Part shown: piece after piece, positions 1 through 64,000 of the stretch
How positions within the stretch are numbered: the stretch's first letter is position 1
Layout: the number at the start of each line of letters is the position of its first letter
NCBI GenBank assembly: GCA_963520835.1
Contig: CAUQSJ010000004.1
Coordinates: 18,158-82,157, forward strand
Length of the DNA: 64,000 nt
Direction: 5' to 3'
DNA from: an uncultured Candidatus Saccharibacteria bacterium
GTDB lineage: Bacteria > Patescibacteriota > Saccharimonadia > Saccharimonadales > Saccharimonadaceae
Position numbers and translations under genes: made by a program
The notes under the pieces: model-generated
Databases searched by the model: none
The model's input: only the letters and a program-made list of their open reading frames with translations
What the model was told of the DNA's origin: nothing

Positions 1-1523
1 ATGAGATCATTATCTTGCAGACGTTCGAGACCGGAGAAAATGAATTTATATTGGTTATTACTATAAATATCACCAGCGGAGTGGCCGGAAATTACGAGGT
101 TTCCGACTTGGCCTGGCAGCGCATCGGCGCCAGGAATTTTAAACTGGGCTACACCGTGATTCATTGCGTTATCAATGGTGGCGGTGTCGTTAGCGATGTT
201 AAAGTGCGCTGGAACGTCGATATTGAGTTTTGGAATAATGAGTTTCGGATCGGCGGTCGGGGCGGCAGTGATGGTCGGATCAATGGCGGTGATTTCGGTA
301 TCATTAGAATTTCCGGGAGCGATATAGGCCATAATCGGAGCGAAGATTAAGCGGTTATATTGCAGGAATAGGATGAAAAGGACGGTGAAAACTCCGGCGA
401 AAATCGGGATGAATTTACGGTGTTTTTTAGAGAGCTGGAAGCTGCTGCTGGCTTTTTTCTGAATGCGTTCTTTTAAGGTAGCTTCGATGGTTTTAACATG
501 AATTGATTCGAGCGAAGGAGGAGTTTCGGTGGATTTGGCTTGGGGGGTTTCTGAATTTTGTTCTGTGGTCTCGAGGCTTTTAGATTTTGGGTTTTTGAGA
601 TTTTCGATTAGACGCTTTTGACTATCGAGAGCTAGTTGGCCGATTTGGTTGCGTTTTTCGTATTGATTGTTTAGTTCGGTTTTTTCGGTTTCAACGTAGG
701 ACTTGGCGGCTTTGGCATAATATTCGCTGTAATATTTTTGATAATAATTTTGCCAGGCACTGTGGTAATTTTGCCAATCCACCTTCTGATTCATATTAAT
801 CGGGGCTTGCTTGAGTGAACCGATTTCGCCCCCGGTAGGCTGGGTTTGATAATTGTATTGTGGGTTATTTTGCGCGTTGTATTGTGTGTTGGGTTGTACG
901 GCGTAAGTTTGATGGGTGGCCGCATGGTTCCCAGTGGTACCGCCTAAATTGGTTGATGTTTGACTACTAAAATTTTGACTAATTGAACTTTGGTTTTGAT
1001 AAGGATTGTAACGGTTGGTGCCAGTTTGAATTTGATAAGTGCGGCGAAAAGGATTGCCCGTGGTAGGAGATTTTTGGGCGGCAAAATTTTGATAAACTGG
1101 ACGGTCGGTGGATTGTGACTGGCTGGATGCAGCGGATGAGGATTGATTATATGTAGCGCCAGTAGAAGTTTGTGGGCTTGAAACCTCAGTAGATGGATGT
1201 TTAAAAGAATTTTTGGCGTAAGTTTCAGTAGTTTGAGTGAGATCTTTTAGCTTTTTCTGCGCCTTGGAAATTAAATTAAATAAAAAATTTTTCGATGGTT
1301 TGGTGGTAGATGAGTTGGCGGAAGTGGCTGGTGGAGTGCTTGCGAGTTTTTGATTATATTCGGTAGAAGAAATCACGCGCGTAGGTGCGACGTTAACCAG
1401 ATTTTGGTTGGCAACAGAATTTTCACCTTGATGAAAGGCTTCCATGACTTTTTTTCGAGCGAGATCGGCAACGGTTTGACGTTGCTTATCCTCTGTAGAT
1501 TGCCCACCAGTTACAGAATTCAT
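1..1523 (-). CDS. sortase-family transpeptidase, 3'-partial (runs off the left edge); about 330 aa Q/N/S/T-rich N-terminal region, one TM helix, then the sortase fold
   Basis: My own translation of the minus strand from ATG (1523-1521) stays open to position 1. It is absent from the ORF track because no stop lies in the window. TM segment KFIPIFAGVFTVLFILFLQY is followed by LIIPKLNIDVPAHFN..GVAQFKIPGADALPGQVGNLVISGHSAG..FIFSGLERLQDNDL, which resembles the N-terminal half of sortase domains. The catalytic TLxTC motif would lie outside the window. Confidence 0.55.
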   Translation of the reverse strand, partial: MNSVTGGQSTEDKQRQTVADLARKKVMEAFHQGENSVANQNLVNVAPTRVISSTEYNQKLASTPPATSANSSTTKPSKNFLFNLISKAQKKLKDLTQTTETYAKNSFKHPSTEVSSPQTSTGATYNQSSSAASSQSQSTDRPVYQNFAAQKSPTTGNPFRRTYQIQTGTNRYNPYQNQSSISQNFSSQTSTNLGGTTGNHAATHQTYAVQPNTQYNAQNNPQYNYQTQPTGGEIGSLKQAPINMNQKVDWQNYHSAWQNYYQKYYSEYYAKAAKSYVETEKTELNNQYEKRNQIGQLALDSQKRLIENLKNPKSKSLETTEQNSETPQAKSTETPPSLESIHVKTIEATLKERIQKKASSSFQLSKKHRKFIPIFAGVFTVLFILFLQYNRLIFAPIMAYIAPGNSNDTEITAIDPTITAAPTADPKLIIPKLNIDVPAHFNIANDTATIDNAMNHGVAQFKIPGADALPGQVGNLVISGHSAGDIYSNNQYKFIFSGLERLQDNDL

Positions 1524-1544
1524 AAAAATATTATAACAGAGTTA

Positions 1545-1573
1545 TTGGAAATACTCTATAAATATGATAAAAT
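1545..1573 (+). promoter_or_regulatory. sigma70-like promoter of tRNA-Leu
   Basis: -35 TTGGAA (1545-1550), 17-nt spacer, -10 TAAAAT (1568-1573). The tRNA 5' end lies 9 nt after the -10. Confidence 0.5.
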
Positions 1574-1581
1574 TTCTCTAT

Positions 1582-1668
1582 GGGCGAATGGCGGAATTGG
1601 TAGACGCGCCAGACTCAAAATCTAGTTCCAGCAATGGAGTGTGGGTTCGATTCCCACTTCGCCCACCA
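1582..1668 (+). tRNA. tRNA-Leu (anticodon CAA), long variable arm, CCA encoded
   Basis: Hand-folded cloverleaf: acceptor GGGCGAA/TTCGCCC, T arm GTGGG-TTCGATT-CCCAC, anticodon loop CTCAAAA, variable arm TCCA-GCAA-TGGA. There is one C-A mismatch in the anticodon stem. Confidence 0.88.
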
Positions 1669-1762
1669 GGTGTATTTTTCGAAATTACATTGGTTGTAAA
1701 TGATATTATTGGGTCTTCTCTGTCTGAGATTGACCTTTTTTGATTGCTAATTTTAAAAGAAA

Positions 1763-2344
1763 TTAAATCCAATTAATTAGACGGTTAAGTACTTCTTTTT
1801 GATAAATCGGTTCTTTGTTATGATTTTGATAACTATGGTCGGCATTTTTTATTTCAATTACGGCTACTTTATTGCCGACAATTTTCTGTACTTCGGATGG
1901 CGTTGCAAAGCGGTCATTTTCGCCTTGTATAATAAGTTTTAGGTTCTCTGAAATTGCGTTTTGCTTTATTTCGTTTGGAATATAGCCTAAGATAATGAGA
2001 TTTATGGATTTGTCTGGATATTTTGCAAAATAATAACTAGAAATGATTCCGCCGAGTGATTTGGCAATAATCGTGATACGGTTATATCCTTCTGTGTGAA
2101 CAAAATTAATGACTTGTTTGAGAGTTGATATTTCTTCTAATAGATCAGGGCCACTAGAGTTTTCTTCCCTACGCTCACAGTATGGAAAATTAAAACATAG
2201 CGCACTATTATTGGTCTTAGAGATTGTATCAAAAATGGCGGAGATAAAATCTGTTTCTACGCCAACTGGCCCACCGCCATGGATGATTAGGTAAATATTT
2301 TTACTTTTATTCTTTCTATAATATTTATAGGTAAGTCCTTCCAT
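1763..2344 (-). CDS. alpha/beta-fold serine hydrolase (small, dienelactone-hydrolase-like)
   Basis: 193 aa. Motifs: IIHGGG oxyanion-type, nucleophile elbow AKSLGG, later ENDRF and ADHSY (candidate Asp/His). Confidence 0.65.
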   Translation of the reverse strand: MEGLTYKYYRKNKSKNIYLIIHGGGPVGVETDFISAIFDTISKTNNSALCFNFPYCERREENSSGPDLLEEISTLKQVINFVHTEGYNRITIIAKSLGGIISSYYFAKYPDKSINLIILGYIPNEIKQNAISENLKLIIQGENDRFATPSEVQKIVGNKVAVIEIKNADHSYQNHNKEPIYQKEVLNRLINWI

Positions 2345-2487
2345 GAGGTATACTCCATTATTTAGTGTTATTACATATCAAAATCCTAAAAGAATCAAGG
2401 GGTGGGTCGATTTTTAATTATTATTCTTTTTGTGCTAAAATAAGAGATAGATATTTTAAATTGTAAAAACAACAGAAAGATTTTTAG

Positions 2488-2985
2488 GTGAATAAACGAA
2501 TAAAAAATATCATTTTGATGGTAATCCTGATGGCTGGCTGTTTGGGCCTTTTTTTGTTTAGTAAACAGATTAAAATTGATAACGAAAATAATCCTGTGCG
2601 AAATTATGTGGGGCAGTCAAAAGAAATTATTCAGAGTCAGCTAAATGAAAAAACGGAAGCGGTAAAGAAGCTAAAATCGGAACTCGAACAAAATCCGGTG
2701 CGTGAGACGGAAGAAAAAATTCATGCACTGGAGGCGGAAATTCTGGACCTGGAGGAAGAAAAATATAAAGTTGAAAGTAATTTTTATAAAAATCTCCAGA
2801 GTGGTACGGATGCAAGAATTAATTTGGTGCTTAAAGGTATTTGTTTGGTGCTTATGTTGATAGTGGCGATTTGGCTAAAAACCAAGCAGAAAAATAGACA
2901 CGAAAAAACAGAGGAAAAAATACCTAAAACACCAAAATTAAAAATGGAAATTCCGGAAAGAAAAGATACAAGTGATAAAAAATAA
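2488..2985 (+). CDS. hypothetical bitopic membrane protein with a central coiled coil
   Basis: 165 aa, GTG start. N-terminal TM (IILMVILMAGCLGLFLF), heptad-like charged middle, second TM (LVLKGICLVLMLIVAIWL), Lys-rich tail. Overlaps the ATPase start by 14 nt. Confidence 0.45.
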   Translation: MNKRIKNIILMVILMAGCLGLFLFSKQIKIDNENNPVRNYVGQSKEIIQSQLNEKTEAVKKLKSELEQNPVRETEEKIHALEAEILDLEEEKYKVESNFYKNLQSGTDARINLVLKGICLVLMLIVAIWLKTKQKNRHEKTEEKIPKTPKLKMEIPERKDTSDKK

Positions 2986-5410
2986 GCAGGATGCAGGTGG
3001 GATTCAGGGACTTAGCCAGGAAGAAGTAAATGAGCGTGTTAAAAAATGCCAAGTGAATACTGCGGTTCAGGCGCCGACGAAAACGTTTGGTGAAATTGTA
3101 CGCAGTAATTCCCTGACCTACTTTAACTTTGTTTTTTTGTTTTTAGCAACGTTGCTATTTTTGGTGCATGCTTATAAAGACATGAGTTTTTTGCCGCTGA
3201 TTTTTATCAACTCCTTGATCGGTATTTTGCAGGAATTAAGAGCGAAGCAAATTTTGGATAAACTGAGTGTCCTGAATACGCCAAAAATCAAAGTAGTGCG
3301 AGAGGTTAAGGAGCAAGAAATTTGGACGTATAAATTAGTATTAGATGACATTATTATTTTGGAGGCGGGGGCGCAAATTCCAGCAGATGCCGTGGTGGTA
3401 TCGGGTGAGATTCTGGTAAATGAGGCACTACTTACGGGGGAGTCGGATGAGATTAAAAAGACTACTGGGGACGAATTGATGTCGGGTAGTTTTGTGGTTT
3501 CAGGTAAATGTTATGCAAAATTAACTCGCGTGGGTGCAGAATCGTATATTTCACAACTAACCCTAAAAGCGAAGGCTATTAAAACCACTGAACAGTCGGA
3601 AATTTTGAAATCACTAAATAACTTTGTGAGACTAGCGGGAATTTTGATTATTCCAATCGGATTATTGATGTTTGGTCAACAATATCTTATTCATGCTACG
3701 CCGATAAAAATGAGCATTCAGGCGATGATTGCGGCGATAGTAGGTATGATACCAGAGGGATTATTCTTGCTTTCTTCGGTGACGTTAGTGCTTTCGGCGG
3801 TGCGTTTGGCGCAGAAAAAAGTTTTGGTACACGATATGCACTGTATTGAAACTTTGGCGCGCGTGGATGTTCTGTGTGTGGATAAAACTGGTACAATTAC
3901 GAACGATAAAATGAGTGTGAGCGGCGCCTATGAGATGACCGGATCCGAGGTAAAAAATGATCTTGATGTAGATTTTTGGCGAACAATGATGGCAGAGGAA
4001 GCGGATAATGATACAATGAAGGCGCTGAAAAAGTTTGTCGAAGAGCGAGCCGCTAGAGAATCGAAATTTGATAAAGATTCGGTACAGCAAATCATCGGTT
4101 TTTCTTCGAAGCATAAATATAGTGGTGTGCAATTTAAGGATAAAACTTTTTTGATTGGTGCGCCAGAATTTGTCTTGAAAGAAGATTTAAAAAAATACGA
4201 AAAGACTATCCAAAAATTTACCAAGCAAGGGTATAGAGTTTTAATTTTTGGTGAAGTTGTTAGTAAAAAAGATGTCGAGCTATTAGCTTCGGGAGAGCGG
4301 GAAATTTCGCCGATTAAGCCGACTAATATTGTACTTTTGATGAATGAAATTCGTGAGTCCGCCAAGCGTACGTTTAAATATTTTGCCGAACAGGGCGTGG
4401 AAGTGAAAGTGATTTCGGGCGACAATGCTGAGACGGTTTCGATTGTGGCAGAAAAAGCGGGGATTAAAAACGCCAAGAAATTTATTGATCTTTCGAGCTT
4501 GCCGGAGGGGTGTGATTTTGAAAAGATTGTACTAGAGAATACAGTTTTTGGACGCGTAAAGCCAGAAGAAAAGCGTAAGATGGTGAAAATTTTACAGAAG
4601 GCGGGACATACGGTAGCGATGACTGGAGACGGCGTGAATGATATTTTGGCCTTAAAAGATGCGGACTGTTCGGTGGCGATGGCCTCAGGTTCACAGGCGG
4701 CCTCGCAGGTGGCACAATTAGTGTTACTGGATTCGGATTTTTCACGCATGCCACAGATTGTAGATGAGGGGCGTCGAGTGGTAAATAATTTGGAGCGTTC
4801 TGGCTCGTTATTCTTAGTGAAGAACGTCTTTTCGTTTATTGTGGCGCTACTTTCGATTGGCTTTGGTTTTATGTATCCGCTTTTGCCGACACAGGTTTCA
4901 TTGGTTACGATGTTTACGATTGGTGTACCAAGTTTCTTCTTAGCGCAAATTCCGAATAAGGATTTGATTCGGGGAAATTTCATGATTAATATTTTGAAAA
5001 AGGCGATTCCGGCGGCACTGACTAATGTGGTGATCGTTTTGGCGTTAATTAATTTGAGGCTTTGGCTGGGGCTCACGCGCGAACAATTGGGGATGCTTTG
5101 TGTCTTAGGTTGGGAAGTGGTAGGTATTACTTATCTCGCGCGAATTTGTATGCCGTATGATAATATTTGGAAGAAATTAATTGTGGGTGGTTGTACTTTT
5201 GGTATGCTATTTTGTATGATTTTTCTGCAAAGCCTATTTAGTGTACATATCAATTTATCGATGGTTGAGTGGGTAATCTTCGGTGCGATTTTAATTATTA
5301 CGGTACCACTGATGATGACAATTGAAAATATGTCACGATGGCTTTATCGTAATGTGATGATTAAAATTCTAAAGAATAAGATTATTGATAAGTTACCAGA
5401 AATCGAATAG
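2972..5410 (+). CDS. cation-translocating P-type ATPase (type II-like)
   Basis: 812 aa. Motifs: TGES, PEGL in TM4, phosphorylation motif DKTGTIT, hinge TGDGVNDILALKDAD. Ion specificity cannot be assigned from sequence alone. Confidence 0.9.
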   Translation: MIKNKQDAGGIQGLSQEEVNERVKKCQVNTAVQAPTKTFGEIVRSNSLTYFNFVFLFLATLLFLVHAYKDMSFLPLIFINSLIGILQELRAKQILDKLSVLNTPKIKVVREVKEQEIWTYKLVLDDIIILEAGAQIPADAVVVSGEILVNEALLTGESDEIKKTTGDELMSGSFVVSGKCYAKLTRVGAESYISQLTLKAKAIKTTEQSEILKSLNNFVRLAGILIIPIGLLMFGQQYLIHATPIKMSIQAMIAAIVGMIPEGLFLLSSVTLVLSAVRLAQKKVLVHDMHCIETLARVDVLCVDKTGTITNDKMSVSGAYEMTGSEVKNDLDVDFWRTMMAEEADNDTMKALKKFVEERAARESKFDKDSVQQIIGFSSKHKYSGVQFKDKTFLIGAPEFVLKEDLKKYEKTIQKFTKQGYRVLIFGEVVSKKDVELLASGEREISPIKPTNIVLLMNEIRESAKRTFKYFAEQGVEVKVISGDNAETVSIVAEKAGIKNAKKFIDLSSLPEGCDFEKIVLENTVFGRVKPEEKRKMVKILQKAGHTVAMTGDGVNDILALKDADCSVAMASGSQAASQVAQLVLLDSDFSRMPQIVDEGRRVVNNLERSGSLFLVKNVFSFIVALLSIGFGFMYPLLPTQVSLVTMFTIGVPSFFLAQIPNKDLIRGNFMINILKKAIPAALTNVVIVLALINLRLWLGLTREQLGMLCVLGWEVVGITYLARICMPYDNIWKKLIVGGCTFGMLFCMIFLQSLFSVHINLSMVEWVIFGAILIITVPLMMTIENMSRWLYRNVMIKILKNKIIDKLPEIE

Positions 5411-5494
5411 TTAATCATTAATAAAACAGTTTATTAATAAAACCGGGGCGAATACCTTATAGGCTGTGACTTTTGGGATATTGAATGAGAATAA

Positions 5495-5523
5495 AAATAT
5501 CAGCTACGAAGCTGATATTTTTT
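5495..5523. terminator. bidirectional rho-independent terminator between convergent genes
   Basis: 11-bp perfect stem AAATATCAGCT / AGCTGATATTT with loop ACGA, an A-run on the left and a T-run on the right. Confidence 0.65.
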
Positions 5524-5548
5524 AATTGAAGCTTTGGGGCTTTAGTTT

Positions 5549-7516
5549 TTACCAACCGCCACCGCCGCCACCACCGCCACCGCCGCCGGAGAAGCCACCG
5601 CCACTGGAGTAGCCAGAACCGCCACTACTGCTACTGGTGGAATAAGTTGAGGACGAGCTGGAAATACTAGATGTAAAGCTACCAAAATCGGCATATGATA
5701 GAGCGTACCAGTTTGGAATGGTGTAATCGGTGCCAAGTTCCTCGTAGTATTTGTCGAGATTCTTAATCCAGGTTTTTTCAAGGCCGAAGAGCGCAGCATA
5801 AGGTAGAAGTTCCTCGTAAAGATGAACGATTCCCTCTGGCGAGGTGTCGACATCTTTGACATTTTGGAGGAAGTTAATACGTTCACTTTCAGCAAGATTA
5901 ATGTAATCTTTGAGGCCTTGCATGTAGACTACAACTTCGAGTCCGGCGTTAGTGAAATCACGATATTTTCTAGCAAAATGATTATAAGTAGAGGCGGCAA
6001 TAGATGTACCGATGAAAATAGCGGCAGCTAAGATGAAGAGCTCTGGCTTATAAATATAGAAAGAAGTGATATGGACGGTTTGGTCGGCGATGCGTAGAAG
6101 CCAAGAAAGGAGCTTCGGGAAGAATGGAAAGAACGAAGCGATACCGAAGAGCATGCCACCAAAAATGATAATAAAATGCACGCCAATGATACTGTCTAGA
6201 ATTCCCATTATGCCAGCTCTTTTATTGTCTTCTGTTAAACCTTTTTCGGCGATATCAAGTTTGATATTTGTATCATAACTCATAATGAACTGGTTGACCG
6301 AGTAGGAGTCGTTTTGTTTGAGCTTGAAAGTTTCGCCGATTTCGGGTAGGGTGGAAGATTGAGCCAAGACACGAAGCATGGATTTTTCTTCGGAGCTGAG
6401 ATTGTCGGTATTTAGGATTTTGACCGACCAAGATTGCTTCTTATTGAGGCCGAGGAAATTTTTTTCAATTGGATTTTTAATGATGTCAATTTTCTTATGG
6501 ACGGCTAAGCTAAGCACGGTGGCAGTCTTCTGATTAAGCGGAGTGAAGCTAAAGAAACCAGCTTGACCAACGGTGAGATCTTTTCGAGGTTGGTACTCCG
6601 GAACGCGGATTAAGCTCTTGTAGTGTTGATGTTTTTCGCGAACATGTTTTTGATAGTTACGAACGATACTGAAAATTGTAAAGAAAGAGAAAATTCCGAT
6701 AATAATACAGACTGCTACGGCAATGTAATTATATTTTGGTGGACGAATTTTGAAGGTGTCAGCCTTGATTGCGATAACAAAAGTTGCGCCTTCACCGGCT
6801 TTGAGGTTGTTGGCGGAAAAAGTAATGGAATTTTTGGTTTTTTCAATCTGACATTTATCCGTATCATTGGAACGATAAGCACCAGAGTAGCAGATAGGGT
6901 TACCAAAAATGGTGCTAGCAATTTCATCGGAAAAATGAAGCGTGCCGGAAACTTGCTCAAAAGGTTGCTTCCAGTCGACACCATTAATATTCCAGTAGAG
7001 CTCTTGATAAGCGCCAGAAATTGAGGAATTTGCAACATCTTTGAAGGCGGCGACTACATTATCGAAGCTATATTTAATCACGTAAGTTTGTTCGCCAGAG
7101 ACATAAGCGTCAGCATCACCGATTTTGAGTTTAATGTTAGAATCGGAAACGCTGGATTCAAATTTTTCCGATTGACCATTGCGAGTGACAGTGGCCTTAA
7201 AAGCGTACGGATCGTCAATAATTTGATTTCTGCCGGCTTGGTTGAAAATCGGGATTACGCGCATGATGCCATGATTGGTGTTTTCGTGGGTGAAATTGGC
7301 AACTAAGGTTTCGGTCACATCGAGCTTGGAGTATCCTTCGGTGTCTTTGGTTAGCTCATAGTCGGCATGAAAACTTTTGAAAGTAAAATCATTAACGGCG
7401 GAATTTTCGCTGCTTGAGCTACTGCGCTTTTTACGCGCAAAAGTCGGTTCGGCAGGAACTAAAATGATAGTAAAAATTGATAGTAATAAAATAAACCTTA
7501 AAAAGAATTTCCTCAT
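5549..7516 (-). CDS. DUF2207-like membrane protein with a Ser/Gly-rich C-terminal tail
   Basis: 655 aa. Signal/anchor, large extracytoplasmic beta-rich domain, several TM helices, tail SSSSGGSGYSSGGGFSGGGGGGGGGGGW. This architecture is typical of DUF2207. Confidence 0.7.
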   Translation of the reverse strand: MRKFFLRFILLLSIFTIILVPAEPTFARKKRSSSSSENSAVNDFTFKSFHADYELTKDTEGYSKLDVTETLVANFTHENTNHGIMRVIPIFNQAGRNQIIDDPYAFKATVTRNGQSEKFESSVSDSNIKLKIGDADAYVSGEQTYVIKYSFDNVVAAFKDVANSSISGAYQELYWNINGVDWKQPFEQVSGTLHFSDEIASTIFGNPICYSGAYRSNDTDKCQIEKTKNSITFSANNLKAGEGATFVIAIKADTFKIRPPKYNYIAVAVCIIIGIFSFFTIFSIVRNYQKHVREKHQHYKSLIRVPEYQPRKDLTVGQAGFFSFTPLNQKTATVLSLAVHKKIDIIKNPIEKNFLGLNKKQSWSVKILNTDNLSSEEKSMLRVLAQSSTLPEIGETFKLKQNDSYSVNQFIMSYDTNIKLDIAEKGLTEDNKRAGIMGILDSIIGVHFIIIFGGMLFGIASFFPFFPKLLSWLLRIADQTVHITSFYIYKPELFILAAAIFIGTSIAASTYNHFARKYRDFTNAGLEVVVYMQGLKDYINLAESERINFLQNVKDVDTSPEGIVHLYEELLPYAALFGLEKTWIKNLDKYYEELGTDYTIPNWYALSYADFGSFTSSISSSSSTYSTSSSSGGSGYSSGGGFSGGGGGGGGGGGW

Positions 7517-7536
7517 GGTTTAATTTTACCATAAAG

Positions 7537-7631
7537 CTAGAGGACTTCGTGTAGAGACGTTTGATTACTAGAGAACTTCGCGCAGAGAACGTTTGATTAC
7601 TAGAGAACTTCGCGTAGAGAACGCTTGATTA
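7537..7631 (-). repeat. 3 tandem copies (31/32/32 bp) of the ldh 3' end including the stop codon
   Basis: Copies at 7537-7567, 7568-7599 and 7600-7631. The last is the coding copy, ending IKRSLREVL-TAG. Copy 2 differs from the coding copy at 2 positions. Copy 1 has about 3 substitutions and a 1-nt deletion. Confidence 0.9.
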
Positions 7632-8514
7632 CATTGATGGAAGATTGCATACGGATGGCTTCCATCTCAGTAAGTTCGGTGTCGAGACGACGCACGATTC
7701 CCTTGCGGCCGACGATAGTAGGAAAACCAAAGAAGCAGTCGGAAAAATTATCATAAGTGGAAACTGGTAAGACGCGATTTTCGTCATTGAAAATACAATT
7801 CACGATACGAGTTACGCAGGCGCCGATGCCATAATATGTGGCACCTTTTTTGTTAATAATTTCGTAAGCCTGGTTCTTAGTGTCAGTTTCAATATTTTTG
7901 AGTTCAGAAGCTGAGATCAAATCAGTAATTGGTTGACCGCCAATATTAGCATTCGACCAGAGAGCAAATTCGCTGTCGCCATGTTCGCCCACTTGATAGG
8001 CGTGAACGGATTTTGGTGAAATGCCGAGACGATTAGCTACGTTATATTTTAGGCGGGCGGAATCGAGAACGGTGCCGGAGCCGATAACTTTGTGACTTGG
8101 AAAACCAGAATATTCCATGACGAGGTAGGATAAAACATCGACTGGATTGGTGACCATGAGAAAAATTCCCTGGAAGCCATTATTTACGAGATTTTCGACA
8201 ATTTCTTTGACGATTTTGGCGTTACGTGCGAGAAGTTCGGTACGGGTTTCACCACCTTTTTTCTGGGCGGCACCAGCGGTAATAATCACAAGATCGGTGT
8301 CTTTACTATCTTTTTCATAGGTTCCGGCGTGAATTTTCATGAAATTCGGTGAAACGGCTAGAGTGTCGCGTAGATCCATCGCTTCGCCCTCAGCATCAGC
8401 TTGATCTTGATCGATGAGAACGAGTTCATTGATGGCATTATGGGAAGAAACTAAAGAAAAACCAATACTGGCGCCAACGTTCCCTGTTCCAATAATCATC
8501 ACTTTGTTCGACAT
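7600..8514 (-). CDS. ldh: L-lactate dehydrogenase
   Basis: 304 aa. Motifs: Rossmann IIGTGNVGAS, ITAGAAQKKGETR substrate loop, VGEHGDSEF catalytic His region. Confidence 0.9.
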   Translation of the reverse strand: MSNKVMIIGTGNVGASIGFSLVSSHNAINELVLIDQDQADAEGEAMDLRDTLAVSPNFMKIHAGTYEKDSKDTDLVIITAGAAQKKGGETRTELLARNAKIVKEIVENLVNNGFQGIFLMVTNPVDVLSYLVMEYSGFPSHKVIGSGTVLDSARLKYNVANRLGISPKSVHAYQVGEHGDSEFALWSNANIGGQPITDLISASELKNIETDTKNQAYEIINKKGATYYGIGACVTRIVNCIFNDENRVLPVSTYDNFSDCFFGFPTIVGRKGIVRRLDTELTEMEAIRMQSSINVIKRSLREVL

Positions 8515-8581
8515 AGTTTTTCCACTCTGAAATTAAAAATATTATAGAAATGCTTACGTTTATTTTAACATATTTTTGCGA

Positions 8582-8711
8582 TTAGATTCGACGAATGTCC
8601 CAGTTAATATTAGTGGTGATGAGGTTTAAATTTGACGAATATCCCAGTTGATATTGGCAATGGGAGTCTTAAATTTGACGAACGTCCCAGTTAATACTAG
8701 CGGTAGCGACG
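8582..8711 (-). repeat. 3 tandem copies (44/43/43 bp) of the 3' end of CDS 8669-9478 including the stop codon
   Basis: Copies at 8582-8625, 8626-8668 and 8669-8711 (coding). Read on the minus strand, every copy ends in NINWD[IV]R[QR]I-TAA. Confidence 0.85.
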
Positions 8712-9478
8712 TCGAGAAGGTTTTGCGGATTCCAGGTGGCAAGCGCGGCGATTTTGGCGGGAAGCATGCCAGTCCAGAGAGAAAGCGGAGTGAAATTGGT
8801 GTGATCGAGGCGGATGGTATAGACTTCGCCAGCTTTGTCTATAATAATCTGGTCGCTATGTAGAGTGATAAGCGTTAGCGGATAACTGATAGTGAATTTG
8901 TGTAAGGTTTCAATTACAGAAGTGAGCGGCATGGAAAGTAGGAGCATTTTAGGAAAATAAACGGCTTGAAAAAGTTTTTGCAGCTGTGGCATAGTGGTAA
9001 GTAGAATCAGGTTTTCGTGCTGGAGATTTTCTTCAGCGTTATTGGTAATAATTTCAATAGCATCACGACAGGCTACGACTACTTGATTTTTGTGAAGTGA
9101 TTTTAGGGCTTCGTTAATGGCGATGGAAGTGGTGGAATTTTTGGAAAAATTACCGGATAGAAAAATCGTATCAGCAGAAAGAAAACTTTCGGTGAGTTTT
9201 TCGTGACGATCGAAGGAGCCAGAGGGAGTAGATTTTAGAAAATCGATGTAATTAATTACCGGAAGTTTGTTTTGAAGAGTGTCTGGTAAAAATAATTTAA
9301 GAGTTTTAAGTGGTAATTTTTCGAGAAACTCGGTGGTGCGAATTTCACTTAGAAAATTTTCGCTATTGCCACCAAAAATTGAAAGACGGCCAGATTTTTG
9401 GGTGGGGATATTCCATAAAATATTGTGGTCTTCGTTACCGATAAGTTTGTGCCAGTAGGTGAAATTATTGGGATTCAT
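8669..9478 (-). CDS. hypothetical protein; weak resemblance to the YjeF-C / ribokinase-like fold
   Basis: 269 aa. GRLSIFGGNS near the N-terminus and TGMLPAKIAAL near the C-terminus sit where NAD(P)HX dehydratases carry GGS..GA and GSGDVLAG. The motifs are degenerate, so the function call is weak. Confidence 0.3.
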   Translation of the reverse strand: MNPNNFTYWHKLIGNEDHNILWNIPTQKSGRLSIFGGNSENFLSEIRTTEFLEKLPLKTLKLFLPDTLQNKLPVINYIDFLKSTPSGSFDRHEKLTESFLSADTIFLSGNFSKNSTTSIAINEALKSLHKNQVVVACRDAIEIITNNAEENLQHENLILLTTMPQLQKLFQAVYFPKMLLLSMPLTSVIETLHKFTISYPLTLITLHSDQIIIDKAGEVYTIRLDHTNFTPLSLWTGMLPAKIAALATWNPQNLLDVATASINWDVRQI

Positions 9479-9497
9479 AATGTTGGGATTTAGAATG

Positions 9498-10346
9498 TTA
9501 AAAATTTAGGGTGATAGAAATTGGGCAGTGGTCAGAACCGAGAATGGATTCGTAAATTTCAGCGGCTTCAAGATTTTTTTCAAGTGATTTTGAAATGAAG
9601 AAATAATCAATACGCCAACCTATATTATTTTCGCGCGCCTTCCCCCAGTGTGACCACCAAGTATAGCGAGCAGTGTCAGGGTTAAGCGAGCGAAAAGTAT
9701 CAATGAAATCTTGTTTTAGAATTTCGGAAATACCTTGACGTTCTTCGATGGTGAAGCCAGCATTTTTGGTATTTTGTTTCGGACGTGCGAGATCAATTTC
9801 TTGGTGTGCGGCATTAAAATCGCCACAGACTACCACGGGTTTGGTTTTTTCGAGATGTTTCAAATAAGCCAGAAAGAGCGGGTCCCAAAGTTCATGACGT
9901 AGTTTGAGACGCGATAAATCAGTTTTGGAATTTGGGGTATAAACATTAACTAGATAGAAATTTTCGGTTTCAAGCGTAAGAACGCGACCTTCAGAAAACG
10001 GCGAACCAAAGCCGTCATTTTCGAGAAGTTTTGATTTTGCTTGATCGAAATCGGGGCTTTTAAAATATTCGGAAAGATTGGTTTCGATGGAAAGGATTTT
10101 TTGATCGGTTTTAGCAATGGTCATAGTACCAGAATAGCCAGCACGTTCCGCAGAGTTCCAGTTTAATTGATAATTTTCTAGCGGAGTGTTTAAAATTTCC
10201 TTTTCAACTTGTTCAGGTTTAGCTTTAACTTCTTGGAAACAGCAAAAATCTGGATTTTCGGTGTTAAGAAAGTTTTGAATAGCTTGTTTTTTCAAGACAG
10301 CACGCATGCCATTTACGTTCCAGGAAAAAAGACGAATTTTAGACAT
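9498..10346 (-). CDS. xth: exodeoxyribonuclease III (AP endonuclease)
   Basis: I chose the start at MSKIRLFSWNVNGMRA (ATG 10346). The longer track ORF would overlap smpB. ExoIII motifs: WNVNG, QEVK, CGDFN, SDHCP. Confidence 0.88.
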   Translation of the reverse strand: MSKIRLFSWNVNGMRAVLKKQAIQNFLNTENPDFCCFQEVKAKPEQVEKEILNTPLENYQLNWNSAERAGYSGTMTIAKTDQKILSIETNLSEYFKSPDFDQAKSKLLENDGFGSPFSEGRVLTLETENFYLVNVYTPNSKTDLSRLKLRHELWDPLFLAYLKHLEKTKPVVVCGDFNAAHQEIDLARPKQNTKNAGFTIEERQGISEILKQDFIDTFRSLNPDTARYTWWSHWGKARENNIGWRIDYFFISKSLEKNLEAAEIYESILGSDHCPISITLNF

Positions 10347-10776
10347 GTAGACGCTTTCTAGCCTCTCGATCGAGGTCATGATTTTTAATCGAAACACGCT
10401 TGTCATAGCGTTTTTTACCGGTAGCGAGGGAGACCTCGATTTTAATATAACGATCGCCGCCAAATAATTTAGTTGGTACGATGGTGTTGCCGAGTTGTTT
10501 AGATTTTTCGAGTGAATGAAGCTGCTTTTTGGTGATGAGCAGACGAATGTTGCGGGCGGTTTCGGCACCAAGTGTGAGGTTGTTTAGCCAGAGTTCGCCA
10601 TCCTTAATAGTGACAAATGAGCCTTTAAGTTGGACGTGGTGATCACGAATTAGGCGGACTTCCGGTCCGGTCAAGCTCATACCGCAGATAATTTTATCGC
10701 CGAGATGATAATCAAAACTCGCACGTCGGTTGACGGCGACAGAAGAGGTTTGCTTTGGTTTTGATTTTTTACCCAT
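10339..10776 (-). CDS. smpB: SsrA-binding protein SmpB
   Basis: 145 aa. NRRASFDY..GxEV..LK..L...DGE.WL pattern plus a basic C-terminal tail. 8-nt overlap with the xth start. Confidence 0.9.
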   Translation of the reverse strand: MGKKSKPKQTSSVAVNRRASFDYHLGDKIICGMSLTGPEVRLIRDHHVQLKGSFVTIKDGELWLNNLTLGAETARNIRLLITKKQLHSLEKSKQLGNTIVPTKLFGGDRYIKIEVSLATGKKRYDKRVSIKNHDLDREARKRLHV

Positions 10777-10820
10777 AGCTTAATTATAACAGATACTAAA
10801 AGTGTTATATAATAGAGATT

Positions 10821-12101
10821 ATGAAAATTGTGATTGCTTCTGATATTTATTATCCGATGACGAATGGAGTGGCGGTGTTTGCGCATAATTTAGCTAATGG
10901 CTTGGCTCAGGCGGGTCATGAAGTTTTGGTGATCGCGCCAAGTTTTACGGGGGAATATCATGAAGAAATCGATGAAAAAACTAGAGTGAAGACTGTTCAT
11001 TTGTCTTCAATTCGATTCCCTTTTTATCCTGACCAAATCAATCCAGTGCCAGAGAATCCGGAATTTTTAGGTATACCTTTGCCGCGATTAACTTATAAAA
11101 ATGGTATTTGGTGGACGGTTAACCCTTGGGTGGAAGTGAAGAAGGTGTTGGATGAATTTCAGCCAGATGTGATACATCTCCAGACGGCGGAATTTATTGC
11201 GCTTGCGGTAATGAGCTATGTGAAGAAACGAGACGTTCCACTAGTTTCAACTGGTCACGCGTATCCGGATAATATTACTGATCAACTATTTTTCTTACAA
11301 CCAAAGCCGCTTAAAAAATTATCGAATGCGATCTTGAAGGCGCACATGATGAGTTTTTTGAAAAATTCTGAATATGCGACGATGCCAACCGAGATTGCAA
11401 TTGGTGATTTGGTGCCAAAAAATCGTAAATATTTTAAAGTACCGGTAGAGGCGCTTTCAAATGGGGTAGATTTAGCACAGTTTAAGCCGGCACCAGCTAG
11501 TCAGGAGATTTTGAAAAAATATCATCTGGATGATGGTAAGAATAAAATTATGTACATCGGACGGGTGGATCCGGAAAAAAGTATTGATGTAGCGGTGAAA
11601 GCTTTTGCTTTGCTTCTAGCGGACGGAATTTCGAATATTGAACTAGTGATTGTGGGTGACGGTATCGATGTGGTGAGATTAAAAGAACTTACCGAGGAGC
11701 TGGGCATTAGTGATGAGGTAAAATTCCTCGGTAAAATTATGATGCCGGAACTCGCAAAAGTTTATCGCATGGGTACAATGTTTGCTACGGGCTCTGAGAC
11801 TGAGACTCAAGGAATTGTTTTGATTGAAGCGGCAGCGACTGGTTTGCCTCTTGTGGCTGTGAACGCTGGAGCAGTGGGGGAAATTTGTGTCGATGGTTTT
11901 AACGGTGAACTTGTGGAAGTTGGCAACATCGAAGCGTTCAAAGAAGCTATGAAAAAGATTCTTTTGGACAAGAAACTTCAAAAAGAATATAGTAAAAATT
12001 CTTTGGAAATTTCAAAGAAACATGATTTGAGACATACTTTGAAGCGCTTCGAAGAAATTTATGAGGAAGCGATTCGCTTAAAACGTGCAGAAGCGGAATA
12101 A
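10821..12101 (+). CDS. glycosyltransferase family 4 (GT-B)
   Basis: 426 aa. N-terminal MKIVIASDIYYPMTNGVAVF and the E-x7-E region ETETQGIVLIEAAATGLPLVAV. Confidence 0.85.
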   Translation: MKIVIASDIYYPMTNGVAVFAHNLANGLAQAGHEVLVIAPSFTGEYHEEIDEKTRVKTVHLSSIRFPFYPDQINPVPENPEFLGIPLPRLTYKNGIWWTVNPWVEVKKVLDEFQPDVIHLQTAEFIALAVMSYVKKRDVPLVSTGHAYPDNITDQLFFLQPKPLKKLSNAILKAHMMSFLKNSEYATMPTEIAIGDLVPKNRKYFKVPVEALSNGVDLAQFKPAPASQEILKKYHLDDGKNKIMYIGRVDPEKSIDVAVKAFALLLADGISNIELVIVGDGIDVVRLKELTEELGISDEVKFLGKIMMPELAKVYRMGTMFATGSETETQGIVLIEAAATGLPLVAVNAGAVGEICVDGFNGELVEVGNIEAFKEAMKKILLDKKLQKEYSKNSLEISKKHDLRHTLKRFEEIYEEAIRLKRAEAE

Positions 12102-13120
12102 TGAGATTGGAGAAAATAATGCAGAAAAAATGGTCTTGGCAGGATTTACCTAAACATTTTACGATTTTAGCCCCGATGGAGGGGGTGACGGATGTGGTTT
12201 TTCGTCAAGTGATTAACCGGGCAGGTAGACCAGATGTGTTTTTTACGGAATTTACTAATGTTTCTTCTTTTGCTTCAGAGAAAGGTCGCGATAATGCACT
12301 TGAACGTCTCGATGTGGTGGAAACGGATTCGCCGATTATTGCGCAAATTTGGGGAAAAAATCCGGAGCAATTTGGTTTGCTGGCAAGTAAATTGGAAGAA
12401 CTTGGTTTTGATGGACTCGATATTAATATGGGCTGTCCAGATCGGCATGTCAATAAAGCGGGCGGTGGTGCAGCAATGATCCGTACGCCAGAATTGGCCC
12501 TTGAATGTATTCGTTCGGCGAAAGCAAACACTAATCTACCGGTTTCGGTGAAGACGCGCCTTGGCTTTACTTACGTCGATGAGTTTCGTGAATGGCTACC
12601 GAAAATTCTAGCGGAGGATGTGGCGAATTTGACGATTCATTTACGCACACGCAAGGAAATGTCAAAAGTACCAGCACATTATGAGTTAATCCCAGAGATT
12701 TTAGCTATTCGTGATGAAGTCGCACCACGAACTTTGATTACAATTAATGGTGATATTGCGGACATGGCGGATGTGAAAAAACTCAGCGAGGCTTATCCAG
12801 AGGTGGATGGTTTTATGATTGGTCGTGGGGTATTCTTCAATCCATATTGTTTTACTAATCGTAAACCAGTGGGGCTGGGTGGTGAAGTTGAAATTCCGGA
12901 GGTTATGGAATTATTCCGTTTTCATCTAGATGTTTTTGATGCGAGATGTGGAGAGTTAGAAGAACGCGGCTCGAGGTATCCATTTGAGCCACTGAAGCGT
13001 ATGTTTAAAGTCTACGTGAACTCTTTTGATGGAGCTTCGGACTTGCGCATAAAATTGATGGATTGCAAAAATACGACGGAAATTCGGGCGGTATTAGATG
13101 AATTTTGTGCAAAATTGTAA
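12101..13120 (+). CDS. dus: tRNA-dihydrouridine synthase
   Basis: 339 aa. Motifs LAPMEGVTD and DINMGCP, TIM-barrel FMN enzyme pattern. 1-nt TAATG overlap with the upstream gene. An alternative start exists at 12119. Confidence 0.85.
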   Translation: MRLEKIMQKKWSWQDLPKHFTILAPMEGVTDVVFRQVINRAGRPDVFFTEFTNVSSFASEKGRDNALERLDVVETDSPIIAQIWGKNPEQFGLLASKLEELGFDGLDINMGCPDRHVNKAGGGAAMIRTPELALECIRSAKANTNLPVSVKTRLGFTYVDEFREWLPKILAEDVANLTIHLRTRKEMSKVPAHYELIPEILAIRDEVAPRTLITINGDIADMADVKKLSEAYPEVDGFMIGRGVFFNPYCFTNRKPVGLGGEVEIPEVMELFRFHLDVFDARCGELEERGSRYPFEPLKRMFKVYVNSFDGASDLRIKLMDCKNTTEIRAVLDEFCAKL

Positions 13121-13126
13121 CAAAAA

Positions 13127-13147
13127 AGAGGGGGTTAATTCCCCTCT
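13127..13147 (-). terminator. rho-independent terminator of CDS 13155-13412
   Basis: 7-bp stem AGAGGGG/CCCCTCT with a 7-nt loop. On the minus strand it is followed by TTTTTT. Confidence 0.55.
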
Positions 13148-13154
13148 CTCTAGA

Positions 13155-13412
13155 TTAGTTAGCCGCAATATGCCAAGTCAAATCTGTAGCGTTAAACATC
13201 AGACGACATTGCTCCTTTCCGACTAAGACGTCGAAGACGTGAATCGCGGTATTGCCGACGAAACGGATGTGGGTGCGGAGTAATTCCGTCACCTCGGACT
13301 CATCGTAGCCACGTCGCTTGAAAGTGAGCGGTTGGCATGAAGTCATTTGATAGCCAAAAAGGGCCATCACTTCGACACGTTCTAGATTGTTAAGATTAGT
13401 TTGGTTTTGCAT
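13155..13412 (-). CDS. hypothetical protein (85 aa)
   Basis: Clean ORF with its own terminator. No recognisable motif. Confidence 0.45.
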   Translation of the reverse strand: MQNQTNLNNLERVEVMALFGYQMTSCQPLTFKRRGYDESEVTELLRTHIRFVGNTAIHVFDVLVGKEQCRLMFNATDLTWHIAAN

Positions 13413-13657
13413 AAGTAACTCCTAAATTATTTAAAATAAGAGTCATTTATGTGAGCCCGATTTATTGGCTCCTGGCTAAAAGTATAAATGACGATACTTA
13501 AAGCTAAAACATTTTCTCATTGCCAGTGACCGAAGTATAGCAAGATATTTTAATTTTAGCACAAAAAGTATGTTTTAATGCAAAAGATAAGATTTTGTGT
13601 AGATGAAATTTTGCTCAAAATTTAGGCATAAAAATGGGGAATGCGAGGCATAAAAAT

Positions 13658-13674
13658 GGGAGGCAGAGCCTCCC
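13658..13674 (-). terminator. GC-rich hairpin with a minus-strand T-run
   Basis: GGGAGGC-AGA-GCCTCCC. The minus-strand continuation is ATTTTTAT. It is preceded by a direct repeat AGGCATAAAAATGGG at 13624-13638 and 13646-13660. Confidence 0.45.
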
Positions 13675-13707
13675 GAAAAAGCGTGAAAATTGCAAACCGA
13701 TAGTTGC

Positions 13708-13784
13708 TGCTGATATTTTGGAAGAAGAATACTAGAGAGTAGTAGTTTTTTCAGGGAGCTAGTATTCGATATCAGCAATTTTTT
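13708..13784 (+). other. compound hairpin plus T-run (orphan terminator-like or sRNA 3' end)
   Basis: Outer 9-bp stem 13708-13716/13769-13777, inner 9-bp stem GAATACTAG/CTAGTATTC at 13727-13735/13759-13767, then TTTTTT at 13779-13784. No plus-strand CDS lies upstream. Confidence 0.35.
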
Positions 13785-13816
13785 GGAATTTTAATAATCT
13801 AGTTGCATGTGCTATG

Positions 13817-13849
13817 TATGATTAATCTATGATTAATCTATGATTAATC
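13817..13849 (-). repeat. 3 perfect tandem copies of an 11-bp unit (TATGATTAATC) spanning the stop of CDS 13844-14023
   Basis: Copies at 13817-13827, 13828-13838 and 13839-13849. The last contains the final Asp codon plus TAA. Confidence 0.85.
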
Positions 13850-14023
13850 GTTGTAGAACCCTAGGGTTCTAGCTGAATTTAGCATCACCTCCTTTTCGGA
13901 ATCCCAAGCTCCCTGAAAATATTCAGGATGATTTTTGTAATCTTGCGCAAATCTCTGAACATCCCCAGGGTTGCTGGAATCATAGCTATTGCCATAAACA
14001 TCGTTGGTTATAATAACGCCCAT
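13844..14023 (-). CDS. hypothetical small protein (59 aa from ATG 14023; the track ORF starts at TTG 14047)
   Basis: GGAAGGGGG Shine-Dalgarno-like run 5-8 nt upstream of ATG 14023. No recognisable domain. Confidence 0.4.
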   Translation of the reverse strand: MGVIITNDVYGNSYDSSNPGDVQRFAQDYKNHPEYFQGAWDSEKEVMLNSARTLGFYND

Positions 14024-14119
14024 ATGGAAACCCCCTTCCATAAACAAGCAATTTTCACGTACACTAACCTAAATCCTAGTTAGATTAGACGGCTTAATTC
14101 TACCATAAAAATGCTGATA

Positions 14120-14164
14120 TGTCAATGTTAAAAAATTGACAAGATTAGAAAAAAATTGTAGAAT
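14120..14164 (+). promoter_or_regulatory. strong sigma70-like promoter with an overlapping inverted repeat (candidate operator)
   Basis: -35 TTGACA (14136-14141), 17-nt spacer, -10 TAGAAT (14159-14164). Inverted repeat TGTCAAT-N8-ATTGACA (14120-14126 / 14135-14141) overlaps the -35. GGAGG RBS lies before ATG 14232. Confidence 0.55.
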
Positions 14165-14231
14165 ATAAGAACTGATTAAGATTAATTAGTGTGACTTTTT
14201 TGATAGTAGTTCTTTAAGAGGAGGTTTCCGT

Positions 14232-14810
14232 ATGGAAAAAGATTGCGAAAATGAAGTTTATGTTGCTAATGGTGAAATTCGGGTACTAATCATGGCAAGA
14301 ATATTAGCTTGTTTTGTGATTTTCGGATTATTGCTTGGTGTGATACCTATGCCAATATCAGTAATTTTAATATTGCTGATGTGGCTTACGAATTTTGGTG
14401 TGGGTGGATCAATCGTCTTTGATCGCGTTTGCCTAGTTTGTTTGCATGTCGATAAACCACAGAAAATGATAACTATTTTTTCTGAAATGTTACTTAGTGC
14501 ATTTATTTGGGGATATGCTGTTTATTGGCTGAACTTCTGGTTATTGTTAATCTTGTCGATATTTTCGATCTTGACGGTAGCTTGGACAAATCTAGATCAC
14601 AATATGAAGTATGTGGATTTGTATGGTAGAGGAATTAATGTTGCAGTTGAGCTGGCGAATGGGAGATTCATTAACTTGGCTATAGTGCCAATGTTTGTAA
14701 TTTTCGGTTCAGTCTTCGGTGCGTCATTTAAGTTGTTATATGTGATGATTATTGCTGTGATACTCTATTATATTCACAATAGGATTTTAATTGAAGTCAC
14801 TAGATCATAA
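14232..14810 (+). CDS. hypothetical polytopic membrane protein
   Basis: 192 aa with about 5-6 hydrophobic helices, low GC, strong RBS. Confidence 0.55.
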   Translation: MEKDCENEVYVANGEIRVLIMARILACFVIFGLLLGVIPMPISVILILLMWLTNFGVGGSIVFDRVCLVCLHVDKPQKMITIFSEMLLSAFIWGYAVYWLNFWLLLILSIFSILTVAWTNLDHNMKYVDLYGRGINVAVELANGRFINLAIVPMFVIFGSVFGASFKLLYVMIIAVILYYIHNRILIEVTRS

Positions 14811-14824
14811 GATATAAATCTCCT

Positions 14825-14853
14825 GGCACTCCAGAAATGGGGTGCTATTTTTT
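14825..14853 (+). terminator. rho-independent terminator
   Basis: 8-bp stem GGCACTCC/GGGGTGCT (two G-U pairs), 6-nt loop, then ATTTTTT. Confidence 0.45.
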
Positions 14854-14935
14854 GGATTTTGAAAAAATAGTTTTATTTTACTCTCATTTTTAAAAAAGCT
14901 TATGCTAAAATAAAATAAAATCTGGAGAGAAAAAG

Positions 14936-15505
14936 ATGGGTAGAAGGCATATCAAAAATCGGGTATATCAAAGAACCGAACGAAAAATTTTTAATGCTTT
15001 GGCAAGTATATCAAAAGATAAAAGTTTAGCCGAAATCCAAATACGCGAGCTTGTCAGGGTAGCTAAGATTGCTGAGTCGACATTTTATGATCATTATCGT
15101 AATTTGGCAGATTTGATGAATAAAAATCGTGCTGTTTTCTTGAAACATCTGGAAGATGAAGTAAAAACAAATTTTCAATTAGAGATGAGTATGGAACAAT
15201 TTTATGAAAAATTGTTCATTTTTTTATACAAAGAAAATCGTTTGGAATTAATGCAGATGGACTTTCATAAAATGATGAATTTGGCGTTATTTCGAGTGGA
15301 ATTTAAGATGTTGATTTATCGCTTTTGGAATCGCTATGATCCGGAGCTAATGGAAGCAATCTACGACCATTTCCTGGCAGATTTAGTGGCAGAATTGTAT
15401 CGTTGGCGTCGCGAAAAATATCACAAAAACTTTATCGTGAAGCACGCGCGAAATTTGGTATATTTGACGAAAAATGCCCCGAGATTTTATGTGAATTTGG
15501 CTTAG
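14936..15505 (+). CDS. TetR/AcrR-like transcriptional regulator (divergent)
   Basis: 189 aa. The N-terminal segment IRELVRVAKIAESTFYDHYRNLADLM matches the TetR HTH signature (..A.vs..tfY.hF..k..L). The remainder is helical. Confidence 0.5.
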   Translation: MGRRHIKNRVYQRTERKIFNALASISKDKSLAEIQIRELVRVAKIAESTFYDHYRNLADLMNKNRAVFLKHLEDEVKTNFQLEMSMEQFYEKLFIFLYKENRLELMQMDFHKMMNLALFRVEFKMLIYRFWNRYDPELMEAIYDHFLADLVAELYRWRREKYHKNFIVKHARNLVYLTKNAPRFYVNLA

Positions 15506-15598
15506 AAAAAACGTGAATTTGGCCTGGAAATATATGAAGCTGAATTATATATACGCGAATCTGGATTAGAAATACGTAAACCTAGCTTGGAAAATGGA
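15491..15598 (+). repeat. about 5 degenerate tandem copies (21-22 bp) of the 3' end of the TetR-like gene
   Basis: GTGAATTTGGCTTAGAAA (15491, coding, stop TAG 15503-15505), GTGAATTTGGCCTGGAAA (15513), a degenerate copy near 15535, GCGAATCTGGATTAGAAA (15555), GTAAACCTAGCTTGGAAAA (15576). Together they fill the whole convergent spacer up to the nrdG stop. Confidence 0.7.
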
Positions 15599-15599
15599 G

Positions 15600-16115
15600 C
15601 TATTCGATACTTGTAACCTCACCATCTTTGAGATGTAAGAGATGTTGATTTTTAGAGCCTCGGAATTTTAGGGTAAGATCACGCTCGGCAAGGACGAATG
15701 GTCCGTCGATTAAGGCGTCGAGGGTTTTGAAAAATTCCCATTGGTCATTCTGTTTTGCCTTAATTTCTTCATAAGTGTAGCCAGAAAATGACCAAACATT
15801 CCAACCAAGTTCTTCTTTGACGAATTTGGCGATTTCGATACAGGCTTCGGCTTGAAGTGACGGTTCCCCACCACAGAAAGTAAGGCCGGTTTGCCCCTTG
15901 AGGGAGCGGAGTTCTTGTTTGATATCTTCAATATCGACAAGAACCCCACCTTCTTCGTCCCAGGTTTCTTGATTTTGGCAGCCCTCACAGTGGATAAAGC
16001 AACCTTGAGTCCAAATCACGGCACGTAACCCATAGCCATTAACGATACTATCATGTTCAATCGGGCCGGAAAGACGGATATGGGTTTTATCAGAACCAGG
16101 GACGCGGGACGACAT
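15600..16115 (-). CDS. nrdG: anaerobic ribonucleoside-triphosphate reductase activating protein (radical SAM)
   Basis: 171 aa. CFIHCEGC cluster motif (CxxxCxxC), GGEP motif. Lies immediately downstream of nrdD. Confidence 0.9.
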   Translation of the reverse strand: MSSRVPGSDKTHIRLSGPIEHDSIVNGYGLRAVIWTQGCFIHCEGCQNQETWDEEGGVLVDIEDIKQELRSLKGQTGLTFCGGEPSLQAEACIEIAKFVKEELGWNVWSFSGYTYEEIKAKQNDQWEFFKTLDALIDGPFVLAERDLTLKFRGSKNQHLLHLKDGEVTSIE

Positions 16116-18458
16116 TTAGGCCTTTCCTAGAGAGGACTTAGCGGTATGCTTGGCGTGTTCGCGGGCGGCCTTTTCGGCTTTGGTGTAGGTGCCAGAAACA
16201 TTGTGTTTGACACGGTCATGTTCTTCAGCGCGTTTCGCATCATTCCAACGATCAAGCGAGCCTACAAGGTAGCCAGTAATGCGACGGAGACGTTCAAAAG
16301 GAATCTCTCCTTCAAGACGACCACAAGATGGGCAGCGTTCGCCTGGAATAATTCCAGAAAAACCACAGACTGGGTCGCGATCGACTGGATGGTTAACTGA
16401 GCCGTAGCCAATACCGGAATCGTGCATCTTACGAATGACAGCTTCGAAGGCTTCGATATTTTGTGAAGGGTCGCCATCAAGTTCGACATAAGAAATATGG
16501 CCGGCTGGACAGAGTGCGTGATATGGCGCTTCAATTTCAATTTTTTCAAAGGCTGAGATTGGGAAGTAAACTGGAACATGGAATGAATTGGTGTAGTAGT
16601 CACGATCATTTACGCCCTCAATGAGACCAAATTCCTTGCGGTCCATCTTGGTGAAGCGTCCGGCGAGACCTTCGGCTGGGGTACCAAAGAGTGTGAAATT
16701 GAGGTGATATTTTTGGCTATAATCATCACATCGCTTGGTCATATGTTCGATAATTTCGAGACCTTTCTTTCTGGCTTCTTCATCTTCACCGTGATGTTTG
16801 CCGAGCATAGCTTTGAGAGTTTCGGCAACGCCGATAAAGCCAATAGAAAGTGAGCCGTGCTTGATTACATCGCGTAGGGTATCGTCTGGTCCGAGTTTTT
16901 CGCTACCAAACCAGTTCCCCTCACCCATGAGAAATGGGAAGTTGCGGACGTGTTGATTGGCTTGGAATTCAAAGCGCTCGAGTAGCTGGTCGGCAACTAA
17001 ATCCATTAATTCGTCGAGTTCTTTATAGAAGCCTTTCCAGTCTGCTGTTTTACGTTCTTTGAGTGCGATGCCATGTTTAATGCCAAGGCGGACTAGGTTA
17101 ATAGTGGTAAAAGATAGATTACCACGACTGGTTGCGATTCCATTGGATTCTGGGAAGATAGAAGAGAAAACGCGAGTACGACAACCCATGGTAGCAATCT
17201 CAGTATTATAGTCGCCTTTCTTGTAGTACTTGATATTGAATGGAGCATCGATGAAGGTGAAATTCGGGAAGAGACGCTTGGAGGAGACTTCCATACTGCG
17301 CTTGAAGAGGTCGTAGTTTGGATCTTCTGGATTGTAATTGACGCCCTCTTTTACTTTAAAAACTGAGATTGGGAAGATTGGTGTCTCGCCGCGACCAAGA
17401 CCTCGTTCAGTAGCTTCGAGAAGCATCTTGGAAACGAGACGACCTGATTCGGTGGTATCGGTGCCAAAATTAATAGAGGTGAATGGAACTTGGGCGCCAG
17501 CACGGGAGTGCATGGTGTTTAGATTGTGAATGAAGCCCTCCATGGCTTGGAAGGTCTGGTTTTCAGTATCCTTTTTCGCTTCATCAATGACAATGGCTGG
17601 AATCTTGAGAGATTTTAGAGTTTCTTCGTCACCGTATTTAATATCTTCTGGAATGGTTATATCAACTTTTTTACCGGAGAATTCGTTATATTTTTTAAGA
17701 TTAGCGCGGAGGGTTTTCTTAAAAGTTTTGTCGACACCGGGAGCCATAGCGTAATCGAAATTTGGAATAGCCTGGCCGCCGTGTTGCTCATTCTGATTAG
17801 CCTGAAGGATGATGGCAGCAAGTGCAGCATAGGAGCCGATGGAATTTGGTGTACGGAGATGACCATGCCCGGTATTAAAGCCGCCATTAGCGAAGAGTTT
17901 TAATGGATCAGTTTGGCAGCAAGTTAATGTACCGGTGGCATAGAAATCTAGGTCATGAATATGAATGTCACCACGGTCATGAGCGGCACCAAAACGTGGT
18001 TCCATGAGAACAGATTTGGCGAAAAACTTAGCACCTTCGGCACCAAATTGAAGCATTTTACCCATAGCGGAGTTACCGTCGACGTTCGCATTACTACGCT
18101 TAATGTCTGAATTTTGTTTGGCATCAAGTACGGCAATGGTGCGATAGGCATCCATGAGGCTGGTTTGAGCCATGCGGCGAACCGTGCGCTCATTGCGGTA
18201 AGAAATATAAGCTTTGGCGGTTTTCTTATAACTTGATTCCATGAGAACTTTTTCAACAATATCTTGAATTTGTTCGACGGATGGGGTTTTCTTTTGGTCA
18301 AGTTTTTCAAATTCTGAAACAACTTTTTCAGCTAGGCGCTTGGCGCGTTCTTCTTTGAATTCTTCAGTGGCAGCACCAGCTTTTTTGATGGCATTGGTGA
18401 TTTTTTCGATATCAAATGGGACAACTTTTCCATCTCGCTTGACAACTTTTTTGAGCAT
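16116..18458 (-). CDS. nrdD: anaerobic (class III) ribonucleoside-triphosphate reductase with an N-terminal ATP-cone
   Basis: 780 aa. ATP-cone VVKRDGKVVPFDIEKI, C-terminal Zn ribbon CPSCG, glycyl-radical motif RRITGYLVG. Confidence 0.95.
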   Translation of the reverse strand: MLKKVVKRDGKVVPFDIEKITNAIKKAGAATEEFKEERAKRLAEKVVSEFEKLDQKKTPSVEQIQDIVEKVLMESSYKKTAKAYISYRNERTVRRMAQTSLMDAYRTIAVLDAKQNSDIKRSNANVDGNSAMGKMLQFGAEGAKFFAKSVLMEPRFGAAHDRGDIHIHDLDFYATGTLTCCQTDPLKLFANGGFNTGHGHLRTPNSIGSYAALAAIILQANQNEQHGGQAIPNFDYAMAPGVDKTFKKTLRANLKKYNEFSGKKVDITIPEDIKYGDEETLKSLKIPAIVIDEAKKDTENQTFQAMEGFIHNLNTMHSRAGAQVPFTSINFGTDTTESGRLVSKMLLEATERGLGRGETPIFPISVFKVKEGVNYNPEDPNYDLFKRSMEVSSKRLFPNFTFIDAPFNIKYYKKGDYNTEIATMGCRTRVFSSIFPESNGIATSRGNLSFTTINLVRLGIKHGIALKERKTADWKGFYKELDELMDLVADQLLERFEFQANQHVRNFPFLMGEGNWFGSEKLGPDDTLRDVIKHGSLSIGFIGVAETLKAMLGKHHGEDEEARKKGLEIIEHMTKRCDDYSQKYHLNFTLFGTPAEGLAGRFTKMDRKEFGLIEGVNDRDYYTNSFHVPVYFPISAFEKIEIEAPYHALCPAGHISYVELDGDPSQNIEAFEAVIRKMHDSGIGYGSVNHPVDRDPVCGFSGIIPGERCPSCGRLEGEIPFERLRRITGYLVGSLDRWNDAKRAEEHDRVKHNVSGTYTKAEKAAREHAKHTAKSSLGKA

Positions 18459-18517
18459 AAAAAATAAATCTCCTTATTCTAACAATCTTCTCTTTTAATT
18501 ATTTTTGTTTGCTTTTT

Positions 18518-18593
18518 ACGCTATATATGTTTTGGCAATTACGCTATATATAGTGTCTATGCTTATTCTATAACGCTATATGTAGCGTGTCAA
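18518..18593 (-). promoter_or_regulatory. nrdDG promoter with NrdR boxes
   Basis: Minus-strand -35 TTGACA (18588-18593), 17-nt spacer, -10 TAGAAT (18565-18570). 16-bp NrdR-type palindromes: ACGCTATATGTAGCGT (18573-18588, inside the spacer) and ACGCTATATATAGTGT (18541-18556, over the predicted TSS). A half-degenerate third box ACGCTATATATGTTTT lies at 18518-18533. The two full boxes are 32 bp apart. Confidence 0.75.
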
Positions 18594-18613
18594 CATAAAA
18601 TTGGTTGTACTAT

Positions 18614-18642
18614 TTAGACATTTTATGTTATAGATGTATAAT
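18614..18642 (+). promoter_or_regulatory. sigma70-like promoter giving a (near) leaderless mRNA
   Basis: -35 TTAGAC (18614-18619), 17-nt spacer, -10 TATAAT (18637-18642). The ATG at 18651 is only 8 nt after the -10, and there is no SD. Confidence 0.45.
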
Positions 18643-18650
18643 ATTCAGAG

Positions 18651-18845
18651 ATGAGAAAAAAGTTGAATAATAATAAAGTTATTATGCCGGAAAAGTGCTG
18701 GGTGGGTGATTCACAGAAAATCTGTTACAAGACTCGTGAAGAAGCCGAGGTGGCCGCTATGGTGGCGGCGCATGATTATCACGCGCCGACGTTATCTGTG
18801 TATCGTTGTGAATATGGCGACCACTATCACTTGTCTTCTCGGTAA
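18651..18845 (+). CDS. hypothetical small protein (64 aa)
   Basis: ORF ending ..VYRCEYGDHYHLSSR. Transcribed divergently from nrdDG. No confident family assignment. Confidence 0.45.
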   Translation: MRKKLNNNKVIMPEKCWVGDSQKICYKTREEAEVAAMVAAHDYHAPTLSVYRCEYGDHYHLSSR

Positions 18846-18883
18846 TTCTTGACAGAAATTTAAGGTGCTGTATTTTAACACAT

Positions 18884-21547
18884 CTACTTAGAATACAGTC
18901 TTCTCTTAAGATATCTAGGTATGCCAGAGTCAGGTACGGCTGGAATAATTTTTTTAGTATTCTTATCTTGGGTAGTTGTTGAGTCTGGCTGTTTCTGATG
19001 ATTAGATTTTTCTTTTGATTCTATGCTCGGATGAGATGAATGATCTTCTTGGTGATTTTTTGTGTTAGGGGTATCGGAGTTATTGTTATGGTCTTCATTA
19101 TTTTTCTCGGAATTAGAATGCTTATCTGGTTTAGATTTATTATCGGTTTTTTGCTTATCGGGCTTTCCGCTCCCTGGCTCCCTTTTATCTTCAGACTCCT
19201 TTTTGCCTTCAGATTCCTTTTTATCTTCGGACTTTTTATTAAAAATGCCACGGAGTCGGTCTGTAAGATTTTCAGTTTGTTCCGAAAAGGCATTATGTTT
19301 TAGAATATCTAATTCTCGAAGTAGGTCGCCAAAATGATTGTCTTCAGGCTCCTCTGGTGGTTTCGGTGGCTCGGAAGGGTCGGGATTGGTGGAGTTATTC
19401 GAATTACTTGGATTATTTGGATTACTTGGATTGCTCGAATCGTTTGTCTTATTGGAGTCGCCTGAATTGCTTGGATTATCTGAATCTTCCGAATCGTCGG
19501 TTTTATCTGGTTTGCTATCCTTGATTGGAATGTTTTGCTCTTCGGTTTTATAGATCCTAGCGTCATCGCCGATATAATGGATTAAAATATGGTGAGCTTT
19601 GGTGGGGTCGAGTTTGTCAAAATTTAGGTTGTCGCTGGAAGTGAACCCTTGAGCCACACCGTCAATAACCAGTAGCTTCTGTTTGGTTTCATGGTGATAA
19701 TTTGGGTTAGAAATTTTAGTCGGAAGCGGGGTGATTTCAGCACGCCATTTACGGCCTTTAAATTCAAGCTCGACGATTTTTGGCCTTAAATCTTCGAATT
19801 CGACAAATTTAGTTGCATAATGCTCAGGATCTTGTTGCAGACGAAGTGGTCGATCAGTGTAGGTGTTGGTGATACTGAAATTATTTCCGTCGAATGTCAC
19901 AGTATAGGTTGGAATATCTCCATTTTGAGCACGAGTCTTTGGCTTATTCTCCACTAACTCTAATTTTTCATCGATGAATTTTTCACTAGCGGCGTTACTA
20001 AAATAATGACCATGCATATCAAGGGTAAAATCATAAACCGAACGGGTATATTCTGACCTACCACCATCGCCATTGATGATAAACGGTGTGAGATGTTTAG
20101 CCTCTAAAAGATATTTAAGCTTCTGGATGTACTCACCACTAGCGTAATCGAAATAGATTTCGGCTGGAGTAGAGAGAATGAAACCTTTAGTGGTGTCGTG
20201 TTGAAGTTTTTGTTCGGACGAAATTTGATAGATTGCTTGGTAGAGGTCAATGATCGATGCGTTTTTCACGGAAGTATTAGACTCGTCGTAATATTGTTTT
20301 AGTTGCTGCTCTAACTGAAGTAGATTGTCGGTGTTGGTATTAAAATCTGTAATTTTTTGATATTTGGCAAAACCATGATGGTCGGTAGCGAAATTTACTT
20401 TATAGATATGAAAAAGTGCATGCCTATGTTTTCTGGCTTCGATATTGCTAATTAGTTTTTTGTATTGCAAAGACAAGGCGGCTGGATTGGCTTTATTAAA
20501 ATTAATGGCGACAATATATTCATGATCGATACTATTGATTTTTGGATGAGCCAAACGATCCTGGAGTTGCTTAATGAAATATGGCGAATAACCAACATTT
20601 AGAGTGCCAGGTTTTGCGAGTTTTTTTGCGCCATGTAGAATTTGACCAATTATATGTGCAGATTCGGCGTAAGCATCGCGGTCTGCATAGGCAAGATGCC
20701 CTGAAATAAGGTTTTGATGGATAAACTGGAATTTTCCGAGATTGATTTCGGAAAATCCTAGTGGGTCAAAGAAGCTACCGCACATAAAATCACCGGAATT
20801 GCACCAAGTACCAATTTTCCCGGAAAACTTAGTGTTTGGCAGATAAGGTTTTTGCGCTCCTAGGATGCCATGCTCTACATCACAATCGGGGACATTAATG
20901 CGATAATCGGAATGTATACCATGATAACATGGTTTGTCCTTACCTTCTCCTTCTGGGAGATGTAATTTAGGATCGCCGAAAGTTGAGAGGTAGATAATTT
21001 TTTCGGGATCAAATGTGCGAATGGCGTGACTCATCACGATGGCGCCCTGAGAATAGCCACCGAGAATAAATTTAGTATTCGGACAGCGATGAGTGATATC
21101 GTGATATAGTGTATGTATTTCGTTGATGCCCGTCGTTACACTATTGTTAAAATAATCATTTTTGCCAGCATGAATATAGGTATCGGCAATTGCTCCGAGA
21201 TTCTCTACGCTCACGGCTGGATATTGATATTTATATCGGTTTGATTCTCCGAGGTCATAAAAATCGTAGGATTTATTTGCTGACTGTAAAACCCCGACGA
21301 GATTATCTTTAAATTTTTGATAATTAATATTAGTCTTAGCTTTCTCTCCTGAACCTCGAGCGAAGACGGCTTGAATGTCTTTGCACTCAACGGCTTTCGA
21401 ATTGACAGAGGCTAGTGGTGTCAGGCTAGTAATACATATAGCCAAAGCACTGGAAAAATAGAGAAAGCGCGGAGTTTTTTGGGGTATCTTAGGCTTAATT
21501 TTGGGTTTTTTACAAACAACAAAATGAGACTGTCTGGATGAGGACAT
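18884..21547 (-). CDS. large secreted protein: N-terminal cutinase-like serine esterase domain, about 350-aa unknown middle region, low-complexity K/D/S/N/P-rich tail
   Basis: Start chosen at ATG 21547 (AGGAAA RBS; the track ORF begins at 21619). Signal-like FLYFSSALAICITSLTPLASVNS. Cutinase hallmarks: C..IQAVFARGSGE and GGYSQGA nucleophile elbow. Tail repeats: SNPSNPNNPSNSNNSTNP and KKESEGKKESEDK. Confidence 0.65.
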   Translation of the reverse strand: MSSSRQSHFVVCKKPKIKPKIPQKTPRFLYFSSALAICITSLTPLASVNSKAVECKDIQAVFARGSGEKAKTNINYQKFKDNLVGVLQSANKSYDFYDLGESNRYKYQYPAVSVENLGAIADTYIHAGKNDYFNNSVTTGINEIHTLYHDITHRCPNTKFILGGYSQGAIVMSHAIRTFDPEKIIYLSTFGDPKLHLPEGEGKDKPCYHGIHSDYRINVPDCDVEHGILGAQKPYLPNTKFSGKIGTWCNSGDFMCGSFFDPLGFSEINLGKFQFIHQNLISGHLAYADRDAYAESAHIIGQILHGAKKLAKPGTLNVGYSPYFIKQLQDRLAHPKINSIDHEYIVAINFNKANPAALSLQYKKLISNIEARKHRHALFHIYKVNFATDHHGFAKYQKITDFNTNTDNLLQLEQQLKQYYDESNTSVKNASIIDLYQAIYQISSEQKLQHDTTKGFILSTPAEIYFDYASGEYIQKLKYLLEAKHLTPFIINGDGGRSEYTRSVYDFTLDMHGHYFSNAASEKFIDEKLELVENKPKTRAQNGDIPTYTVTFDGNNFSITNTYTDRPLRLQQDPEHYATKFVEFEDLRPKIVELEFKGRKWRAEITPLPTKISNPNYHHETKQKLLVIDGVAQGFTSSDNLNFDKLDPTKAHHILIHYIGDDARIYKTEEQNIPIKDSKPDKTDDSEDSDNPSNSGDSNKTNDSSNPSNPNNPSNSNNSTNPDPSEPPKPPEEPEDNHFGDLLRELDILKHNAFSEQTENLTDRLRGIFNKKSEDKKESEGKKESEDKREPGSGKPDKQKTDNKSKPDKHSNSEKNNEDHNNNSDTPNTKNHQEDHSSHPSIESKEKSNHQKQPDSTTTQDKNTKKIIPAVPDSGIPRYLKRRLYSK

Positions 21548-21728
21548 AATTTCCTTTCTATTTTGTATTTTCGGTAAAAGTTCTAATTTGATTATTGGCT
21601 GAAATGCAAAATAAAACAAGTGAAAAGGGGTAAAAATGATGAAAAAATGAACTTTCTTCCCTGTTATTTTAAGAAAAAATTAGTTAAGCATAAGCAAGTT
21701 ATGGAGACAAAATAATGAAAAATAAAAA

Positions 21729-21745
21729 GGAGCCATTGTGGCTCT
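21729..21745 (-). terminator. rho-independent terminator of the 21771-22520 gene
   Basis: Stem GAGCCA/TGGCTC with loop TTG. The minus strand continues CTTTTTATTTTT. Confidence 0.5.
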
Positions 21746-21770
21746 AATAAATAATTGTTGTTATTTTGAG

Positions 21771-22520
21771 TTAATTTTTAAGCTTTGGTAAGACTAGCTC
21801 AGCGATTTTTTCCGGAGTCTCGTAATTAATGAGATGGCCGGCCTGGGGTATAAAATCTACCTCAGCGTGGAATTTTTTGGCAATTTCTTTTACCTTACGA
21901 GATGGATTCATGCGATCTTTTTTACCAGCTATGAAGTAAGCTTGTTTTTCGAAATTAAAATCAGAAATGGAGTAAGACATAGAAAAAACAGCGGCGCGCA
22001 TTTCATCGCGGATCGAAGTAAATTTGTGTGCACACTTATAGGTGAGATCGAGGATTTGGCGTTTCTTATTACGATGAGCGCCCGCAATAAGAAATTCTGT
22101 GCAGACATAGCTAACAAATTTATTAGGTACTAAGGTAATTAGTGGAATTAGGGGCAAAATAAATTTTGGGGGATGAGTGGCGATAGGGCTAAGGAAGAAA
22201 ATTTTGTTATGAATGAGGTGGCTGTATTTTTCGGCAGTGGCGGCAGCGAGAATAGACCCCATGGAATGGCCAATCAGAATTGGGTGGTCTAGATGTTTGT
22301 CGAGGATATAATTCGCGATAAAGTCCGCATAGCCGTCTTTAGTAAAATCGGTAAAATTTGGTAAAGTCTCATTCTGGGTGTTAAAAGCTGGTGGAATATC
22401 GGGACTAAAAACCTGGTACCCCTCAGCTTCGAGCAGTTTTTGAAATTCAGCCAAACCTAAATGATTGCCACGAAAACCATGGACGAGTAGAATGGGTGGT
22501 TTTTGGTCGGATTTTTTCAT
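21771..22520 (-). CDS. alpha/beta hydrolase
   Basis: 249 aa. Motifs LLVHGFRGN, nucleophile elbow GHSMGS, C-terminal AGHL His motif. Confidence 0.75.
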   Translation of the reverse strand: MKKSDQKPPILLVHGFRGNHLGLAEFQKLLEAEGYQVFSPDIPPAFNTQNETLPNFTDFTKDGYADFIANYILDKHLDHPILIGHSMGSILAAATAEKYSHLIHNKIFFLSPIATHPPKFILPLIPLITLVPNKFVSYVCTEFLIAGAHRNKKRQILDLTYKCAHKFTSIRDEMRAAVFSMSYSISDFNFEKQAYFIAGKKDRMNPSRKVKEIAKKFHAEVDFIPQAGHLINYETPEKIAELVLPKLKN

Positions 22521-22523
22521 TAA

Positions 22524-22751
22524 TTAAACAGCTTTAATTTTTTCGAGCGCGTTCAAAATCCCTTCACGATCAAAACCAAGAACTTGAATCGGGTTTTTGT
22601 CGGATTCATCAGTAATGATGGTAATTGGAACCGCGGAAATGCCTGGAAAATTACTAGCATCAAGTTCAACGTATTCAAGATTTTTTTGCTCTAACCAATC
22701 AATAAGAGCGTGGCAATAGCCGCAAGTAGGACTCGTAATGACTTTAATCAT
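22524..22751 (-). CDS. glutaredoxin/NrdH-like small thioredoxin-fold protein
   Basis: 75 aa with a CGYC active site near the N-terminus (SPTCGYCHAL). Confidence 0.7.
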   Translation of the reverse strand: MIKVITSPTCGYCHALIDWLEQKNLEYVELDASNFPGISAVPITIITDESDKNPIQVLGFDREGILNALEKIKAV

Positions 22752-22817
22752 AACATACTTTCGTTGTTAATTATTATATTATTCTAAAACATTTTAGGAA
22801 AAATCACAAGGATTAAA

Positions 22818-24011
22818 CTAGAGCGATTTAGCTTTATCAAGTTGAGGATCTTTGTCTTCGGTGATATCCTGGACGGTGCGATCAATTTCGACGTCTGGCT
22901 TGATTCCGGTCTTATTGATTGAGGAGCCATTCGGTGTATACCAGTGAGCGGTAGTGACCTTGAGTTTACCTCCATCGCTAAGATTGAGCATAGTCTGCAT
23001 GACACCTTTTCCAAAAGAAGTCATACCGACAATAGTGGCTTTTTGATAATCTTTGAGGGCGCCAGCAACGATTTCAGAGGCAGAAGCAGTAGAGCGATTA
23101 ATCAGAACGATGGTTTTGGTGTCCTTAAAAATAGGATTTTTGCCACGAGGGACGTAGTCGGTTTTGTCGTCGTTATGGATAGATTTTTCAATCATATATT
23201 TATCACCGCCGTTAAGCCAAAGAGAGAGCATTTCACCCGCCGCTGAGACATAGCCACCACCGTTATTGCGAAGGTCAAGGATAACTTTATCAACTTGCTT
23301 GGCTTTAGCTTGCTCAGCGAGCTTACGCACAAGAGAGCCGGTGTCTTCGGCGAAGCGGTAAACAGAGATAATGGCGGTTTTATCACTATAGGAAATGTCG
23401 GCGGAGACGTTGTTAATTTTTTCGCGAGTCATTTCGAAAGTCAGAGTGTCGGTACCGCGGAGTACTTCAACTTTAACCTTATCACCGGATTTGCCGCGAA
23501 GTTTTTTGGCGACATCTTCGGTGGTTTTACCATCTACGTTTTCGTCATTAATTTTTACGATACGATCACCTGGTTTAATGCCTGCCTTACGAGCAGGATT
23601 GTCTGGAAGTGTGCGTACTACCACCGTGTGATTGTTGCGAAAAGTTAGCTCCATGCCAACTCCGGCTTCATTAATTTCACCATTGAGATCGGATAAGAAT
23701 TCATTCCCTTCTTTGGCAGTAAGATAAGTAGTGTAGGGATCATCAAGTGCAGCGGCAATACCACGCTTGGCTCCAGTGAGGGCGTTATCTTCCGTGACTT
23801 CACCATCGTAGAAGGATTTTAACTCGGTGTAGAGTTCGTTAAGAGAATCCCAATTCGCTTGTTCGCTTTTACGAAAGCCAATATAAGGAGAAAAATTAGT
23901 AATTATAAATTGCCAATTAGAACCAACAAAAAAACCTGCAACGAGGAAAATAAATGAGGTGATAATTGAAGTGCTAAGATTGATTTTTCGTGGTTTCCAC
24001 TCTGTTTTCAT
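22818..24011 (-). CDS. S41 family C-terminal processing peptidase with a PDZ domain
   Basis: 397 aa. N-terminal TM, PDZ GIKPGDRIVKINDENV, LRNNGGGY, LINRSTASASEIVAGALKD (catalytic Ser region). Confidence 0.88.
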   Translation of the reverse strand: MKTEWKPRKINLSTSIITSFIFLVAGFFVGSNWQFIITNFSPYIGFRKSEQANWDSLNELYTELKSFYDGEVTEDNALTGAKRGIAAALDDPYTTYLTAKEGNEFLSDLNGEINEAGVGMELTFRNNHTVVVRTLPDNPARKAGIKPGDRIVKINDENVDGKTTEDVAKKLRGKSGDKVKVEVLRGTDTLTFEMTREKINNVSADISYSDKTAIISVYRFAEDTGSLVRKLAEQAKAKQVDKVILDLRNNGGGYVSAAGEMLSLWLNGGDKYMIEKSIHNDDKTDYVPRGKNPIFKDTKTIVLINRSTASASEIVAGALKDYQKATIVGMTSFGKGVMQTMLNLSDGGKLKVTTAHWYTPNGSSINKTGIKPDVEIDRTVQDITEDKDPQLDKAKSL

Positions 24012-24061
24012 TATTTAATTATAGCATAATCGGGAAAAGGGTATTCTTTTAATTCTTAGAA

Positions 24062-24089
24062 AAATACCACCGAATGGAGGGTGGTATTT
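24062..24089 (-). terminator. rho-independent terminator after the CHAP gene
   Basis: 10-bp stem AAATACCACC/GGTGGTATTT with an 8-nt loop and a U-run on the minus strand. Confidence 0.5.
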
Positions 24090-24117
24090 TAGTAGTTCCT
24101 GGTTGATTAGAAAGAGT

Positions 24118-25353
24118 TTAGTCGAAATGGATATAGCTGGTGAATTGATTTGGGCTGACGCGAGTACGGACGCCGAAGTCGCCCCATTGACCAGATTTAG
24201 ATGAGTATGGGTTGTTATATTCAGAGACCGTAATAGTGCCATCAGCATTAACAGATTCAACCCAGGCTACGTGACCGAATTGACCACTAGTGGTTTGAGC
24301 GATAGTGTGGGCAGCAGGTACGCGGTCAACACGGTAGCCACGGGCACGAGCGGCGGCGGCCCAGCTATAAGCATTACCCCAACCGGTAATACGAATGTTG
24401 CGGCCATAGTATTCGACAGCCTTGTAAGCGGCGTAGCTGGTACATTGGCAAATGTAGTAAGAGTCTAGAACGCCAGCAATATTGTCACGAGGGCAAGAAT
24501 ATCCGTAATTGCCGACAAATGCCCCGTAACTGTTAAAACCGTCAGCTTTGGTACCGAATCCAGCACTAGTGGAAGCGCGGGAGAGATATTCCTGATACTC
24601 TTTATTAATTAACTTAATCTTTTCTTCCCTGGAAGCGGCAGCTTCTGCAGCGAAGGAAGCGGCATTATCTTTATACTTTAAAATTAATTCCTGTTGCTCG
24701 GCTTTTTTATCTTCGATAGCCTTGCGCTGGATTTGTTGGTCTAAAATAATGCGGTCAATTTCAGTCTTTTGCTTTTCGAGATCGTCTTTCATGGTCTTTA
24801 CATTTTGAGCTGAGGAATTCACCTGGTCTTTAGCGGTGTCAATGCGAGATTTCTTTTCGGCAAAATCTGAAAGTGAGTTACTGCTGGCTAGTACCATAAT
24901 AGCGTCGGTTTCACCTTCAAGGTGAATATTGACTAGCATATTTGCAAGAGCTGCACGTTGAAGTTTAAGTTTTTTAGTAGTGTCTTCAATTTTGATTTTG
25001 AGGTCACTAGCTTCGGCTTCGTTCGCCTTAATGCGTGCTTCGTAGACGATGATTTCCTGTTGCATACGTTCGACTTCACCTTCGAGGGTAACAGCGGCTT
25101 TGGCGGCTTGGTTGGCTTTTTCGGCGGCTTCGACTTCAGCTTTTTTGGCGGTACGGCAGGCAGCGCTAGTACAGTAGGCCTCATTCTCTACTGCTGAAAC
25201 ATTAGAGTTGTTCTTTTGAATGAATGGAATAGAGCCTAAAATGAGCGCAAAAATTAGGGTAAAAATAAGAGTACGACCTTTTTTCATGGTTTTAACTTTA
25301 CGATAATTTTTTGCGTTTTTTCGAATCTTAAAATTGTTTTTTATTTTGCTCAT
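24118..25353 (-). CDS. PcsB-like secreted peptidoglycan hydrolase: coiled-coil N-terminal domain plus C-terminal CHAP domain
   Basis: Start taken at ATG 25353 (GGAG 9 nt upstream; the track ORF starts at GTG 25368). Long coiled coil. CHAP motifs: CQCTSYAAYK (Cys) and GHVAWVESV (His). Confidence 0.8.
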   Translation of the reverse strand: MSKIKNNFKIRKNAKNYRKVKTMKKGRTLIFTLIFALILGSIPFIQKNNSNVSAVENEAYCTSAACRTAKKAEVEAAEKANQAAKAAVTLEGEVERMQQEIIVYEARIKANEAEASDLKIKIEDTTKKLKLQRAALANMLVNIHLEGETDAIMVLASSNSLSDFAEKKSRIDTAKDQVNSSAQNVKTMKDDLEKQKTEIDRIILDQQIQRKAIEDKKAEQQELILKYKDNAASFAAEAAASREEKIKLINKEYQEYLSRASTSAGFGTKADGFNSYGAFVGNYGYSCPRDNIAGVLDSYYICQCTSYAAYKAVEYYGRNIRITGWGNAYSWAAAARARGYRVDRVPAAHTIAQTTSGQFGHVAWVESVNADGTITVSEYNNPYSSKSGQWGDFGVRTRVSPNQFTSYIHFD

Positions 25354-25434
25354 TAAACTATACTCCACTATAATTTAATTTGTTATTTCGGTATCTTACG
25401 ATACTTTTGATATATTTTAGCATACGATGGTATG

Positions 25435-25562
25435 AAAAAGCAATGCTTATTTTGGCTTGGTGGAAGAAAAAGCTCTGCTTATTTTAAGCAGAGCGGAATA
25501 ACGCGATTAGGTAATTTAAGCAGAGCGGAATAAAATATTAGAGTCGCTTGAGATATTTGCGG
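25435..25562 (-). repeat. about 4 degenerate tandem 32-bp units derived from the ftsX 3' end
   Basis: Units at 25435-25466, 25467-25498, 25499-25530 and 25531-25562 (coding end, TAA 25538-25540). AAGCAGAGCGGAATAA occurs twice (25486, 25518). AAAAAGC..TGCTTATTTT occurs twice (25435, 25467). Unit C and the coding unit share TAA..ATTAG..GCGG. Confidence 0.65.
25472..25494 (-). terminator. rho-independent terminator of ftsEX
   Basis: 9-bp stem GCTCTGCTT/AAGCAGAGC with loop ATTTT. The minus strand continues TTTTTC. Confidence 0.6.
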
Positions 25563-26551
25563 ACGGCAATGGAAGACGAGAGGAAGGCGATAAAAATACC
25601 AAGTAGGGTGAGAGCTAGGCCAATTAGAAAGATGCTTGGTGAATTTACGAAACTAGAAACTAGAGTGACGTCAATGTCATAGCCACTGAGTTTTGGGGCG
25701 ATGAGGCGGAAGAGAAAGAAACCTATAATGGTTGATAAAATACCAGCAAAGAAGCCAGACATGATTGCCTCAATAAGAAATGGGCCACGTATGAAATGAT
25801 TATCGGCGCCAACTAATTTTTCCATGTAGATTTCTTCGCTACGAGAGTAAATGGCCATGCGGATGGTGTTGAAAATTACCAGAACGGAGATGACTAGAAG
25901 AATGAGAGAGATGGCGAGACCACCGGTTTTAGCAATGTTGGACCAAGAAGTAATGGTTTCAATAGCGGTATCATTGGTGTCGTAGGTCGGTTCCTTTTTT
26001 GGATCGAGATTTTCGTGGACTTCCGAATCGGTATTAACGATTTCCTTAATAGTATTAAGTTTATTGGTGTCGTAGACTTTTATGCGAAGTGCGGAAGGCA
26101 TAGAAGAAAGCATTAGTTCTTTCATGTCAGGATCATCGAGGGTAGAAAGGAGATTATTTTCATTATTTTTCTTAGTTTCCTCGACGAATTTATTAAATTC
26201 TTCTTCGGTAGTAGTGTAGGAAATTTGGCGTATGTTAGTGTCGGAAGAGAATTTTTTCTTGATTTTTTCAAGCGTAATAATTTCGGTATTAGGCTTAAAA
26301 TAAATGGTGATATCGACTTTTTCGCGCATTTTATCGGCGGTAGAAGATAACACTAAGCTAGCAGTGGCGGTAGCAAAAAGTAGAGTTAAAGTAAGAGTCA
26401 TCACGAAAGTCGAAGTGATAGAAAGCCAAATATTACGACCATAGCCAATGATGCCGTATTTCATGATGCGAAAATTAGTGCGAAGGAGATGTCCGCGACT
26501 GTTTTTCTGCATGGTCTTAAGTTTTCTTAAGGTTTCATTTTTTTGTTTCAT
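25538..26551 (-). CDS. ftsX: cell-division permease-like protein FtsX
   Basis: 337 aa. TM1, large extracytoplasmic loop, three C-terminal TMs. Lies directly downstream of ftsE. Confidence 0.85.
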   Translation of the reverse strand: MKQKNETLRKLKTMQKNSRGHLLRTNFRIMKYGIIGYGRNIWLSITSTFVMTLTLTLLFATATASLVLSSTADKMREKVDITIYFKPNTEIITLEKIKKKFSSDTNIRQISYTTTEEEFNKFVEETKKNNENNLLSTLDDPDMKELMLSSMPSALRIKVYDTNKLNTIKEIVNTDSEVHENLDPKKEPTYDTNDTAIETITSWSNIAKTGGLAISLILLVISVLVIFNTIRMAIYSRSEEIYMEKLVGADNHFIRGPFLIEAIMSGFFAGILSTIIGFFLFRLIAPKLSGYDIDVTLVSSFVNSPSIFLIGLALTLLGIFIAFLSSSIAVRKYLKRL

Positions 26552-26559
26552 AGGCTTCC

Positions 26560-27597
26560 TTATTGAATTAAACGGTGATTGCGCGAGCGTTTGGTCTGGT
26601 TGGATTCAGGTGGCCTGGAGCTGGCGATAGAATTGGAATTTTCGTGAGGAACTCTGAGCTGTGAACGTTGACTATCGCGGTAAAGTTCGGTTTCGCGTCG
26701 AGGAGTGGTCTCGCGACGAGGTCCAGTCTCATGACGGAATTCGGCCTCGCGACGAGGTTCGGTTTCTCGTCGAGGAGTGGTTTCGTGGCGAATAGTTTCG
26801 TAAGATGGGGTGGCCTCGCGGCGTAGCTCAGCTTCGGCGGTTTTGTAGAGATAAGAAGTCGGGCGCATGTGACCTGGTTGTGGTAAATCGGAAATACCGT
26901 CATTATCAGTGTCAAGGCGATAAATACCGTGCTCTTTTTGGTCGGAAATAATCTTACCATCACGCATAGTGATGACGCGCTTCTTTAAGAGATTGACGAT
27001 ATTGGCATCGTGGGTGGTAACTAAAATAGTGGTACCGTAATTGTTAATTTTTTGTAATAAATCAATAATTTCCTTAGAGGTTAAAACATCGAGGTTCCCA
27101 GTAGGCTCATCGGCAATGAGAATTTTTGGTTGACGAGCAACAGAGCGTGCAATCGAGACACGCTGTCTTTCCCCACCAGAGAGGTCGGCGGGAAAACGAT
27201 TAGCTTTATCGGAAAGGCCGACAAGATCGAGTACTTTTGGCACAGTATTTTCAATTTCATGATTCGACATGCCGGCAATTTCGAGAGCGAAGGCGACGTT
27301 TTCAAAAACTGTACGCGATGGGAGTAACTTGTAATCCTGAAAAACTACACCGATGCGACGACGGTAGTCTGGAATATGGCGACGTTTCACGTAATCAAGA
27401 TCGATGCCACCGATGATAATCTTGCCGGAATCTGGAGTAGCTTCCTTAGTAATCATCTTCAAGAGAGTAGACTTACCAGCACCGGATTTACCAACCAAAA
27501 AAACAAATTCATTAGCACTAATATGCAAGGAAATATCATCGAGAACAGCGCGGGTACCCTTACCGTAGCGCTTGGTGACATGATCGAACAATATCAT
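26560..27597 (-). CDS. ftsE: cell-division ATP-binding protein FtsE with a roughly 118-aa charged repeat tail
   Basis: 345 aa. Walker A GKSGAGKST, signature LSGGERQR, Walker B ILIADEPT. The extra C-terminus contains RREATP/RHETTP/RRETEP/RREAEF/RHETGP/RRETTP/RRETEL repeats. Confidence 0.9.
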   Translation of the reverse strand: MILFDHVTKRYGKGTRAVLDDISLHISANEFVFLVGKSGAGKSTLLKMITKEATPDSGKIIIGGIDLDYVKRRHIPDYRRRIGVVFQDYKLLPSRTVFENVAFALEIAGMSNHEIENTVPKVLDLVGLSDKANRFPADLSGGERQRVSIARSVARQPKILIADEPTGNLDVLTSKEIIDLLQKINNYGTTILVTTHDANIVNLLKKRVITMRDGKIISDQKEHGIYRLDTDNDGISDLPQPGHMRPTSYLYKTAEAELRREATPSYETIRHETTPRRETEPRREAEFRHETGPRRETTPRRETELYRDSQRSQLRVPHENSNSIASSRPPESNQTKRSRNHRLIQ

Positions 27598-27659
27598 ACT
27601 CTTATATTACCATAAACAGTAAGAATTAAAAAATGAAAAAGCCAGACACTAGGTTCTAA

Positions 27660-28745
27660 TTATTTTTGGCCAACTAGGGATTCGAGATAGGCGTCGATAA
27701 AATTGTCAATTTTGCCGTCAAGTACGGAGTCCACATCAGTTTCTTCGTATTTGGTGCGGGTATCTTTGACGAGTTTATAAGGTTGCATGACGTAGTTACG
27801 AATTTGCTGACCCCAACTGGCAGATTCGCCGGCACGTAATTGATTAATGGATTCGGCTTGCTGGTCTTGTTGCATTTTGAGTAGTTTACCACGAAGAATT
27901 TCCATGGCTTTTTCGCGGTTTTGGAGTTGGGAACGCTCATTTTGAATAGCCACCACGGTATTGGTCGGCAAGTGAGTGATGCGAATGGCGGAATTGGTGG
28001 TATTTACAGATTGTCCGCCATGTCCACCAGCGTGATAAGTGTCAATACGAAGGTCTTTTTCATCGATTTTTAGATCATCTTCGCTATCGAGAATCGGCAG
28101 AACTTCCACTAGTGAAAATGAAGTTTGGCGAAGGTTATCGGCGTTAAAAGGAGAAAGGCGCACCAGGCGATGTACGCCATGTTCAGACTTGAGGTGGCCA
28201 TACATTTCGGGGCCATAAACTTCGTAAACGGCAGTCTTGATACCGGCTTCTTCCCCTGTACTACGTTCGATTAATTCAATATCGTAACCATGTTTTTCGA
28301 AAAACCTTAGATACATGCGCTCCAAAATTCCTGCCCAGTCCATAGCCTCAGTGCCACCGGCGCCAGCGGTAATGCGAATAATGGCGTCCTTCTGATCGAG
28401 TGGGTCGGTGAAGCGGAGAGATTTTTTGAGTTCAGCGTAAGTTTCCTCGTGAGCGGTAAGTTGAGCCTCGATTTCCTCAGCGAGATCTTCGGCGGAAAGT
28501 TCGATTAACTCGTGTAGGTCATTCACTTGAGATTTGAGAATTTGCCAAGTGCTGAGCTCGCTTTCGAGTTTTTTGAGTTCAGTATTGACGGATTTGGCAC
28601 GAGCAAGATCGTTCCAGAGTTCAGGCTTGGCGGATTCTTCTTGAAGATGGGCGAGTCTAGCAAATTTTTCATCAAGATTTAGCTTAGCCCAGGTGTCATC
28701 AATCCCCTCTTGCAAGAGAGTGAGGCGTTTTTCGAGGTTATTCAT
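27660..28745 (-). CDS. prfB: peptide chain release factor 2 (single frame, no programmed frameshift)
   Basis: Start at MNNLEKRL (ATG 28745). SPF tripeptide (RLSPFNA) and GGQ (HAGGHGGQSVNTT). Confidence 0.9.
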   Translation of the reverse strand: MNNLEKRLTLLQEGIDDTWAKLNLDEKFARLAHLQEESAKPELWNDLARAKSVNTELKKLESELSTWQILKSQVNDLHELIELSAEDLAEEIEAQLTAHEETYAELKKSLRFTDPLDQKDAIIRITAGAGGTEAMDWAGILERMYLRFFEKHGYDIELIERSTGEEAGIKTAVYEVYGPEMYGHLKSEHGVHRLVRLSPFNADNLRQTSFSLVEVLPILDSEDDLKIDEKDLRIDTYHAGGHGGQSVNTTNSAIRITHLPTNTVVAIQNERSQLQNREKAMEILRGKLLKMQQDQQAESINQLRAGESASWGQQIRNYVMQPYKLVKDTRTKYEETDVDSVLDGKIDNFIDAYLESLVGQK

Positions 28746-28766
28746 ATAGATATTATAACTGATAAA

Positions 28767-28796
28767 GTGACAAGAGATGAGAAAATGTGGTATAAT
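28767..28796 (+). promoter_or_regulatory. sigma70-like promoter of tRNA-Gln(CTG)
   Basis: -35 GTGACA (28767-28772), 18-nt spacer, extended -10 TGGTATAAT (TATAAT 28791-28796). The tRNA starts 11 nt later. Confidence 0.5.
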
Positions 28797-28806
28797 GAAA
28801 AGACAT

Positions 28807-28881
28807 TGGAGATTCGCCAAGTGGTAAGGCAGTGGGTTCTGGTCCCACCATTCGGGGGTTCGAATCCCTCATCTCCAGCCA
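28807..28881 (+). tRNA. tRNA-Gln (anticodon CTG), CCA encoded
   Basis: Acceptor TGGAGAT/ATCTCCA, anticodon arm GTGGG-TTCTGGT-CCCAC, T arm GGGGG-TTCGAAT-CCCTC. Confidence 0.9.
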
Positions 28882-29097
28882 AGTTGAAATTATGATTAAA
28901 CTGCCGTAGATTTATGGTAGTTTTTTATTTTGTATTTTAATATTTTTTTGAATTTACTTAATATTTTTTGAAAATCTAGCTAGATTTTACGGTGTAGGAT
29001 TAGTTTTACAATATTTAAAAAGATCGGCCAGGTGTATGCTATTCTAAAAAAACTGTTATAAATGTGAAGACCGTGGTGATTTTGTTTAAACAAAAAA

Positions 29098-29121
29098 TCC
29101 CTAAATCTTGCGATTTAGGGA
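29098..29121 (-). terminator. rho-independent terminator after tRNA-Gln(TTG)
   Basis: 10-bp stem TCCCTAAATC/GATTTAGGGA with loop TTGC. The minus strand continues TTTTTT. Confidence 0.7.
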
Positions 29122-29133
29122 ACATAATTTTTG

Positions 29134-29208
29134 TGGCTGGATCGGCAGGATTCGAACCTGCGAATGCTGGGACCAAAACCCAGTGCCTTACCGCTTGGCG
29201 ACGATCCA
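29134..29208 (-). tRNA. tRNA-Gln (anticodon TTG), CCA encoded
   Basis: The reverse complement folds as TGGATCG..CTGGG-TTTTGGT-CCCAG..GCAGG-TTCGAAT-CCTGC-CGATCCA-G-CCA. Confidence 0.9.
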
Positions 29209-29217
29209 ATCTGTTAT

Positions 29218-29246
29218 ATTTTAGCACGAAAATTGATTTTTCACAA
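29218..29246 (-). promoter_or_regulatory. sigma70-like promoter of tRNA-Gln(TTG)
   Basis: Minus strand -35 TTGTGA (29241-29246), 17-nt spacer, -10 TAAAAT (29218-29223). 9 nt separate the -10 from the tRNA 5' end. Confidence 0.5.
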
Positions 29247-29334
29247 TAAAATTGGTGCTAATGAGATGCTTTGGCTATGATTTGGATTCTAGAAGGTAGG
29301 TGGATAATTTCGAAAATAGGGGGTAATTTTGAAA

Positions 29335-29931
29335 TTAAACTTCGTAATAATGCAGGGCACAATTTGGATATGGTTCTTCGATAATATTATCGTAAAGAAA
29401 TGAATAAAAAAGTTGTTCAGCGGTGCCACCACGCAAAACAAAGTCAATCAGGCGAAGAAAATCACCGTGAGAGACAATCAAAATTGTAGAATCTGGGTCA
29501 TTATTTTTGAATAATTCATTTTTGACAAAATCTTCTGCGCGGAGATACATGGAATGAATACTTTCCATGTTAAATCTTTCACTATTGAAGCGGTCTTTCC
29601 AGCTAATGCTGTGTAATTTTTGGCTATCCTTTCCTTCGAAAACGCCAAAAGCCCGTTCGACAAGACGACGGTCGTATTGAATGTGGCAGAGATGCTGATG
29701 GTCAATGTGGTTGGTTTTGGGATCGAGGTGACCAGTGACGATTTGAGCGGTTTTGCTAGTACGCATCAGAGGTGAGGCGTAGCAGCGATCAAACTGCACA
29801 TTCTTCAGTTGACGTTTGATTTTGAGGGCTTGTTTGACGCCAGTGGTATTAAGATTAGTATCGAGTAATCCGGCATTCACACCTTGTTTGTTCGCATCGG
29901 TTTCGCCGTGCCTTAGAGTATAAATCTTCAT
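29335..29931 (-). CDS. histidine phosphatase family protein (phosphoglycerate-mutase-like)
   Basis: 198 aa with the RHGETDAN catalytic motif at the N-terminus and a later SHGDF His motif. Confidence 0.8.
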   Translation of the reverse strand: MKIYTLRHGETDANKQGVNAGLLDTNLNTTGVKQALKIKRQLKNVQFDRCYASPLMRTSKTAQIVTGHLDPKTNHIDHQHLCHIQYDRRLVERAFGVFEGKDSQKLHSISWKDRFNSERFNMESIHSMYLRAEDFVKNELFKNNDPDSTILIVSHGDFLRLIDFVLRGGTAEQLFYSFLYDNIIEEPYPNCALHYYEV

Positions 29932-29932
29932 G

Positions 29933-31495
29933 CTAATTTGCGGCTCCGTAATTATTTAAAAAATCTTTGAAGAAAGGTTGGTTTTTGTAGGTTTGATTAT
30001 AGTCGAAATTACTTTCAGGTACCGGAAATGGGAGGTTGGCGTAGAGTGGCTGCCAATAGCTGGAATTATTTGAAAGTGCTTTGGAAGTACGGGAAGAAAG
30101 TGGGTTTTTCAAGAGATTGCCGAGGCCGAGACGCTTGGTGGCTTCCGAAAGACCAGAGATGAGGCCGCCGTTATTTTCTTGATTAAATTGTTTGAGGTCT
30201 TCAATGAGAATTGGCGGAGAAGCCATGCGATGATGATAAGCGGTGCGAAGTTCGTCAACTTCGCCAACACATTCAAAAGGCTTCATGGTATTATCGACAC
30301 CAAGCAGCCCCTTGAAGGTATTGAAAAGCTCAGGTTTTTTAAAGAGATCCTCGTCATTGAAGAGAGATTGGAGATATTGAGGTGGGACGAATGGGCAAAA
30401 AAGTAGATAAGAATTGGCGCATTTGGCACATTTTCCGCACCATTTGAGGGTGGAATTTTGATTCTTTTGTTTATAATTGGCCTCATTGCAGGAGCTGAAA
30501 CTGTATCCGTACTCTTTCCAGCATTTTTGGACAAAAAGTTCGGCGATTTTTAATTCCGTGTATTGACGGATAATTGAGCCAACATGAAGTTCTGGTGAAA
30601 GGTAGCAGCGCACATACTCGGTGAAAAAGCGTTCGGCGTCCCAGGTTTTGGACCATTGATGGTTGACTGGGAGATCACCGATCATGGCATGAGGTTCGGC
30701 GCCTTCGTGACCGATACTGGTGAGAACTACCTTTTGGTTATTTAAGATAGCCTGAATCAAAGCGAGGGCTTCGACGATGAAGGTAACCGGGACGTGACCA
30801 TTGAGGCCGTGGGATTTTTGAAGATGAGCAATATCGATCTCGCGGTAAACGATACTGGCGTTCATGTGGGTGAAAGAATCGCCAAGCGTATCGATGACGT
30901 GTGGATGCGAAAGACTGGGGTCGCTAGTGACGTACCACGGTTCGAACGGAATGTTCTTTTCTTTAAGTAATTTTGCAACCAGCAGGCTATCTTTACCACC
31001 AGATTGCAGGGCGAGATTACCTTGACCGCTATATTTTACAGCTGGTTTGGCTTGATAATTCGGAGTGGGTTGGAAGTGGGCTAAATGAGCACGGGTGAGA
31101 CGATTTTCGAAGGCGTATTGACTAAGGCCTTCTTGATAAACCGTACTAAAGAACTGGGCCTGAAAAGTATCGATGGGTACGTCGAGTTTGACTGCGGGGG
31201 TGGGATGGGTTTTATAATAGCTGGTACCAATCAAAATAAAGGCCAGGAACATTGCGCTGTCGAGTAGTTGGTCAAGGGCGGGATCGGCATTAGGATTGAA
31301 GCGATATTTTTTATCGGCATCGGCCTTTTTAGCGAAATGAATTTTTTCGGTGAAGAAAATATTATCAATTCCCTGGTAGACAAAACTAGCCGTCAAAGAG
31401 GCGCGATCTAGATAGTAGCTGACAAAACGAAAAACTGGATTCCCAGAGGAAGGCTGATTGGTCGAATTAGAAAAACTAATAGCGTTTTCGTTCAT
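29933..31495 (-). CDS. PP-loop (SGGKDS) ATP pyrophosphatase-fold protein of unknown function; candidate MurL-type epimerase
   Basis: 520 aa. LALQSGGKDSLLVAKLL PP-loop, Cys cluster WCGKCAKCANSY. Lies 46 nt downstream of murD on the same strand. Confidence 0.5.
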   Translation of the reverse strand: MNENAISFSNSTNQPSSGNPVFRFVSYYLDRASLTASFVYQGIDNIFFTEKIHFAKKADADKKYRFNPNADPALDQLLDSAMFLAFILIGTSYYKTHPTPAVKLDVPIDTFQAQFFSTVYQEGLSQYAFENRLTRAHLAHFQPTPNYQAKPAVKYSGQGNLALQSGGKDSLLVAKLLKEKNIPFEPWYVTSDPSLSHPHVIDTLGDSFTHMNASIVYREIDIAHLQKSHGLNGHVPVTFIVEALALIQAILNNQKVVLTSIGHEGAEPHAMIGDLPVNHQWSKTWDAERFFTEYVRCYLSPELHVGSIIRQYTELKIAELFVQKCWKEYGYSFSSCNEANYKQKNQNSTLKWCGKCAKCANSYLLFCPFVPPQYLQSLFNDEDLFKKPELFNTFKGLLGVDNTMKPFECVGEVDELRTAYHHRMASPPILIEDLKQFNQENNGGLISGLSEATKRLGLGNLLKNPLSSRTSKALSNNSSYWQPLYANLPFPVPESNFDYNQTYKNQPFFKDFLNNYGAAN

Positions 31496-31541
31496 TACAT
31501 TAATTTTATCAAAAATGAGAGATTTTGGTAGATGGTTATGG

Positions 31542-32873
31542 TTATTTTAGGCTTTTTACGAGGGCCTGGAACTGCTCGCCGCGATTACTAAAATTCTTAA
31601 ACATATCAAAACTGGCGGCGCCTGGACTCATTAAAACAATGGCTTCTTTTGGGCAATTTTTAGAAATCGGTAGACAGAGATCGTAGTTGCTCGCGACCAG
31701 TTCGGTTTGGGCTTCGGCAAGTTTCCTGGCGATATTCACAGCCTCTTCGAGGGTTTCGGCGAAACAATATTTTTCGGGATCCTCACCTGCGGCGAGACGG
31801 GTTTTGGTTTCTCCGATGAGAATGATTTTCTTGAGATTTTTGGCGGAAAAGAAACGTTGTTTCATTTCGGTGAGATCAAGTCCGCGATCAAAACCTCCGG
31901 CGATCAAGAAGGTGGGATAATTTTCGAAGGCAGCGATGGCGACATCGGCCGCTGGAAAGGCCGAAGAATAATTATCATCATAATAGCGTACATGGTTGAG
32001 TTCGCGGACGAATTGTAGACGATGTGGTAGACCTTGGAATTTATGGAGTCCGTCGGCAATTTTTTGGTAGAGTTCGCGATTTTCTGGTAAGAAAAGCTCG
32101 TCATAAGAAACATTGAGTAGGGCAAGTACGGCCAAAATGGCAGCTTCGGCATTTTCGCGATTGTGTTCGCCAGGAATTTGTAACTGATTAAGTAGCGTGT
32201 TTAATTCTTCAAGATGGGATTTGATTGGATAAGAGAATTTTTTCCCCTTACTAAGTTCACCGATGGTTTCAGAGTATAGGTTATTAGCGTAGTAAATACA
32301 GGAATCTTCAGCGGTCTGATTCAAAACGATATGGGATTTGGCATCGACGTAGTCATCGAAATCTGGATGACGGTCGAGATGATCGGGCTCAATGCGTAAC
32401 ACTACGGAGATGTGAGGAGATTTTTCGAGATCCCAGCATTGGAAGCTACTCATTTCGTAAACCACGATGTCTTTTTCGGTGATTTGATCGAGCTCGAGGA
32501 TGGCGGGGTTGCCAATATTGCCGACCAGATGGACATGTGCGAATTTTTCAGAGAATTCACGCAAGATTGACGCAATAATGGAGCAAGTAGTCCCCTTGCC
32601 CTTAGTACCAGTGACGCCGATAATCGGAGCTTTGACGTGACTAAAGAAGTAATTAGTAATAGTGGTCCAATTATCGATGAGATGAGGTGATTTTTGCTTG
32701 GCTAGATAAAGTGGATGCACGGAAGGGCTACGAAAAACCAGGTCAAAATTTTCTAGACCAAAAGAATCAAGTTCTTCATCGGTGAATTTTTCGAAAAAAG
32801 TAATTTCATCGTTTTTGAAATATTCGGCGACGGCATTACCTTCCACCCCTTTACCTAAAACTGCAATTTTCAT
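31542..32873 (-). CDS. murD: UDP-N-acetylmuramoyl-L-alanine--glutamate ligase (MurD family)
   Basis: 443 aa. N-terminal Rossmann-like KIAVLGKGVEG, Mur ligase P-loop GVTGTKGKGTT. Confidence 0.85.
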   Translation of the reverse strand: MKIAVLGKGVEGNAVAEYFKNDEITFFEKFTDEELDSFGLENFDLVFRSPSVHPLYLAKQKSPHLIDNWTTITNYFFSHVKAPIIGVTGTKGKGTTCSIIASILREFSEKFAHVHLVGNIGNPAILELDQITEKDIVVYEMSSFQCWDLEKSPHISVVLRIEPDHLDRHPDFDDYVDAKSHIVLNQTAEDSCIYYANNLYSETIGELSKGKKFSYPIKSHLEELNTLLNQLQIPGEHNRENAEAAILAVLALLNVSYDELFLPENRELYQKIADGLHKFQGLPHRLQFVRELNHVRYYDDNYSSAFPAADVAIAAFENYPTFLIAGGFDRGLDLTEMKQRFFSAKNLKKIILIGETKTRLAAGEDPEKYCFAETLEEAVNIARKLAEAQTELVASNYDLCLPISKNCPKEAIVLMSPGAASFDMFKNFSNRGEQFQALVKSLK

Positions 32874-32910
32874 AAGTCTATTATAGCACTCTGGTGGAAT
32901 TTAGTTTTAG

Positions 32911-34182
32911 CTAGAAAACCAGACAATTAGCAAGCTGATTGATAATTTGTTTTTCGACGGATCCGACGGCGACCATGGCGTGGATACCAGAGCCGGCAAA
33001 TTCACGAGCTAACTCGACGATCAGAGGTTTGCTAATTTGTTTAATAATATTTGGAAAATTATCATAAAATTCGACTTTTTCGGTCATAAAATAGTCATCG
33101 GTGTAATAATCGGAAATCTGGCTGACAGTCTGGGCGCCCATTTGATAGCGACCGAGAGCGTAGGTCTTCACGGCTTCGATATCGGTGTCAGAAATCTCGC
33201 CATTGAGAGCTTTAATCATTTCGAGTTGAATGAGTGTAAAGAGTTCTTCAGAGGTTTCGAGATTAACTTCGCCATCAAAATCCCAGGAAGAATAATGGTT
33301 AGTACTATTAATTCCACTACCCATACCATAAACTAGACCACGACGACGAGCTTGACCAAAAATACGACTGCTCATAGTGCCGTTTAGTAAGTGATTGAGT
33401 GCGCCCATGGCCTGAGTTTCTTCGGTAGAGAGGCGTCTCGGAGTAATCATGGAAAAACCAAAGGTAATATTACTGGCGTCCTTTCGCTTAATTAGGACAG
33501 CGTTAGAAGAGTGCAAATCGTCGACAGGAATTTCGAAACGTTCACCGGGGCTTAATTCCCAGCTTTCGAGGTTGCGAATGATTTCTTTTTTACGGTGTTT
33601 GGTCTGGCCGGCAATAATGAAGCGCATATTGTTCGCAGTATGGGTGCGACTGTAGTGCTCGTTAATGTCATCTAGGGTGATGTTGTTAATGGTGGAAAGG
33701 CGTTCGCGTAAATTCAGAACGTTTTCGCCAATGGCTTTTTGGAGACGTGGCCAAAGTAGACGACCATAATCGTTCATGTAGCCGGTGAGTTCGGCGCGAA
33801 CGTTGCCTTTTTCACTTTTTAATTCCGCGTCGTTAAATTTGGGCGAAGTAATAGCGATACGTTTAAGGTCTAAGATACGGTCCCATTCAAAATCCGCACA
33901 TTCGGTTTCGTAACAAACGGAATAATCGGAAGTCCAAGCATTGTGATAGGCGCCGTTTTTGGTAAATTCCGCTTCGTAGGTAGATTCGTCAGGATATTTG
34001 GCGTTAGCACCGAAGCTAAGATGTTCAACAATGTGAGCAATCTCGTAGAGCTCTGGACTTTTGGCAAAGCGCATGCCGCCACGAAATTGGACTTTCATAT
34101 TCATGACGGAAGCACCAGGTACGTCAATCAAAAGACCTTTGGCGCCGTTTTTTAATTCGATTTCTTCAATGGAATGTTTCAT
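32911..34182 (-). CDS. M16 (pitrilysin/insulinase) family zinc peptidase
   Basis: 423 aa with the inverted zinc motif HIVEHLSF (HxxEH). Confidence 0.8.
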   Translation of the reverse strand: MKHSIEEIELKNGAKGLLIDVPGASVMNMKVQFRGGMRFAKSPELYEIAHIVEHLSFGANAKYPDESTYEAEFTKNGAYHNAWTSDYSVCYETECADFEWDRILDLKRIAITSPKFNDAELKSEKGNVRAELTGYMNDYGRLLWPRLQKAIGENVLNLRERLSTINNITLDDINEHYSRTHTANNMRFIIAGQTKHRKKEIIRNLESWELSPGERFEIPVDDLHSSNAVLIKRKDASNITFGFSMITPRRLSTEETQAMGALNHLLNGTMSSRIFGQARRRGLVYGMGSGINSTNHYSSWDFDGEVNLETSEELFTLIQLEMIKALNGEISDTDIEAVKTYALGRYQMGAQTVSQISDYYTDDYFMTEKVEFYDNFPNIIKQISKPLIVELAREFAGSGIHAMVAVGSVEKQIINQLANCLVF

Positions 34183-34184
34183 GT

Positions 34185-37043
34185 TTAACGGCGGCCGTGC
34201 TTTTTGTTTTGACGTTTAGCTTTTTTCTGTTTTTTGGCTTTATTGCGCTTTTCGCTGAGGTTAGCGGATTTGGTTGGTTTTTGGGAAAATTCGCTATCGA
34301 GATTTTTTTCACCAGCTTCGATAGTATTCACACCACGGTTAGTGGCGGATTCGGCCATCTTGGTGAGTTCAGTGTCGTATTCTTCCCCGTCAATCGTGTC
34401 GGTGGCGACCGCTTCTTGTGGGGTGATAGAAAGGAGAATCTTTAAGACTTCTTCGCGGAGGTTCTTTTGGAGACCTTCGAAAAGTTTTTGAGATTCGGTG
34501 CGATATTCGACTAGTGGGTCACGTTGACCGATCGAGCGCCAGTGGATACCTTCACGGAGGTACTGCATGTTTTCGAGGTGCTGCATCCAGAGAGCGTCGA
34601 GGACCTTGAGGTAGACTTCGCGTTCAATTTTGCGCATAACGTCGGCGCCGAATTCGAGCTCTTTGGTAGCGTAAGCTTCTTTGACGGCAAGAGTGGCAAG
34701 TTTGGCGCGCTCTTCTTCTTTGCGTTTGAAACCAATTTCAATAATTAAGTCACGATCAAGATCGAAAACAGATTGGAATTCTTTGATGAAATTACGGTTA
34801 ACACGGATACTTTCGGCGGTTAAATCAGCGACGGCTTCCTTGATGAGGCGATTAATTTCGTCAGAGATATTTGCCCCTTCGAGAATCTTGCGACGCATGA
34901 GATAAACGATGCGACGGTGGCGGTTGATGACGTTATCATACTGCACCACATTTTTACGGGAATCGAAATTGAAGCCTTCGATACGCTTCTGGGCGGCTTC
35001 GAGCATCTTGGTGACACTGCGATTTTGAATTGGAGTATCTTCGTCGATGCCAATACGGTTAAGTAAGGCGCCAATTTGGTTGCCCTGGAAAATACGCATA
35101 AGATCATCTTCACAAGAGACAAAGAACTGAGTGATGCCTGGGTCGCCTTGACGACCACCACGACCACGGAGCTGATTATCGACGCGGCGACTATCGTGGC
35201 GTTCGGAACCGATTACTACTAGACCACCAAGTTCTTTGACTTCATCGGTAAGCTTAATATCGGTACCACGACCAGCCATATTGGTGGCAAGAGTGATAGC
35301 GCCTTTTTGGCCAGCTTTTTCCACGATGGCAGCTTCACGCTCATTATTCTTCGCGTTAAGTAGTTCATAAGAGAGTCCGGCTTCGTCGAGATATTTAGCG
35401 ATTAATTCGTTCTTCACGATGCTAGCTGAACCAATCAAAACTGGCTGACCTTTTTCGTGGAATTTCTTTACTTCTTCGACGATAGCACGAAGTTTACCGG
35501 CTTCGGTGCGGAAAATTAGATCGTCTTTATCGATACGAATAATTGGACGGTTAGGTGGAATTTGGATTACGTCGAGGGCATAGATTTGTTGGAACTCTTC
35601 AGCTTCAGTAAAGGCGGTACCAGTCATACCGGAGAGCTTATTGTAAAGACGGAAGAAATTCTGGAAAGAAATGGTGGCTAGAGTCATAGATTCTTCTTTA
35701 ACTACGACGCTTTCCTTAGCTTCAATGGCTTGGTGGAGGCCTTCGCTGTAGCGGCGACCCTGCATGAGACGACCGGTGTTTTCGTCTACAATAATAACTT
35801 CGCCGGAATTAGTGACGACATAGTCGCGGTCGCGCTGGAAAACTACCTGAGCGCGTAAAGCTTGATCCATGTGATAGACTAAGCGGGTATTATCGGCAGA
35901 ATAAAGATTGTCGATGCCGAGCATGCGCTGGACTTTTTCGATACCAGCATCGGTGAGCGAGACGGAGCGGTGTTTTTCGTCGAGCACGTAGTCATCTGGG
36001 CCGAGGTGGGAGGCAATTTTGGCAAATTGGTAATAAGAATCTGGATTGTCACCAGCCGGTGCGGAAATAATCAATGGAGTCCTGGCTTCATCAATAAGAA
36101 TCGAGTCGACCTCATCGACGATGGCGAAATTAAGTTCGCGTTGGCGGAGGAAGTCAACTTCGTTGACCATGTTGTCACGGAGATAATCGAAGCCAAATTC
36201 GTTATTGGTACCATAAGTCACATCAGCTTGATAAGCTTGTTTTCTAGTGCAAGGTTTCAAGTGCTGCATGCGTTCATCGGTATGTTCTTCATTAATATAT
36301 TCTGGATCATAAAGGAAGCTGGCGTCAGCAATAATCACACCTACACTCATACCGAGGAAGTGATAAACTGGAGCATTCCAACCGGCGTCACGTTGAGCAA
36401 GATAATCGTTTACGGTGACGACGTGGACACCACGGCCAGTTAAGGCGTTCAAGAAGGATGGCAAGAGTGCCACCAAGGTTTTACCTTCACCAGTTTTCAT
36501 TTCAGCTACGTTGCCTTCATGAAGGGCGATACCACCGATCATCTGGACATCGTAGTGGCGCATACCGAGAACACGCTTGGTAGCTTCACGAACTAAAGCA
36601 AAGGCGTCTGGTAGAATTTCACTTAAAATTTTGGTTTCGTTACGTTCAAGTTTTTCTGTTTTAACAGAGGTAGATTGCTTCTTAGTACTGTCAGTAGATT
36701 CAGCCTTTGTCTCAGATTTTTTGGCTGAAGCTTTTAGTTTGGCACGAGCAATATTGGCCTCGGCCTTTTTATTGAGGGTGTCGAGACGCTCTTTTAGGAC
36801 GTTGGTTTGAGCTTTGAGCTCATCATCAGACATGGCTTCGTATTTTGGTTCGAGACCATTAATCACCTTGACGATTTTGCGCATACGAGCGAGATTGCGC
36901 TTGGCTGGGTCACCAAAAACGCCCTGCAAAATACGGGTCGTGGTGGTTTTATCAGCTAATTTATCGGTTGGCTTGCGTTCTTTTTTAACTTTTGGAGCCT
37001 TAATTTTGGCTTCCTGAATTTTTTCAATTTTTTTCTGAGACAT
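34185..37043 (-). CDS. secA: preprotein translocase ATPase SecA
   Basis: Start at ATG 37043 with GGAGG 11 nt upstream (the track ORF extends to 37094). Motifs: MKTGEGKTLV Walker A, DEVDSILIDEARTPLIIS, TNMAGRGTDI. Confidence 0.95.
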   Translation of the reverse strand: MSQKKIEKIQEAKIKAPKVKKERKPTDKLADKTTTTRILQGVFGDPAKRNLARMRKIVKVINGLEPKYEAMSDDELKAQTNVLKERLDTLNKKAEANIARAKLKASAKKSETKAESTDSTKKQSTSVKTEKLERNETKILSEILPDAFALVREATKRVLGMRHYDVQMIGGIALHEGNVAEMKTGEGKTLVALLPSFLNALTGRGVHVVTVNDYLAQRDAGWNAPVYHFLGMSVGVIIADASFLYDPEYINEEHTDERMQHLKPCTRKQAYQADVTYGTNNEFGFDYLRDNMVNEVDFLRQRELNFAIVDEVDSILIDEARTPLIISAPAGDNPDSYYQFAKIASHLGPDDYVLDEKHRSVSLTDAGIEKVQRMLGIDNLYSADNTRLVYHMDQALRAQVVFQRDRDYVVTNSGEVIIVDENTGRLMQGRRYSEGLHQAIEAKESVVVKEESMTLATISFQNFFRLYNKLSGMTGTAFTEAEEFQQIYALDVIQIPPNRPIIRIDKDDLIFRTEAGKLRAIVEEVKKFHEKGQPVLIGSASIVKNELIAKYLDEAGLSYELLNAKNNEREAAIVEKAGQKGAITLATNMAGRGTDIKLTDEVKELGGLVVIGSERHDSRRVDNQLRGRGGRQGDPGITQFFVSCEDDLMRIFQGNQIGALLNRIGIDEDTPIQNRSVTKMLEAAQKRIEGFNFDSRKNVVQYDNVINRHRRIVYLMRRKILEGANISDEINRLIKEAVADLTAESIRVNRNFIKEFQSVFDLDRDLIIEIGFKRKEEERAKLATLAVKEAYATKELEFGADVMRKIEREVYLKVLDALWMQHLENMQYLREGIHWRSIGQRDPLVEYRTESQKLFEGLQKNLREEVLKILLSITPQEAVATDTIDGEEYDTELTKMAESATNRGVNTIEAGEKNLDSEFSQKPTKSANLSEKRNKAKKQKKAKRQNKKHGRR

Positions 37044-37096
37044 AAACAGTCGAAACCTCCAAATCGGAATAATATTATAGGGATATTTTATCATAA

Positions 37097-37128
37097 AAAA
37101 TACATGTTTTTAAGAGAACATGTATTTT
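37097..37128. terminator. rho-independent terminator after hpf
   Basis: 11-bp stem AAAATACATGT/ACATGTATTTT with a 10-nt loop, flanked by an A-run and a T-run. Confidence 0.6.
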
Positions 37129-37163
37129 TAATTAAGTTTTAGTCCAGGAATTTTAGGCTAAAA

Positions 37164-37532
37164 TTAGGAATTAGATTTTTTGCCAAAAATGCGGGAGAAA
37201 ACGCCACGACGAAGGTGTGGGGTACTCTCAATTTTGTAGCGACGAATTTGACCCATTAGCTTAGCCTCGATAATGTCGATGCCGGCGAAAATATTGGAAC
37301 ACTCGTCCTTAGCGGCGATGACTTTACCACCTGGAATTTCCATAGCGGCAGAAATTTCGTACTTATTGCCGTGAGAGCGGCCTACTTCAGTGACGACAAT
37401 TTTGGCAACGACGTCTTTTTTGCTACCGTGTGGCAAGTATTTATCGAGTTTGCCGATACGTTTGACGGCATACTTATGAAAACTATCTTCGATTTTGTAG
37501 TTACTACCACTAATTTCAATTTTTTCGATCAT
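37164..37532 (-). CDS. hpf: ribosome hibernation promoting factor / RaiA family (short form)
   Basis: 122 aa. Pattern I.I.G.n..i.d....Y...K..KL.KY near the N-terminus (MIEKIEISGSNYKIEDSFHKYAVKRIGKLDKYL). Confidence 0.8.
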   Translation of the reverse strand: MIEKIEISGSNYKIEDSFHKYAVKRIGKLDKYLPHGSKKDVVAKIVVTEVGRSHGNKYEISAAMEIPGGKVIAAKDECSNIFAGIDIIEAKLMGQIRRYKIESTPHLRRGVFSRIFGKKSNS

Positions 37533-37550
37533 AATTTCTCCTTATGGCTA

Positions 37551-38795
37551 TTATAACATGTCGGTGCCGAGGTATGGCTGCAAGACGGCTGGGACGCGAA
37601 GCTTACCACCCTCTTCGGCGAAGTTCTCGATAACCGCTACCATGGTGCGGGCGAGAGAGATGGCGGTGCCATTCAAGGTATGAAGCACTTCGACGGTGCC
37701 ATCTTTGCGGCGGACGCGGATATTGAGACCACGAGCTTGGAAGTCAGTACAGTTCGAACAGCTGGTGATTTCACGGTATTTTTGATCAACTGGAGACCAG
37801 TATTCGATGTCGTATTTCTTGGCGGCTGGAGCACCGAGGTCGCCAGCGGCGATATTGATGACATGATAAGGAATACCAATTTCCTGCCAGATTTCCTCTT
37901 CGATGCCGCGAAGTTTTTCATGAATTTCTTTACTTTGCTCTGGAGTACAAAAGGCATACATTTCGAGTTTATTAAATTGGTGAACACGGAAGAGGCCACG
38001 GGTGTGCTTACCATAGGCACCAGCTTCCTTACGGAAACAAGCGGAGAGGCCGGCATAGAAGAGCGGTAATTTTTCTTCGTCGATAATTTCGTCCATATGA
38101 TAACCAGTAATGGACATTTCAGCGGTAGCAATAAGAGCGAGGTCTTCCCCTTCGATGTAATACTCATCGCTCTGCTCGGAGCTACGTGGAGCGAAGCCAG
38201 TACCTTCGAGCACGCGAGAATTGACTAAATCAGGCACATCCATGAGAGTGAAGCCATGTTCAACGATTTTCTTGATGCCGAATTGAATTAGGGCATTTTC
38301 GAGCAGGGCTAGACCACCTTTGACATAATAGAATTTTGCACCAGCAACTTTGGCACCACGTTCGAAATCCACCCAGTCACGAGAGATGGCGTAATCGAGG
38401 TGATCGACGCCGGTAGTTTTGCATTCACCCCATTTTTTGACTTCGACACTAGCGGATTCATCACCGAGTGGTACGTCGTCAAAAATGACATTAGGGACGG
38501 TTTTAAGTTTAGTGTTTAATTCTTTTTCAAAATTAGAAAGATCGGCTTCGAGAGTGCTAAGTTTTTCTTTGATTTCCTTACCTTTGGCGATTAGTTCGTC
38601 GCTAGGTTTGCCATTTTTCATTTTGGCGGTATTATCGTTGCGCTCTTTGCGAAGAGCTTCAACTTGTTGAAGAAGAGCTTTTCTCTGGTCATCCAAGGCG
38701 AGAATTTCATCAAGATTGACGTTTTTGTACATTTTTTCTTTGATGGAATGTTCTACGAGCTCTTTGTTGTTACGGATGAAATTAATGTCCAACAT
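37551..38795 (-). CDS. serS: seryl-tRNA synthetase
   Basis: 414 aa. MLDINFIRNN start, coiled-coil arm, class II motifs (FRKEAG.., TLNGTA). Confidence 0.93.
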   Translation of the reverse strand: MLDINFIRNNKELVEHSIKEKMYKNVNLDEILALDDQRKALLQQVEALRKERNDNTAKMKNGKPSDELIAKGKEIKEKLSTLEADLSNFEKELNTKLKTVPNVIFDDVPLGDESASVEVKKWGECKTTGVDHLDYAISRDWVDFERGAKVAGAKFYYVKGGLALLENALIQFGIKKIVEHGFTLMDVPDLVNSRVLEGTGFAPRSSEQSDEYYIEGEDLALIATAEMSITGYHMDEIIDEEKLPLFYAGLSACFRKEAGAYGKHTRGLFRVHQFNKLEMYAFCTPEQSKEIHEKLRGIEEEIWQEIGIPYHVINIAAGDLGAPAAKKYDIEYWSPVDQKYREITSCSNCTDFQARGLNIRVRRKDGTVEVLHTLNGTAISLARTMVAVIENFAEEGGKLRVPAVLQPYLGTDML

Positions 38796-38844
38796 TTTTA
38801 CCTCTTTTCTTTAATAATTTTAGTTAACGATTTTGAATTCTGAA

Positions 38845-40344
38845 TTATGCGTGAGTGAAAGATTCGGAGGAATCTTCAGAAGTATTTTCAGAATTGGCGC
38901 GGCGCTTAATGATTGGGAATGGGACGGCCTCGCGGCCGGAGACGCCTTCAAGTAGCCAGAAATTACGTTCGGAGTTACCCCAACCACAGGCTGGTGGCAT
39001 GCCGTATTCGAGCATCTCGACGAAATCTTGGTCAAGCATTTGAGCTTCACTGTCGCCGCCATCGCGCATGGCTTGTTGTTCTTCGAAGCGAGCGAGCTGG
39101 TCGAGTGGATCGTTTAATTCGGAGTAGCCGTTGCCCATTTCGGTACCGGCAATAATAGGGTGAAATCGTTCGGTGACCAGAGGATTTTCTGGAGAAATTT
39201 TAGCGAGAGGCGAGAGTGAAAGAGGTTCTTCAATTAGCCAGAATGGTCCACCAGATTTTTTGCGAATCAACTTCCAAAGGTTATCGATAAGGCGGGAATC
39301 GGCCTGTGCGGCAGTAACTTCGACCCCGCGTGCTCTTAAAATTTCGGTGATTTTGGCGCGGTCTGGATTGAAAACGTCGATATCAAACTCTTCGCGAAGT
39401 AGATCGGCATATTTGATGCGTGGCCATTTGTTGGAAAGGTCGATATTGAAACCATTAACCTGGAACTTGAGGGTGCCCCAAGTTTTTTCGGCGATATATT
39501 TAATCATTTCTTCGTAAAAATCCATGCCATCTTGATAATCTTCATAAGCCGCGTAGGATTCAAAAGCAATATGTTCTGGTAGGTGTTCATCATCGACACC
39601 TTCGTTACGGAAGCGCGGGCCGATATCGTAAACTTTTTCGAAACCAGCACCAAGAAGACGTTTCAAAGGTAATTCTTGAGAAATACGAAGGTAAAAATCT
39701 TCACCTAGGGCATCCATATGAGTAACAAAAGGCGTAGCATCGGCGCCACCGGTGGTATGTTCGAGAACTGGGGTGTTTACTTCGATAAAACCGTGCATAT
39801 TCATGAAATCACGGGTGGCTTGCCAGAATTTACTGCGACGAACCATGCGCTCACGAACCTCGGGGTTAACATTCATATCGACATAGCGACGACGGTAACG
39901 CTCCTCTTTATTGGTAAAACCATCGCGACCCGGCATTGGGCGAAGGGTTTTGGTAAGAAGCTTCACGTAATTAGTGAAAAGTGAAATTTCGCCAGTTTGA
40001 GACTTACCAACCAAACCTTCGGCTTCGATAAAATCACCGGTGTCGAGAAGTTTGAGCTGTTTAGTGCCAATAAAACCTTCTGGAGTTTCGTCTTGTTTCA
40101 TGAAAAGTTGAATTTCACCAAAATAATCACGAATTTTAACGAAGGCGAGCTTGCCAAAGCTACGAATGGCAACAATGCGACCAGCAATAACGACCTGCTT
40201 GCCATCGAGTTTTGCAAAATTATCCAAAATTTCAGAAATCTTGGTGTTGCGATCGGAATGAGATGGATAAGGATTAATCCCCATTTCCTTTAAGGTAGTG
40301 AGTTTTTTAAGTCGTTCGTTGCGGTAGTCGTTTAATGTAGCCAT
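38845..40344 (-). CDS. lysS: lysyl-tRNA synthetase, class II
   Basis: 499 aa. OB anticodon-binding domain (VVIAGRIVAIRSFGKLAFVKIRD), class II motifs (FRNEG, GWGNSERN..). Confidence 0.93.
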   Translation of the reverse strand: MATLNDYRNERLKKLTTLKEMGINPYPSHSDRNTKISEILDNFAKLDGKQVVIAGRIVAIRSFGKLAFVKIRDYFGEIQLFMKQDETPEGFIGTKQLKLLDTGDFIEAEGLVGKSQTGEISLFTNYVKLLTKTLRPMPGRDGFTNKEERYRRRYVDMNVNPEVRERMVRRSKFWQATRDFMNMHGFIEVNTPVLEHTTGGADATPFVTHMDALGEDFYLRISQELPLKRLLGAGFEKVYDIGPRFRNEGVDDEHLPEHIAFESYAAYEDYQDGMDFYEEMIKYIAEKTWGTLKFQVNGFNIDLSNKWPRIKYADLLREEFDIDVFNPDRAKITEILRARGVEVTAAQADSRLIDNLWKLIRKKSGGPFWLIEEPLSLSPLAKISPENPLVTERFHPIIAGTEMGNGYSELNDPLDQLARFEEQQAMRDGGDSEAQMLDQDFVEMLEYGMPPACGWGNSERNFWLLEGVSGREAVPFPIIKRRANSENTSEDSSESFTHA

Positions 40345-40359
40345 AGTTTTTCTTGTTGA

Positions 40360-40905
40360 TTAGATTTTCATGATTTCGGCTTCTTTAGCCTTGAAGAGTT
40401 CGTCAATTTTAGCGCTGAAATCTTTGGTGAGATCGTCAATTTCTTTTTCACTACGCTTCTTGATATCTTCAGAAAGGTCTTCGATAGACTTAAGTTCTTT
40501 TCTTGCGTCGTCACGGATTTTACGGAGAGCCACCTTAGCTTCTTCGATTTTCTGTGAGGTAGTTTTGACAATTTCCTTACGACGCTCTTCGGTGAGTGGT
40601 GGCACTGGAACGCGGATCACGCGACCATCATCGGCTGGGTTGAGATTGAGAGTTTGATCGGCACGAATAGCATTGGAAATGCCAGCAATTGTCGATGGAT
40701 CAAATGGGGTAATCAAGAGCATGGTCGCATCAGCGATGGTGACATTAGCTACTTGATTAAGTGGCATATATTGACCGTAGGCTTCGACCTTGATGCTGGA
40801 AAGCATGTCTGGATGAGCACGACCGGTGCGAACCTTCTTAAGCTCCTGCTGGAAGCGATCGACGACAGCTTGAAATGCAATTTTATATTCGGTGTTATCA
40901 AACAT
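40360..40905 (-). CDS. frr: ribosome recycling factor
   Basis: 181 aa. Patterns ..LKKVRTGRAHPDML and PPLTEERRKE. Confidence 0.93.
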   Translation of the reverse strand: MFDNTEYKIAFQAVVDRFQQELKKVRTGRAHPDMLSSIKVEAYGQYMPLNQVANVTIADATMLLITPFDPSTIAGISNAIRADQTLNLNPADDGRVIRVPVPPLTEERRKEIVKTTSQKIEEAKVALRKIRDDARKELKSIEDLSEDIKKRSEKEIDDLTKDFSAKIDELFKAKEAEIMKI

Positions 40906-40952
40906 AATTTTTCCTTATATACTTATCTATATTTTATCACATCAGAGAGAAA

Positions 40953-40974
40953 AATACCCCTGATTCGGGGTATT
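40953..40974 (-). terminator. rho-independent terminator after proS
   Basis: Stem AATACCCC/GGGGTATT with loop TGATTC. The minus strand continues TTTTCTCTC. Confidence 0.6.
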
Positions 40975-40980
40975 TAACTT

Positions 40981-42210
40981 TTAGAGTGAATTCTTGAATT
41001 CTTCGAGGCCGATAAGCTTGGTTTCGCCAGTCTTACGATCTGTGATTTCGACTTGGTTATTCTCCAAGGTTTTTTCCGAAATTACTACGCGGTAAGGGAT
41101 ACCAAGAAGTTCAGAATCGGTAAGTTTTTCACCGATGCGCATATCGCGATCATCGAGCAAGATTTCTTTGCGGTGAGCATCATGAAGTTCGACAGTGATC
41201 TTCGCGGCTTCATCGCCAAGGCCGATCAAGTAATATTTGAAAGGTGCGATATTTTCTGGCCAGACAAGACCTTTTTCATCAGCAAACTTTTCAGCAATTA
41301 CACCCATAACGCGGGAAACACCGATACCATAGCTACCCATGAAGACGGTTTTCTTTTCGCCATCCTTGTCGTCGTATTTGAGGCCGATTGGATCGGAGAA
41401 TTTATAGCTAAGAGTGAAAATATTACCAACTTCGGCAGCGGCGGTAGAGTGAAGGTCTTCCTTTTTAACGCCGAGGTCATTTAGAACTTCATCGATTACG
41501 ACTTCTTCGTTCAAGACAATAGACTTATCATCGTTGAAATAAATAACGTCTTCACCAACTGGAGTGATAGTCTGGAATTCGTGACTATATTTAGAGAAAG
41601 CACCACCAGAGGCGTAAGTTTCGTAGGTACAATCCCCGAGGCCGAGACGGACATAGATGCGCTTGTAGGCCTCTTCGACTTCGCGGTAGAACTTCTCGTG
41701 AGACTCTTTATCGGTCGAGAAGCTATAGAGATCTTTCATGAGGAACTCGCGAGTACGTAGAATACCAGATTTGGCACGAAGTTCGTTTCGGAACTTGGTT
41801 TGGAATTGATAGACGTAGACTGGGAGGTCCTTGTAAGAAGAAATGTATTTGGTCATTAAATTGGTGAGTGGCTCTTCGTGAGTAGGAGCGAGGCCCAATT
41901 CGCCGCCGGCATTAAGTTTAGTTTTAAACCAGACATCGATGACGTCATCGCGCCAGCGATCAGTTTTGACCCAGGATTCGGGGTTCTGAAGCGCAGTCAT
42001 TTGCATCTCCTGACAGCCGATGGCATCGAGCTCGTCACGGATGATGTCTTGAATTTTGTTTAATGTGATCAATCCGAGTGGTAAGAAATCATAAACACCG
42101 GCCATTTCCTTGTAAATGTAGCCAGCGCGGATGAGAAGTTCAGCGTTACGGCTGGTTTCTTCTTTTCCTACTTCACGGAAGGTCTTGATAAATGATTGAC
42201 TTAACTTCAT
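40981..42210 (-). CDS. proS: prolyl-tRNA synthetase, short form lacking the INS editing domain
   Basis: 409 aa. The bacterial-type N-terminus (MKLSQSFIKTFREV..SRNAELLIRAGYI..AGVYDFLPLG) joins directly to class II motif 2/3 regions and the anticodon-binding domain. Confidence 0.8.
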   Translation of the reverse strand: MKLSQSFIKTFREVGKEETSRNAELLIRAGYIYKEMAGVYDFLPLGLITLNKIQDIIRDELDAIGCQEMQMTALQNPESWVKTDRWRDDVIDVWFKTKLNAGGELGLAPTHEEPLTNLMTKYISSYKDLPVYVYQFQTKFRNELRAKSGILRTREFLMKDLYSFSTDKESHEKFYREVEEAYKRIYVRLGLGDCTYETYASGGAFSKYSHEFQTITPVGEDVIYFNDDKSIVLNEEVVIDEVLNDLGVKKEDLHSTAAAEVGNIFTLSYKFSDPIGLKYDDKDGEKKTVFMGSYGIGVSRVMGVIAEKFADEKGLVWPENIAPFKYYLIGLGDEAAKITVELHDAHRKEILLDDRDMRIGEKLTDSELLGIPYRVVISEKTLENNQVEITDRKTGETKLIGLEEFKNSL

Positions 42211-42356
42211 CCTTTACCTTTCCTGTTTAAAATAATAATATTCTAATTGTATCACAGAAAAATGAAAATAACAGAGATAAGTTGACATTTTTTGGGGCTT
42301 CGTGTATTTTTTAATGAGGTAATTATATTAAAAGAAAGATTGTATTTTTTATTCCT

Positions 42357-42803
42357 ATGAAAAAAACAGTAAGTTTAACTCAAGATGGTAAGAAAAATCT
42401 TGAGAATGAGTTGAAAAGTCTGATTAAAATGCGTCCAGCAATCGCCGATCGTTTGGCGACTGCCCGTTCCTTTGGCGATTTGAAGGAAAATCAAGAATAT
42501 TCGGATGCTCGTGCGGAACAACGCCAAGTGGAAGGACGTATTTTGGAGATTCAAGATATTCTAAAGAATGCGGAAATCATTAAGGCGGCTAAGGGTAGCA
42601 AAATTGCCGTTGGTTCGACCGTGAAAATTAAGATGCTGGGTAAAGAGCATACTTATTCAATCGTGGGTGCCGTAGAAGCTGACCCATTAAATGGTCGCAT
42701 CTCAGATATTTCACCAATTGGTAAGGCTTTAATTGGTAAAAAAGAGGGTGATGAATATACCCTACCAAATGGTAATAAGGGTGAAATTCTCGAAGTTGCT
42801 TAA
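42357..42803 (+). CDS. greA: transcription elongation factor GreA
   Basis: 148 aa. Patterns ..GDLKENQEYSDAR and the C-terminal ..SPIGKALIGKKEGDE. Confidence 0.92.
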   Translation: MKKTVSLTQDGKKNLENELKSLIKMRPAIADRLATARSFGDLKENQEYSDARAEQRQVEGRILEIQDILKNAEIIKAAKGSKIAVGSTVKIKMLGKEHTYSIVGAVEADPLNGRISDISPIGKALIGKKEGDEYTLPNGNKGEILEVA

Positions 42804-42823
42804 AATTGGATAGATTAAAAAAT

Positions 42824-42846
42824 GAGGCCGAGTAGCCTCTTTTTTA
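42824..42846. terminator. bidirectional terminator between greA and the CPBP gene
   Basis: Stem GAGGC/GCCTC with loop CGAGTA, AAAAAA upstream and TTTTTT downstream. Confidence 0.5.
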
Positions 42847-42872
42847 ATATATTTATTTAATTAAGGCTAGTA

Positions 42873-43607
42873 TTAGGCCATAAATAGAAAATAAAAGGCA
42901 ATGGTGTTTTTGAGGATGTGTAAAATGATTCCGGCATAAATCGTACCAGTAGTTTCGCGCATCAAACAGGCGACCACGCTGAGTGTGAAGACATCGACGC
43001 CGACATTCCATTGACCGTGGAGAAAACCAAAAAGAACAGAAACGATTAAGATTGAGGTGACCAATGAATGGTTTTTTCGAAGTTTGCCGTAGATAAGTCC
43101 GCGGTAGATAACCTCTTCAAGAATCGGTCCGACTATTACCAGTGCAATAGCTGCTAGAATTTTGCCAGATGGCGAAATTAAGGTGGAATAAAGTAGGGGT
43201 TGAGCTTCATTAAGATTAAACCATGAAAAAACTGAGAAAAGTGCGGTAAGAATGGCAGAAAAAGCGAGATAACCGAAGAAGCCGGCGAGCGCGAGCCCAA
43301 TATCGGAGAAGGTGACTAAATTATTTAAGCCAAGCTCGTTACGGGCGACGGGAGCCCTGAGTGGTTTTAGATGTTTAAAAGTGAGGAGGAGAAAAAGAAA
43401 ACTTAGGGTATAGACTAAGGCGGAAAAAAATGTAGCAGCGAGGGGTGTTTTTAAGGTGTCGGAGCCAAGAATGACTAGCATTGGTACACCCACGATAAAT
43501 TGCGCGGCATAAAAAGTGACAATAGCTAAGATTGGAAGATAAACGAGATCTGAACCGGATTTTAGTGATTTGACAATTTTACTTGAAAATGAAGGTTTTG
43601 ATGTCAT
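42873..43607 (-). CDS. CPBP family intramembrane glutamic endopeptidase (CAAX protease-like)
   Basis: 244 aa, polytopic. Motifs EEVIYRG (EExxxR) and FGFLHG (FxxxH). Confidence 0.8.
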   Translation of the reverse strand: MTSKPSFSSKIVKSLKSGSDLVYLPILAIVTFYAAQFIVGVPMLVILGSDTLKTPLAATFFSALVYTLSFLFLLLTFKHLKPLRAPVARNELGLNNLVTFSDIGLALAGFFGYLAFSAILTALFSVFSWFNLNEAQPLLYSTLISPSGKILAAIALVIVGPILEEVIYRGLIYGKLRKNHSLVTSILIVSVLFGFLHGQWNVGVDVFTLSVVACLMRETTGTIYAGIILHILKNTIAFYFLFMA

Positions 43608-43608
43608 A

Positions 43609-44961
43609 TTAATGGAAGATACGGATTAGATCTAAAATCGTGACGAGAATAAACATGGCGAAGAGGAAAAGGAAGGTGGTGGCAATAATTTTCCCTTCTG
43701 CCTCGGTGGAAAGTTTTTTCTTGATTAATTTCGAGATAGTAATCATGGTCCAGCGGCCACCATCGAGGGCTGGAATTGGCAGAACATTCATACAAGCGAG
43801 TGAAATGGAGATGATGGCGGTAAGGAAGAGTAGTTCGGTGAGACCAGCACTGACAAAGCTTGGGAAGATGACACCGATAATGCCGACTGGACCAGAGACG
43901 GATTCACCGGCTTTGGCGAGTTCTTGCTTGCCAGATTCTTTAGCTTCTTGATTACCGGTAATTTGTTTAGCAACTCCAGAGAAGAGATTCTTCACCATAT
44001 CATAAAGACCACGGAAAGTTTCGCCAGTAATTTGGGCGGTGGTGCCAAGACCGATGAGTGGCGCATCGATTACGGAATAATGGGCGAGGAATTGCCCATC
44101 CATACGCATGGAAATGCCAAGAGCTGGTGAATTATCTCCTGAATTTAAGGTGACTTCGTGTTCGCTAGTGTCCTTGGTGGTCGGATCGAAGGTACGATAG
44201 ACTACAGTTTGCCCGAGATGAGATTTGTTAAAATCTTGAACATCAAGGGTGGAGGTTAGCACTTTCCAGTTATCTTCATTCTTGGCTTTAGCATCATGGA
44301 TAATTGTATTAGCCTTCAGAGTGCTATGACTGGCTGGAGAGTCTTCGATAATTTTATCAATATAGATTTTTGGCATGGTGAAATGCGCTTTTTCATTGAT
44401 ATTGAATTGATTATTCATAAATTGAGGCATGCCGGTAATGGCGAGAATGGTAAAAATTAGAATACCATAAAGCCAGTTCATGGTAACACCGCCGAAAAGA
44501 ATGGCAGTTTTTTGAAGATAATTCGTGGCGCCAAAAGTATGGGGCTTGGTTTCAGCATCTGATTCCCCATCCATGGTACAAAAACCACCAAGTGGCAGGA
44601 GATTGATACTGAAAATTAGATAATCTTGTTTGTAAAGTGGGTCATTCTTGTATTCGGTGCTAGGAATGAAAAACCAGACATATTTATCTTTTTTAGTTTT
44701 ATCCTTCCCCATGGTGAGTAATTTCTGGAGACGTTTTTGATTAACTTTGGCCTTAGATTCGGATTTTAATTGATCATAAAACTTTTGGACTTCTTTGGCT
44801 GGAAGATGCAACCAGGCGAGTTTGCGTGGCGGAAGACCGATGCCGAATTCATTAACTCTGACACCAGATTTTTTTGCCATAATGAAGTGGCCAAATTCGT
44901 GAATGACGACGAGTAATGTGAGGGCGATAAGGCCGATAAAAGCACCAAATAAAATATTCAT
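43609..44961 (-). CDS. rseP: M50 site-2 protease RseP-like with a PDZ domain
   Basis: 450 aa. HEFGHF zinc motif in TM1 and NVLPIPALDGG near the C-terminus. Confidence 0.85.
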   Translation of the reverse strand: MNILFGAFIGLIALTLLVVIHEFGHFIMAKKSGVRVNEFGIGLPPRKLAWLHLPAKEVQKFYDQLKSESKAKVNQKRLQKLLTMGKDKTKKDKYVWFFIPSTEYKNDPLYKQDYLIFSINLLPLGGFCTMDGESDAETKPHTFGATNYLQKTAILFGGVTMNWLYGILIFTILAITGMPQFMNNQFNINEKAHFTMPKIYIDKIIEDSPASHSTLKANTIIHDAKAKNEDNWKVLTSTLDVQDFNKSHLGQTVVYRTFDPTTKDTSEHEVTLNSGDNSPALGISMRMDGQFLAHYSVIDAPLIGLGTTAQITGETFRGLYDMVKNLFSGVAKQITGNQEAKESGKQELAKAGESVSGPVGIIGVIFPSFVSAGLTELLFLTAIISISLACMNVLPIPALDGGRWTMITISKLIKKKLSTEAEGKIIATTFLFLFAMFILVTILDLIRIFH

Positions 44962-44983
44962 ATATCTATTTTAGCACAAGAAA

Positions 44984-45012
44984 AATAGAATAGGTTTTTC
45001 GCCTACTCTATT
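44984..45012 (-). terminator. rho-independent terminator after tsf
   Basis: 11-bp stem with one mismatch (AATAGAATAGG/CCTACTCTATT), 7-nt loop, minus-strand T-run. Confidence 0.5.
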
Positions 45013-45032
45013 TTTATATATGAACAAATATT

Positions 45033-45623
45033 TTATTCAGTAACGCCGAGTTCGATGCGCTTGAATTGCTTAACGGTGATGTTTTCACCAGTTTTTGCAA
45101 TCATCTCCTTGATGAATTCTGCAACAGTCTTAGAATCATCGAGAATGTAAGGTTGGAGCATCAAAACTTTGTCGGAGAAAGCTTTTTTGACTTGGCCAGA
45201 AAGGATTTGTTCCTTCATATTTTCTGGACCCTTGAAGTTAGCTTCGAATTCTTCCATTTTAGCCTTCATAGTTTCGGCTGGAATATCTTCTTCGGAAACG
45301 TAAAGTGGGGCCATGGAAGCAACTTGCATAGCAAGTTTGTGAGCAAGATCTTTGAACTCATCGGTGTTAGCGACGAAAGAAGTTTCACAGTTTACTTCGA
45401 TGATAGCGCCGAGACGGCCGTCGTGAATGTAAGCGTCGACGATACCTTCGCGGGTTTCACGGTCGCCACGCTTTTCAGCCTTAGTGAGGCCTTTTTCACG
45501 CATAGCCTTGAGAGCTTTGTCAAAATCGCCATCGGCTTCGACAAGAGCTTTTTTAGCATCGGTGAGACCTACGCCAGATAATTCTTTAAGTTTTTTGATA
45601 TTTTCAATGGTAATTTCTGCCAT
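45033..45623 (-). CDS. tsf: translation elongation factor Ts (short form)
   Basis: 196 aa with an N-terminal UBA-like ..IKKLKELSGVGLTDAKKALVEADGDFDKA. Confidence 0.9.
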   Translation of the reverse strand: MAEITIENIKKLKELSGVGLTDAKKALVEADGDFDKALKAMREKGLTKAEKRGDRETREGIVDAYIHDGRLGAIIEVNCETSFVANTDEFKDLAHKLAMQVASMAPLYVSEEDIPAETMKAKMEEFEANFKGPENMKEQILSGQVKKAFSDKVLMLQPYILDDSKTVAEFIKEMIAKTGENITVKQFKRIELGVTE

Positions 45624-45647
45624 TTTTATCTCCTTAATAGATGAAAA

Positions 45648-46334
45648 TTAGTTTTTGGCGGATTTGATAGCTTCGACAAAGTAATCAAGAATGAGCTTTT
45701 CAGCCTTAGTGGAATCGTCGTTAGCTGGAATGACGATGTCGATATCGGTTGGATCAACATTGGTATCACAAATAGCGATTACAGGGATGTGAAGAGTCTT
45801 GGCTTCCTTGATAGCGTTCTTATCTTCGCAAGCATCGGTGACAATGATAGCAGCTGGTTGATCAGTCATGTCTTTGATACCACCGTAACGAGTGTTAAGT
45901 ACGGCAATTTCTTCTTGGAAGCGTTGAACTTCGAGCTTAGAATAGCGAGCTTCGAGTTCACCGGTCTTCATGCGGCGTTCGAGGTCTTTAACCTTCTTGA
46001 TTTGGCGGTTAACGGTTTCGACGTTGGTAAGAGTACCACCGACCCAACGTTCGGTAACGTATGGCATGTCGACAGATTCAGCGGCTTCTTTAACGATGGT
46101 TTTGAGTTGCTTTTTGGTGCCAACGAAAAGAATTTTCTTGCCGTCTTTAGCAATTTTCTTGGTAAGAGCAAGAGCTTCTTCGAGGCCAGCTACGGTCTTT
46201 TCAAGATTAATAATGTGAGTGTCTTGGCGCTTGCTATGGATGTATGGGGCCATTTTTGGGTGCCAACGTGAGGTCTTGTGACCAAAGTGAGCTCCTGCTT
46301 CGAGGAGTTCTTTCATGTCGATAGTCTTGGACAT
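45648..46334 (-). CDS. rpsB: 30S ribosomal protein S2
   Basis: Start at ATG 46334 (AAGGAAA RBS; the track ORF begins at GTG 46352). LLEAGAHFGH motif. Confidence 0.93.
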   Translation of the reverse strand: MSKTIDMKELLEAGAHFGHKTSRWHPKMAPYIHSKRQDTHIINLEKTVAGLEEALALTKKIAKDGKKILFVGTKKQLKTIVKEAAESVDMPYVTERWVGGTLTNVETVNRQIKKVKDLERRMKTGELEARYSKLEVQRFQEEIAVLNTRYGGIKDMTDQPAAIIVTDACEDKNAIKEAKTLHIPVIAICDTNVDPTDIDIVIPANDDSTKAEKLILDYFVEAIKSAKN

Positions 46335-46490
46335 GTTTTCCTTTCCCTTCACTTCATCTTGTCTTCAGGAAAACGGATGAAGCTGTTTCATTAAATTAAT
46401 TACTTTTCTATCTTAACATAAGAGGTGGAATCTGTAAAGCTAATTCCCTATTGAAAAAACCGCGAGTATCTGATAAAATGGTGACTAATT

Positions 46491-46823
46491 ATGAGTAAAC
46501 AAGAATTGCATCCAAAAGATTATCGCTTTGTGGTTTTTGCTGATGACGCTGCGAACTTTTCTTTCTTGACCAAGTCTACCGCTAAGAGCGAAGAGACTAT
46601 CAAGTGGACCGATGGAAATGAATATCCACTCGTGAAGGTTCAAATTTCTTCGGCTTCTCACCCATTCTTTACCGGTGAAGAGAAGATTATCGATACCGAA
46701 GGTCGCGTTGACCGCTTCAAGGCTCGTGCTATGAAAGCAGAAGCTTTGAAACAGGCTCTCGCTAACAAAGCTGCCAAGCAGATCAAAGAAGCTGAGAAAA
46801 AAGCAGAAAAAGCTGAAGCTTAA
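46491..46823 (+). CDS. rpmE: 50S ribosomal protein L31, type B (no Cys zinc motif) with a Lys/Ala-rich C-terminal extension
   Basis: 110 aa. Pattern [11 protein letters not shown]....F.T.S..... and [13 protein letters not shown]. Confidence 0.82.
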
Positions 46824-46830
46824 GTCTAAA

Positions 46831-46856
46831 ATAAGGCCAAATGGCCTTATTTTTTT
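46831..46856 (+). terminator. rho-independent terminator after rpmE
   Basis: 8-bp stem ATAAGGCC/GGCCTTAT with loop AAAT, followed by TTTTTT. Confidence 0.7.
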
Positions 46857-46883
46857 GTGAAAAGTGGAATTATATATTATAAT
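46855..46883 (+). promoter_or_regulatory. sigma70-like promoter of tRNA-Val
   Basis: -35 TTGTGA (46855-46860), 17-nt spacer, -10 TATAAT (46878-46883). The tRNA starts 12 nt later. Confidence 0.45.
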
Positions 46884-46894
46884 GGAGAAGTTAT

Positions 46895-46971
46895 GGATCT
46901 TTAGCTCAGTTGGCTAGAGCGTACGATTCACATTCGTAAGGTCACTGGTTCGAGCCCAGTAAGATCCACCA
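46895..46971 (+). tRNA. tRNA-Val (anticodon CAC), CCA encoded
   Basis: Acceptor GGATCTT/AAGATCC, D arm AGCT-CAGTTGGCTA-GAGC, anticodon arm TACGA-TTCACAT-TCGTA, T arm ACTGG-TTCGAGC-CCAGT. Confidence 0.92.
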
Positions 46972-46983
46972 AGACATTTTTTG

Positions 46984-47005
46984 AAATCCCGGGAAGGGAT
47001 TTTTT
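46984..47005 (+). terminator. rho-independent terminator after tRNA-Val
   Basis: 7-bp stem AAATCCC/GGGATTT with loop GGGAA and a T-run. Confidence 0.6.
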
Positions 47006-47042
47006 GTTGGAAAAGAAAAAAGATGGGGGTTATTGTTTGAAT

Positions 47043-47076
47043 AAAAAACATCAGGTAGTATTCCCTGATGTTTTTT
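47043..47076. terminator. bidirectional terminator (serves CDS 47095-48138)
   Basis: 8-bp stem ACATCAGG/CCTGATGT with an 8-nt loop, AAAAA upstream and TTTTT downstream. Confidence 0.6.
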
Positions 47077-47094
47077 GTGTAAGTCTACCTAGTA

Positions 47095-48138
47095 TCAACT
47101 CTCCTTAAAAAGGCGTGGATTTTCAGGTAATAAACCGTCTTTGATTAGTTTATGGCGAATTTCATATGCACGATTAATTTTTTCTCTATTATTTTCATTG
47201 AATAGATGTGATTCTTGTTCCTGACGGATGGATTCGCGGTGATTATCAACGTAGTCAGATTTATTACGAACACCTTCTGGGGTAGGTATTTCATATGCGG
47301 CACTAAGAGCGTTGTCAAGTTTTCTATATAGCCATTCTTCTGTTTTTTCAGCAGAGGACCTGAAGTCATCAACACTATAGTCTTTTTCTAGTTTTGACAA
47401 ACCGTCTTTATTAAATGTTTTATATAATGCTAGTTTAATCTTATTAAATTTACCGTACTTAATATCTCTAAGTTTTTCTGTAGCTACTTCTTTGTTGTGC
47501 TTCAACTCGGCAATTTCTGCCTTCTCCTGTTCGATTGATCGATTTGCGTTAAAAGTATCGAGAGCTTCTTTGTTTGCCAGAATTTCGTCAACTAAAGCAA
47601 TAGAATACTCTTTTTGTATGTAGGGATTTTCAAAACCCCTAAATTTCTCTTTTTCTTTTCCAAGGTAATACGGACTATTATATGCCTGAGGCAAGTCTAT
47701 TTCGTCTGTACGCTTGTTATGTTCATCAGTGTAGTTTTTTCCCGTGGCTATTCCTAAAAGATTTTTTACTACTTTCGTATTGTCGCCGGCAATTAATCCA
47801 CTAGAGTATGTGCGGTCTTGTGCATATAGGACACTCTTCTTTAAAAAAGAATCCTCTTTTTGAGTAAAGCCTTTACTAAGGTCTATTAGGGTGTCAAGAT
47901 ATTCTTTTGAGGCTTCTTGTGGGGTTAATACCTCAACATTCTTAAGCGACTCTTGTTTAGTTAGATAACTATCACTGTCGTGATTGTCTGAAACTTGGTT
48001 GTGGTGTGTTTCATTGTATTCATGCACTAATTGCTTTGCTTTCTCTGCGTTAAAGCTTTCTGACATTCCGGCTAGAGTATCTAGATTTTTATTATTTTCA
48101 GTATCGTTTTCTGGTCTATTATTTAGCTTTTCTTGCAT
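47095..48138 (-). CDS. hypothetical soluble protein (347 aa), orphan, lower GC, TGA stop
   Basis: Long clean ORF with its own terminator. Lys/Glu/Asn-rich, with no TM, no signal peptide and no motif I recognise. Confidence 0.55.
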   Translation of the reverse strand: MQEKLNNRPENDTENNKNLDTLAGMSESFNAEKAKQLVHEYNETHHNQVSDNHDSDSYLTKQESLKNVEVLTPQEASKEYLDTLIDLSKGFTQKEDSFLKKSVLYAQDRTYSSGLIAGDNTKVVKNLLGIATGKNYTDEHNKRTDEIDLPQAYNSPYYLGKEKEKFRGFENPYIQKEYSIALVDEILANKEALDTFNANRSIEQEKAEIAELKHNKEVATEKLRDIKYGKFNKIKLALYKTFNKDGLSKLEKDYSVDDFRSSAEKTEEWLYRKLDNALSAAYEIPTPEGVRNKSDYVDNHRESIRQEQESHLFNENNREKINRAYEIRHKLIKDGLLPENPRLFKES

Positions 48139-48460
48139 TTTATATTCCTTTATATATAACCTTAAAATAATTTTACCATAAAAGTTTTTTTTGGGGTGCT
48201 TATCTAAGAGGTTCAGACATTGATTTATTATTGGATTGATTATGAAGTTATTATAGCATTTTTGCTAGTTTCTCCTGGATACTCATACGCTGGACGGCTA
48301 ACGACTATCGGGCTTTCTCAAAAGGATTTTATGTAGTTCAATTAGAAAGTTAACGAACACTTAGCGATGTATTTAGTAACCCAGAGAATTAGTAAACTTC
48401 CGATGGAAGAACATGGGCTGATTGGCTTAGTAAAACTTGAGAATAAATCGGAAAAAGAAA

Positions 48461-48484
48461 ATACCTCCTATAACTAGGAGGTAT
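48461..48484 (-). terminator. rho-independent terminator after CDS 48513-49160
   Basis: 9-bp stem ATACCTCCT/AGGAGGTAT with loop ATAACT, flanked by an A-run and a T-run. Confidence 0.7.
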
Positions 48485-48512
48485 TATCGTTTTTTCTTAA
48501 CACTAATTACTG

Positions 48513-49160
48513 TTATTGTTCAGCGAATACCTGAAGCATTGGTTCAGGATTGAATTGAAGCAAGGTGGAGTGGTTAGTAATCCACATCTTCAGATAATCG
48601 GGGTGATTCTTGAGGTAGTTATACTCCCTGACCTTCACTATGCGTGGGTCACGCGTAGTGAAGCTCAGTCCGTGTCCGTCCTGATTGTCACCAGTGTGAA
48701 CTTTTTCATTGGCGAGAATAGAAACATAGCCTTCGTGCTGCTTCCAGTCGGCAGTTACCTTACCGGTGACAAAAACATTCTTTTTTAGTAAAGCTTCGTC
48801 GCCGTCATCTTGAATGAAGCACACTACTTCGTCACCGTTATTAAACCATCGATCAGAGCGAATAGTTGCAAGAAGAGGTTTTGACTCTGCCTGTTTCATG
48901 GCTGCCAGAATCATCTGGACGGAATTGAAGGACTCATCTTGCTCTTGTTCTAATTGATTTAATTCATTTTCAGAAATATCCATTTCAGACTGAGGAGAAC
49001 TGGTTACACAAGAGATCATCGTTTCTTTAGTCAGATAATACCCTGCTAGATTTTCAAGATTTTCATTACCAAGAAATGGTAAGTCAAAGTCAGATGGCAG
49101 TTCAATGTTTCTTAAGTATTCAGTAACAAGATTTTTAGTGTTAATTGTTTGATTTGTCAT
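48513..49160 (-). CDS. hypothetical protein (215 aa), acidic N-terminal half, orphan
   Basis: Clean ORF with AGGAG RBS 9 nt upstream of the ATG. No recognisable motif. Confidence 0.55.
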   Translation of the reverse strand: MTNQTINTKNLVTEYLRNIELPSDFDLPFLGNENLENLAGYYLTKETMISCVTSSPQSEMDISENELNQLEQEQDESFNSVQMILAAMKQAESKPLLATIRSDRWFNNGDEVVCFIQDDGDEALLKKNVFVTGKVTADWKQHEGYVSILANEKVHTGDNQDGHGLSFTTRDPRIVKVREYNYLKNHPDYLKMWITNHSTLLQFNPEPMLQVFAEQ

Positions 49161-49435
49161 AGCGCAAATCTCCTTTCTTTAATAAGACTCAGTATGAGTC
49201 AATACAAACAGGGGTTATTTGCTGCTTAGCAGCGCAGGAGATACAAAATTTATATACCCTACGCTGCCAAGCATTAGACAAAACAAATGAAAAACGACAT
49301 TAATGTACGATGGATTAAATCCATGATTGCTATATTGTAGCATAATTAGTTTATTTTGTCAAATAAGCGTAATAGGTTTGGAAGTTTGAGTTTTTGATTG
49401 GATTCTTCGAAAAGTTATTATATAATTAACCTAAT

Positions 49436-50500
49436 ATGGACGAAAAAATCAAAAGTTTAGAGTTGGAATTAACTCAACTTAATCAATTCTTGGAAAACCC
49501 GAAGGTTTACCTCGAGAGTGATTTTGCTGCAAAATCGAAGAGGAAGGCAGAGGTCGAATCAATTTTGGATTTAAAAAATGAAATTACTCGCGCAGAGCAG
49601 CAAATTAAGGATGATGAAGCGATTGTTTTAGATCCTGAACTTGGCGAGATGGCAAAGCTTGAAATTCAAGAGCTTACCGAAAAAATTACGGATTTAACTA
49701 GGCAACTTGATGATAAGCTAATTCCACGTGATCCGGATGATCACAAGCCAGTGATTATGGAAATTCGAGCTGGGGCCGGTGGCGATGAGGCTTCGTTGTT
49801 TGCGGGCGAACTTTATCGTATGTATTTACGCTATGCAGAAAAACATGGTTTTAAAGTGGAACTGATGAATGAAAGCTTAAATGAAACCGGTGGTGTGAAA
49901 GAGGTGGTCTTTAAGATGGACGGAGACACGCCTTTCGGGACGATGAAATTTGAAGGTGGTGTACATCGCGTGCAACGTGTGCCAGTGACCGAGTCGCAGG
50001 GGCGCATTCATACTTCTACGGTGACGGTGGTGGCTTTGCCGGAGGTGGAGGAGTCGGAAATTGTGATTGATGAAAAAGATTTACGGATTGATATTTTTCA
50101 CGCGGGCGGACATGGTGGTCAATCAGTGAACACGACTAACTCAGCTATTCGTATTACGCATTTGCCGACCGGAATTATGGTGGCAATGCAAGATGAGCGG
50201 TCTCTCCGTCAAAATAAGGAGCGTGCCATGATGGTACTACGTACACGCTTAAATGATATTCAGCGAGCAGAGGCGGCGAAAAATGCTTCGGCAGCGCGTA
50301 AAAACTTGATTGGTACGGGCGACCGATCGGAGAAGATTCGTACCTATAACTTCCCACAGGATCGCGTGACAGATCACCGCATTCATTATTCCAGATCGAA
50401 TGTAAATGCAGTAATGGATGGTGATATTGACGATATTATCTCAGAATTGAAGAAGTGTGAGCTCGATGTAATTCGTACGGAAAACGGTATTTCTGAATAA
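49436..50500 (+). CDS. prfA: peptide chain release factor 1
   Basis: 354 aa with the PVT tripeptide (RVQRVPVTESQGR) and GGQ (HAGGHGGQSVNTT). Confidence 0.93.
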   Translation: MDEKIKSLELELTQLNQFLENPKVYLESDFAAKSKRKAEVESILDLKNEITRAEQQIKDDEAIVLDPELGEMAKLEIQELTEKITDLTRQLDDKLIPRDPDDHKPVIMEIRAGAGGDEASLFAGELYRMYLRYAEKHGFKVELMNESLNETGGVKEVVFKMDGDTPFGTMKFEGGVHRVQRVPVTESQGRIHTSTVTVVALPEVEESEIVIDEKDLRIDIFHAGGHGGQSVNTTNSAIRITHLPTGIMVAMQDERSLRQNKERAMMVLRTRLNDIQRAEAAKNASAARKNLIGTGDRSEKIRTYNFPQDRVTDHRIHYSRSNVNAVMDGDIDDIISELKKCELDVIRTENGISE

Positions 50501-50515
50501 TTTTCAAAGGAGAAA

Positions 50516-51436
50516 ATGGCAACCACGGTAAAAAGTTGGCTGGATGTTTCGAAGCAGATTATCAATCCGACAGAGGCGGAGATTATTTTGGCGGTCTCAA
50601 TGGATGTACAAGACCGCAGTTTTTTCGTGACTCACGGAGCGGATAAAATCTCTGATGAAGCGCGGAAGAAAGCGGATCAGATGGTGGCTTTGCGCTCAAA
50701 TAAGGTGCCACTCGCATATATTCTAGGGGTGAAATGGTTTATGGGGCGACCTTTCTTGGTGAATCAAAATGTTTTAATTCCCCGTCCGGAGACGGAACTC
50801 GCGGCGGAGCTGGCGGGAAAACTTTATTATCGAATTATTGATGGGAAATTTAATAGCGGAGAGCAATCCGATATAAAAAAGCCGGTGACAATTGTGGATG
50901 TGGGGACCGGTTCGGGCTGTATCGGTCTTTCGGTGGCTTTGGAATGCGCAAATAGCCAGGTGATTGGTCTCGACATTTCGAAAGATGCGCTAACTGTGGC
51001 ACGAATTAACCGGGATAAATTGGGGGTAAAAAATATTAAATTTTACAAATCAGACCTTCTTTCGACGATTTTACGCTTGAAGATTCGCCCAGAGATTATT
51101 GTGGCAAACTTACCATACGTGGATGAATCTTGGGAGTGGCAGTCACCAGAATTGCAGTATGAACCAAAACTAGCGCTTTATGCGGATAAGGATGGTTTGG
51201 CACAAATTTACCGTTTGCTTGATCAAATTAAGCGAAATTATTTTACTGCGAAAAACCTGGAAGAACTTTCGGAGTCAGAAATTCAGAATGAAATTGAAAC
51301 AAATTATGTGATTATCGAATCAGATATGAGTCAGCAGCAAAAAATTACTGATTATGCGGAAGAATTAGGTTTCGAGTTAGGATTAAAGAAAGATTTAATT
51401 TTAGGATTTTTCTATCCAGTGGATAAGCTGAAATAA
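50516..51436 (+). CDS. prmC: release-factor glutamine N5-methyltransferase PrmC/HemK
   Basis: 306 aa. SAM motif VDVGTGSGCIG and an NPPY-type motif present as NLPY. Follows prfA. Confidence 0.85.
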   Translation: MATTVKSWLDVSKQIINPTEAEIILAVSMDVQDRSFFVTHGADKISDEARKKADQMVALRSNKVPLAYILGVKWFMGRPFLVNQNVLIPRPETELAAELAGKLYYRIIDGKFNSGEQSDIKKPVTIVDVGTGSGCIGLSVALECANSQVIGLDISKDALTVARINRDKLGVKNIKFYKSDLLSTILRLKIRPEIIVANLPYVDESWEWQSPELQYEPKLALYADKDGLAQIYRLLDQIKRNYFTAKNLEELSESEIQNEIETNYVIIESDMSQQQKITDYAEELGFELGLKKDLILGFFYPVDKLK

Positions 51437-51493
51437 TTTTTTGGTGGAATTTTTAGTTAAAATAAGAATTCCAATAATACATATTATAATAGA

Positions 51494-51523
51494 TAAAAAA
51501 TAACCCCGGAGGGTTATTTTTTG
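51494..51523. terminator. bidirectional terminator between prmC and the HtrA-like gene
   Basis: Stem ATAACCC/GGGTTAT with loop CGGA, embedded in AAAAAA...TTTTTT. Confidence 0.65.
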
Positions 51524-51526
51524 ATT

Positions 51527-53068
51527 TTATTCTTCGTCGTCATCGGACTTTTTGTTGGTGGTAACTTTGGCACTATCGGCGTCATAAGCTTCTAGTTTTA
51601 CTTCGAGTTCAATATATTTTTTATCACGATAGACTTCAAGTTTAACCGTGTCGCCAACGGCGTATTCGCCAATTAAGCTACCAAGAGAGCCGGCAGTGCC
51701 GATTTTGGTGCCATTAACGGCAGTAATGATGTCGCCATCTTTAATGCCAGCCTTGTCGCCAGCGCTACCCTTTATGACGGCGGAGGCATTGTTTGAGCCT
51801 TTGACATAGGCGCCAGCTGTGACATCAAGTTTCTTCTCTTTGGCAATAAGCGGGGTGATGGTTTGATAACGGACACCTAATACGGCGCGTTCGAATTTGC
51901 CATCTTTGAGGACGCCGGCCATAATTCCCTTGACGCTATTGATAGGGATAGCGAAGCCAACGTTATTTCCTTGGCTGGCATAGGCGGTATTAATGCCAAT
52001 CACTTCACCGGCGGCATTGACGAGTGGTCCACCGGAATTACCACCATTGATTGCGGCATCGGTTTGGATCATATCGGAAAGGGTTTCATAGGTAGTGCGA
52101 GAAGAGTCAGAGGCGGTGAGGCTACGACCTTTACCAGAGATGATTCCGGAGGTGACGGAGTTTTGGTAGGTACCAAGCGCGTTGCCAATAGCTACAACTT
52201 GCTGGCCGATATTGGTAGTTTTACTATCGCCGATTTTGATTGGTGTGAGATTCTTAACGTCTTTGATTTTAACAATCGCAAAGTCATTGATTGGATCAGT
52301 ACCGATTAATTCAACGTCTTCATAGGTCGATCCATCATCGAGGATAACGCCAATTTTGGTAGCGTTAGCGACGACGTGCTTGTTAGTGGCGATATAGCCG
52401 TCGCTACTAAGAATAAAACCGGTACCAGCAGCCTGGGAAACTTGACCAGTGAAGAAAGAACCAGTGGTGCTAGTATTGGTGATGATTGAAACAACACTTT
52501 TCGAGACAGAATTGGCAATTTCGGAAATTGATCCTTCAGCAAAGGTAGCGGCATTATTGCTGGCCGAATTACTACTATGGAAAATTGAAGTAGTAGGACG
52601 GTTGTAGGCATAATAAAGCGCGGTGCCTGATAAGGCGACGGCTACGAGACTAGCAAAGGTAGCGAAGCGATTTTTGCCAGTTTTAGCTTGAGATTTCTTT
52701 TCGTTTTTTGATTCCGTAGACTCTTCGGCTTTTACATTATCAGTAGAATCATTTTGGTCGGTGTTCTCTACTTCGTCTTTAGATTCAGCTTCTAATTCAT
52801 CTTTAGATTCGGTTTCAGATTCAGATTTATCTTCGGTCTCAGATTCATCTTCGGTCTCGGAATCGGTTTCAGTTTCAACTTCAACTTCGGTTTCGTTTTT
52901 GGATCGTTCTGAAGCTTCGGAATGTTCTGAGGTGTCGGTAGCTTCAGACTCTTCGACTGGATTCACGGATGAATCGGTAGATTCGAGATCTTCTGATTCA
53001 GAGATGTTTTTTACTTCTTCTAAATCGGTTGAGTCTTTTGGTTCAAAATTACTTTTATCTTCGTTCAT
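51527..53068 (-). CDS. HtrA/DegP-like S1C serine protease with a PDZ domain and an acidic low-complexity N-terminus
   Basis: 513 aa. TM (FATFASLVAVALSGTALYYAY), trypsin fold with GNSGGPLVN, C-terminal PDZ (GIKDGDIITAVNG). Confidence 0.85.
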   Translation of the reverse strand: MNEDKSNFEPKDSTDLEEVKNISESEDLESTDSSVNPVEESEATDTSEHSEASERSKNETEVEVETETDSETEDESETEDKSESETESKDELEAESKDEVENTDQNDSTDNVKAEESTESKNEKKSQAKTGKNRFATFASLVAVALSGTALYYAYNRPTTSIFHSSNSASNNAATFAEGSISEIANSVSKSVVSIITNTSTTGSFFTGQVSQAAGTGFILSSDGYIATNKHVVANATKIGVILDDGSTYEDVELIGTDPINDFAIVKIKDVKNLTPIKIGDSKTTNIGQQVVAIGNALGTYQNSVTSGIISGKGRSLTASDSSRTTYETLSDMIQTDAAINGGNSGGPLVNAAGEVIGINTAYASQGNNVGFAIPINSVKGIMAGVLKDGKFERAVLGVRYQTITPLIAKEKKLDVTAGAYVKGSNNASAVIKGSAGDKAGIKDGDIITAVNGTKIGTAGSLGSLIGEYAVGDTVKLEVYRDKKYIELEVKLEAYDADSAKVTTNKKSDDDEE

Positions 53069-53091
53069 TTTTTACCTCCTTAAACGTAAGA

Positions 53092-53874
53092 TTAGACATT
53101 AAATAGCGGTTTACTAAACCACAGCACGATTATCAGGATTACGGAAATAGCAAAAATTGTAGGTACGAGAATATCTTTCTTTTCAATTTTCTGGTCATTT
53201 TGACTGGCGTTTTGATAAAGTAGGCCGGCGAGGAACGCTAAGATTGTCAGAATAATGGAGACTTGCGGAATAATTATCCCGAAGGCCTTGAAAGAATAGA
53301 CGATGAGCCAGAATTCAGCTAGCCAGGAAATCTCGGCGAAAAGTAGACCAGAAATTAGGGTGATTAAGCCGTATTCAGTATCTTCGCTCTGTACCAAGAC
53401 GTGACGTGCTACGGCAAAACCGAGGATAAAATTTAATAGAACAGTGAGACCGGAGCTACTGCCAGCTACCATCAGGGTGATCGCGGTGCTGCCGAAAAAT
53501 ACTGCGAGGAGAGCCTGGAGCTTAGTGGCGAAGTTGGAAGACATTGGCTTGAGAATGATGAGCCAGAGTGAATAGAGGGCTGTTAATACGTAATGTAGTG
53601 GGCTTAAAATATTTCCGGCACAATAGGCAAGAAAAACGAAAGAAAAACCCATGATGAGGTCGACTAGGTTGGATTTGATATTAACAAATAAGTAGCGTGG
53701 ACGCACGGCGAACATACGCCATTTAGAGAGTAATACTAATACACAACCTGGAATGAAACTTGCCGTGGCAAGGTTTAAGAAAATAGTGGCAATTGCAAGC
53801 ACTAAATTGAGTAGCACATGTAAGATTGTACTCAGAATATTGCGGCCACGTCGGATAATTACATAATCTGCCAT
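53092..53874 (-). CDS. hypothetical polytopic membrane protein
   Basis: 260 aa with about 7 hydrophobic helices and no recognisable motif. Confidence 0.5.
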   Translation of the reverse strand: MADYVIIRRGRNILSTILHVLLNLVLAIATIFLNLATASFIPGCVLVLLSKWRMFAVRPRYLFVNIKSNLVDLIMGFSFVFLAYCAGNILSPLHYVLTALYSLWLIILKPMSSNFATKLQALLAVFFGSTAITLMVAGSSSGLTVLLNFILGFAVARHVLVQSEDTEYGLITLISGLLFAEISWLAEFWLIVYSFKAFGIIIPQVSIILTILAFLAGLLYQNASQNDQKIEKKDILVPTIFAISVILIIVLWFSKPLFNV

Positions 53875-53895
53875 ATAGTATATTATACCTTATTA

Positions 53896-54537
53896 TTAAA
53901 ATAAACGAACGTGATCGAAGGGATAAAGTCGCATGAGTACTGGTCCGATGATACGGCAGTATGGAATGGTGCCGAGCCCATAACGTGAATCGTAGGAGTG
54001 GGTCCCCTCACGGTTGTCGCCGACCACGAAAATTTCACCGTCTGGAACGGTCGTGTCGACTTCGCCGGAGGTGTTTTGCTTTGGCCCGTCGGTAGCAGAT
54101 TTTCTGGTAGCAGCATCGGGATCGAAGCCGTTGGGATTTTGGTCATTATAAACCGTAATTTTACCATCTTTTACTACGACGCGTTCACCTGGGAAAGCAA
54201 TAACGCGCTTGATGATGTATTGATCCTTAATGGTAGGATCGACACTACAGGTAAGTTTACCACTGGATTCACCATTGAGAAAAACAATGATTTGACCACG
54301 TTCTGGTACGTATTCCTTACCTGACAGATGACTCATGCTGACGGCTAGACGATTGACGATTAAACGGTCATTTTCGCTTAAGGTGTTATCCATGGAGTGT
54401 CCGACGACATTATAGGAGCGAAAAACGTAGGCGTTGAGAAACATGGTGCCAAGTACGACACAGATAATAAAAAAGATTAAATTACAAAAATCTTTAACGA
54501 TTGGATATCTTTTGAAGAATGAAACTTTATTTTCCAC
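53896..54537 (-). CDS. lepB: signal peptidase I
   Basis: 213 aa. N-terminal TM, GHSMDNTL (S-box), KRVIAFPGE, GDNREGTHSYDSRY. Confidence 0.85.
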   Translation of the reverse strand: MENKVSFFKRYPIVKDFCNLIFFIICVVLGTMFLNAYVFRSYNVVGHSMDNTLSENDRLIVNRLAVSMSHLSGKEYVPERGQIIVFLNGESSGKLTCSVDPTIKDQYIIKRVIAFPGERVVVKDGKITVYNDQNPNGFDPDAATRKSATDGPKQNTSGEVDTTVPDGEIFVVGDNREGTHSYDSRYGLGTIPYCRIIGPVLMRLYPFDHVRLF

Positions 54538-54564
54538 TAATCTATTTTATCACGATTATGGTTC

Positions 54565-55764
54565 TTATTTTTGATAATAATCATGTAAAAATTGTTTTTT
54601 AAATTCAGCAAAAGTCTGATTCAAAATACTTTCACGAATTTGTTCGGTGAGGCGAATAATGAAACGTAAATTATGAGCAGTGGCAAGATTATAATATTGA
54701 CGCTTGAGTTCTGGATCACCAGATTTCCAAAGCGCACGCAATTGTCCCCTGGTCCAACCAGCTCTACAAGTAGTACAGTCGCAGTGGGCATCAAGTAATT
54801 CATTGCTATCCTTAAACTTACGCAGATTAATATCGCCGTATTTGGTATAAATTTTACCGTGGCGAGCTTCGCGGGTCGGTGCGACACAGTCGAAAGTGTC
54901 GGCGCCCATTTCGGTACCAATTAAAATATCGTCCGGATGGGAAAGTCCCAGTAGGTGACGAGGTTTGTTTTCAGGTAATTCCTCATTACACCAACGTAAA
55001 ATTTCACCGAGGTCTTCCTTAAGAAAGGCGCCACCAAGGCCATAGCCATCAAATGGCATTTTGCCAAATTTTTTGGCCGTACTGCGCCTTAAATCTTCCC
55101 AGCGACCACCCTGTAGAACTCCATAAAGGCTTTGACGGTAGCCGAGTGAGTCACGTAATTTAAAATGCTCGTCGAGACTACGTTTAGCCCAACGTTCGGT
55201 ACGGGCGAGAGCCTCAACATTATATTCGTAGCTGTCGGCTAAGGAAGTAAGTTCATCAAAAGCCATGTGAATATCGGCGCCGATACGGCATTGAATCTGC
55301 ATAGATTCTTCTGGGCCAATAAAATCTGGTTGACCATCGAAAGGGTCGCGGAAATTAACCCCATCTTCGGTAACGTGGGCGAGGCGTTCTTGGTGGGCAG
55401 TATTAACCACGCCACGCTCGCGCTCCATGGAGACGACTTTACCAAGACCAGAGCCGAGTGACATGACTTGAAAACCACCAGAATCGGTGAGAGTTGGTCC
55501 ATGCCAATTTGACCAGCTGGCTAAGCCACCGGCTTCCGCAATTTCTTGTGATTTGCGACGAAGGTGGTAACCATTACTAAGCATGGCTTGAGCTTTGGTT
55601 TGATGGAGTTCTTCTGGCGAAAGAAAACGAATGGCTCCGGTGGTACCAACCGCCATAAAAGCTGGAGTTTTAATATCGCCATGTGGCGTATGAATAGTCC
55701 CGGCACGACCAAGTGCGCCAGGAATACGTTCGTTAATTTCGAATGAGAAACCGGGAGTTGTCAT
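54565..55764 (-). CDS. tgt: queuine tRNA-ribosyltransferase (tRNA-guanine transglycosylase)
   Basis: 399 aa. Motifs TPAFMAVGT, DSGGFQV, zinc site CDCTTC..(H). Confidence 0.9.
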   Translation of the reverse strand: MTTPGFSFEINERIPGALGRAGTIHTPHGDIKTPAFMAVGTTGAIRFLSPEELHQTKAQAMLSNGYHLRRKSQEIAEAGGLASWSNWHGPTLTDSGGFQVMSLGSGLGKVVSMERERGVVNTAHQERLAHVTEDGVNFRDPFDGQPDFIGPEESMQIQCRIGADIHMAFDELTSLADSYEYNVEALARTERWAKRSLDEHFKLRDSLGYRQSLYGVLQGGRWEDLRRSTAKKFGKMPFDGYGLGGAFLKEDLGEILRWCNEELPENKPRHLLGLSHPDDILIGTEMGADTFDCVAPTREARHGKIYTKYGDINLRKFKDSNELLDAHCDCTTCRAGWTRGQLRALWKSGDPELKRQYYNLATAHNLRFIIRLTEQIRESILNQTFAEFKKQFLHDYYQK

Positions 55765-55770
55765 AATTCC

Positions 55771-56454
55771 CTATTTTTCAGACACCTCTTCGGTGAGTTT
55801 TGCGGTTTCAACCTTATGGGCTGGAATATATTTGCGGAGATTATTTACAATCAGAATTTCGACTGGTGACAAGACGATTTCGATGCCAATCCCGATAATA
55901 TAAGCAAAAATGGCTTGATTTAGGAAGTCCGAGGAAGCCAGGACACCGAGGAAGGCGACGGTTTCGAAAACAAGTGTATCGAAAAAGTGAGCTACGAAAG
56001 AAGAGGTGAGAGCGCGAACGATGAAGAGTTTTTGACCAGTCTTCTGCTTAATCTTTTCGAAGATGTAGTTGTTGGAAAACTGTGAAAATAGGTAGGCAGT
56101 GAGTGAACCAATAATAATACGTGGCGCAAAGCCTAAGACGTTAGCAATTGATTCCTGCATGCCTTCAGTGCCAGCAAATGGTGGAAGGGCGATGACGATC
56201 CAAAAAGTGAGTGCAGCAATGATATTAACTAAGAGACTGCCGAGAATGATATGCTTGGCGGTTTTGTGTCCGTAAAATTCAATTATAATATCACCGAGAA
56301 TGTAGGAAATTGGAAAACTAATTACGCCCCCGTCGACTGGAATGCCGAAGAGGTCCCAAAGCTTAGTCGCAGCCAAGTTTGAGATCAAAAGGATTCCAGC
56401 CGAGATGGCGGTGAAATAAATTAAGAGATTGCGTTTTCTAACTTGCTTGTCCAT
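55771..56454 (-). CDS. yhhQ: queuosine precursor transporter (YhhQ/DUF165 family)
   Basis: 227 aa, polytopic. Motif FPISYILGDIIIEFYG. Adjacent to tgt. Confidence 0.78.
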   Translation of the reverse strand: MDKQVRKRNLLIYFTAISAGILLISNLAATKLWDLFGIPVDGGVISFPISYILGDIIIEFYGHKTAKHIILGSLLVNIIAALTFWIVIALPPFAGTEGMQESIANVLGFAPRIIIGSLTAYLFSQFSNNYIFEKIKQKTGQKLFIVRALTSSFVAHFFDTLVFETVAFLGVLASSDFLNQAIFAYIIGIGIEIVLSPVEILIVNNLRKYIPAHKVETAKLTEEVSEK

Positions 56455-56455
56455 C

Positions 56456-56827
56456 TTAGAAATTAAGCTCTACGGTTTCGCCGTCTTTAGTTTTGATAGA
56501 GCCACGAACGTTGGTGAGCTCAATAGCAGCAGAAGCTTCGTCGTAGGTCTTGCCGGTAGATTCGTAGGCTTTTTGGTTTAATTCCTTGTCGGCAACAGTT
56601 TTAGCTTCGGCGGTAAAACGCATGAGGCCTAATTCGTTGCTAAAGACATAGATTTCGACCTTAGGATTTTTTTCGATTTGAGCGTAAACCTGTTTATTGG
56701 ATTTAGTACCAATATAGAGGTGGCCGTCGAGAATACCAGCGGCATCGAAAATGCGTAGGTGTGGCTGATCGCCATCAGTAGTTGCAATATAAAACATTCC
56801 TTCAAGAAATGGTAAAACTTGTTCCAT
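56456..56827 (-). CDS. pyridoxamine 5'-phosphate oxidase-like FMN-binding split-barrel protein
   Basis: 123 aa. The pattern ..FYIATTDGDQPHLRIF....DGHLYIGT...K.VY.QI.KNPKVEI is typical of the PNPOx-like family. Confidence 0.55.
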   Translation of the reverse strand: MEQVLPFLEGMFYIATTDGDQPHLRIFDAAGILDGHLYIGTKSNKQVYAQIEKNPKVEIYVFSNELGLMRFTAEAKTVADKELNQKAYESTGKTYDEASAAIELTNVRGSIKTKDGETVELNF

Positions 56828-56949
56828 AGTAATTTTTTCCTTTTTAAGTGCTTATTAATTATGTGAGATTTTAGATGACTAGTCAAGCAAATCGGAGAGA
56901 TTTGATTTTCGAGGCTTAGCCTATCTCTAGATGATGCTTGGAGTTTTAA

Positions 56950-58041
56950 TTATTTTTCATCATCAAGTGCAGCGCGGATATTGGAAGCTTCTTCGAAAAG
57001 AATTTTAATGCAGCCAGCGATCGGGATTGCCACAATACAGCCAATCAAACCGAAAGCATACATACCGATGGTGATGGAAACTAAAATCGCAAGTGGCGGA
57101 AGATTGAGTCCCTTGCCCTGAATGCGAGGGCCGATGATATTGTTTTCGATTTGCTGATAGATGAGGTAGAAAATGAAGAAAGCGATCGCGGCGCCTGGAG
57201 CGTTGATGAAAAGTAGAGTAGTATTCAAGATGCAGCCGATGACTGGACCAAACATTGGGATGAGGAAGAAGAGGAAGGAAATGAGGCCGAGAGGTATGGC
57301 AAGAGTGACCGGAAGATTGAAGATGAGAGTGATAACAAAAACGCCGAGCATGGTCATGAGGCCGTCAAGTAGAGCGATAAAGACTTGAGAAGAGACATAG
57401 GCGGCGACGACATTACTCATGCGACTGGTAACGTGCTGCCAGACTTTGGCGGATTTTTTATCTTTTACAGCCATGACGCGCCAGAAGTCTTTTAGCATAG
57501 TTGGCCCATCGAGCATAAAAAGAATAGTAAGCACAATGGTGAGGATGACACTGGTAATAATATTACTGATGGCACCAATACTGCCGACGGCGATATTGCT
57601 AATATTACCGAGCATTGTACTGCTGAAACTCTTGATACCGGAAGTTAGACTGTCTTGGAGATTAGAAATGCCAAAGTAATTGCCAATACCATTAATATCT
57701 AAGTGATCGATAACTTCGGAAATTTTGGCTGGGGCGGTGGCAAGAAAATTAGAAACTTGCTCGACAATAACCGGGCCAATTACGCCCACAATGATGGTAA
57801 AAGCCAGAGCGATAGTAAAGACTGCCAATGCGGAAGAAAGTCCGGGGCGACTTTTACGCTTGTCGATTTTATCGATTTGTTTGGCGAGCGGGTGGAGAGA
57901 AATCGCTAAGAAGGCGGAAATTCCGACGATAATTAGACCACCGGCAGCTTTAATAATGAAAAATCCGGCGGCGGCAAAAGCAATTAAGACTAGCCAAAAG
58001 CGGACAAATGTTTTTGTATCGATATCAATTGTGCGTGACAT
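56950..58041 (-). CDS. AI-2E family transporter (PerM/UPF0118)
   Basis: 363 aa with about 8 TM helices. Conserved C-terminal ..NIIGPRIQGKGLNLPPL. Confidence 0.8.
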   Translation of the reverse strand: MSRTIDIDTKTFVRFWLVLIAFAAAGFFIIKAAGGLIIVGISAFLAISLHPLAKQIDKIDKRKSRPGLSSALAVFTIALAFTIIVGVIGPVIVEQVSNFLATAPAKISEVIDHLDINGIGNYFGISNLQDSLTSGIKSFSSTMLGNISNIAVGSIGAISNIITSVILTIVLTILFMLDGPTMLKDFWRVMAVKDKKSAKVWQHVTSRMSNVVAAYVSSQVFIALLDGLMTMLGVFVITLIFNLPVTLAIPLGLISFLFFLIPMFGPVIGCILNTTLLFINAPGAAIAFFIFYLIYQQIENNIIGPRIQGKGLNLPPLAILVSITIGMYAFGLIGCIVAIPIAGCIKILFEEASNIRAALDDEK

Positions 58042-58057
58042 ATACTCCTTTATTTGA

Positions 58058-59473
58058 TTATAGCATTGGTGATTCGAGATATTGCCAGAAACTGGTTTGA
58101 TTGGTGTCTAAAATACTAAAATTATGAGATTTTAATTCTTCACGAATCTGGTCGGCCTTGGCGTAATCTTTATTTTGTTTAGCTTCAGCGCGTTCTTTAA
58201 TAAGAGTTTGAATTTCGCTTGATGGGAGAATAAGACTATCGAAGAAACGAAGTCCGAATAATTCATCGACAAAACGCCAATCATCTAAACTTAATTCATT
58301 TTGATCAATTTCAGCAAAGACCTCAGCGGAGTTAAGGTTCTGATTAATGATGGCGATGAGTTTTTCTTGTAATTCAGTGGTTTGATATTCGGACGTTTGA
58401 GGCTGTGCGAGAAAGTGGGATTGATTCTCGGTGAGGATGGTTTCTTGTAGGGTCTTAGCGAGGCGATTTAGCCAATGCAGACGACGATTTTTGGCGGCAG
58501 TAAGACCTTCGAAGGTGAAATTTCGTTCGGATTGATAATGTCCTTGTAAAATCCAGAGCTTAAAATCAAGTGGTGAGAAGCCGCGGTCTCTTAGATCTTG
58601 AATGGAGTAGGTATTGCCAAGGGATTTACTAATTTTTTGGTTGTCTATAGTAATAAAATTGGCGTGGAGCCAATAATTGGCCATAGTTTTACCAAAAGCC
58701 GCTTCGGATTGAGCAATCTCGTTGGTGTGATGAATTGGAATATGGTCGATGCCGCCAGCATGAATGTCGAGTGGTTCGCCTAATTCGAAATGCGAGATGG
58801 CGGAACATTCTAGATGCCAGCCTGGATAACCTTTTTTCCCTTGAAAATCCCATTGCATAGCATGATCTTCGCCAGGTTTAATAAATTTCCAGATAGCAAA
58901 ATCAGAAATATTGCGTTTTTCGGAATTAAAATCGACGCGGGCGCCAGCACGTAGGTTATCTAGATCAAGTCTAGCAAAATCAGCATAGGTAGCAAATTTA
59001 CTGGTATCAAAATAAATCCCATCGGAAGTTTCGTAGGTGTATCCACGCTCAATTAAGGTGTTAATCACTTCAAGATCTTCTTGAATGTAGTCGGTGGCGC
59101 GGCAGAACTTGGTAGGTGGTAATAAATTTAGAGCATTAAAATCTTGAATGAAGGCTGCTTCGTAGAATTTAGCGATTTCCCAGACAGTTTTATTCTCACG
59201 CTTGGCACCTTTTTCCAGCTTATCTTCCCCGTCATCCGCATCAGATGCGAGATGCCCAACGTCGGTAATATTAATAATACGGTGCGGGGTTAGGTGGTTA
59301 ATCTTGAGAGTGCGGACTAATAAATCCCAATAGATGTAGCTAGCAAAATTCCCAATGTGTGCGAAACTGTAGACAGTAGGTCCACAGGTATAGATTTTGA
59401 CATTTTCTGGATTTTGAGGAATGAATTCTTCGATTTGGCGAGTTTTGGTATTGAATAAGTGAAGTTTAGTCAT
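58058..59473 (-). CDS. cysS: cysteinyl-tRNA synthetase
   Basis: 471 aa. YTCGPTVYSFAHIGN (HIGH region) and KISKSLGN (KMSKS). Confidence 0.93.
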   Translation of the reverse strand: MTKLHLFNTKTRQIEEFIPQNPENVKIYTCGPTVYSFAHIGNFASYIYWDLLVRTLKINHLTPHRIINITDVGHLASDADDGEDKLEKGAKRENKTVWEIAKFYEAAFIQDFNALNLLPPTKFCRATDYIQEDLEVINTLIERGYTYETSDGIYFDTSKFATYADFARLDLDNLRAGARVDFNSEKRNISDFAIWKFIKPGEDHAMQWDFQGKKGYPGWHLECSAISHFELGEPLDIHAGGIDHIPIHHTNEIAQSEAAFGKTMANYWLHANFITIDNQKISKSLGNTYSIQDLRDRGFSPLDFKLWILQGHYQSERNFTFEGLTAAKNRRLHWLNRLAKTLQETILTENQSHFLAQPQTSEYQTTELQEKLIAIINQNLNSAEVFAEIDQNELSLDDWRFVDELFGLRFFDSLILPSSEIQTLIKERAEAKQNKDYAKADQIREELKSHNFSILDTNQTSFWQYLESPML

Positions 59474-59485
59474 GATATTTCTCGA

Positions 59486-60472
59486 TTAATTAGTTTCTTC
59501 GGATTTAAAAAGTAAATCATTACAACAGAAAACTAAGTCACGTAATACATCATCATAAGTAGTGTCGTAGGTGCGAAAACCAGCGGCAAAAGGATGACCG
59601 CCGCCACCAAAATAGCCAGCGACCTTGTCGGCGATTGGCTTGGAGGTGCGAATTTTGCCAGTAACTTTGCCATCTGGGTAGGTTTTAATGGCGACAGCGA
59701 CTTCTACGCCTTCGACCATCTTCATTTCTTCGAGAATGAGGGCGTTTGGATTGTATTCATCGGAAAATTCGGTAATATCAGACCAAGGAATATGGATGGT
59801 TGAAAGCTTATCGTCGAGGCTATACTCGATGCGCTTGATGAGGTCGGCTTTGTAATCGAGAATACGACGAGACTTCTTCATATATTCTTTGCGATTTTCT
59901 TCGAGTTTATTGATGTCGGCGCCAAGTTCGGTAAGGTGGGCGGCGACGCGGAAAGTATCAGCGGTGACGCCGGCAGTGGTAAGGCCAAGAGTATCGGAAA
60001 GTAAACCTTGGAAGATATTTTCGGCGGCGGATTGATTGATTTTAATATTCTGATCGATAGCGATTTTATAAATCAGATTAGTGCAAGACGGCAAATGTTC
60101 GATGATGCTTTGGTGTGGAAAATCTAAATCGTCGGTAGTTTCGTGATGGTCGATGACAAAAATTGGTTTGGTGTAGAGAATATTGCGAATCACCAAATCG
60201 TCAAGTAGCTTACTAAGAAGAATAGTGGCGGCGGTATCGACAATAATATAGCCGTCTGCATGATAATCAAAATTTTGATCAATGCGTTCCCAGCCAGAAA
60301 AATAACGGAGATATTTTGGCACATTGACTGGGCAATAAAGTGAAACTTCTTTGTCTTCAAGGAGTGCTTCCAGGGCTAAGCTGGAACCTAAAGAATCGCC
60401 GTCTGGATTTTCGGCTTGAATGACGCAGATTTTGCTTTTATTTTGGAGAAATTCTGAAAAATTTTGATACAT
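59486..60472 (-). CDS. nrnA: DHH/DHHA1 phosphoesterase (NrnA-like nanoRNase / pAp phosphatase)
   Basis: 328 aa. Motifs DGDSLGS, DHHE, GGGHPFAAG. Confidence 0.78.
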   Translation of the reverse strand: MYQNFSEFLQNKSKICVIQAENPDGDSLGSSLALEALLEDKEVSLYCPVNVPKYLRYFSGWERIDQNFDYHADGYIIVDTAATILLSKLLDDLVIRNILYTKPIFVIDHHETTDDLDFPHQSIIEHLPSCTNLIYKIAIDQNIKINQSAAENIFQGLLSDTLGLTTAGVTADTFRVAAHLTELGADINKLEENRKEYMKKSRRILDYKADLIKRIEYSLDDKLSTIHIPWSDITEFSDEYNPNALILEEMKMVEGVEVAVAIKTYPDGKVTGKIRTSKPIADKVAGYFGGGGHPFAAGFRTYDTTYDDVLRDLVFCCNDLLFKSEETN

Positions 60473-63400
60473 TACTCTTTAATTTTATCATAGTCGGCGA
60501 TTAGCTGGTTGGCGAAGTCGATAATCTCAGCTTTCTTGGTGGTGTATCCGACTGGTTTGCAGGCAAAAGATTCGGTATTGAGAAAATCAAGAGTATCTAG
60601 TTGATGGCGAATGGCGTGAATAAGTTTCGGAATGTTGATGTCAAATTCGGCGATCTCAGATTTAGTGATGGTCTTTTCGAAGAATTCACCCGGTTCGCCT
60701 GGTTTGACGTTTTTATAGCTTGGAAGAACGAAAAGCAAGCTCATAGATTCGACCGTGTAATTTTTATAGGTTGGCGAAGTGGTGACAAGATAGTAATAGA
60801 AAAGCAACTGAATAGTATAGATGAAAAGTTTTTTGTTATTTTTCCAGGTATCCTTTTCTTGCATACCAGTTGAGGTTTTGAAATCATAGATGCGAATAGT
60901 TTTATTTTGCTCGTCGATAGTGAGGTGATCGATAGTACCGGTGATAGGAACGCCTTCAAAGGAAAGTTTTTCATGACTAAATGAAACTTCGGCCTTAGCA
61001 TGCTCGTCAAAGAGAATGTCGTGGAAATACTCGATACTTTGAAGCAATTCGGTTTTACCAATGGTAATGAGATCTTCGATTTCACGCTCCGAAAGATCAA
61101 GATTTTTGGCAGCTTCAAGGTAATATTCGAGGGCCTGTTCAGCGGTGATTTTTTGATTAGTAATCATTTCAAAACATTTGTGAATCAGATTACCCTTTTC
61201 AATATTCACCACATTTTCAATACTGCGTGGTGCGCCAATGAGGCGGTTGCGATAGAAATTGAGTGGACCGTTATATTCGAGGTCTACGAAATTTGAAACG
61301 TCGGTGGCGGAAAGCCAAATGTTGTCGGCCTTGGCGTGAAGGTATTTGAGTAAATCGTCTTTTGGATCGAGATATTTGTCGAGCCAGGTAGATTTTAGAT
61401 GTTGTAATTCGGTAATTTCAGAATTATCGGATGGATGTTGGAAAATTTCAGGTGCTTCTAATAATGGAGAGGTTTTAATAATTTTTTCCTCATTTATTTC
61501 CATCATCATACCAAGCGGCTTGGTGATGCTCTGGTTGTGATTAATAGTGGCACTGGTCATGGTGAGAGATTTAGCGGCACGAGTCATGGCCACAAAGAGG
61601 AGGCGTAGATTACATCCTTCACTTTCGGTAGCGCCATTGACAAAAGTCAGATTAAAAGGTGGTTTAATTCCCTGTGATCCACGGTTTTGATTCCAATGAG
61701 CATCCGAAAGATCGAGGAGGAAGACGTGTTTAAATTCAAGACCTTTAGATTTATGGGCGGAGATTAGAGTGACGGCGTTTTGATCATCGGAAAAAATTGC
61801 AGATTTTTGGATGGCAGTATTGGTAGCTTGATATTTATCGAGAAAATCGATGTAGTCGGCAAGCTTTGGATGTTCAGCCTTGGTGAAATTGTAAAATTCC
61901 TCTTTCAAGGTGGCGAGATTTTGGTAAAAATCTACCATCTGACGAACTTCTTTGGAGGTGAGTTGTTTGGCTAGGGTTTCCGGATTTTCATAATCAAGAT
62001 TTGGCAAAAATGGTGAAATATAGAGAGATTTTTCGGTAGATGTGGTAGACTCAGAGCCGATTTCGAATGGATCGATGATGGCGGAGTCAGGGTTTGATTT
62101 TGGCGTTTCATTAGACCCAGAATTTATTTCTGAAGTTTCAAGATCAAGATAGATTGGTTTTAAGTTGATGAGGAAATTTATCATATCTTCGACAGACGAG
62201 GTGAGAGATTTTTTAGCAAGTTCAGCGAGGAATTTGGCGAAATTTCGTACGGCGGGAAGTTTTTGATATCCGAGCAAATAATCAAGAAAATGACGATGGT
62301 CGTGATATCCAGTGTGAACTAGTTGCACAAAATCAAGTGGATTAAGTCCGAGATAGTCGGCGCTCATAATTTCTGCAAGTAAATCAAGGGGGTCTTGTCC
62401 AGATGCGAGCTGGTGAATGACACGAAGTAGGTCATGAAGTTCTTTGATTTTGGCATCTTCAAGAATATTTTCCTTTCGTTCATAAGTGACATTAATATTG
62501 TCGTATTTGCGAAGATACGGCAGTATCGTCTTTAAGACATCGTGTTTTCGAGCGATAATGGCAATATTTTTTTGCTCTTCCCCACTTTGGATAAGATTAT
62601 GGATGGTTTCAGCGACCCACTGGTACTCAGAAATGGTATCACTGAAGTGATGGCGAGAAATACGAGTGTTTGGGTGGTTGATTGGTTGAAGCGCCTGATT
62701 GTCACTAGTGATTTTTGATAATTCTGAGTTTCTGGCAGCATGAAGATCTTTAGTGAAGTCACCAGAAGTTTCACCCAGGCTGTTTAGGACGGACTCGGAT
62801 TTAACGAAGCTATCGGGAATTTGATCAGCAATTTTGCGTGACAAAGTAAGAATTTCACTGGTTGAACGATAATTATCTTTAAGAATGATAATCTTGGCGT
62901 GATAATGCTGATAAAAATCGACTAGGTTAGAAGAAAGTGCTCCTTGAAATTCGTAAATGGTCTGGTCGTCATCACCTACGGCCATAATCTCTGGTTTATC
63001 GTAGTCGGTGATGAGTTGGATTAAACGAACTTGCGCCGGGTTGGAATCTTGAAACTCATCAAGCATGATATATTGAAATTGCTCAGCCATCATGGCTTTA
63101 AAATCTACATCAGTTTCTAGATGCTTGATTGCTTCAAGAATCATATCGGCGTAGTCAACTAAACGGCTGTCGGTGAGATAGGTCTGGTATTTTTGACAAA
63201 AATCTAGAATGGTGGAAAATTTAACAATGTCGTTAGTTTGTTTATAATAACAAACTCCACTAGCATTTAAAGTGAAATGTTTATCGGTAAATTTTTTTAG
63301 AGCTGCAATAGAAGGTTTATCTTTGGTGATTTCAGACTGATAAAGATCAAGCATCTGGCGATAGAGCTCGCTGGAAATATATGGTACGTTTGGTAAGATG

Positions 63401-64000
63401 TTTTGATCATGGGAAGAACTGACTTGACCTAATACGGTAAGAATCGGGAAATAGCGTTCCTTGCATTTACTTTCAAAATTGCCACTACTGGCTTTACCAA
63501 TGGTGGTGGCGGCGAGAGCTTGGTTGAGATTTTCAATATCTTTTTGATTGGCTTCCTGAATGATTTTTAGGTCAGCGATGGAAAGATTAGCATTTTTAAG
63601 TTTATTGATTAATCCGGATACTTCACTAGCTTTATTAGCTCGCAACGGATTAGTAATAGGTAGCTCGTCAAGAAGTTGCTGGAAGAAGTTCTCGGCTTCG
63701 ACGGGGCTAATATTTTTTTCGGATAAACGTTCAATTTCGGTGGCATAATTCTGGTAACGACCGATGATGGTTTTGCCGAAGGAGTGATAGGTCATGATGT
63801 TCAATTCGTCGGCGGAGTTGCCAATCACGGTGCGGAGACGATCGCGCATGTTGGTAGCGGCGGCGTCAGTAAAAGTGAGACAAAGGATGTTGCTTGGATT
63901 GGTTTGGGTGACGTTCAATATGTGAGCGACGCGCTGAGAAATAATTTGCGTCTTACCGGTACCTGGGCCAGCCAAAACCAGAAGTGGCCCGCCTAGATAT
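60472..64000 (-). CDS. UvrD/PcrA-like superfamily 1 helicase fused to a C-terminal PD-(D/E)xK nuclease, 5'-partial (N-terminus beyond the right edge)
   Basis: The frame stays open to the window end. Motifs: Walker A AGPGTGKT, DEFQDSNPAQ, SAHKSKGLEF, VAMTRA. The C-terminal GTIDHL..IRIYDFKTS resembles a RecB/AddB-type nuclease motif. Confidence 0.8.
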   Translation of the reverse strand, partial: YLGGPLLVLAGPGTGKTQIISQRVAHILNVTQTNPSNILCLTFTDAAATNMRDRLRTVIGNSADELNIMTYHSFGKTIIGRYQNYATEIERLSEKNISPVEAENFFQQLLDELPITNPLRANKASEVSGLINKLKNANLSIADLKIIQEANQKDIENLNQALAATTIGKASSGNFESKCKERYFPILTVLGQVSSSHDQNILPNVPYISSELYRQMLDLYQSEITKDKPSIAALKKFTDKHFTLNASGVCYYKQTNDIVKFSTILDFCQKYQTYLTDSRLVDYADMILEAIKHLETDVDFKAMMAEQFQYIMLDEFQDSNPAQVRLIQLITDYDKPEIMAVGDDDQTIYEFQGALSSNLVDFYQHYHAKIIILKDNYRSTSEILTLSRKIADQIPDSFVKSESVLNSLGETSGDFTKDLHAARNSELSKITSDNQALQPINHPNTRISRHHFSDTISEYQWVAETIHNLIQSGEEQKNIAIIARKHDVLKTILPYLRKYDNINVTYERKENILEDAKIKELHDLLRVIHQLASGQDPLDLLAEIMSADYLGLNPLDFVQLVHTGYHDHRHFLDYLLGYQKLPAVRNFAKFLAELAKKSLTSSVEDMINFLINLKPIYLDLETSEINSGSNETPKSNPDSAIIDPFEIGSESTTSTEKSLYISPFLPNLDYENPETLAKQLTSKEVRQMVDFYQNLATLKEEFYNFTKAEHPKLADYIDFLDKYQATNTAIQKSAIFSDDQNAVTLISAHKSKGLEFKHVFLLDLSDAHWNQNRGSQGIKPPFNLTFVNGATESEGCNLRLLFVAMTRAAKSLTMTSATINHNQSITKPLGMMMEINEEKIIKTSPLLEAPEIFQHPSDNSEITELQHLKSTWLDKYLDPKDDLLKYLHAKADNIWLSATDVSNFVDLEYNGPLNFYRNRLIGAPRSIENVVNIEKGNLIHKCFEMITNQKITAEQALEYYLEAAKNLDLSEREIEDLITIGKTELLQSIEYFHDILFDEHAKAEVSFSHEKLSFEGVPITGTIDHLTIDEQNKTIRIYDFKTSTGMQEKDTWKNNKKLFIYTIQLLFYYYLVTTSPTYKNYTVESMSLLFVLPSYKNVKPGEPGEFFEKTITKSEIAEFDINIPKLIHAIRHQLDTLDFLNTESFACKPVGYTTKKAEIIDFANQLIADYDKIKE

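Follow-up and report, generated by a model that had tools for sequence, protein, structure and literature searches.

In DNA of a human-oral Saccharibacterium of the TM7 HMT-351 clade, several genes have one to four copies of their final 11-44 nt, including the stop codon, lined up behind them. The copies are decaying, their number differs among strains, and the newest ones end precisely at the stop. The core observation, made on a stretch of 64,000 nt (the window), is genuine. On balance these gene-tail arrays are probably non-functional by-products of frequent short tandem duplication in a compact, recombining population, which is the most likely of the readings considered. Literature searches returned no published description of stop-codon tail arrays, which agrees with the first-pass annotation, whose author was unaware of them as a systematic genome feature.

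Gene-tail arrays of the window

Arrays were scored by their TRF periods and by Smith-Waterman alignment of the gene tail with the downstream sequence against 100 shuffles. Within the window a clear start inside the ORF together with the gene's own stop is found in three arrays, those of ldh, a 269-aa CDS and a 189-aa CDS. From the loci proposed by the first-pass annotation these three stand, whereas ftsX and prfB do not as tail duplications.

7600-8514, minus strand: ldh, L-lactate/malate dehydrogenase (ORF list; Pfam Ldh_1_N and Ldh_1_C)
7600-7602, minus strand: ldh stop codon TAG
7537-7631, minus strand: ldh tail array (TRF 32 nt x 3.0, 90% match)
7600-7631, minus strand: ldh unit 1, inside the ORF
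7568-7599, minus strand: ldh unit 2, with two synonymous-type differences
7537-7567, minus strand: ldh unit 3, 31 nt, with a 1-nt deletion
8669-9478, minus strand: 269-aa CDS (ORF list; no Pfam match), stop TAA at 8669-8671
8582-8711, minus strand: tail array of the 269-aa CDS (TRF 43 nt x 2.8, 76% match)
8669-8711 (in the ORF), 8626-8668 and 8582-8625, minus strand: its units, all ending in TAA
9468-9499, minus strand: 15-nt in-frame duplication (TRF 15 nt x 2.1)
13817-13849, minus strand: perfect 3 x 11 nt array GATTAATCATA (TRF)
13844-14047, minus strand: small ORF, called as a 59-aa gene
14936-15505, plus strand: 189-aa CDS (ORF list; no Pfam match), stop TAG at 15503-15505
15488-15598, plus strand: degenerate 21-nt array of the 189-aa CDS, about five units (TRF 66% match)

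The three ldh units are arranged head to tail, each is closed by TAG, and the array ends immediately before CTTTATGG. TRF, the sequence itself and a tail score of 54 against a shuffle maximum of 27 bear out the proposed three units of 32 nt. The same holds for the three units of 43-44 nt at the 269-aa CDS, for which TRF is joined by a score of 47 against 23.

The array of the 189-aa CDS is spanned by TRF from 15491 to 15577, is readable until about 15598, and occupies the convergent spacer as far as nrdG, whose stop is at 15600. In the stop position its units have TAG/TGG/TAT/TAG/TGG; they join about 3-5 nt past the stop, and the tail score of 22 compares with a highest shuffled score of 23. 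Strain L138 has a clearer version with 5.1 copies, and the spacer to nrdG is hypervariable among strains. A tail array of about 5 x 21 nt had been recognized correctly, while the TetR-like label given to the gene is unsupported, as no Pfam domain matches its protein. The 11-nt repeat is likewise perfect as announced, but the small ORF contains only six of its nucleotides, GATTAA; its units join 5 nt past the stop, and strains have three, two or one copies.

25538-26551, minus strand: ftsX ORF
25435-25537, minus strand: array in the spacer downstream of ftsX, units of about 32 nt, copies of the 5' half of the terminator
25472-25494, minus strand: intrinsic terminator hairpin of ftsX (fold z = -3.97)
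29335-29931, minus strand: histidine phosphatase gene, stop at 29335-29337
29252-29334, minus strand: spacer from that stop to a tRNA promoter, with degenerate tail-like units of 18-20 nt

An array of about 32 nt is indeed present at ftsX, with two copies in the window and four in L090 and L095. It originates from the 5' half of the terminator and not from the ORF tail, which it resembles over at most 7-10 nt and with a tail score of 17, as expected by chance. The repeat suspected at prfB (27635-27684) scores 12, also chance level, and was dropped. The histidine phosphatase, the other locus regarded as weak, is indeed degenerate in the window, and its spacer units are absent from four strains. 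In other strains clean tail copies take their place: a perfect two-unit repeat of 21 nt, and repeats of 28 nt with two or with three units, each of them ending at the stop; strains with no extra copies exist too.

Copy number and allelic resemblance of the units

The number of tail units varies from one to three among strains with identical proteins (LDH: 99% identical). A single ldh unit is found in L008 and L025, two in most strains, and three in the window, L012, L016, L022, L024 and L027. The 269-aa CDS has one unit in L017, two in L008, L009 and L021 and three in most strains, and the stop is lost in some of them. Other genes are single-copy in the window and repeated elsewhere:

10821-12101, plus strand: GT4 glycosyltransferase gene, 3' end (12087-12101) single-copy
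31542-32873, minus strand: Mur ligase gene, 3' end (31542-31554) single-copy
56950-58041, minus strand: AI-2E transporter gene, 3' end (56950-56978) single-copy

The GT4 tail forms three to four units of 21 nt in L007, L008, L011 and L016, with TAG/TGA/TAA in register. One extra copy of the 29-nt AI-2E tail directly follows the stop in one of ten strains (L097), and this distal copy is the ORF allele of L103 and L105. The Mur ligase of L141 and L154 has a stop-spanning 38-nt x 2 duplication.

Downstream units often equal ORF alleles of other strains. Of 12 distal ldh units, 11 resemble the ORF allele of some other strain more closely than the ORF unit of their own array, and four of the 12 are identical to such an allele. 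By sequence comparison the strains are mosaics; the last 100 nt of the window ldh differ from L012, L016 and L017 by 0-1 mismatches, the preceding 100 nt by 5-13. Because distal units match ORF alleles of other strains, inter-lineage recombination evidently reshuffles the arrays. Decay is seen as well: differences between units comprise 58 transitions and 14 transversions, a 1-nt deletion is present in five of 13 ldh distal unit variants, and some of these variants have non-synonymous changes.

Probable tandem duplication filtered by the reading frame

In 2.3 Mb of related loci, with orthologous duplicates removed, 107 array families inside ORFs have a period that is a multiple of three, and 22 have not. 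For stop-spanning families the figures are 6 and 11. In the same loci 17 families span a stop and 4 a start. The rate of tandem duplication is generally high, and in-frame 18-nt expansions vary by strain in AspRS, FtsE and other ORFs. The claim that repeats are missing at gene 5' ends therefore has to be softened to an asymmetry of 17 to 4, since the 15-nt duplication at 9468-9499, the sole clear 5'-end case, spans a start. It lies between the Exo_endo_phos stop (9498-9500) and the ATG of the 269-aa CDS (9476-9478), whose orthologues in other strains are called as 269 aa or 274 aa.

On the favoured reading, whose molecular mechanism of duplication is inferred, tandem duplications of 10-45 nt arise often in a compact population of Saccharibacteria with much recombination. 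Within an ORF they would persist only where the frame stays intact and the insertion does no harm, and one spanning a start would usually break expression. A duplication from the ORF tail through the whole stop would leave the protein unchanged and so may persist as spacer DNA. Once two units are present, unequal recombination could gain or lose units in the same register, with partners that may include DNA of other lineages, 10-15% divergent. The ORF-proximal unit would remain under protein selection and may often be overwritten by an imported allele, and distal units decay via transitions and 1-nt deletions.

The first-pass annotation had offered short duplication under a filter for intact ORFs as one of two interpretations. 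The ratios of 107 to 22 and 17 to 4 and the copy-number variation support it; inter-lineage recombination and the unit boundary at the stop were absent from that interpretation, and its functional options are not supported. Three observations challenge duplication with a filter. First, the arrays are clustered in one clade, with about eight array loci per roughly 64 kb in the HMT-351 clade versus only a handful when other Saccharibacteria are surveyed over about 1 Mb. Second, the filter demands only an intact ORF and tandem duplication keeps every original junction, therefore boundaries are expected anywhere downstream of the stop, but they lie at the stop far oftener than that. Third, two hold-out samples of ten strains each yielded no new family, which leaves few independent events.

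Unit boundaries at the stop codon

In six to seven of nine informative families the unit boundary lies 0-2 nt past the real stop. These are the 32-nt family of ldh, the 43-nt family of the 269-aa CDS, the 21-nt and 28-nt families of the histidine phosphatase, the 29-nt family of AI-2E, a 16-nt family of L041, and probably the 21-nt family of GT4. Most of these families share 0-2 nt of microhomology at their junctions, the 28-nt family of the histidine phosphatase 4 nt. A Poisson-binomial test, applied post hoc, gives P = 8e-4, or 0.013 with a more generous null. Exceptions are the 38-nt Mur ligase duplication, a counter-example to stop anchoring with its boundary 25 nt past the stop, a 21-nt family at +3 to +5 and the 11-nt array at +5.

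It is conceivable, though rather unlikely, that new tail copies are made by a breakpoint-specific process at the ORF end and not by random duplications. An incoming or new strand would end at the stop and join the resident strand upstream, pushing the resident tail downstream. The founding breakpoints 0-2 nt past the stop might come from inter-lineage recombination tracts that run out together with the homology, or from replication that stalls just past the ORF. Besides the boundaries themselves, such a process would fit the two periods of 21 and 28 nt at the histidine phosphatase alone, the position of ORF-proximal units within short imported tracts, and distal units that are other strains' ORF alleles down to the stop variant (TAA or TGA). 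Moreover, the window ldh ORF allele precedes the complete two-unit array of other strains in three backgrounds, exactly in the comparison with L009 and near-exactly for L012 and L016. Different lineages also have heterologous spacers behind AI-2E, the histidine phosphatase and the 189-aa CDS. Against this process, the post-stop sequence is conserved among strains at ldh, GT4 and the 269-aa CDS, where homology therefore continues past the stop. The perfect copy in the histidine phosphatase duplication of L090 points to an event within the genome, the three exceptions do not conform, and with two units in place unequal homologous recombination suffices for the allele patterns. The statistics are also post hoc and concern few events.

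Function, assembly and retroelements

It is improbable that the copies have a function as back-up stops, as protection of the mRNA 3' end or as reserve C-terminal cassettes swapped by slippage. A stop triplet is kept in all ldh units, in most units of the 269-aa CDS and in the GT4 array, and at 39 stop positions of ldh distal variants there are no substitutions where about three would be expected by an estimate from the sequences. Read in the ORF frame, many differences between units are synonymous, which would be accounted for if the units are former or foreign ORF alleles. All three proposed functions, raised in the first-pass annotation, are made improbable by single-copy strains at each locus, by frameshifting deletions in the ldh distal variants along with the non-synonymous changes, and by the folding results. 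No array except the ftsX terminator folds better than shuffled sequence (z-scores of arrays +0.8, -1.6, -1.0 and -1.9). In addition, most periods (32, 43, 28, 29 and 16 nt) are not multiples of three, which puts the next stop out of frame, and some units of the 269-aa CDS have no stop. Given the 1-nt deletions and the lack of significant RNA structure, the downstream copies appear non-functional.

Mixed-strain metagenome assembly, with allelic variants misplaced in tandem, is a very improbable source of the arrays, even though distal units resemble alleles of other strains and most sequences are MAGs or metagenome contigs. The same arrays are present in L007 (TM7_HOT_351-SAG3), which is a single-cell genome, in many independent MAGs, and altogether in dozens of assemblies made independently by different projects with different assemblers. 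With 63-130 nt they stay below the final k used for the k=141 contigs that carry them, so that single read k-mers span them, and decayed, indel-bearing units match no ORF allele.

Two further candidates, a diversity-generating retroelement (whose variable repeat would be the ORF 3' end and whose template repeat would lie behind it) and a CRISPR-like array, were discounted from the outset and can practically be dismissed: a near-copy of the ORF 3' end directly downstream is superficially alike in layout, but the downstream copy has A at just 23 of 72 differences, about the base frequency, the differences are mostly transitions in both directions, units of 11-44 nt are much shorter than such repeats and contiguous without unique spacers, and no reverse transcriptase or cas gene is among the Pfam-annotated genes covering almost the whole window.

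Comparison with known systems

Tandem duplication-random loss in animal mitochondrial genomes also fills the spacers of a compact genome with decaying copies of neighbouring genes, but there the duplicated segments are entire genes or control regions, and stop codons do not anchor the copies (PMC5370444). Microhomology-mediated tandem duplication is described for S. pombe (bioRxiv 10.1101/2020.03.03.972455). The arrays resemble these duplications and those of yeast rad27 mutants in a size of about 10-100 nt, in arising and reverting at high rates, and in selection deciding which are seen; those events have several bases of flanking microhomology, in contrast to mostly 0-2 nt here (28-nt histidine phosphatase family: 4 nt). 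The rad27/FEN1 duplications, reportedly found by Tishkoff and colleagues in 1997, are said to derive from flaps, and no preference for stop codons is known in either yeast.

The mycobacterial MIRUs, intergenic VNTRs reportedly described by Supply and colleagues in 1997, are likewise tandem units of tens of bases in short spacers, with strain-variable copy numbers and overlap with the upstream stop. They are one family dispersed over many loci, with small ORFs coupled to the flanking genes, whereas each array here comes from the tail of its own upstream gene and no unit is common to the loci. Mosaic joints of phage genomes are said to fall at gene boundaries (Juhala, Hendrix and colleagues, 2000) and to be explained by selection on random illegitimate events. 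Their junctions also coincide with ORF ends, but they connect different genes without tandem copies of a gene's own tail, and that selection argument, applied to a tandem duplication, gives no reason for the junction to fall at the stop.

In Rhs/CdiA polymorphic toxin loci, C-terminal displacement leaves 'orphan' modules. As in the arrays, a recombined new 3' end replaces the expressed one, the old end remains as a silent downstream remnant, and a tandem record of former ends accumulates over time. The Rhs/CdiA modules are hundreds of bases long, with toxin domains and immunity genes under diversifying selection; the units here are 4-14 codons of housekeeping genes, differ mostly synonymously and have no apparent function. 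Should a breakpoint process at the ORF end be true, each event would write a former allele of the gene into the spacer.

Affiliation and comparison material

The window encodes an LDH (7600-8514, minus strand) that shares 99% identity with the proteins of 'TM7 phylum sp. oral taxon 351' and of about 20 other human-oral Saccharibacteria MAGs, and 72-74% with that of Candidatus Nanosyncoccus nanoralicus. On sequence grounds, the 99% identity to oral taxon 351 places the window in the HMT-351 (G3) clade of the oral Saccharibacteria. One ENA scaffold (L001, L098, L136; labels of this type denote related loci or strains) equals the window in every region compared.

For comparison 166 related loci were collected by exact-protein look-ups, a scan of species-representative genomes and a scan of metagenome contigs. 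The exact-protein look-ups for the 234-aa protein, SecA and nrdG returned no match or the source contig alone. From the 166 loci a 2.3-Mb comparison set was drawn, in which ORFs of 90 aa or more were picked by a greedy procedure and TRF arrays with a period of at least 10 and a score of at least 40 were kept; the arrays were merged into families by shared 9-mers, which removed orthologous duplicates. In the window, 57 ORFs were tested by aligning their final 48 nt to the next 150 nt, with 100 dinucleotide shuffles as the null.

Gene tails repeated downstream of the stop codon

Four arrays of the window consist of units placed head to tail and are tandem repeats of the VNTR type according to TRF.

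Tandem arrays in the window (TRF period, copy number and percentage)
7537-7632, tail of ldh (7600-8514, minus strand): 32 nt x 3.0, 90%
8582-8704, tail of the 269-aa CDS (8669-9478, minus strand): 43 nt x 2.8, 76%
13817-13849, 11-nt array: 11 nt x 3, 100%
15491-15577, tail of the 189-aa CDS (14936-15505, plus strand): 21 nt x 4.1, 66%

The tails of ldh and of the 269-aa CDS score 54 and 47 against their downstream sequences (shuffle maxima 27 and 23), and that of the 189-aa CDS scores 22 (shuffle maximum 23). The same test of 48-nt tails against the next 150 nt yields values within the shuffle range for ftsX (17), prfB (12) and the histidine phosphatase (29335-29931; 16). The first-pass annotation had described repeated gene ends at all of these loci. 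They are real but fewer: three are clear, one is marginal and one was validated via other strains, while ftsX and prfB drop out. The units of about 32 nt in the ftsX spacer, of which other strains have four, are copies of the 5' half of a terminator hairpin (25472-25494) and not of the gene tail. The array assigned to a small ORF at 13844 is indeed a perfect 3 x 11 nt, but only 6 of its bases lie within that ORF.

Variation between strains

Copy numbers range from one to three between strains at ldh, the 269-aa CDS, the 11-nt array and the histidine phosphatase, as is characteristic of VNTRs. Genomes with 99% identical LDH carry one (L008, L025), two (most strains) or three copies of the ldh unit, and the array ends in all strains with TAG directly before CTTTATGG. 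The unit of the 269-aa CDS is present once in L017 and two or three times elsewhere, always ending just 5' of T[CT][GT]CAAAATATG.

The histidine phosphatase, rightly listed as a weak case for the window, has clear arrays in other strains. Four strains are free of inserts, so that the stop abuts the tRNA promoter. A perfect 21 nt x 2 (His-21) is found in L090, L113, L120 and L123, and 28 nt x 2 or x 3 (His-28) in L093, L094, L095, L114, L135 and L141; in several strains older degenerate units lie distal to the clean 21- or 28-nt copies. Other tails are single-copy in the window and repeated elsewhere, namely those of the GT4 glycosyltransferase (10821-12101; GT4-21, 21 nt x 3-4 in L007, L008, L011 and L016), the AI-2E transporter (56950-58041; AI2E-29, a 29-nt array in L097 only) and the Mur ligase (38 nt x 2 in L141 and L154).

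The same arrays are present in a single-cell genome, in the assemblies of several projects and in k141 contigs, where one k-mer spans the whole array. Therefore an assembly artefact, a possibility that the first-pass annotation had wished to see checked, is ruled out.

Between the convergent 189-aa CDS and nrdG, the strains have at least three unrelated versions of the spacer (15506-15599), all with tail-like fragments (GTG..GCTTAG). In the spacer between a protease gene and prmC, which are also convergent (homologous to window 51437-51526), strain-specific tandem duplications of 15 nt and 18 nt are found (L152 1716-1753, L154 317-354, L159 and L165 15328-15365); the spacer measures 30-126 nt across strains and PrmC has 306 or 309 aa. 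The tRNA-containing spacer between the histidine phosphatase gene and prfB (28820-29335; L087-L096, L137-L146) is a strain-variable island site. Depending on the strain it holds GmrSD; DUF2268, CYTH and radical SAM; YcaO and nitroreductase; or a HindVP restriction-modification pair, and in the window it contains two tRNA genes only.

Duplication and probable selection for intact reading frames

It had been suggested that short tandem duplications are frequent and that only those leaving the ORF intact survive. Such a filter predicts selection for frame inside ORFs, no such selection in stop-spanning arrays, and an asymmetry between stop- and start-spanning arrays. All three are observed in the comparison set, the last as a ratio of 17:4.

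Array families in the comparison set
Inside ORFs: 129 families; period a multiple of 3 in 107, not in 22 (mostly weak)
Wholly intergenic: 22 families; period a multiple of 3 in 12, not in 10
Stop-spanning: 17 families; period a multiple of 3 in 6, not in 11
Start-spanning: 4 families; period a multiple of 3 in 3, not in 1

The asymmetry also bears on the earlier impression that gene 5' ends are devoid of comparable repeats. In its strict form this does not hold: a 15-nt in-frame duplication extends across the start codon of the 269-aa CDS (9468-9499), which is called as 269 aa or 274 aa depending on the strain.

In-frame 18-nt expansions in AspRS, FtsE and other ORFs are variable between strains, and the rate of tandem duplication is therefore high in general. 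Within ORFs, in-frame tandem repeats of 18-24 nt alter the protein length between strains.

Repeats inside ORFs and protein lengths among strains
26685-26775, ftsE: FtsE of 325, 334 or 345 aa
38845-40344, AspRS C-terminus: 499-529 aa, tail rich in Ser/Glu/Asp
19178-19440, cutinase-like protein: 869-893 aa
52772-52858, trypsin-like protease: 505-517 aa

The density of arrays is clade-specific. About eight array loci were found within the approximately 64 kb sampled of the HMT-351 clade, and about 1 Mb of other Saccharibacteria gave a few short cases alone (L041, L054, L060, L076). Non-functional tandem duplication together with unequal recombination, filtered by selection, is the best explanation for the arrays and in our judgement probably the correct one.

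Exchange between lineages

The strains are mosaics: relative to any other strain, the number of mismatches per 200 nt changes from 0-1 to 10-35 and back from one window of 100-200 nt to another. The last 100 nt of ldh in the window, for example, show 0-1 mismatches to L012, L016 and L017, and the preceding 100 nt show 5-13 differences. The population (L001-L027 and L097-L105 compared to the window) is extremely mosaic: strains diverge by 5-17% of nucleotides in most windows of 100-200 nt, identical stretches change partner every few hundred bases, and proteins such as LDH are still 99% identical.

The whole two-unit ldh array of L009 recurs unchanged as units 2 and 3 in the window. Eleven of twelve full-length distal ldh units are closer to the ORF allele of another strain than to their own ORF unit (four are identical to one), in a comparison somewhat biased by setting the best of six other alleles against a single own unit. 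In L097 the AI-2E copy is the same as the ORF allele of L103 and L105, and the ORF unit resembles that of L102; in L095 the third His-28 unit corresponds to the L087 allele, TGA stop included. By these matches to alleles of other strains, distal units are in many cases functional alleles of former or foreign origin. Such an origin also accounts for the retained stops and for differences that look synonymous, and selection on the copies is not needed.

Unit boundaries at the stop codon

Tandem duplication keeps every original junction, so that the filter requires only that the duplicated segment reaches the end of the stop; any extension beyond it is allowed. In six families, the 32-nt units of ldh, the 43/44-nt units of the 269-aa CDS, His-21, His-28, AI2E-29 and a 16-nt array in L041 (L041-16), units end 0-2 nt beyond the real stop. 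GT4-21 keeps the same register except for a 4-nt indel. Among two-copy arrays, orthologous duplicates removed, seven junctions fall within +/-2 nt of the stop end; the 28 nt preceding this interval contain five, and the 28 nt following it about 12. Counter-examples are the 38-nt units of the Mur ligase (+25), the 189-aa CDS (+3 to +5) and the 11-nt array (+5). Assuming a uniform boundary, at least six of eight informative arrays within 0-2 nt are expected with P = 8e-4, a post hoc value from few events; the same post hoc test gives P = 4e-5 with GT4 counted and 0.013 under a generous five-position null. Two hold-out samples, together 20 more strains over window positions 30-67 kb, contained no new stop-spanning family.

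The stop-anchored breakpoints are a genuine oddity; that a specific mechanism lies behind them we consider doubtful. Equally tentative is the idea that the process producing the tail copies takes its breakpoint from the point where translation or homology ends. An imported 3' allele or a re-synthesized tail would then push the resident tail and its stop downstream, spacers of these Saccharibacteria would be readable stacks of earlier gene ends, and duplication junctions would have their hotspot at the stop codon.

Several candidate causes of such anchoring were rejected. Three loci (AI-2E transporter, histidine phosphatase, 189-aa CDS) fit an end of homology at the stop; as a general cause it fails at ldh, the 269-aa CDS and GT4, where the downstream flanks are conserved. 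Microhomology mostly amounts to 0-2 nt at the junctions (ldh, His-21, AI2E-29, L041-16), with 4 nt (AATT) in His-28 only, and the units lack the flanking direct repeats of several bases that mark microhomology-mediated tandem duplication. Primase trinucleotide sites (CTA/TTA) could not single out the real stop and misfit the left breakpoints. The stops have no promoter coordinate in common, their positions being about -21, -27 and -41 counted from the inferred start of transcription, and a hairpin directly after the stop is present at ldh alone.

Function and other element classes

The first-pass annotation had alternatively considered back-up stops, 3'-end protection or C-terminal cassettes. 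A function of the tail copies is unlikely, because single-copy states occur at each locus in some strains, five of 13 distal ldh unit variants carry a 1-nt deletion and others have non-synonymous changes, the stop is lost in some units of the 269-aa CDS, most periods are not a multiple of 3, and the array RNAs are predicted to fold no better than shuffles, the ftsX terminator excepted. Homologous stops 32, 43, 28, 29 or 16 nt downstream are out of frame and do not qualify as tandem back-up stops; only the 21-nt and 15-nt arrays place them in frame.

For the ldh, 269-aa and 189-aa arrays the predicted folding (z = +0.8, -1.6 and -1.0) brings no gain over shuffles and does not indicate intrinsic terminators, and another array (z = -1.9) likewise folds no better. 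The ftsX spacer is the only one with a terminator (z = -3.97), which agrees with the earlier view that terminator hairpins do not explain the pattern. Rfam finds four tRNAs in the window and no other match.

CRISPR and DGR had also been dismissed, and this is confirmed. The units are contiguous without unique spacers, and the gene tables contain no cas domains. Pfam matches of the genes covering the window, a few small ORFs being without match, include no reverse transcriptase domain. Differences between units are not confined to template adenines, as 58 of 72 substitutions are transitions in both directions (against 14 transversions) and 23 of 72 fall at A positions of the distal copy. Decaying tail copies (window 7537-7599 and homologous units in L002-L064) show mainly CG to CA/TG transitions and 1-nt deletions.

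Strand composition, stop usage and promoters

The window has a G+C content of 41% with a strong positive GC skew, which on the plus strand is positive throughout 1-64000 (+0.05 to +0.29). Third codon positions have a skew of +0.40 in plus-strand genes and -0.50 in minus-strand genes (on the coding strand), yet the C-rich minus strand carries 40 of 52 long ORFs. Either most genes of the window run head-on to replication, or this lineage departs from the usual skew convention. The 53 long ORFs counted for stop usage end in TAA (42), TAG (10) and TGA (1). TGA is nearly unused as a stop although a gene for an RF2-type release factor is present (prfB, 27660-28820); the histidine phosphatase gene ends in TGA in some strains. 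Extended -10-like promoters (TGnTAAAAT or TGnTATAAT) located 6-7 nt 5' of ATG at 7516-7536 and 24011-24035 suggest that the DUF2207 gene and the S41 protease gene have leaderless mRNAs.

Comparison with known systems and implications

The arrays behave like ordinary intergenic VNTRs. In MIRU-type families the same unit is found at many loci, whereas here each unit matches its own gene tail alone, and 9-mer clustering yields a separate family for each locus instead of a dispersed repeat family. There is a likeness in miniature to the orphan C-terminal modules of polymorphic toxins, in that displaced 3' ends, often former or foreign alleles, are kept downstream; those modules have toxin/immunity content, while here 4-14 codons of LDH, phosphatase, transporter and similar genes are involved. 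A further resemblance is to mitochondrial tandem duplication-random loss (PMC5370444), which affects whole genes where the arrays involve gene tails. Full-text literature searches turned up neither bacterial tail duplications anchored at stops nor tandem repeats in the spacers of Saccharibacteria, in line with the first-pass annotation, which was not aware of the pattern being described as a systematic feature.

If the anchoring at stops were real, it would point to an undescribed link between ORF ends and DNA rearrangement in a naturally recombining population, and intergenic spacers could be read as a history of past alleles. If filtered duplication is the true explanation, the region would be a clean natural example of selection sculpting a high rate of tandem duplication in a compact genome: repeats inside genes persist when they preserve the frame, and free-running repeats only when they carry the stop along. 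The arrays would then also be ready-made strain-typing markers for an abundant oral TM7 clade.

Follow-up and report, generated by a model that had tools for sequence, protein, structure and literature searches.

The junction between a tRNA-Val gene and prfA in the 774-kb genome of Candidatus Nanosynbacter (Saccharibacteria), a tiny oral epibiont, holds two genes, which raises the question of whether these form one acquired system or are unrelated neighbours. The first-pass annotation had seen in them the remnant of a single acquired tRNA-Val island, forming a defence, anti-defence or host-interaction system. Our best explanation, held with moderate confidence, is instead that the segment lies in a stretch prone to recombination and consists of two single-gene modules that are independent of each other. 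Within the window, i.e. the whole 64,000-nucleotide stretch of DNA that was analysed, tRNA-Val with the anticodon CAC (46895-46971, plus strand; ARAGORN and Rfam) is the fixed left border of a variable slot, and prfA (49436-50500) is the right-hand neighbour of the orf215 region. A hairpin with a T-run just 3' of the tRNA (46983-47005, plus strand), recognised by folding, is probably the tRNA terminator. The two minus-strand ORFs reported between these borders were recovered as described: orf347 (47095-48138, 347 aa) and orf215 (48513-49160, 215 aa). Neither protein has a significant domain match in Pfam, NCBIfam, PHROG or PADLOC, and neither contains a hydrophobic segment (maximum 19-residue hydropathy of 0.6 and 0.5, respectively). 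Both predicted terminators are genuine hairpins on the minus strand, that of orf347 at 47043-47076 (13-bp stem followed by a U-run, -17.1 kcal/mol, z -5.3) and that of orf215 at 48460-48485 (11-bp stem, z -5.9), the latter being kept in all sister loci (alignment A3). The gaps upstream of the two genes are indeed long, with 374 and 275 bp corresponding to approximately the 93rd and 88th percentile of the intergenic gaps of this genome (median 75 bp).

Other features that had suggested a uniform island apply to one gene only. Low GC content is found in orf347 (35.3%, 9th percentile; GC3 28%, 4th percentile) and in the intergenic DNA, but orf215, with 40.3% (32nd percentile; genome 41.0%), is typical. 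No other of the 49 crude gene calls in the window shares the TGA stop of orf347, yet this stop is no anomaly, as 54 of 653 calls genome-wide end in TGA. Of the two supposedly structured leaders, that of orf215 folds strongly (173 nt, -56.9 kcal/mol, z -6.4) and shows covariation, whereas the proximal 115 nt upstream of orf347 are unstructured (z +0.3). The description of one low-GC island with two structured leaders was therefore half right.

The organisation of the junction became apparent from a comparison with the loci of seven sister species, in which the proteins encoded by rpmE, rpsB, tsf, prfA and prmC show 95-100% identity and Orf215 shows 70-86%. The space between orf215 and tRNA-Val is a swap slot. 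It is empty in L012, L013 and L017, contains a Fic gene together with a HELTH-motif gene in L011 and L014 and a Ham1-like gene in L016, and is occupied by orf347 in the window, where homology with the sister loci stops at 46972-47021. The 374-bp gap upstream of orf347 is accordingly a composite of the orf215 terminator, a decayed Fic remnant and a promoter block common to different cargo genes. This block (48248-48297, minus strand), with an extended -10 element TGCTATAAT at 48258-48250, shares 82% identity with the sequence preceding the HELTH-motif gene of L011 and L014, and can also be aligned to that preceding the Ham1-like gene of L016. The remnant (48291-48446, plus strand), identified by tblastn, comprises the last 52 codons of the gene with four in-frame stops and has 65% identity to the intact 383-aa Fic protein of L011 (E 2e-15). 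The intact gene of L011 and L014 carries HLFADGNGRTSR and matches PF02661 with 27.7 bits against a cut-off of 24, which places it among the AMPylases and toxins of the Fic/DOC family; the window copy, in contrast, is a dead remnant without the catalytic motif HxFx(D/E)GNGRxxR that the L011 gene has, and is unrelated to orf347 and orf215. The junction of remnant and promoter block falls in a 9-nt repeat, CCGTCCAGC. In our best explanation, an older Fic gene in this genome was mostly deleted between such 9-nt repeats, and the neighbouring cargo gene was exchanged for orf347. Literature searches found no description of this slot.

As slot cargo, orf347 is clearly an accessory gene. The corresponding junction lacks it in each of the seven sister species, and its family is patchy, occurring in 20 of the 368 genomes of the genus. 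A word-index search of 5.8 billion proteins returned a single 90% cluster, and 12 representatives were related at E<=1e-3, of which the full-length ones are 27-34% identical and keep conserved N- and C-terminal blocks. The hydrophilic protein is predicted to be all-helical (AF2 model, pLDDT >90 over residues 170-340). Fold searches with Foldseek and VIA-align gave generic helical matches alone (Z <= 6.5), the ESM Atlas returned nothing, and these analyses revealed no domain, fold match, secretion signal or partner for Orf347. A profile of its N-terminus detected no paralogue in its own genome, and the score of 10.9 bits against the N-terminus of the Fic protein is too weak to use. Judged from its context, orf347 most likely encodes a strain-variable host- or competitor-interaction factor.

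The second gene has a different profile. The orf215 family is confined to Saccharibacteria (57 clusters; 60 of 368 genus genomes). In the window and most of the seven sister loci, orf215 lies beside tRNA-Val(cac) and near prfA, with two loci on short contigs showing no prfA. The same neighbourhood recurs in some more distant Saccharibacteria: prfA/prmC are present in three of seven distant loci, and tRNA-Val(cac) lies downstream in the same three (L018, L020 and L023); no other conserved partner gene was found in these seven. The dN/dS of orf215 is 0.2-0.4, compared to 0.02 for prfA. Structure prediction and Foldseek searches, proposed earlier as a follow-up, yielded models for both proteins and only weak or generic matches. 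For the acidic Orf215 (pI 4.65), the full-length AF2 model (pLDDT 85, pTM 0.81) predicts a helical hairpin, a Tudor/PWWP-like barrel and C-terminal helices. Residues ~100-215, a five-stranded barrel with helices after it, can be superposed on SH3-like barrels of the Tudor/PWWP/MBT "Royal family" (61-71 residues, 2.2-3.5 Å rmsd, e.g. 6kcp, 3q1j and 1wjq), and the hairpin resembles generic ones. However, the Z scores of 5.5-6.0 (VIA-align) are too low to tell genuine relatives from commonly found arrangements, Orf215 shows no sequence similarity to these proteins, and nothing in them corresponds to its N-terminal helical hairpin and conserved MTNQxIN start. Foldseek against PDB and BFVD gave E values of at least 0.03, and the sequence profile reached E >= 0.097 at best against PDB. 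In the ESM Atlas, Orf215 found its own clusters and one viral cluster at 0.84, which is a lead only.

With both genes characterised, their proposed unity can be assessed. The tRNA-adjacent position, the low GC of orf347, the lack of known domains in both proteins and the Fic-type and metalloprotease-like genes among the slot cargo of relatives, which are gene types typical of effectors or toxins, would all fit one acquired island encoding one system. Distribution largely refutes this reading. The seven sister species that carry a close orf215 all lack orf347, so that orf215, typical in composition, keeps its position without it, and in the six genomes containing both families the genes are on different contigs. 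We conclude that orf347 and orf215 are not partners. Presence/absence polymorphism together with deviant composition at the junction was found for orf347 alone; the earlier idea of horizontally acquired cargo accordingly holds for this gene, with its restricted occurrence and variable slot, and fails for orf215. A defence or anti-defence role gave no signal in these searches: neither protein matched PADLOC-DB 2.0 at E<=1 (systems described by 2023), and no phage relatives were found by tblastn of both proteins against phage records or with the orf215 profile against IMG/VR, leaving no evidence for a defence system. As an integrase nearby and an att repeat in the window are also lacking, we regard one island with one system as very unlikely. 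Still less probable is that orf347 is a spurious or decaying, functionless ORF in junk DNA left by cargo turnover. Its low GC, the one close cluster among billions of proteins and the adjoining pseudogene could be read in this way, but the conserved blocks of its distant full-length relatives, the confident model of residues 170-340, and its own Shine-Dalgarno sequence and strong terminator argue against such decay. The two genes are thus better viewed as independent modules, of which the orf215 module is distinguished by its leader.

The leader of orf215 (49161-49330, minus strand, ~170 nt) is a real conserved RNA structure. It comprises a hairpin at the 5' end (P1, 49324-49310), a long hairpin (P2, 49273-49223) and a short hairpin (P3, 49200-49186), followed by the Shine-Dalgarno sequence AGGAG (49174-49170), all on the minus strand, as is an alternative hairpin, GCUGC-UAA-GCAGC (49233-49221). 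In leader alignment A7, compensatory changes were observed in 11 of 38 pairs, and 97% of the cells are paired compared to 40-49% in slid controls. Alignment A9 with 24 diverse leaders showed compensatory changes in 12 of 17 P2 pairs, and the alternative hairpin is 100% paired with two compensatory pairs. An invariant element, GCUGCUAAGCAGCAAAU, is located 3' of P2, and its GCAGC tail has two alternative pairing partners, the 3' strand of P2 and the ribosome-binding and start region GGAGAUUUGCGC. The helix with the latter, an anti-Shine-Dalgarno helix of moderate statistical support, is 73.5% paired versus 26-50% in slid controls, with columns that are mostly invariant or, in distant members, poorly aligned. 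RNAduplex found a comparable duplex between tail and start region in most of the 24 leaders, and RNAalifold proposed an alternative in which UCGUUUU (49297-49291) is paired with the Shine-Dalgarno sequence. Leader identity averages 91%, exceeding the 84% of the orf215 coding sequence. Inspection of the sequence revealed no U-tract terminator within the leader. A leader peptide was considered and rejected: the start of the 42-codon ORF falls within the -10 box, and close relatives differ by single-base indels that disrupt every reading frame. None of 4227 Rfam families matched 49161-49330 at the gathering score or at E<=5, and literature searches found no description of the motif. The first-pass annotation had missed this motif, which is a previously undescribed conserved RNA motif without an Rfam match.

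The motif follows its gene family closely. A covariance model of the leader matches 32 of 59 genomes with an Orf215-family protein, and the leader is kept upstream of homologues with just 36-44% protein identity. Strong matches end at the start codon of an orf215-family ORF or within ~10 nt of it; among the weaker ones, a few lie up to a few hundred nt upstream of such an ORF, and two (G058 and one in G395) are not next to an orf215-family gene. In 150 other genomes sampled across the family the model matched two, in one case (G132) upstream of a long-form homologue. The promoter, TTGACA-17-TGcTACAAT (49334-49362, minus strand), is near-consensus, with 11 of 12 hexamer matches and the TG extension, and is retained in the sister loci and in the majority of the distant ones (L018-L022). 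From this promoter consensus alone, the transcription start was predicted. One low-depth RNA-library contig (49167-49428, depth 2) spans the leader, but it extends ~100 nt upstream of the predicted start and may be DNA, and was not counted as evidence of expression. Public runs with <=8% of the words (wastewater and other) covered mainly the tRNA and short pieces.

Based on these pairings, the leader would control translation of orf215 by hiding or exposing its Shine-Dalgarno sequence. It resembles structured cis-regulatory 5' leaders such as riboswitches and autoregulatory leaders of the ribosomal-protein type: it occupies the stretch from a strong promoter to the start codon in one gene family, forms several conserved hairpins with compensatory changes, has its most conserved nucleotides in junctions, and contains predicted mutually exclusive pairings that would involve the ribosome-binding site. 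It differs from them in lacking any match among the Rfam families, in its very narrow range (part of one Saccharibacteria family), and in the gene it precedes, which has no known function, so that no ligand can be guessed. As effector, a small molecule, a physical cue or a protein (perhaps Orf215 itself) is conceivable, although the acidity of Orf215 argues against a role as RNA-binding autoregulator. A bolder proposal would be a new, Saccharibacteria-only riboswitch class that senses a host-derived metabolite or signal and switches on a Tudor-like protein of the epibiotic cycle, with the slot as a dedicated exchange site for host-interaction effectors; we consider this scenario doubtful.

Exchange at the slot most likely proceeds by homologous recombination at the conserved flanks, apparently without an integrase. 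Saccharibacteria have been described as naturally competent and transformable, so genetic tools exist (PMC10633639). Mosaic alleles were observed in L012, which combines the leader of the window (98.8%) with the coding sequence of L013 (99.8%). The shared promoter block and the microhomology-mediated deletion suggest homologous or illegitimate, rather than site-specific, recombination. In agreement with what had been noted before, the window has neither integrase nor att-like repeat: a Pfam scan of the neighbours found no integrase, the only tyrosine recombinase (PF00589) of the genome is on another contig (C10; the window is on C4), and the tRNA 3' end has no second copy in the window, even with two mismatches allowed. 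The junction is similar to tRNA-adjacent genomic islands and integration hotspots in that variable, compositionally deviant cargo lies directly 3' of a tRNA gene and differs between sister species. Unlike at such islands, however, this genome lacks an integrase or att repeat at the site, and each cargo is just one or two genes.

Two alternatives to these inferred mechanisms have to be weighed, one for the leader and one for the route of exchange. Instead of acting as a translational switch, the leader structure could function on its own as a small RNA, be an element for RNase III processing or for stability, or form a DNA operator to which a protein binds. In favour of such readings, the long P2 duplex is nearly perfect and resembles an RNase III substrate, the DNA of P1 (ATGGATT-T-AATCCAT) and of GCTGCTAAGCAGC is palindromic and lies directly downstream of the promoter, and the reverse strand also scores with the covariance model. 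Its 40 bits are, however, far below the 186 bits of the sense strand, and the compensatory changes in P1, P2 and P3, which include G-U intermediates, keep pairing and not sequence, favouring RNA over a DNA operator. Furthermore, the motif abuts the start codon, with no terminator between motif and gene, and these non-switch explanations are therefore improbable in our view. For the route, a locus with an att-like duplication of the tRNA end hints at site-specific, not homologous, exchange. The orf215 module of L017 is bounded exactly by a direct repeat of 23 nt, made up of the final 12 nt of tRNA-Val and 11 further nt, and beyond orf215, on the side away from the tRNA, lie the native tRNA terminator hairpin and 12 nt of the tRNA 3' end, as if displaced. 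The module (promoter, leader, gene and terminator, ~1 kb) could thus be, or have been, a cassette integrated site-specifically at the tRNA-Val 3' end, with the slot reflecting repeated integrations there. The renewed association with tRNA-Val(cac) in the three distant loci, the loss of homology in several loci exactly at the 3' end of the tRNA and the patchiness of the family within the genus would be in line with this. Yet the repeat occurs in one of ~10 loci only, and L017 comes from a 65%-complete metagenome bin, so a misassembly is possible. With no integrase in or near the locus, no tRNA-end repeat in the window and prfA-side sequence that is homologous across most sister loci, a cassette origin appears unlikely, and recombination at the conserved flanks remains our preferred explanation.

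Saccharibacteria are obligate epibionts with genomes smaller than 1 Mb, and to our knowledge very little is known about their gene regulation. A covariation-supported leader that is tied to one lineage-specific gene family gives this "dark matter" group a regulatory element that is concrete and open to testing; should it sense a ligand, the identity of that ligand would hint at what the controlled gene family does. The anatomy of the gap upstream of orf347 also calls for caution in annotation, since what looks like a "long leader" may turn out to be the fragment of a dead gene and not a regulatory region. Finally, the slot beside tRNA-Val documents the turnover of small accessory genes (Fic-type, metalloprotease-like, Ham1-like and orphan), apparently without integrases, in reduced genomes, which bears on strain-level differences in host range.

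The two minus-strand genes between tRNA-Val(cac) (46895-46971, plus strand) and prfA (49436-50500, plus), orf347 (47095-48138) and orf215 (48513-49160), lie on contig C4 of a genome of 774 kb (99.8% complete), in a neighbourhood that includes rpsB (45648-46352, minus), rpmE (46491-46823, plus), and prmC (50516-51436, plus). Their lengths of 347 and 215 aa and the TGA stop codon of orf347 are as described in the first-pass annotation. Neither protein has a match in Pfam, NCBIfam, PHROGs, or PADLOC or a hydrophobic stretch, each gene has its own strong terminator hairpin (z -5.3 for orf347, -5.9 for orf215), and at 374 and 275 bp the non-coding gaps upstream of the two genes are indeed long (~93rd and ~88th percentiles, respectively; genome median 75 bp). 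The AT-rich composition ascribed to the pair is found in orf347 (GC 35.3%, 9th percentile; GC3 28%, 4th percentile) and the spacers, but not in orf215 (40.3% vs. 41.0% for the genome). The TGA stop is no codon anomaly, since 54 of the 653 crude calls in the whole genome end in TGA, making a single one in the 49-gene window unremarkable.

Seven sister species share this neighbourhood, with flanking proteins 95%–100% identical. The anticipated presence/absence variation at the tRNA-Val/prfA junction applies to orf347, which is absent from all seven, but not to orf215, which is kept (70%–86% identical). Six genomes contain both gene families, always on different contigs, and orf347 and orf215 are not a system; the proposed island is partly supported and the observation behind it partly confirmed. 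What varies is the stretch between the orf215 terminator and tRNA-Val, here called the slot, which holds orf347 in the window, a 383-aa Fic protein and a 465-aa HELTH-motif protein in L011 and L014, a 190-aa Ham1-family protein in L016, and almost nothing in L012, L013, and L017. The Fic protein has HLFADGNGRTSR and scores 27.7 bits against PF02661. According to blastn against the sister loci, the DNA specific to the window spans ~47022-48247. Two more distant loci (L020:1692-3675, L023:6489-7945) still run orf215, variable genes, tRNA-Val(cac), prfA, and their cargo differs as well (unknown ORFs, a Peptidase_S51 fragment); thus, the slot is an old feature reaching distant Saccharibacteria. 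Variation is also seen at a second site, between the start of prfA and the promoter of orf215 (~49395-49415), where two sister loci have an extra gene for a 161-aa multi-pass membrane protein (L015:3414-4069, L016:5113-5760) and where the homology of the L012 and L017 contigs also ends.

The long structured leader attributed to orf347 did not hold up. The 374-bp region 5' of the gene includes the conserved orf215 terminator, the last 52 codons of a Fic gene (48291-48446, plus strand; 65% identical to the intact copy, with four stops), and a promoter block (48248-48297) with the extended -10 TGCTATAAT at its end, and the 115 nt from promoter to start have no excess structure (z +0.3). This region therefore consists of a dead gene remnant and a promoter. 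The same block is found upstream of the HELTH-motif gene (L011, L014) and of the Ham1-like gene (L016). The blastn segments of the promoter block and the Fic remnant overlap by 9 nt, CCGTCCAGC, a sequence present at both corresponding places in L011; this is a signature of deletion between short repeats, by which the window has probably lost most of its Fic gene. For the HELTH-motif and Ham1-like genes, the likely ATG lies 6–7 nt past the shared TATAAT box (L011:8040-8060, likewise in L014, and L016:6800-6815), a spacing that implies putatively leaderless mRNAs, in contrast to orf347 with its leader of ~105 nt and Shine-Dalgarno sequence.

As noted before, there is no integrase near the locus and no att-like repeat in the window. 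Within 48513-49330, alleles are mosaic, the L012 leader being 98.8% identical to that of the window and its coding sequence 99.8% identical to that of L013, which indicates recombination inside the orf215 locus. Together with the natural competence described for Saccharibacteria in one report (PMC10633639), these observations favour slot exchange by homologous recombination through the conserved flanking sequences. L017 departs from this picture: its orf215 module sits between the two copies of a 23-nt direct repeat (L017:1160-1205 and L017:2164-2187, same as L049) made up of the final 12 nt of tRNA-Val and a further 11 nt, the tRNA terminator hairpin has moved to the far side of the module, and prfA is replaced by a gene for a DUF285/BspA-like repeat protein. 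This arrangement reflects either an att-like site-specific event or a misassembly, the latter being in keeping with a bin that is 65% complete.

A word-index search with orf347 returned its own cluster only, and an exhaustive phmmer search yielded 12 representatives, with full-length relatives 27%–34% identical and conserved in N- and C-terminal blocks. When the 368 genomes of the genus were searched with a profile built from these relatives, 20 contained the family; among the loci found, no other lies at the tRNA-Val junction, and several adjoin other tRNA genes (Met, Pro, Ser, Gly). The AF2 model is all-helical, confident at residues 170–340, and without a meaningful counterpart in the PDB. 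The first ~40 residues (M-x-EK-L/I-N ... LA-x-M ... FN-x-x-KA-x-QL) recur N-terminally in an unrelated 700-aa protein family of other species and may represent a targeting or secretion module. That family (L076:25-2142, L077:368-2461 (minus strand)) is without a Pfam match, and a truncated 194-aa copy (L078:237-821) also has this type of N-terminus. We conclude that orf347 is a real, accessory gene that is mobile between genomes; because of its Fic-type and metalloprotease-like company and the lifestyle of the organism, a host- or competitor-interaction role is, at low confidence, most likely.

Clustering at 90% identity divides the orf215 family into 57 groups, almost all of them metagenomic, and a profile search detected members in 60 of the 368 genomes of this genus. 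The confident AF2 model (pLDDT 85, pTM 0.81) predicts a helical hairpin (32–90), a five-stranded barrel (111–176), and C-terminal helices; the likeness to PWWP, Tudor, and MBT barrels is weak (Z 5.5–6.0, whole protein modelled), and further matches are generic hairpins. Long forms of ~330 aa (P0051-P0059; L027:505-1503, minus strand) have a Cys-rich insert of ~110 residues (FNFCGWCKYC...) between the hairpin arms, possibly a zinc-binding domain. The non-synonymous rate of orf215 is ~10 times that of prfA (dN/dS 0.2–0.4 vs. 0.02), still under purifying selection. Of seven distant loci, three have prfA/prmC as recurring neighbours, and these three also have tRNA-Val(cac) downstream; no conserved partner gene was found.

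For orf215, the claim of a structured leader was borne out. The ~170 nt between the near-consensus promoter (TTGACA-17-TGcTACAAT, 49362-49334, minus strand) and the start codon have a predicted fold much more stable than that of shuffled sequences (-56.9 kcal/mol, z -6.4), and the leader is more conserved than the coding sequence (mean identity 91% vs. 84%), being recognisable even 5' of homologues with only 36%–44% protein identity. For 14 leaders, RNAalifold predicts three minus-strand hairpins, P1 (49324-49310), P2 (49273-49223), and P3 (49200-49186), and a long-range helix to the Shine-Dalgarno sequence, with compensatory double changes in 11 of 38 pairs. In this structure, 97% of cells are paired vs. 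40%–49% with partners slid by 1–3 columns, a fairer control than shuffles, which overstate significance as the leaders are related. In a MAFFT alignment of 24 diverse leaders, independent of the covariance model, 12 of the 17 P2 pairs are compensatory. The covariance model, built from the 14-leader alignment, detects the motif in 32 of 59 protein-positive genomes, including all with strong protein matches, but in no more than 2 of the 150 further genomes sampled from across the family. Strong matches end at, or within ~10 nt of, an orf215-family start codon, and a few weaker ones are further 5' of the ORF, by up to a few hundred nt. Of the two matches in the further genomes, that in G132 precedes a 332-aa long-form homologue, and that in G058 is weak and has no adjoining homologue. 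Searches of Rfam gave no match to the leader, even at E<=5. In one genome (G279:C7:22413-24108, L065), two leader motifs and three orf215-family matches are arrayed in tandem over ~1.7 kb, the module having been duplicated locally as a whole.

An invariant GCUGCUAAGCAGCAAAU element 3' of P2 suggests how this leader might work. Its GCAGC tail is able to pair with the P2 3' strand, a hairpin that is paired in 24/24 leaders and whose L062 and L027 versions show compensatory changes, or alternatively with the region just past the Shine-Dalgarno sequence, GGAGAUUUGCGC. For most of the 24 leaders, RNAduplex gives a similar duplex of the tail with the start region, and this helix is 73.5% paired in the alignment vs. 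26%–50% in slid controls. With no U-tract terminator within the leader, we infer the layout of a translational switch, in which the tail would alternate between the two partners. That Orf215 simply autoregulates by binding its leader RNA is argued against by the acidity of the protein (pI 4.65). The notable result at this locus is thus the orf215 leader, a previously undescribed, covariation-supported RNA associated with a single gene family of Saccharibacteria and adjoining a small cargo-exchange slot.
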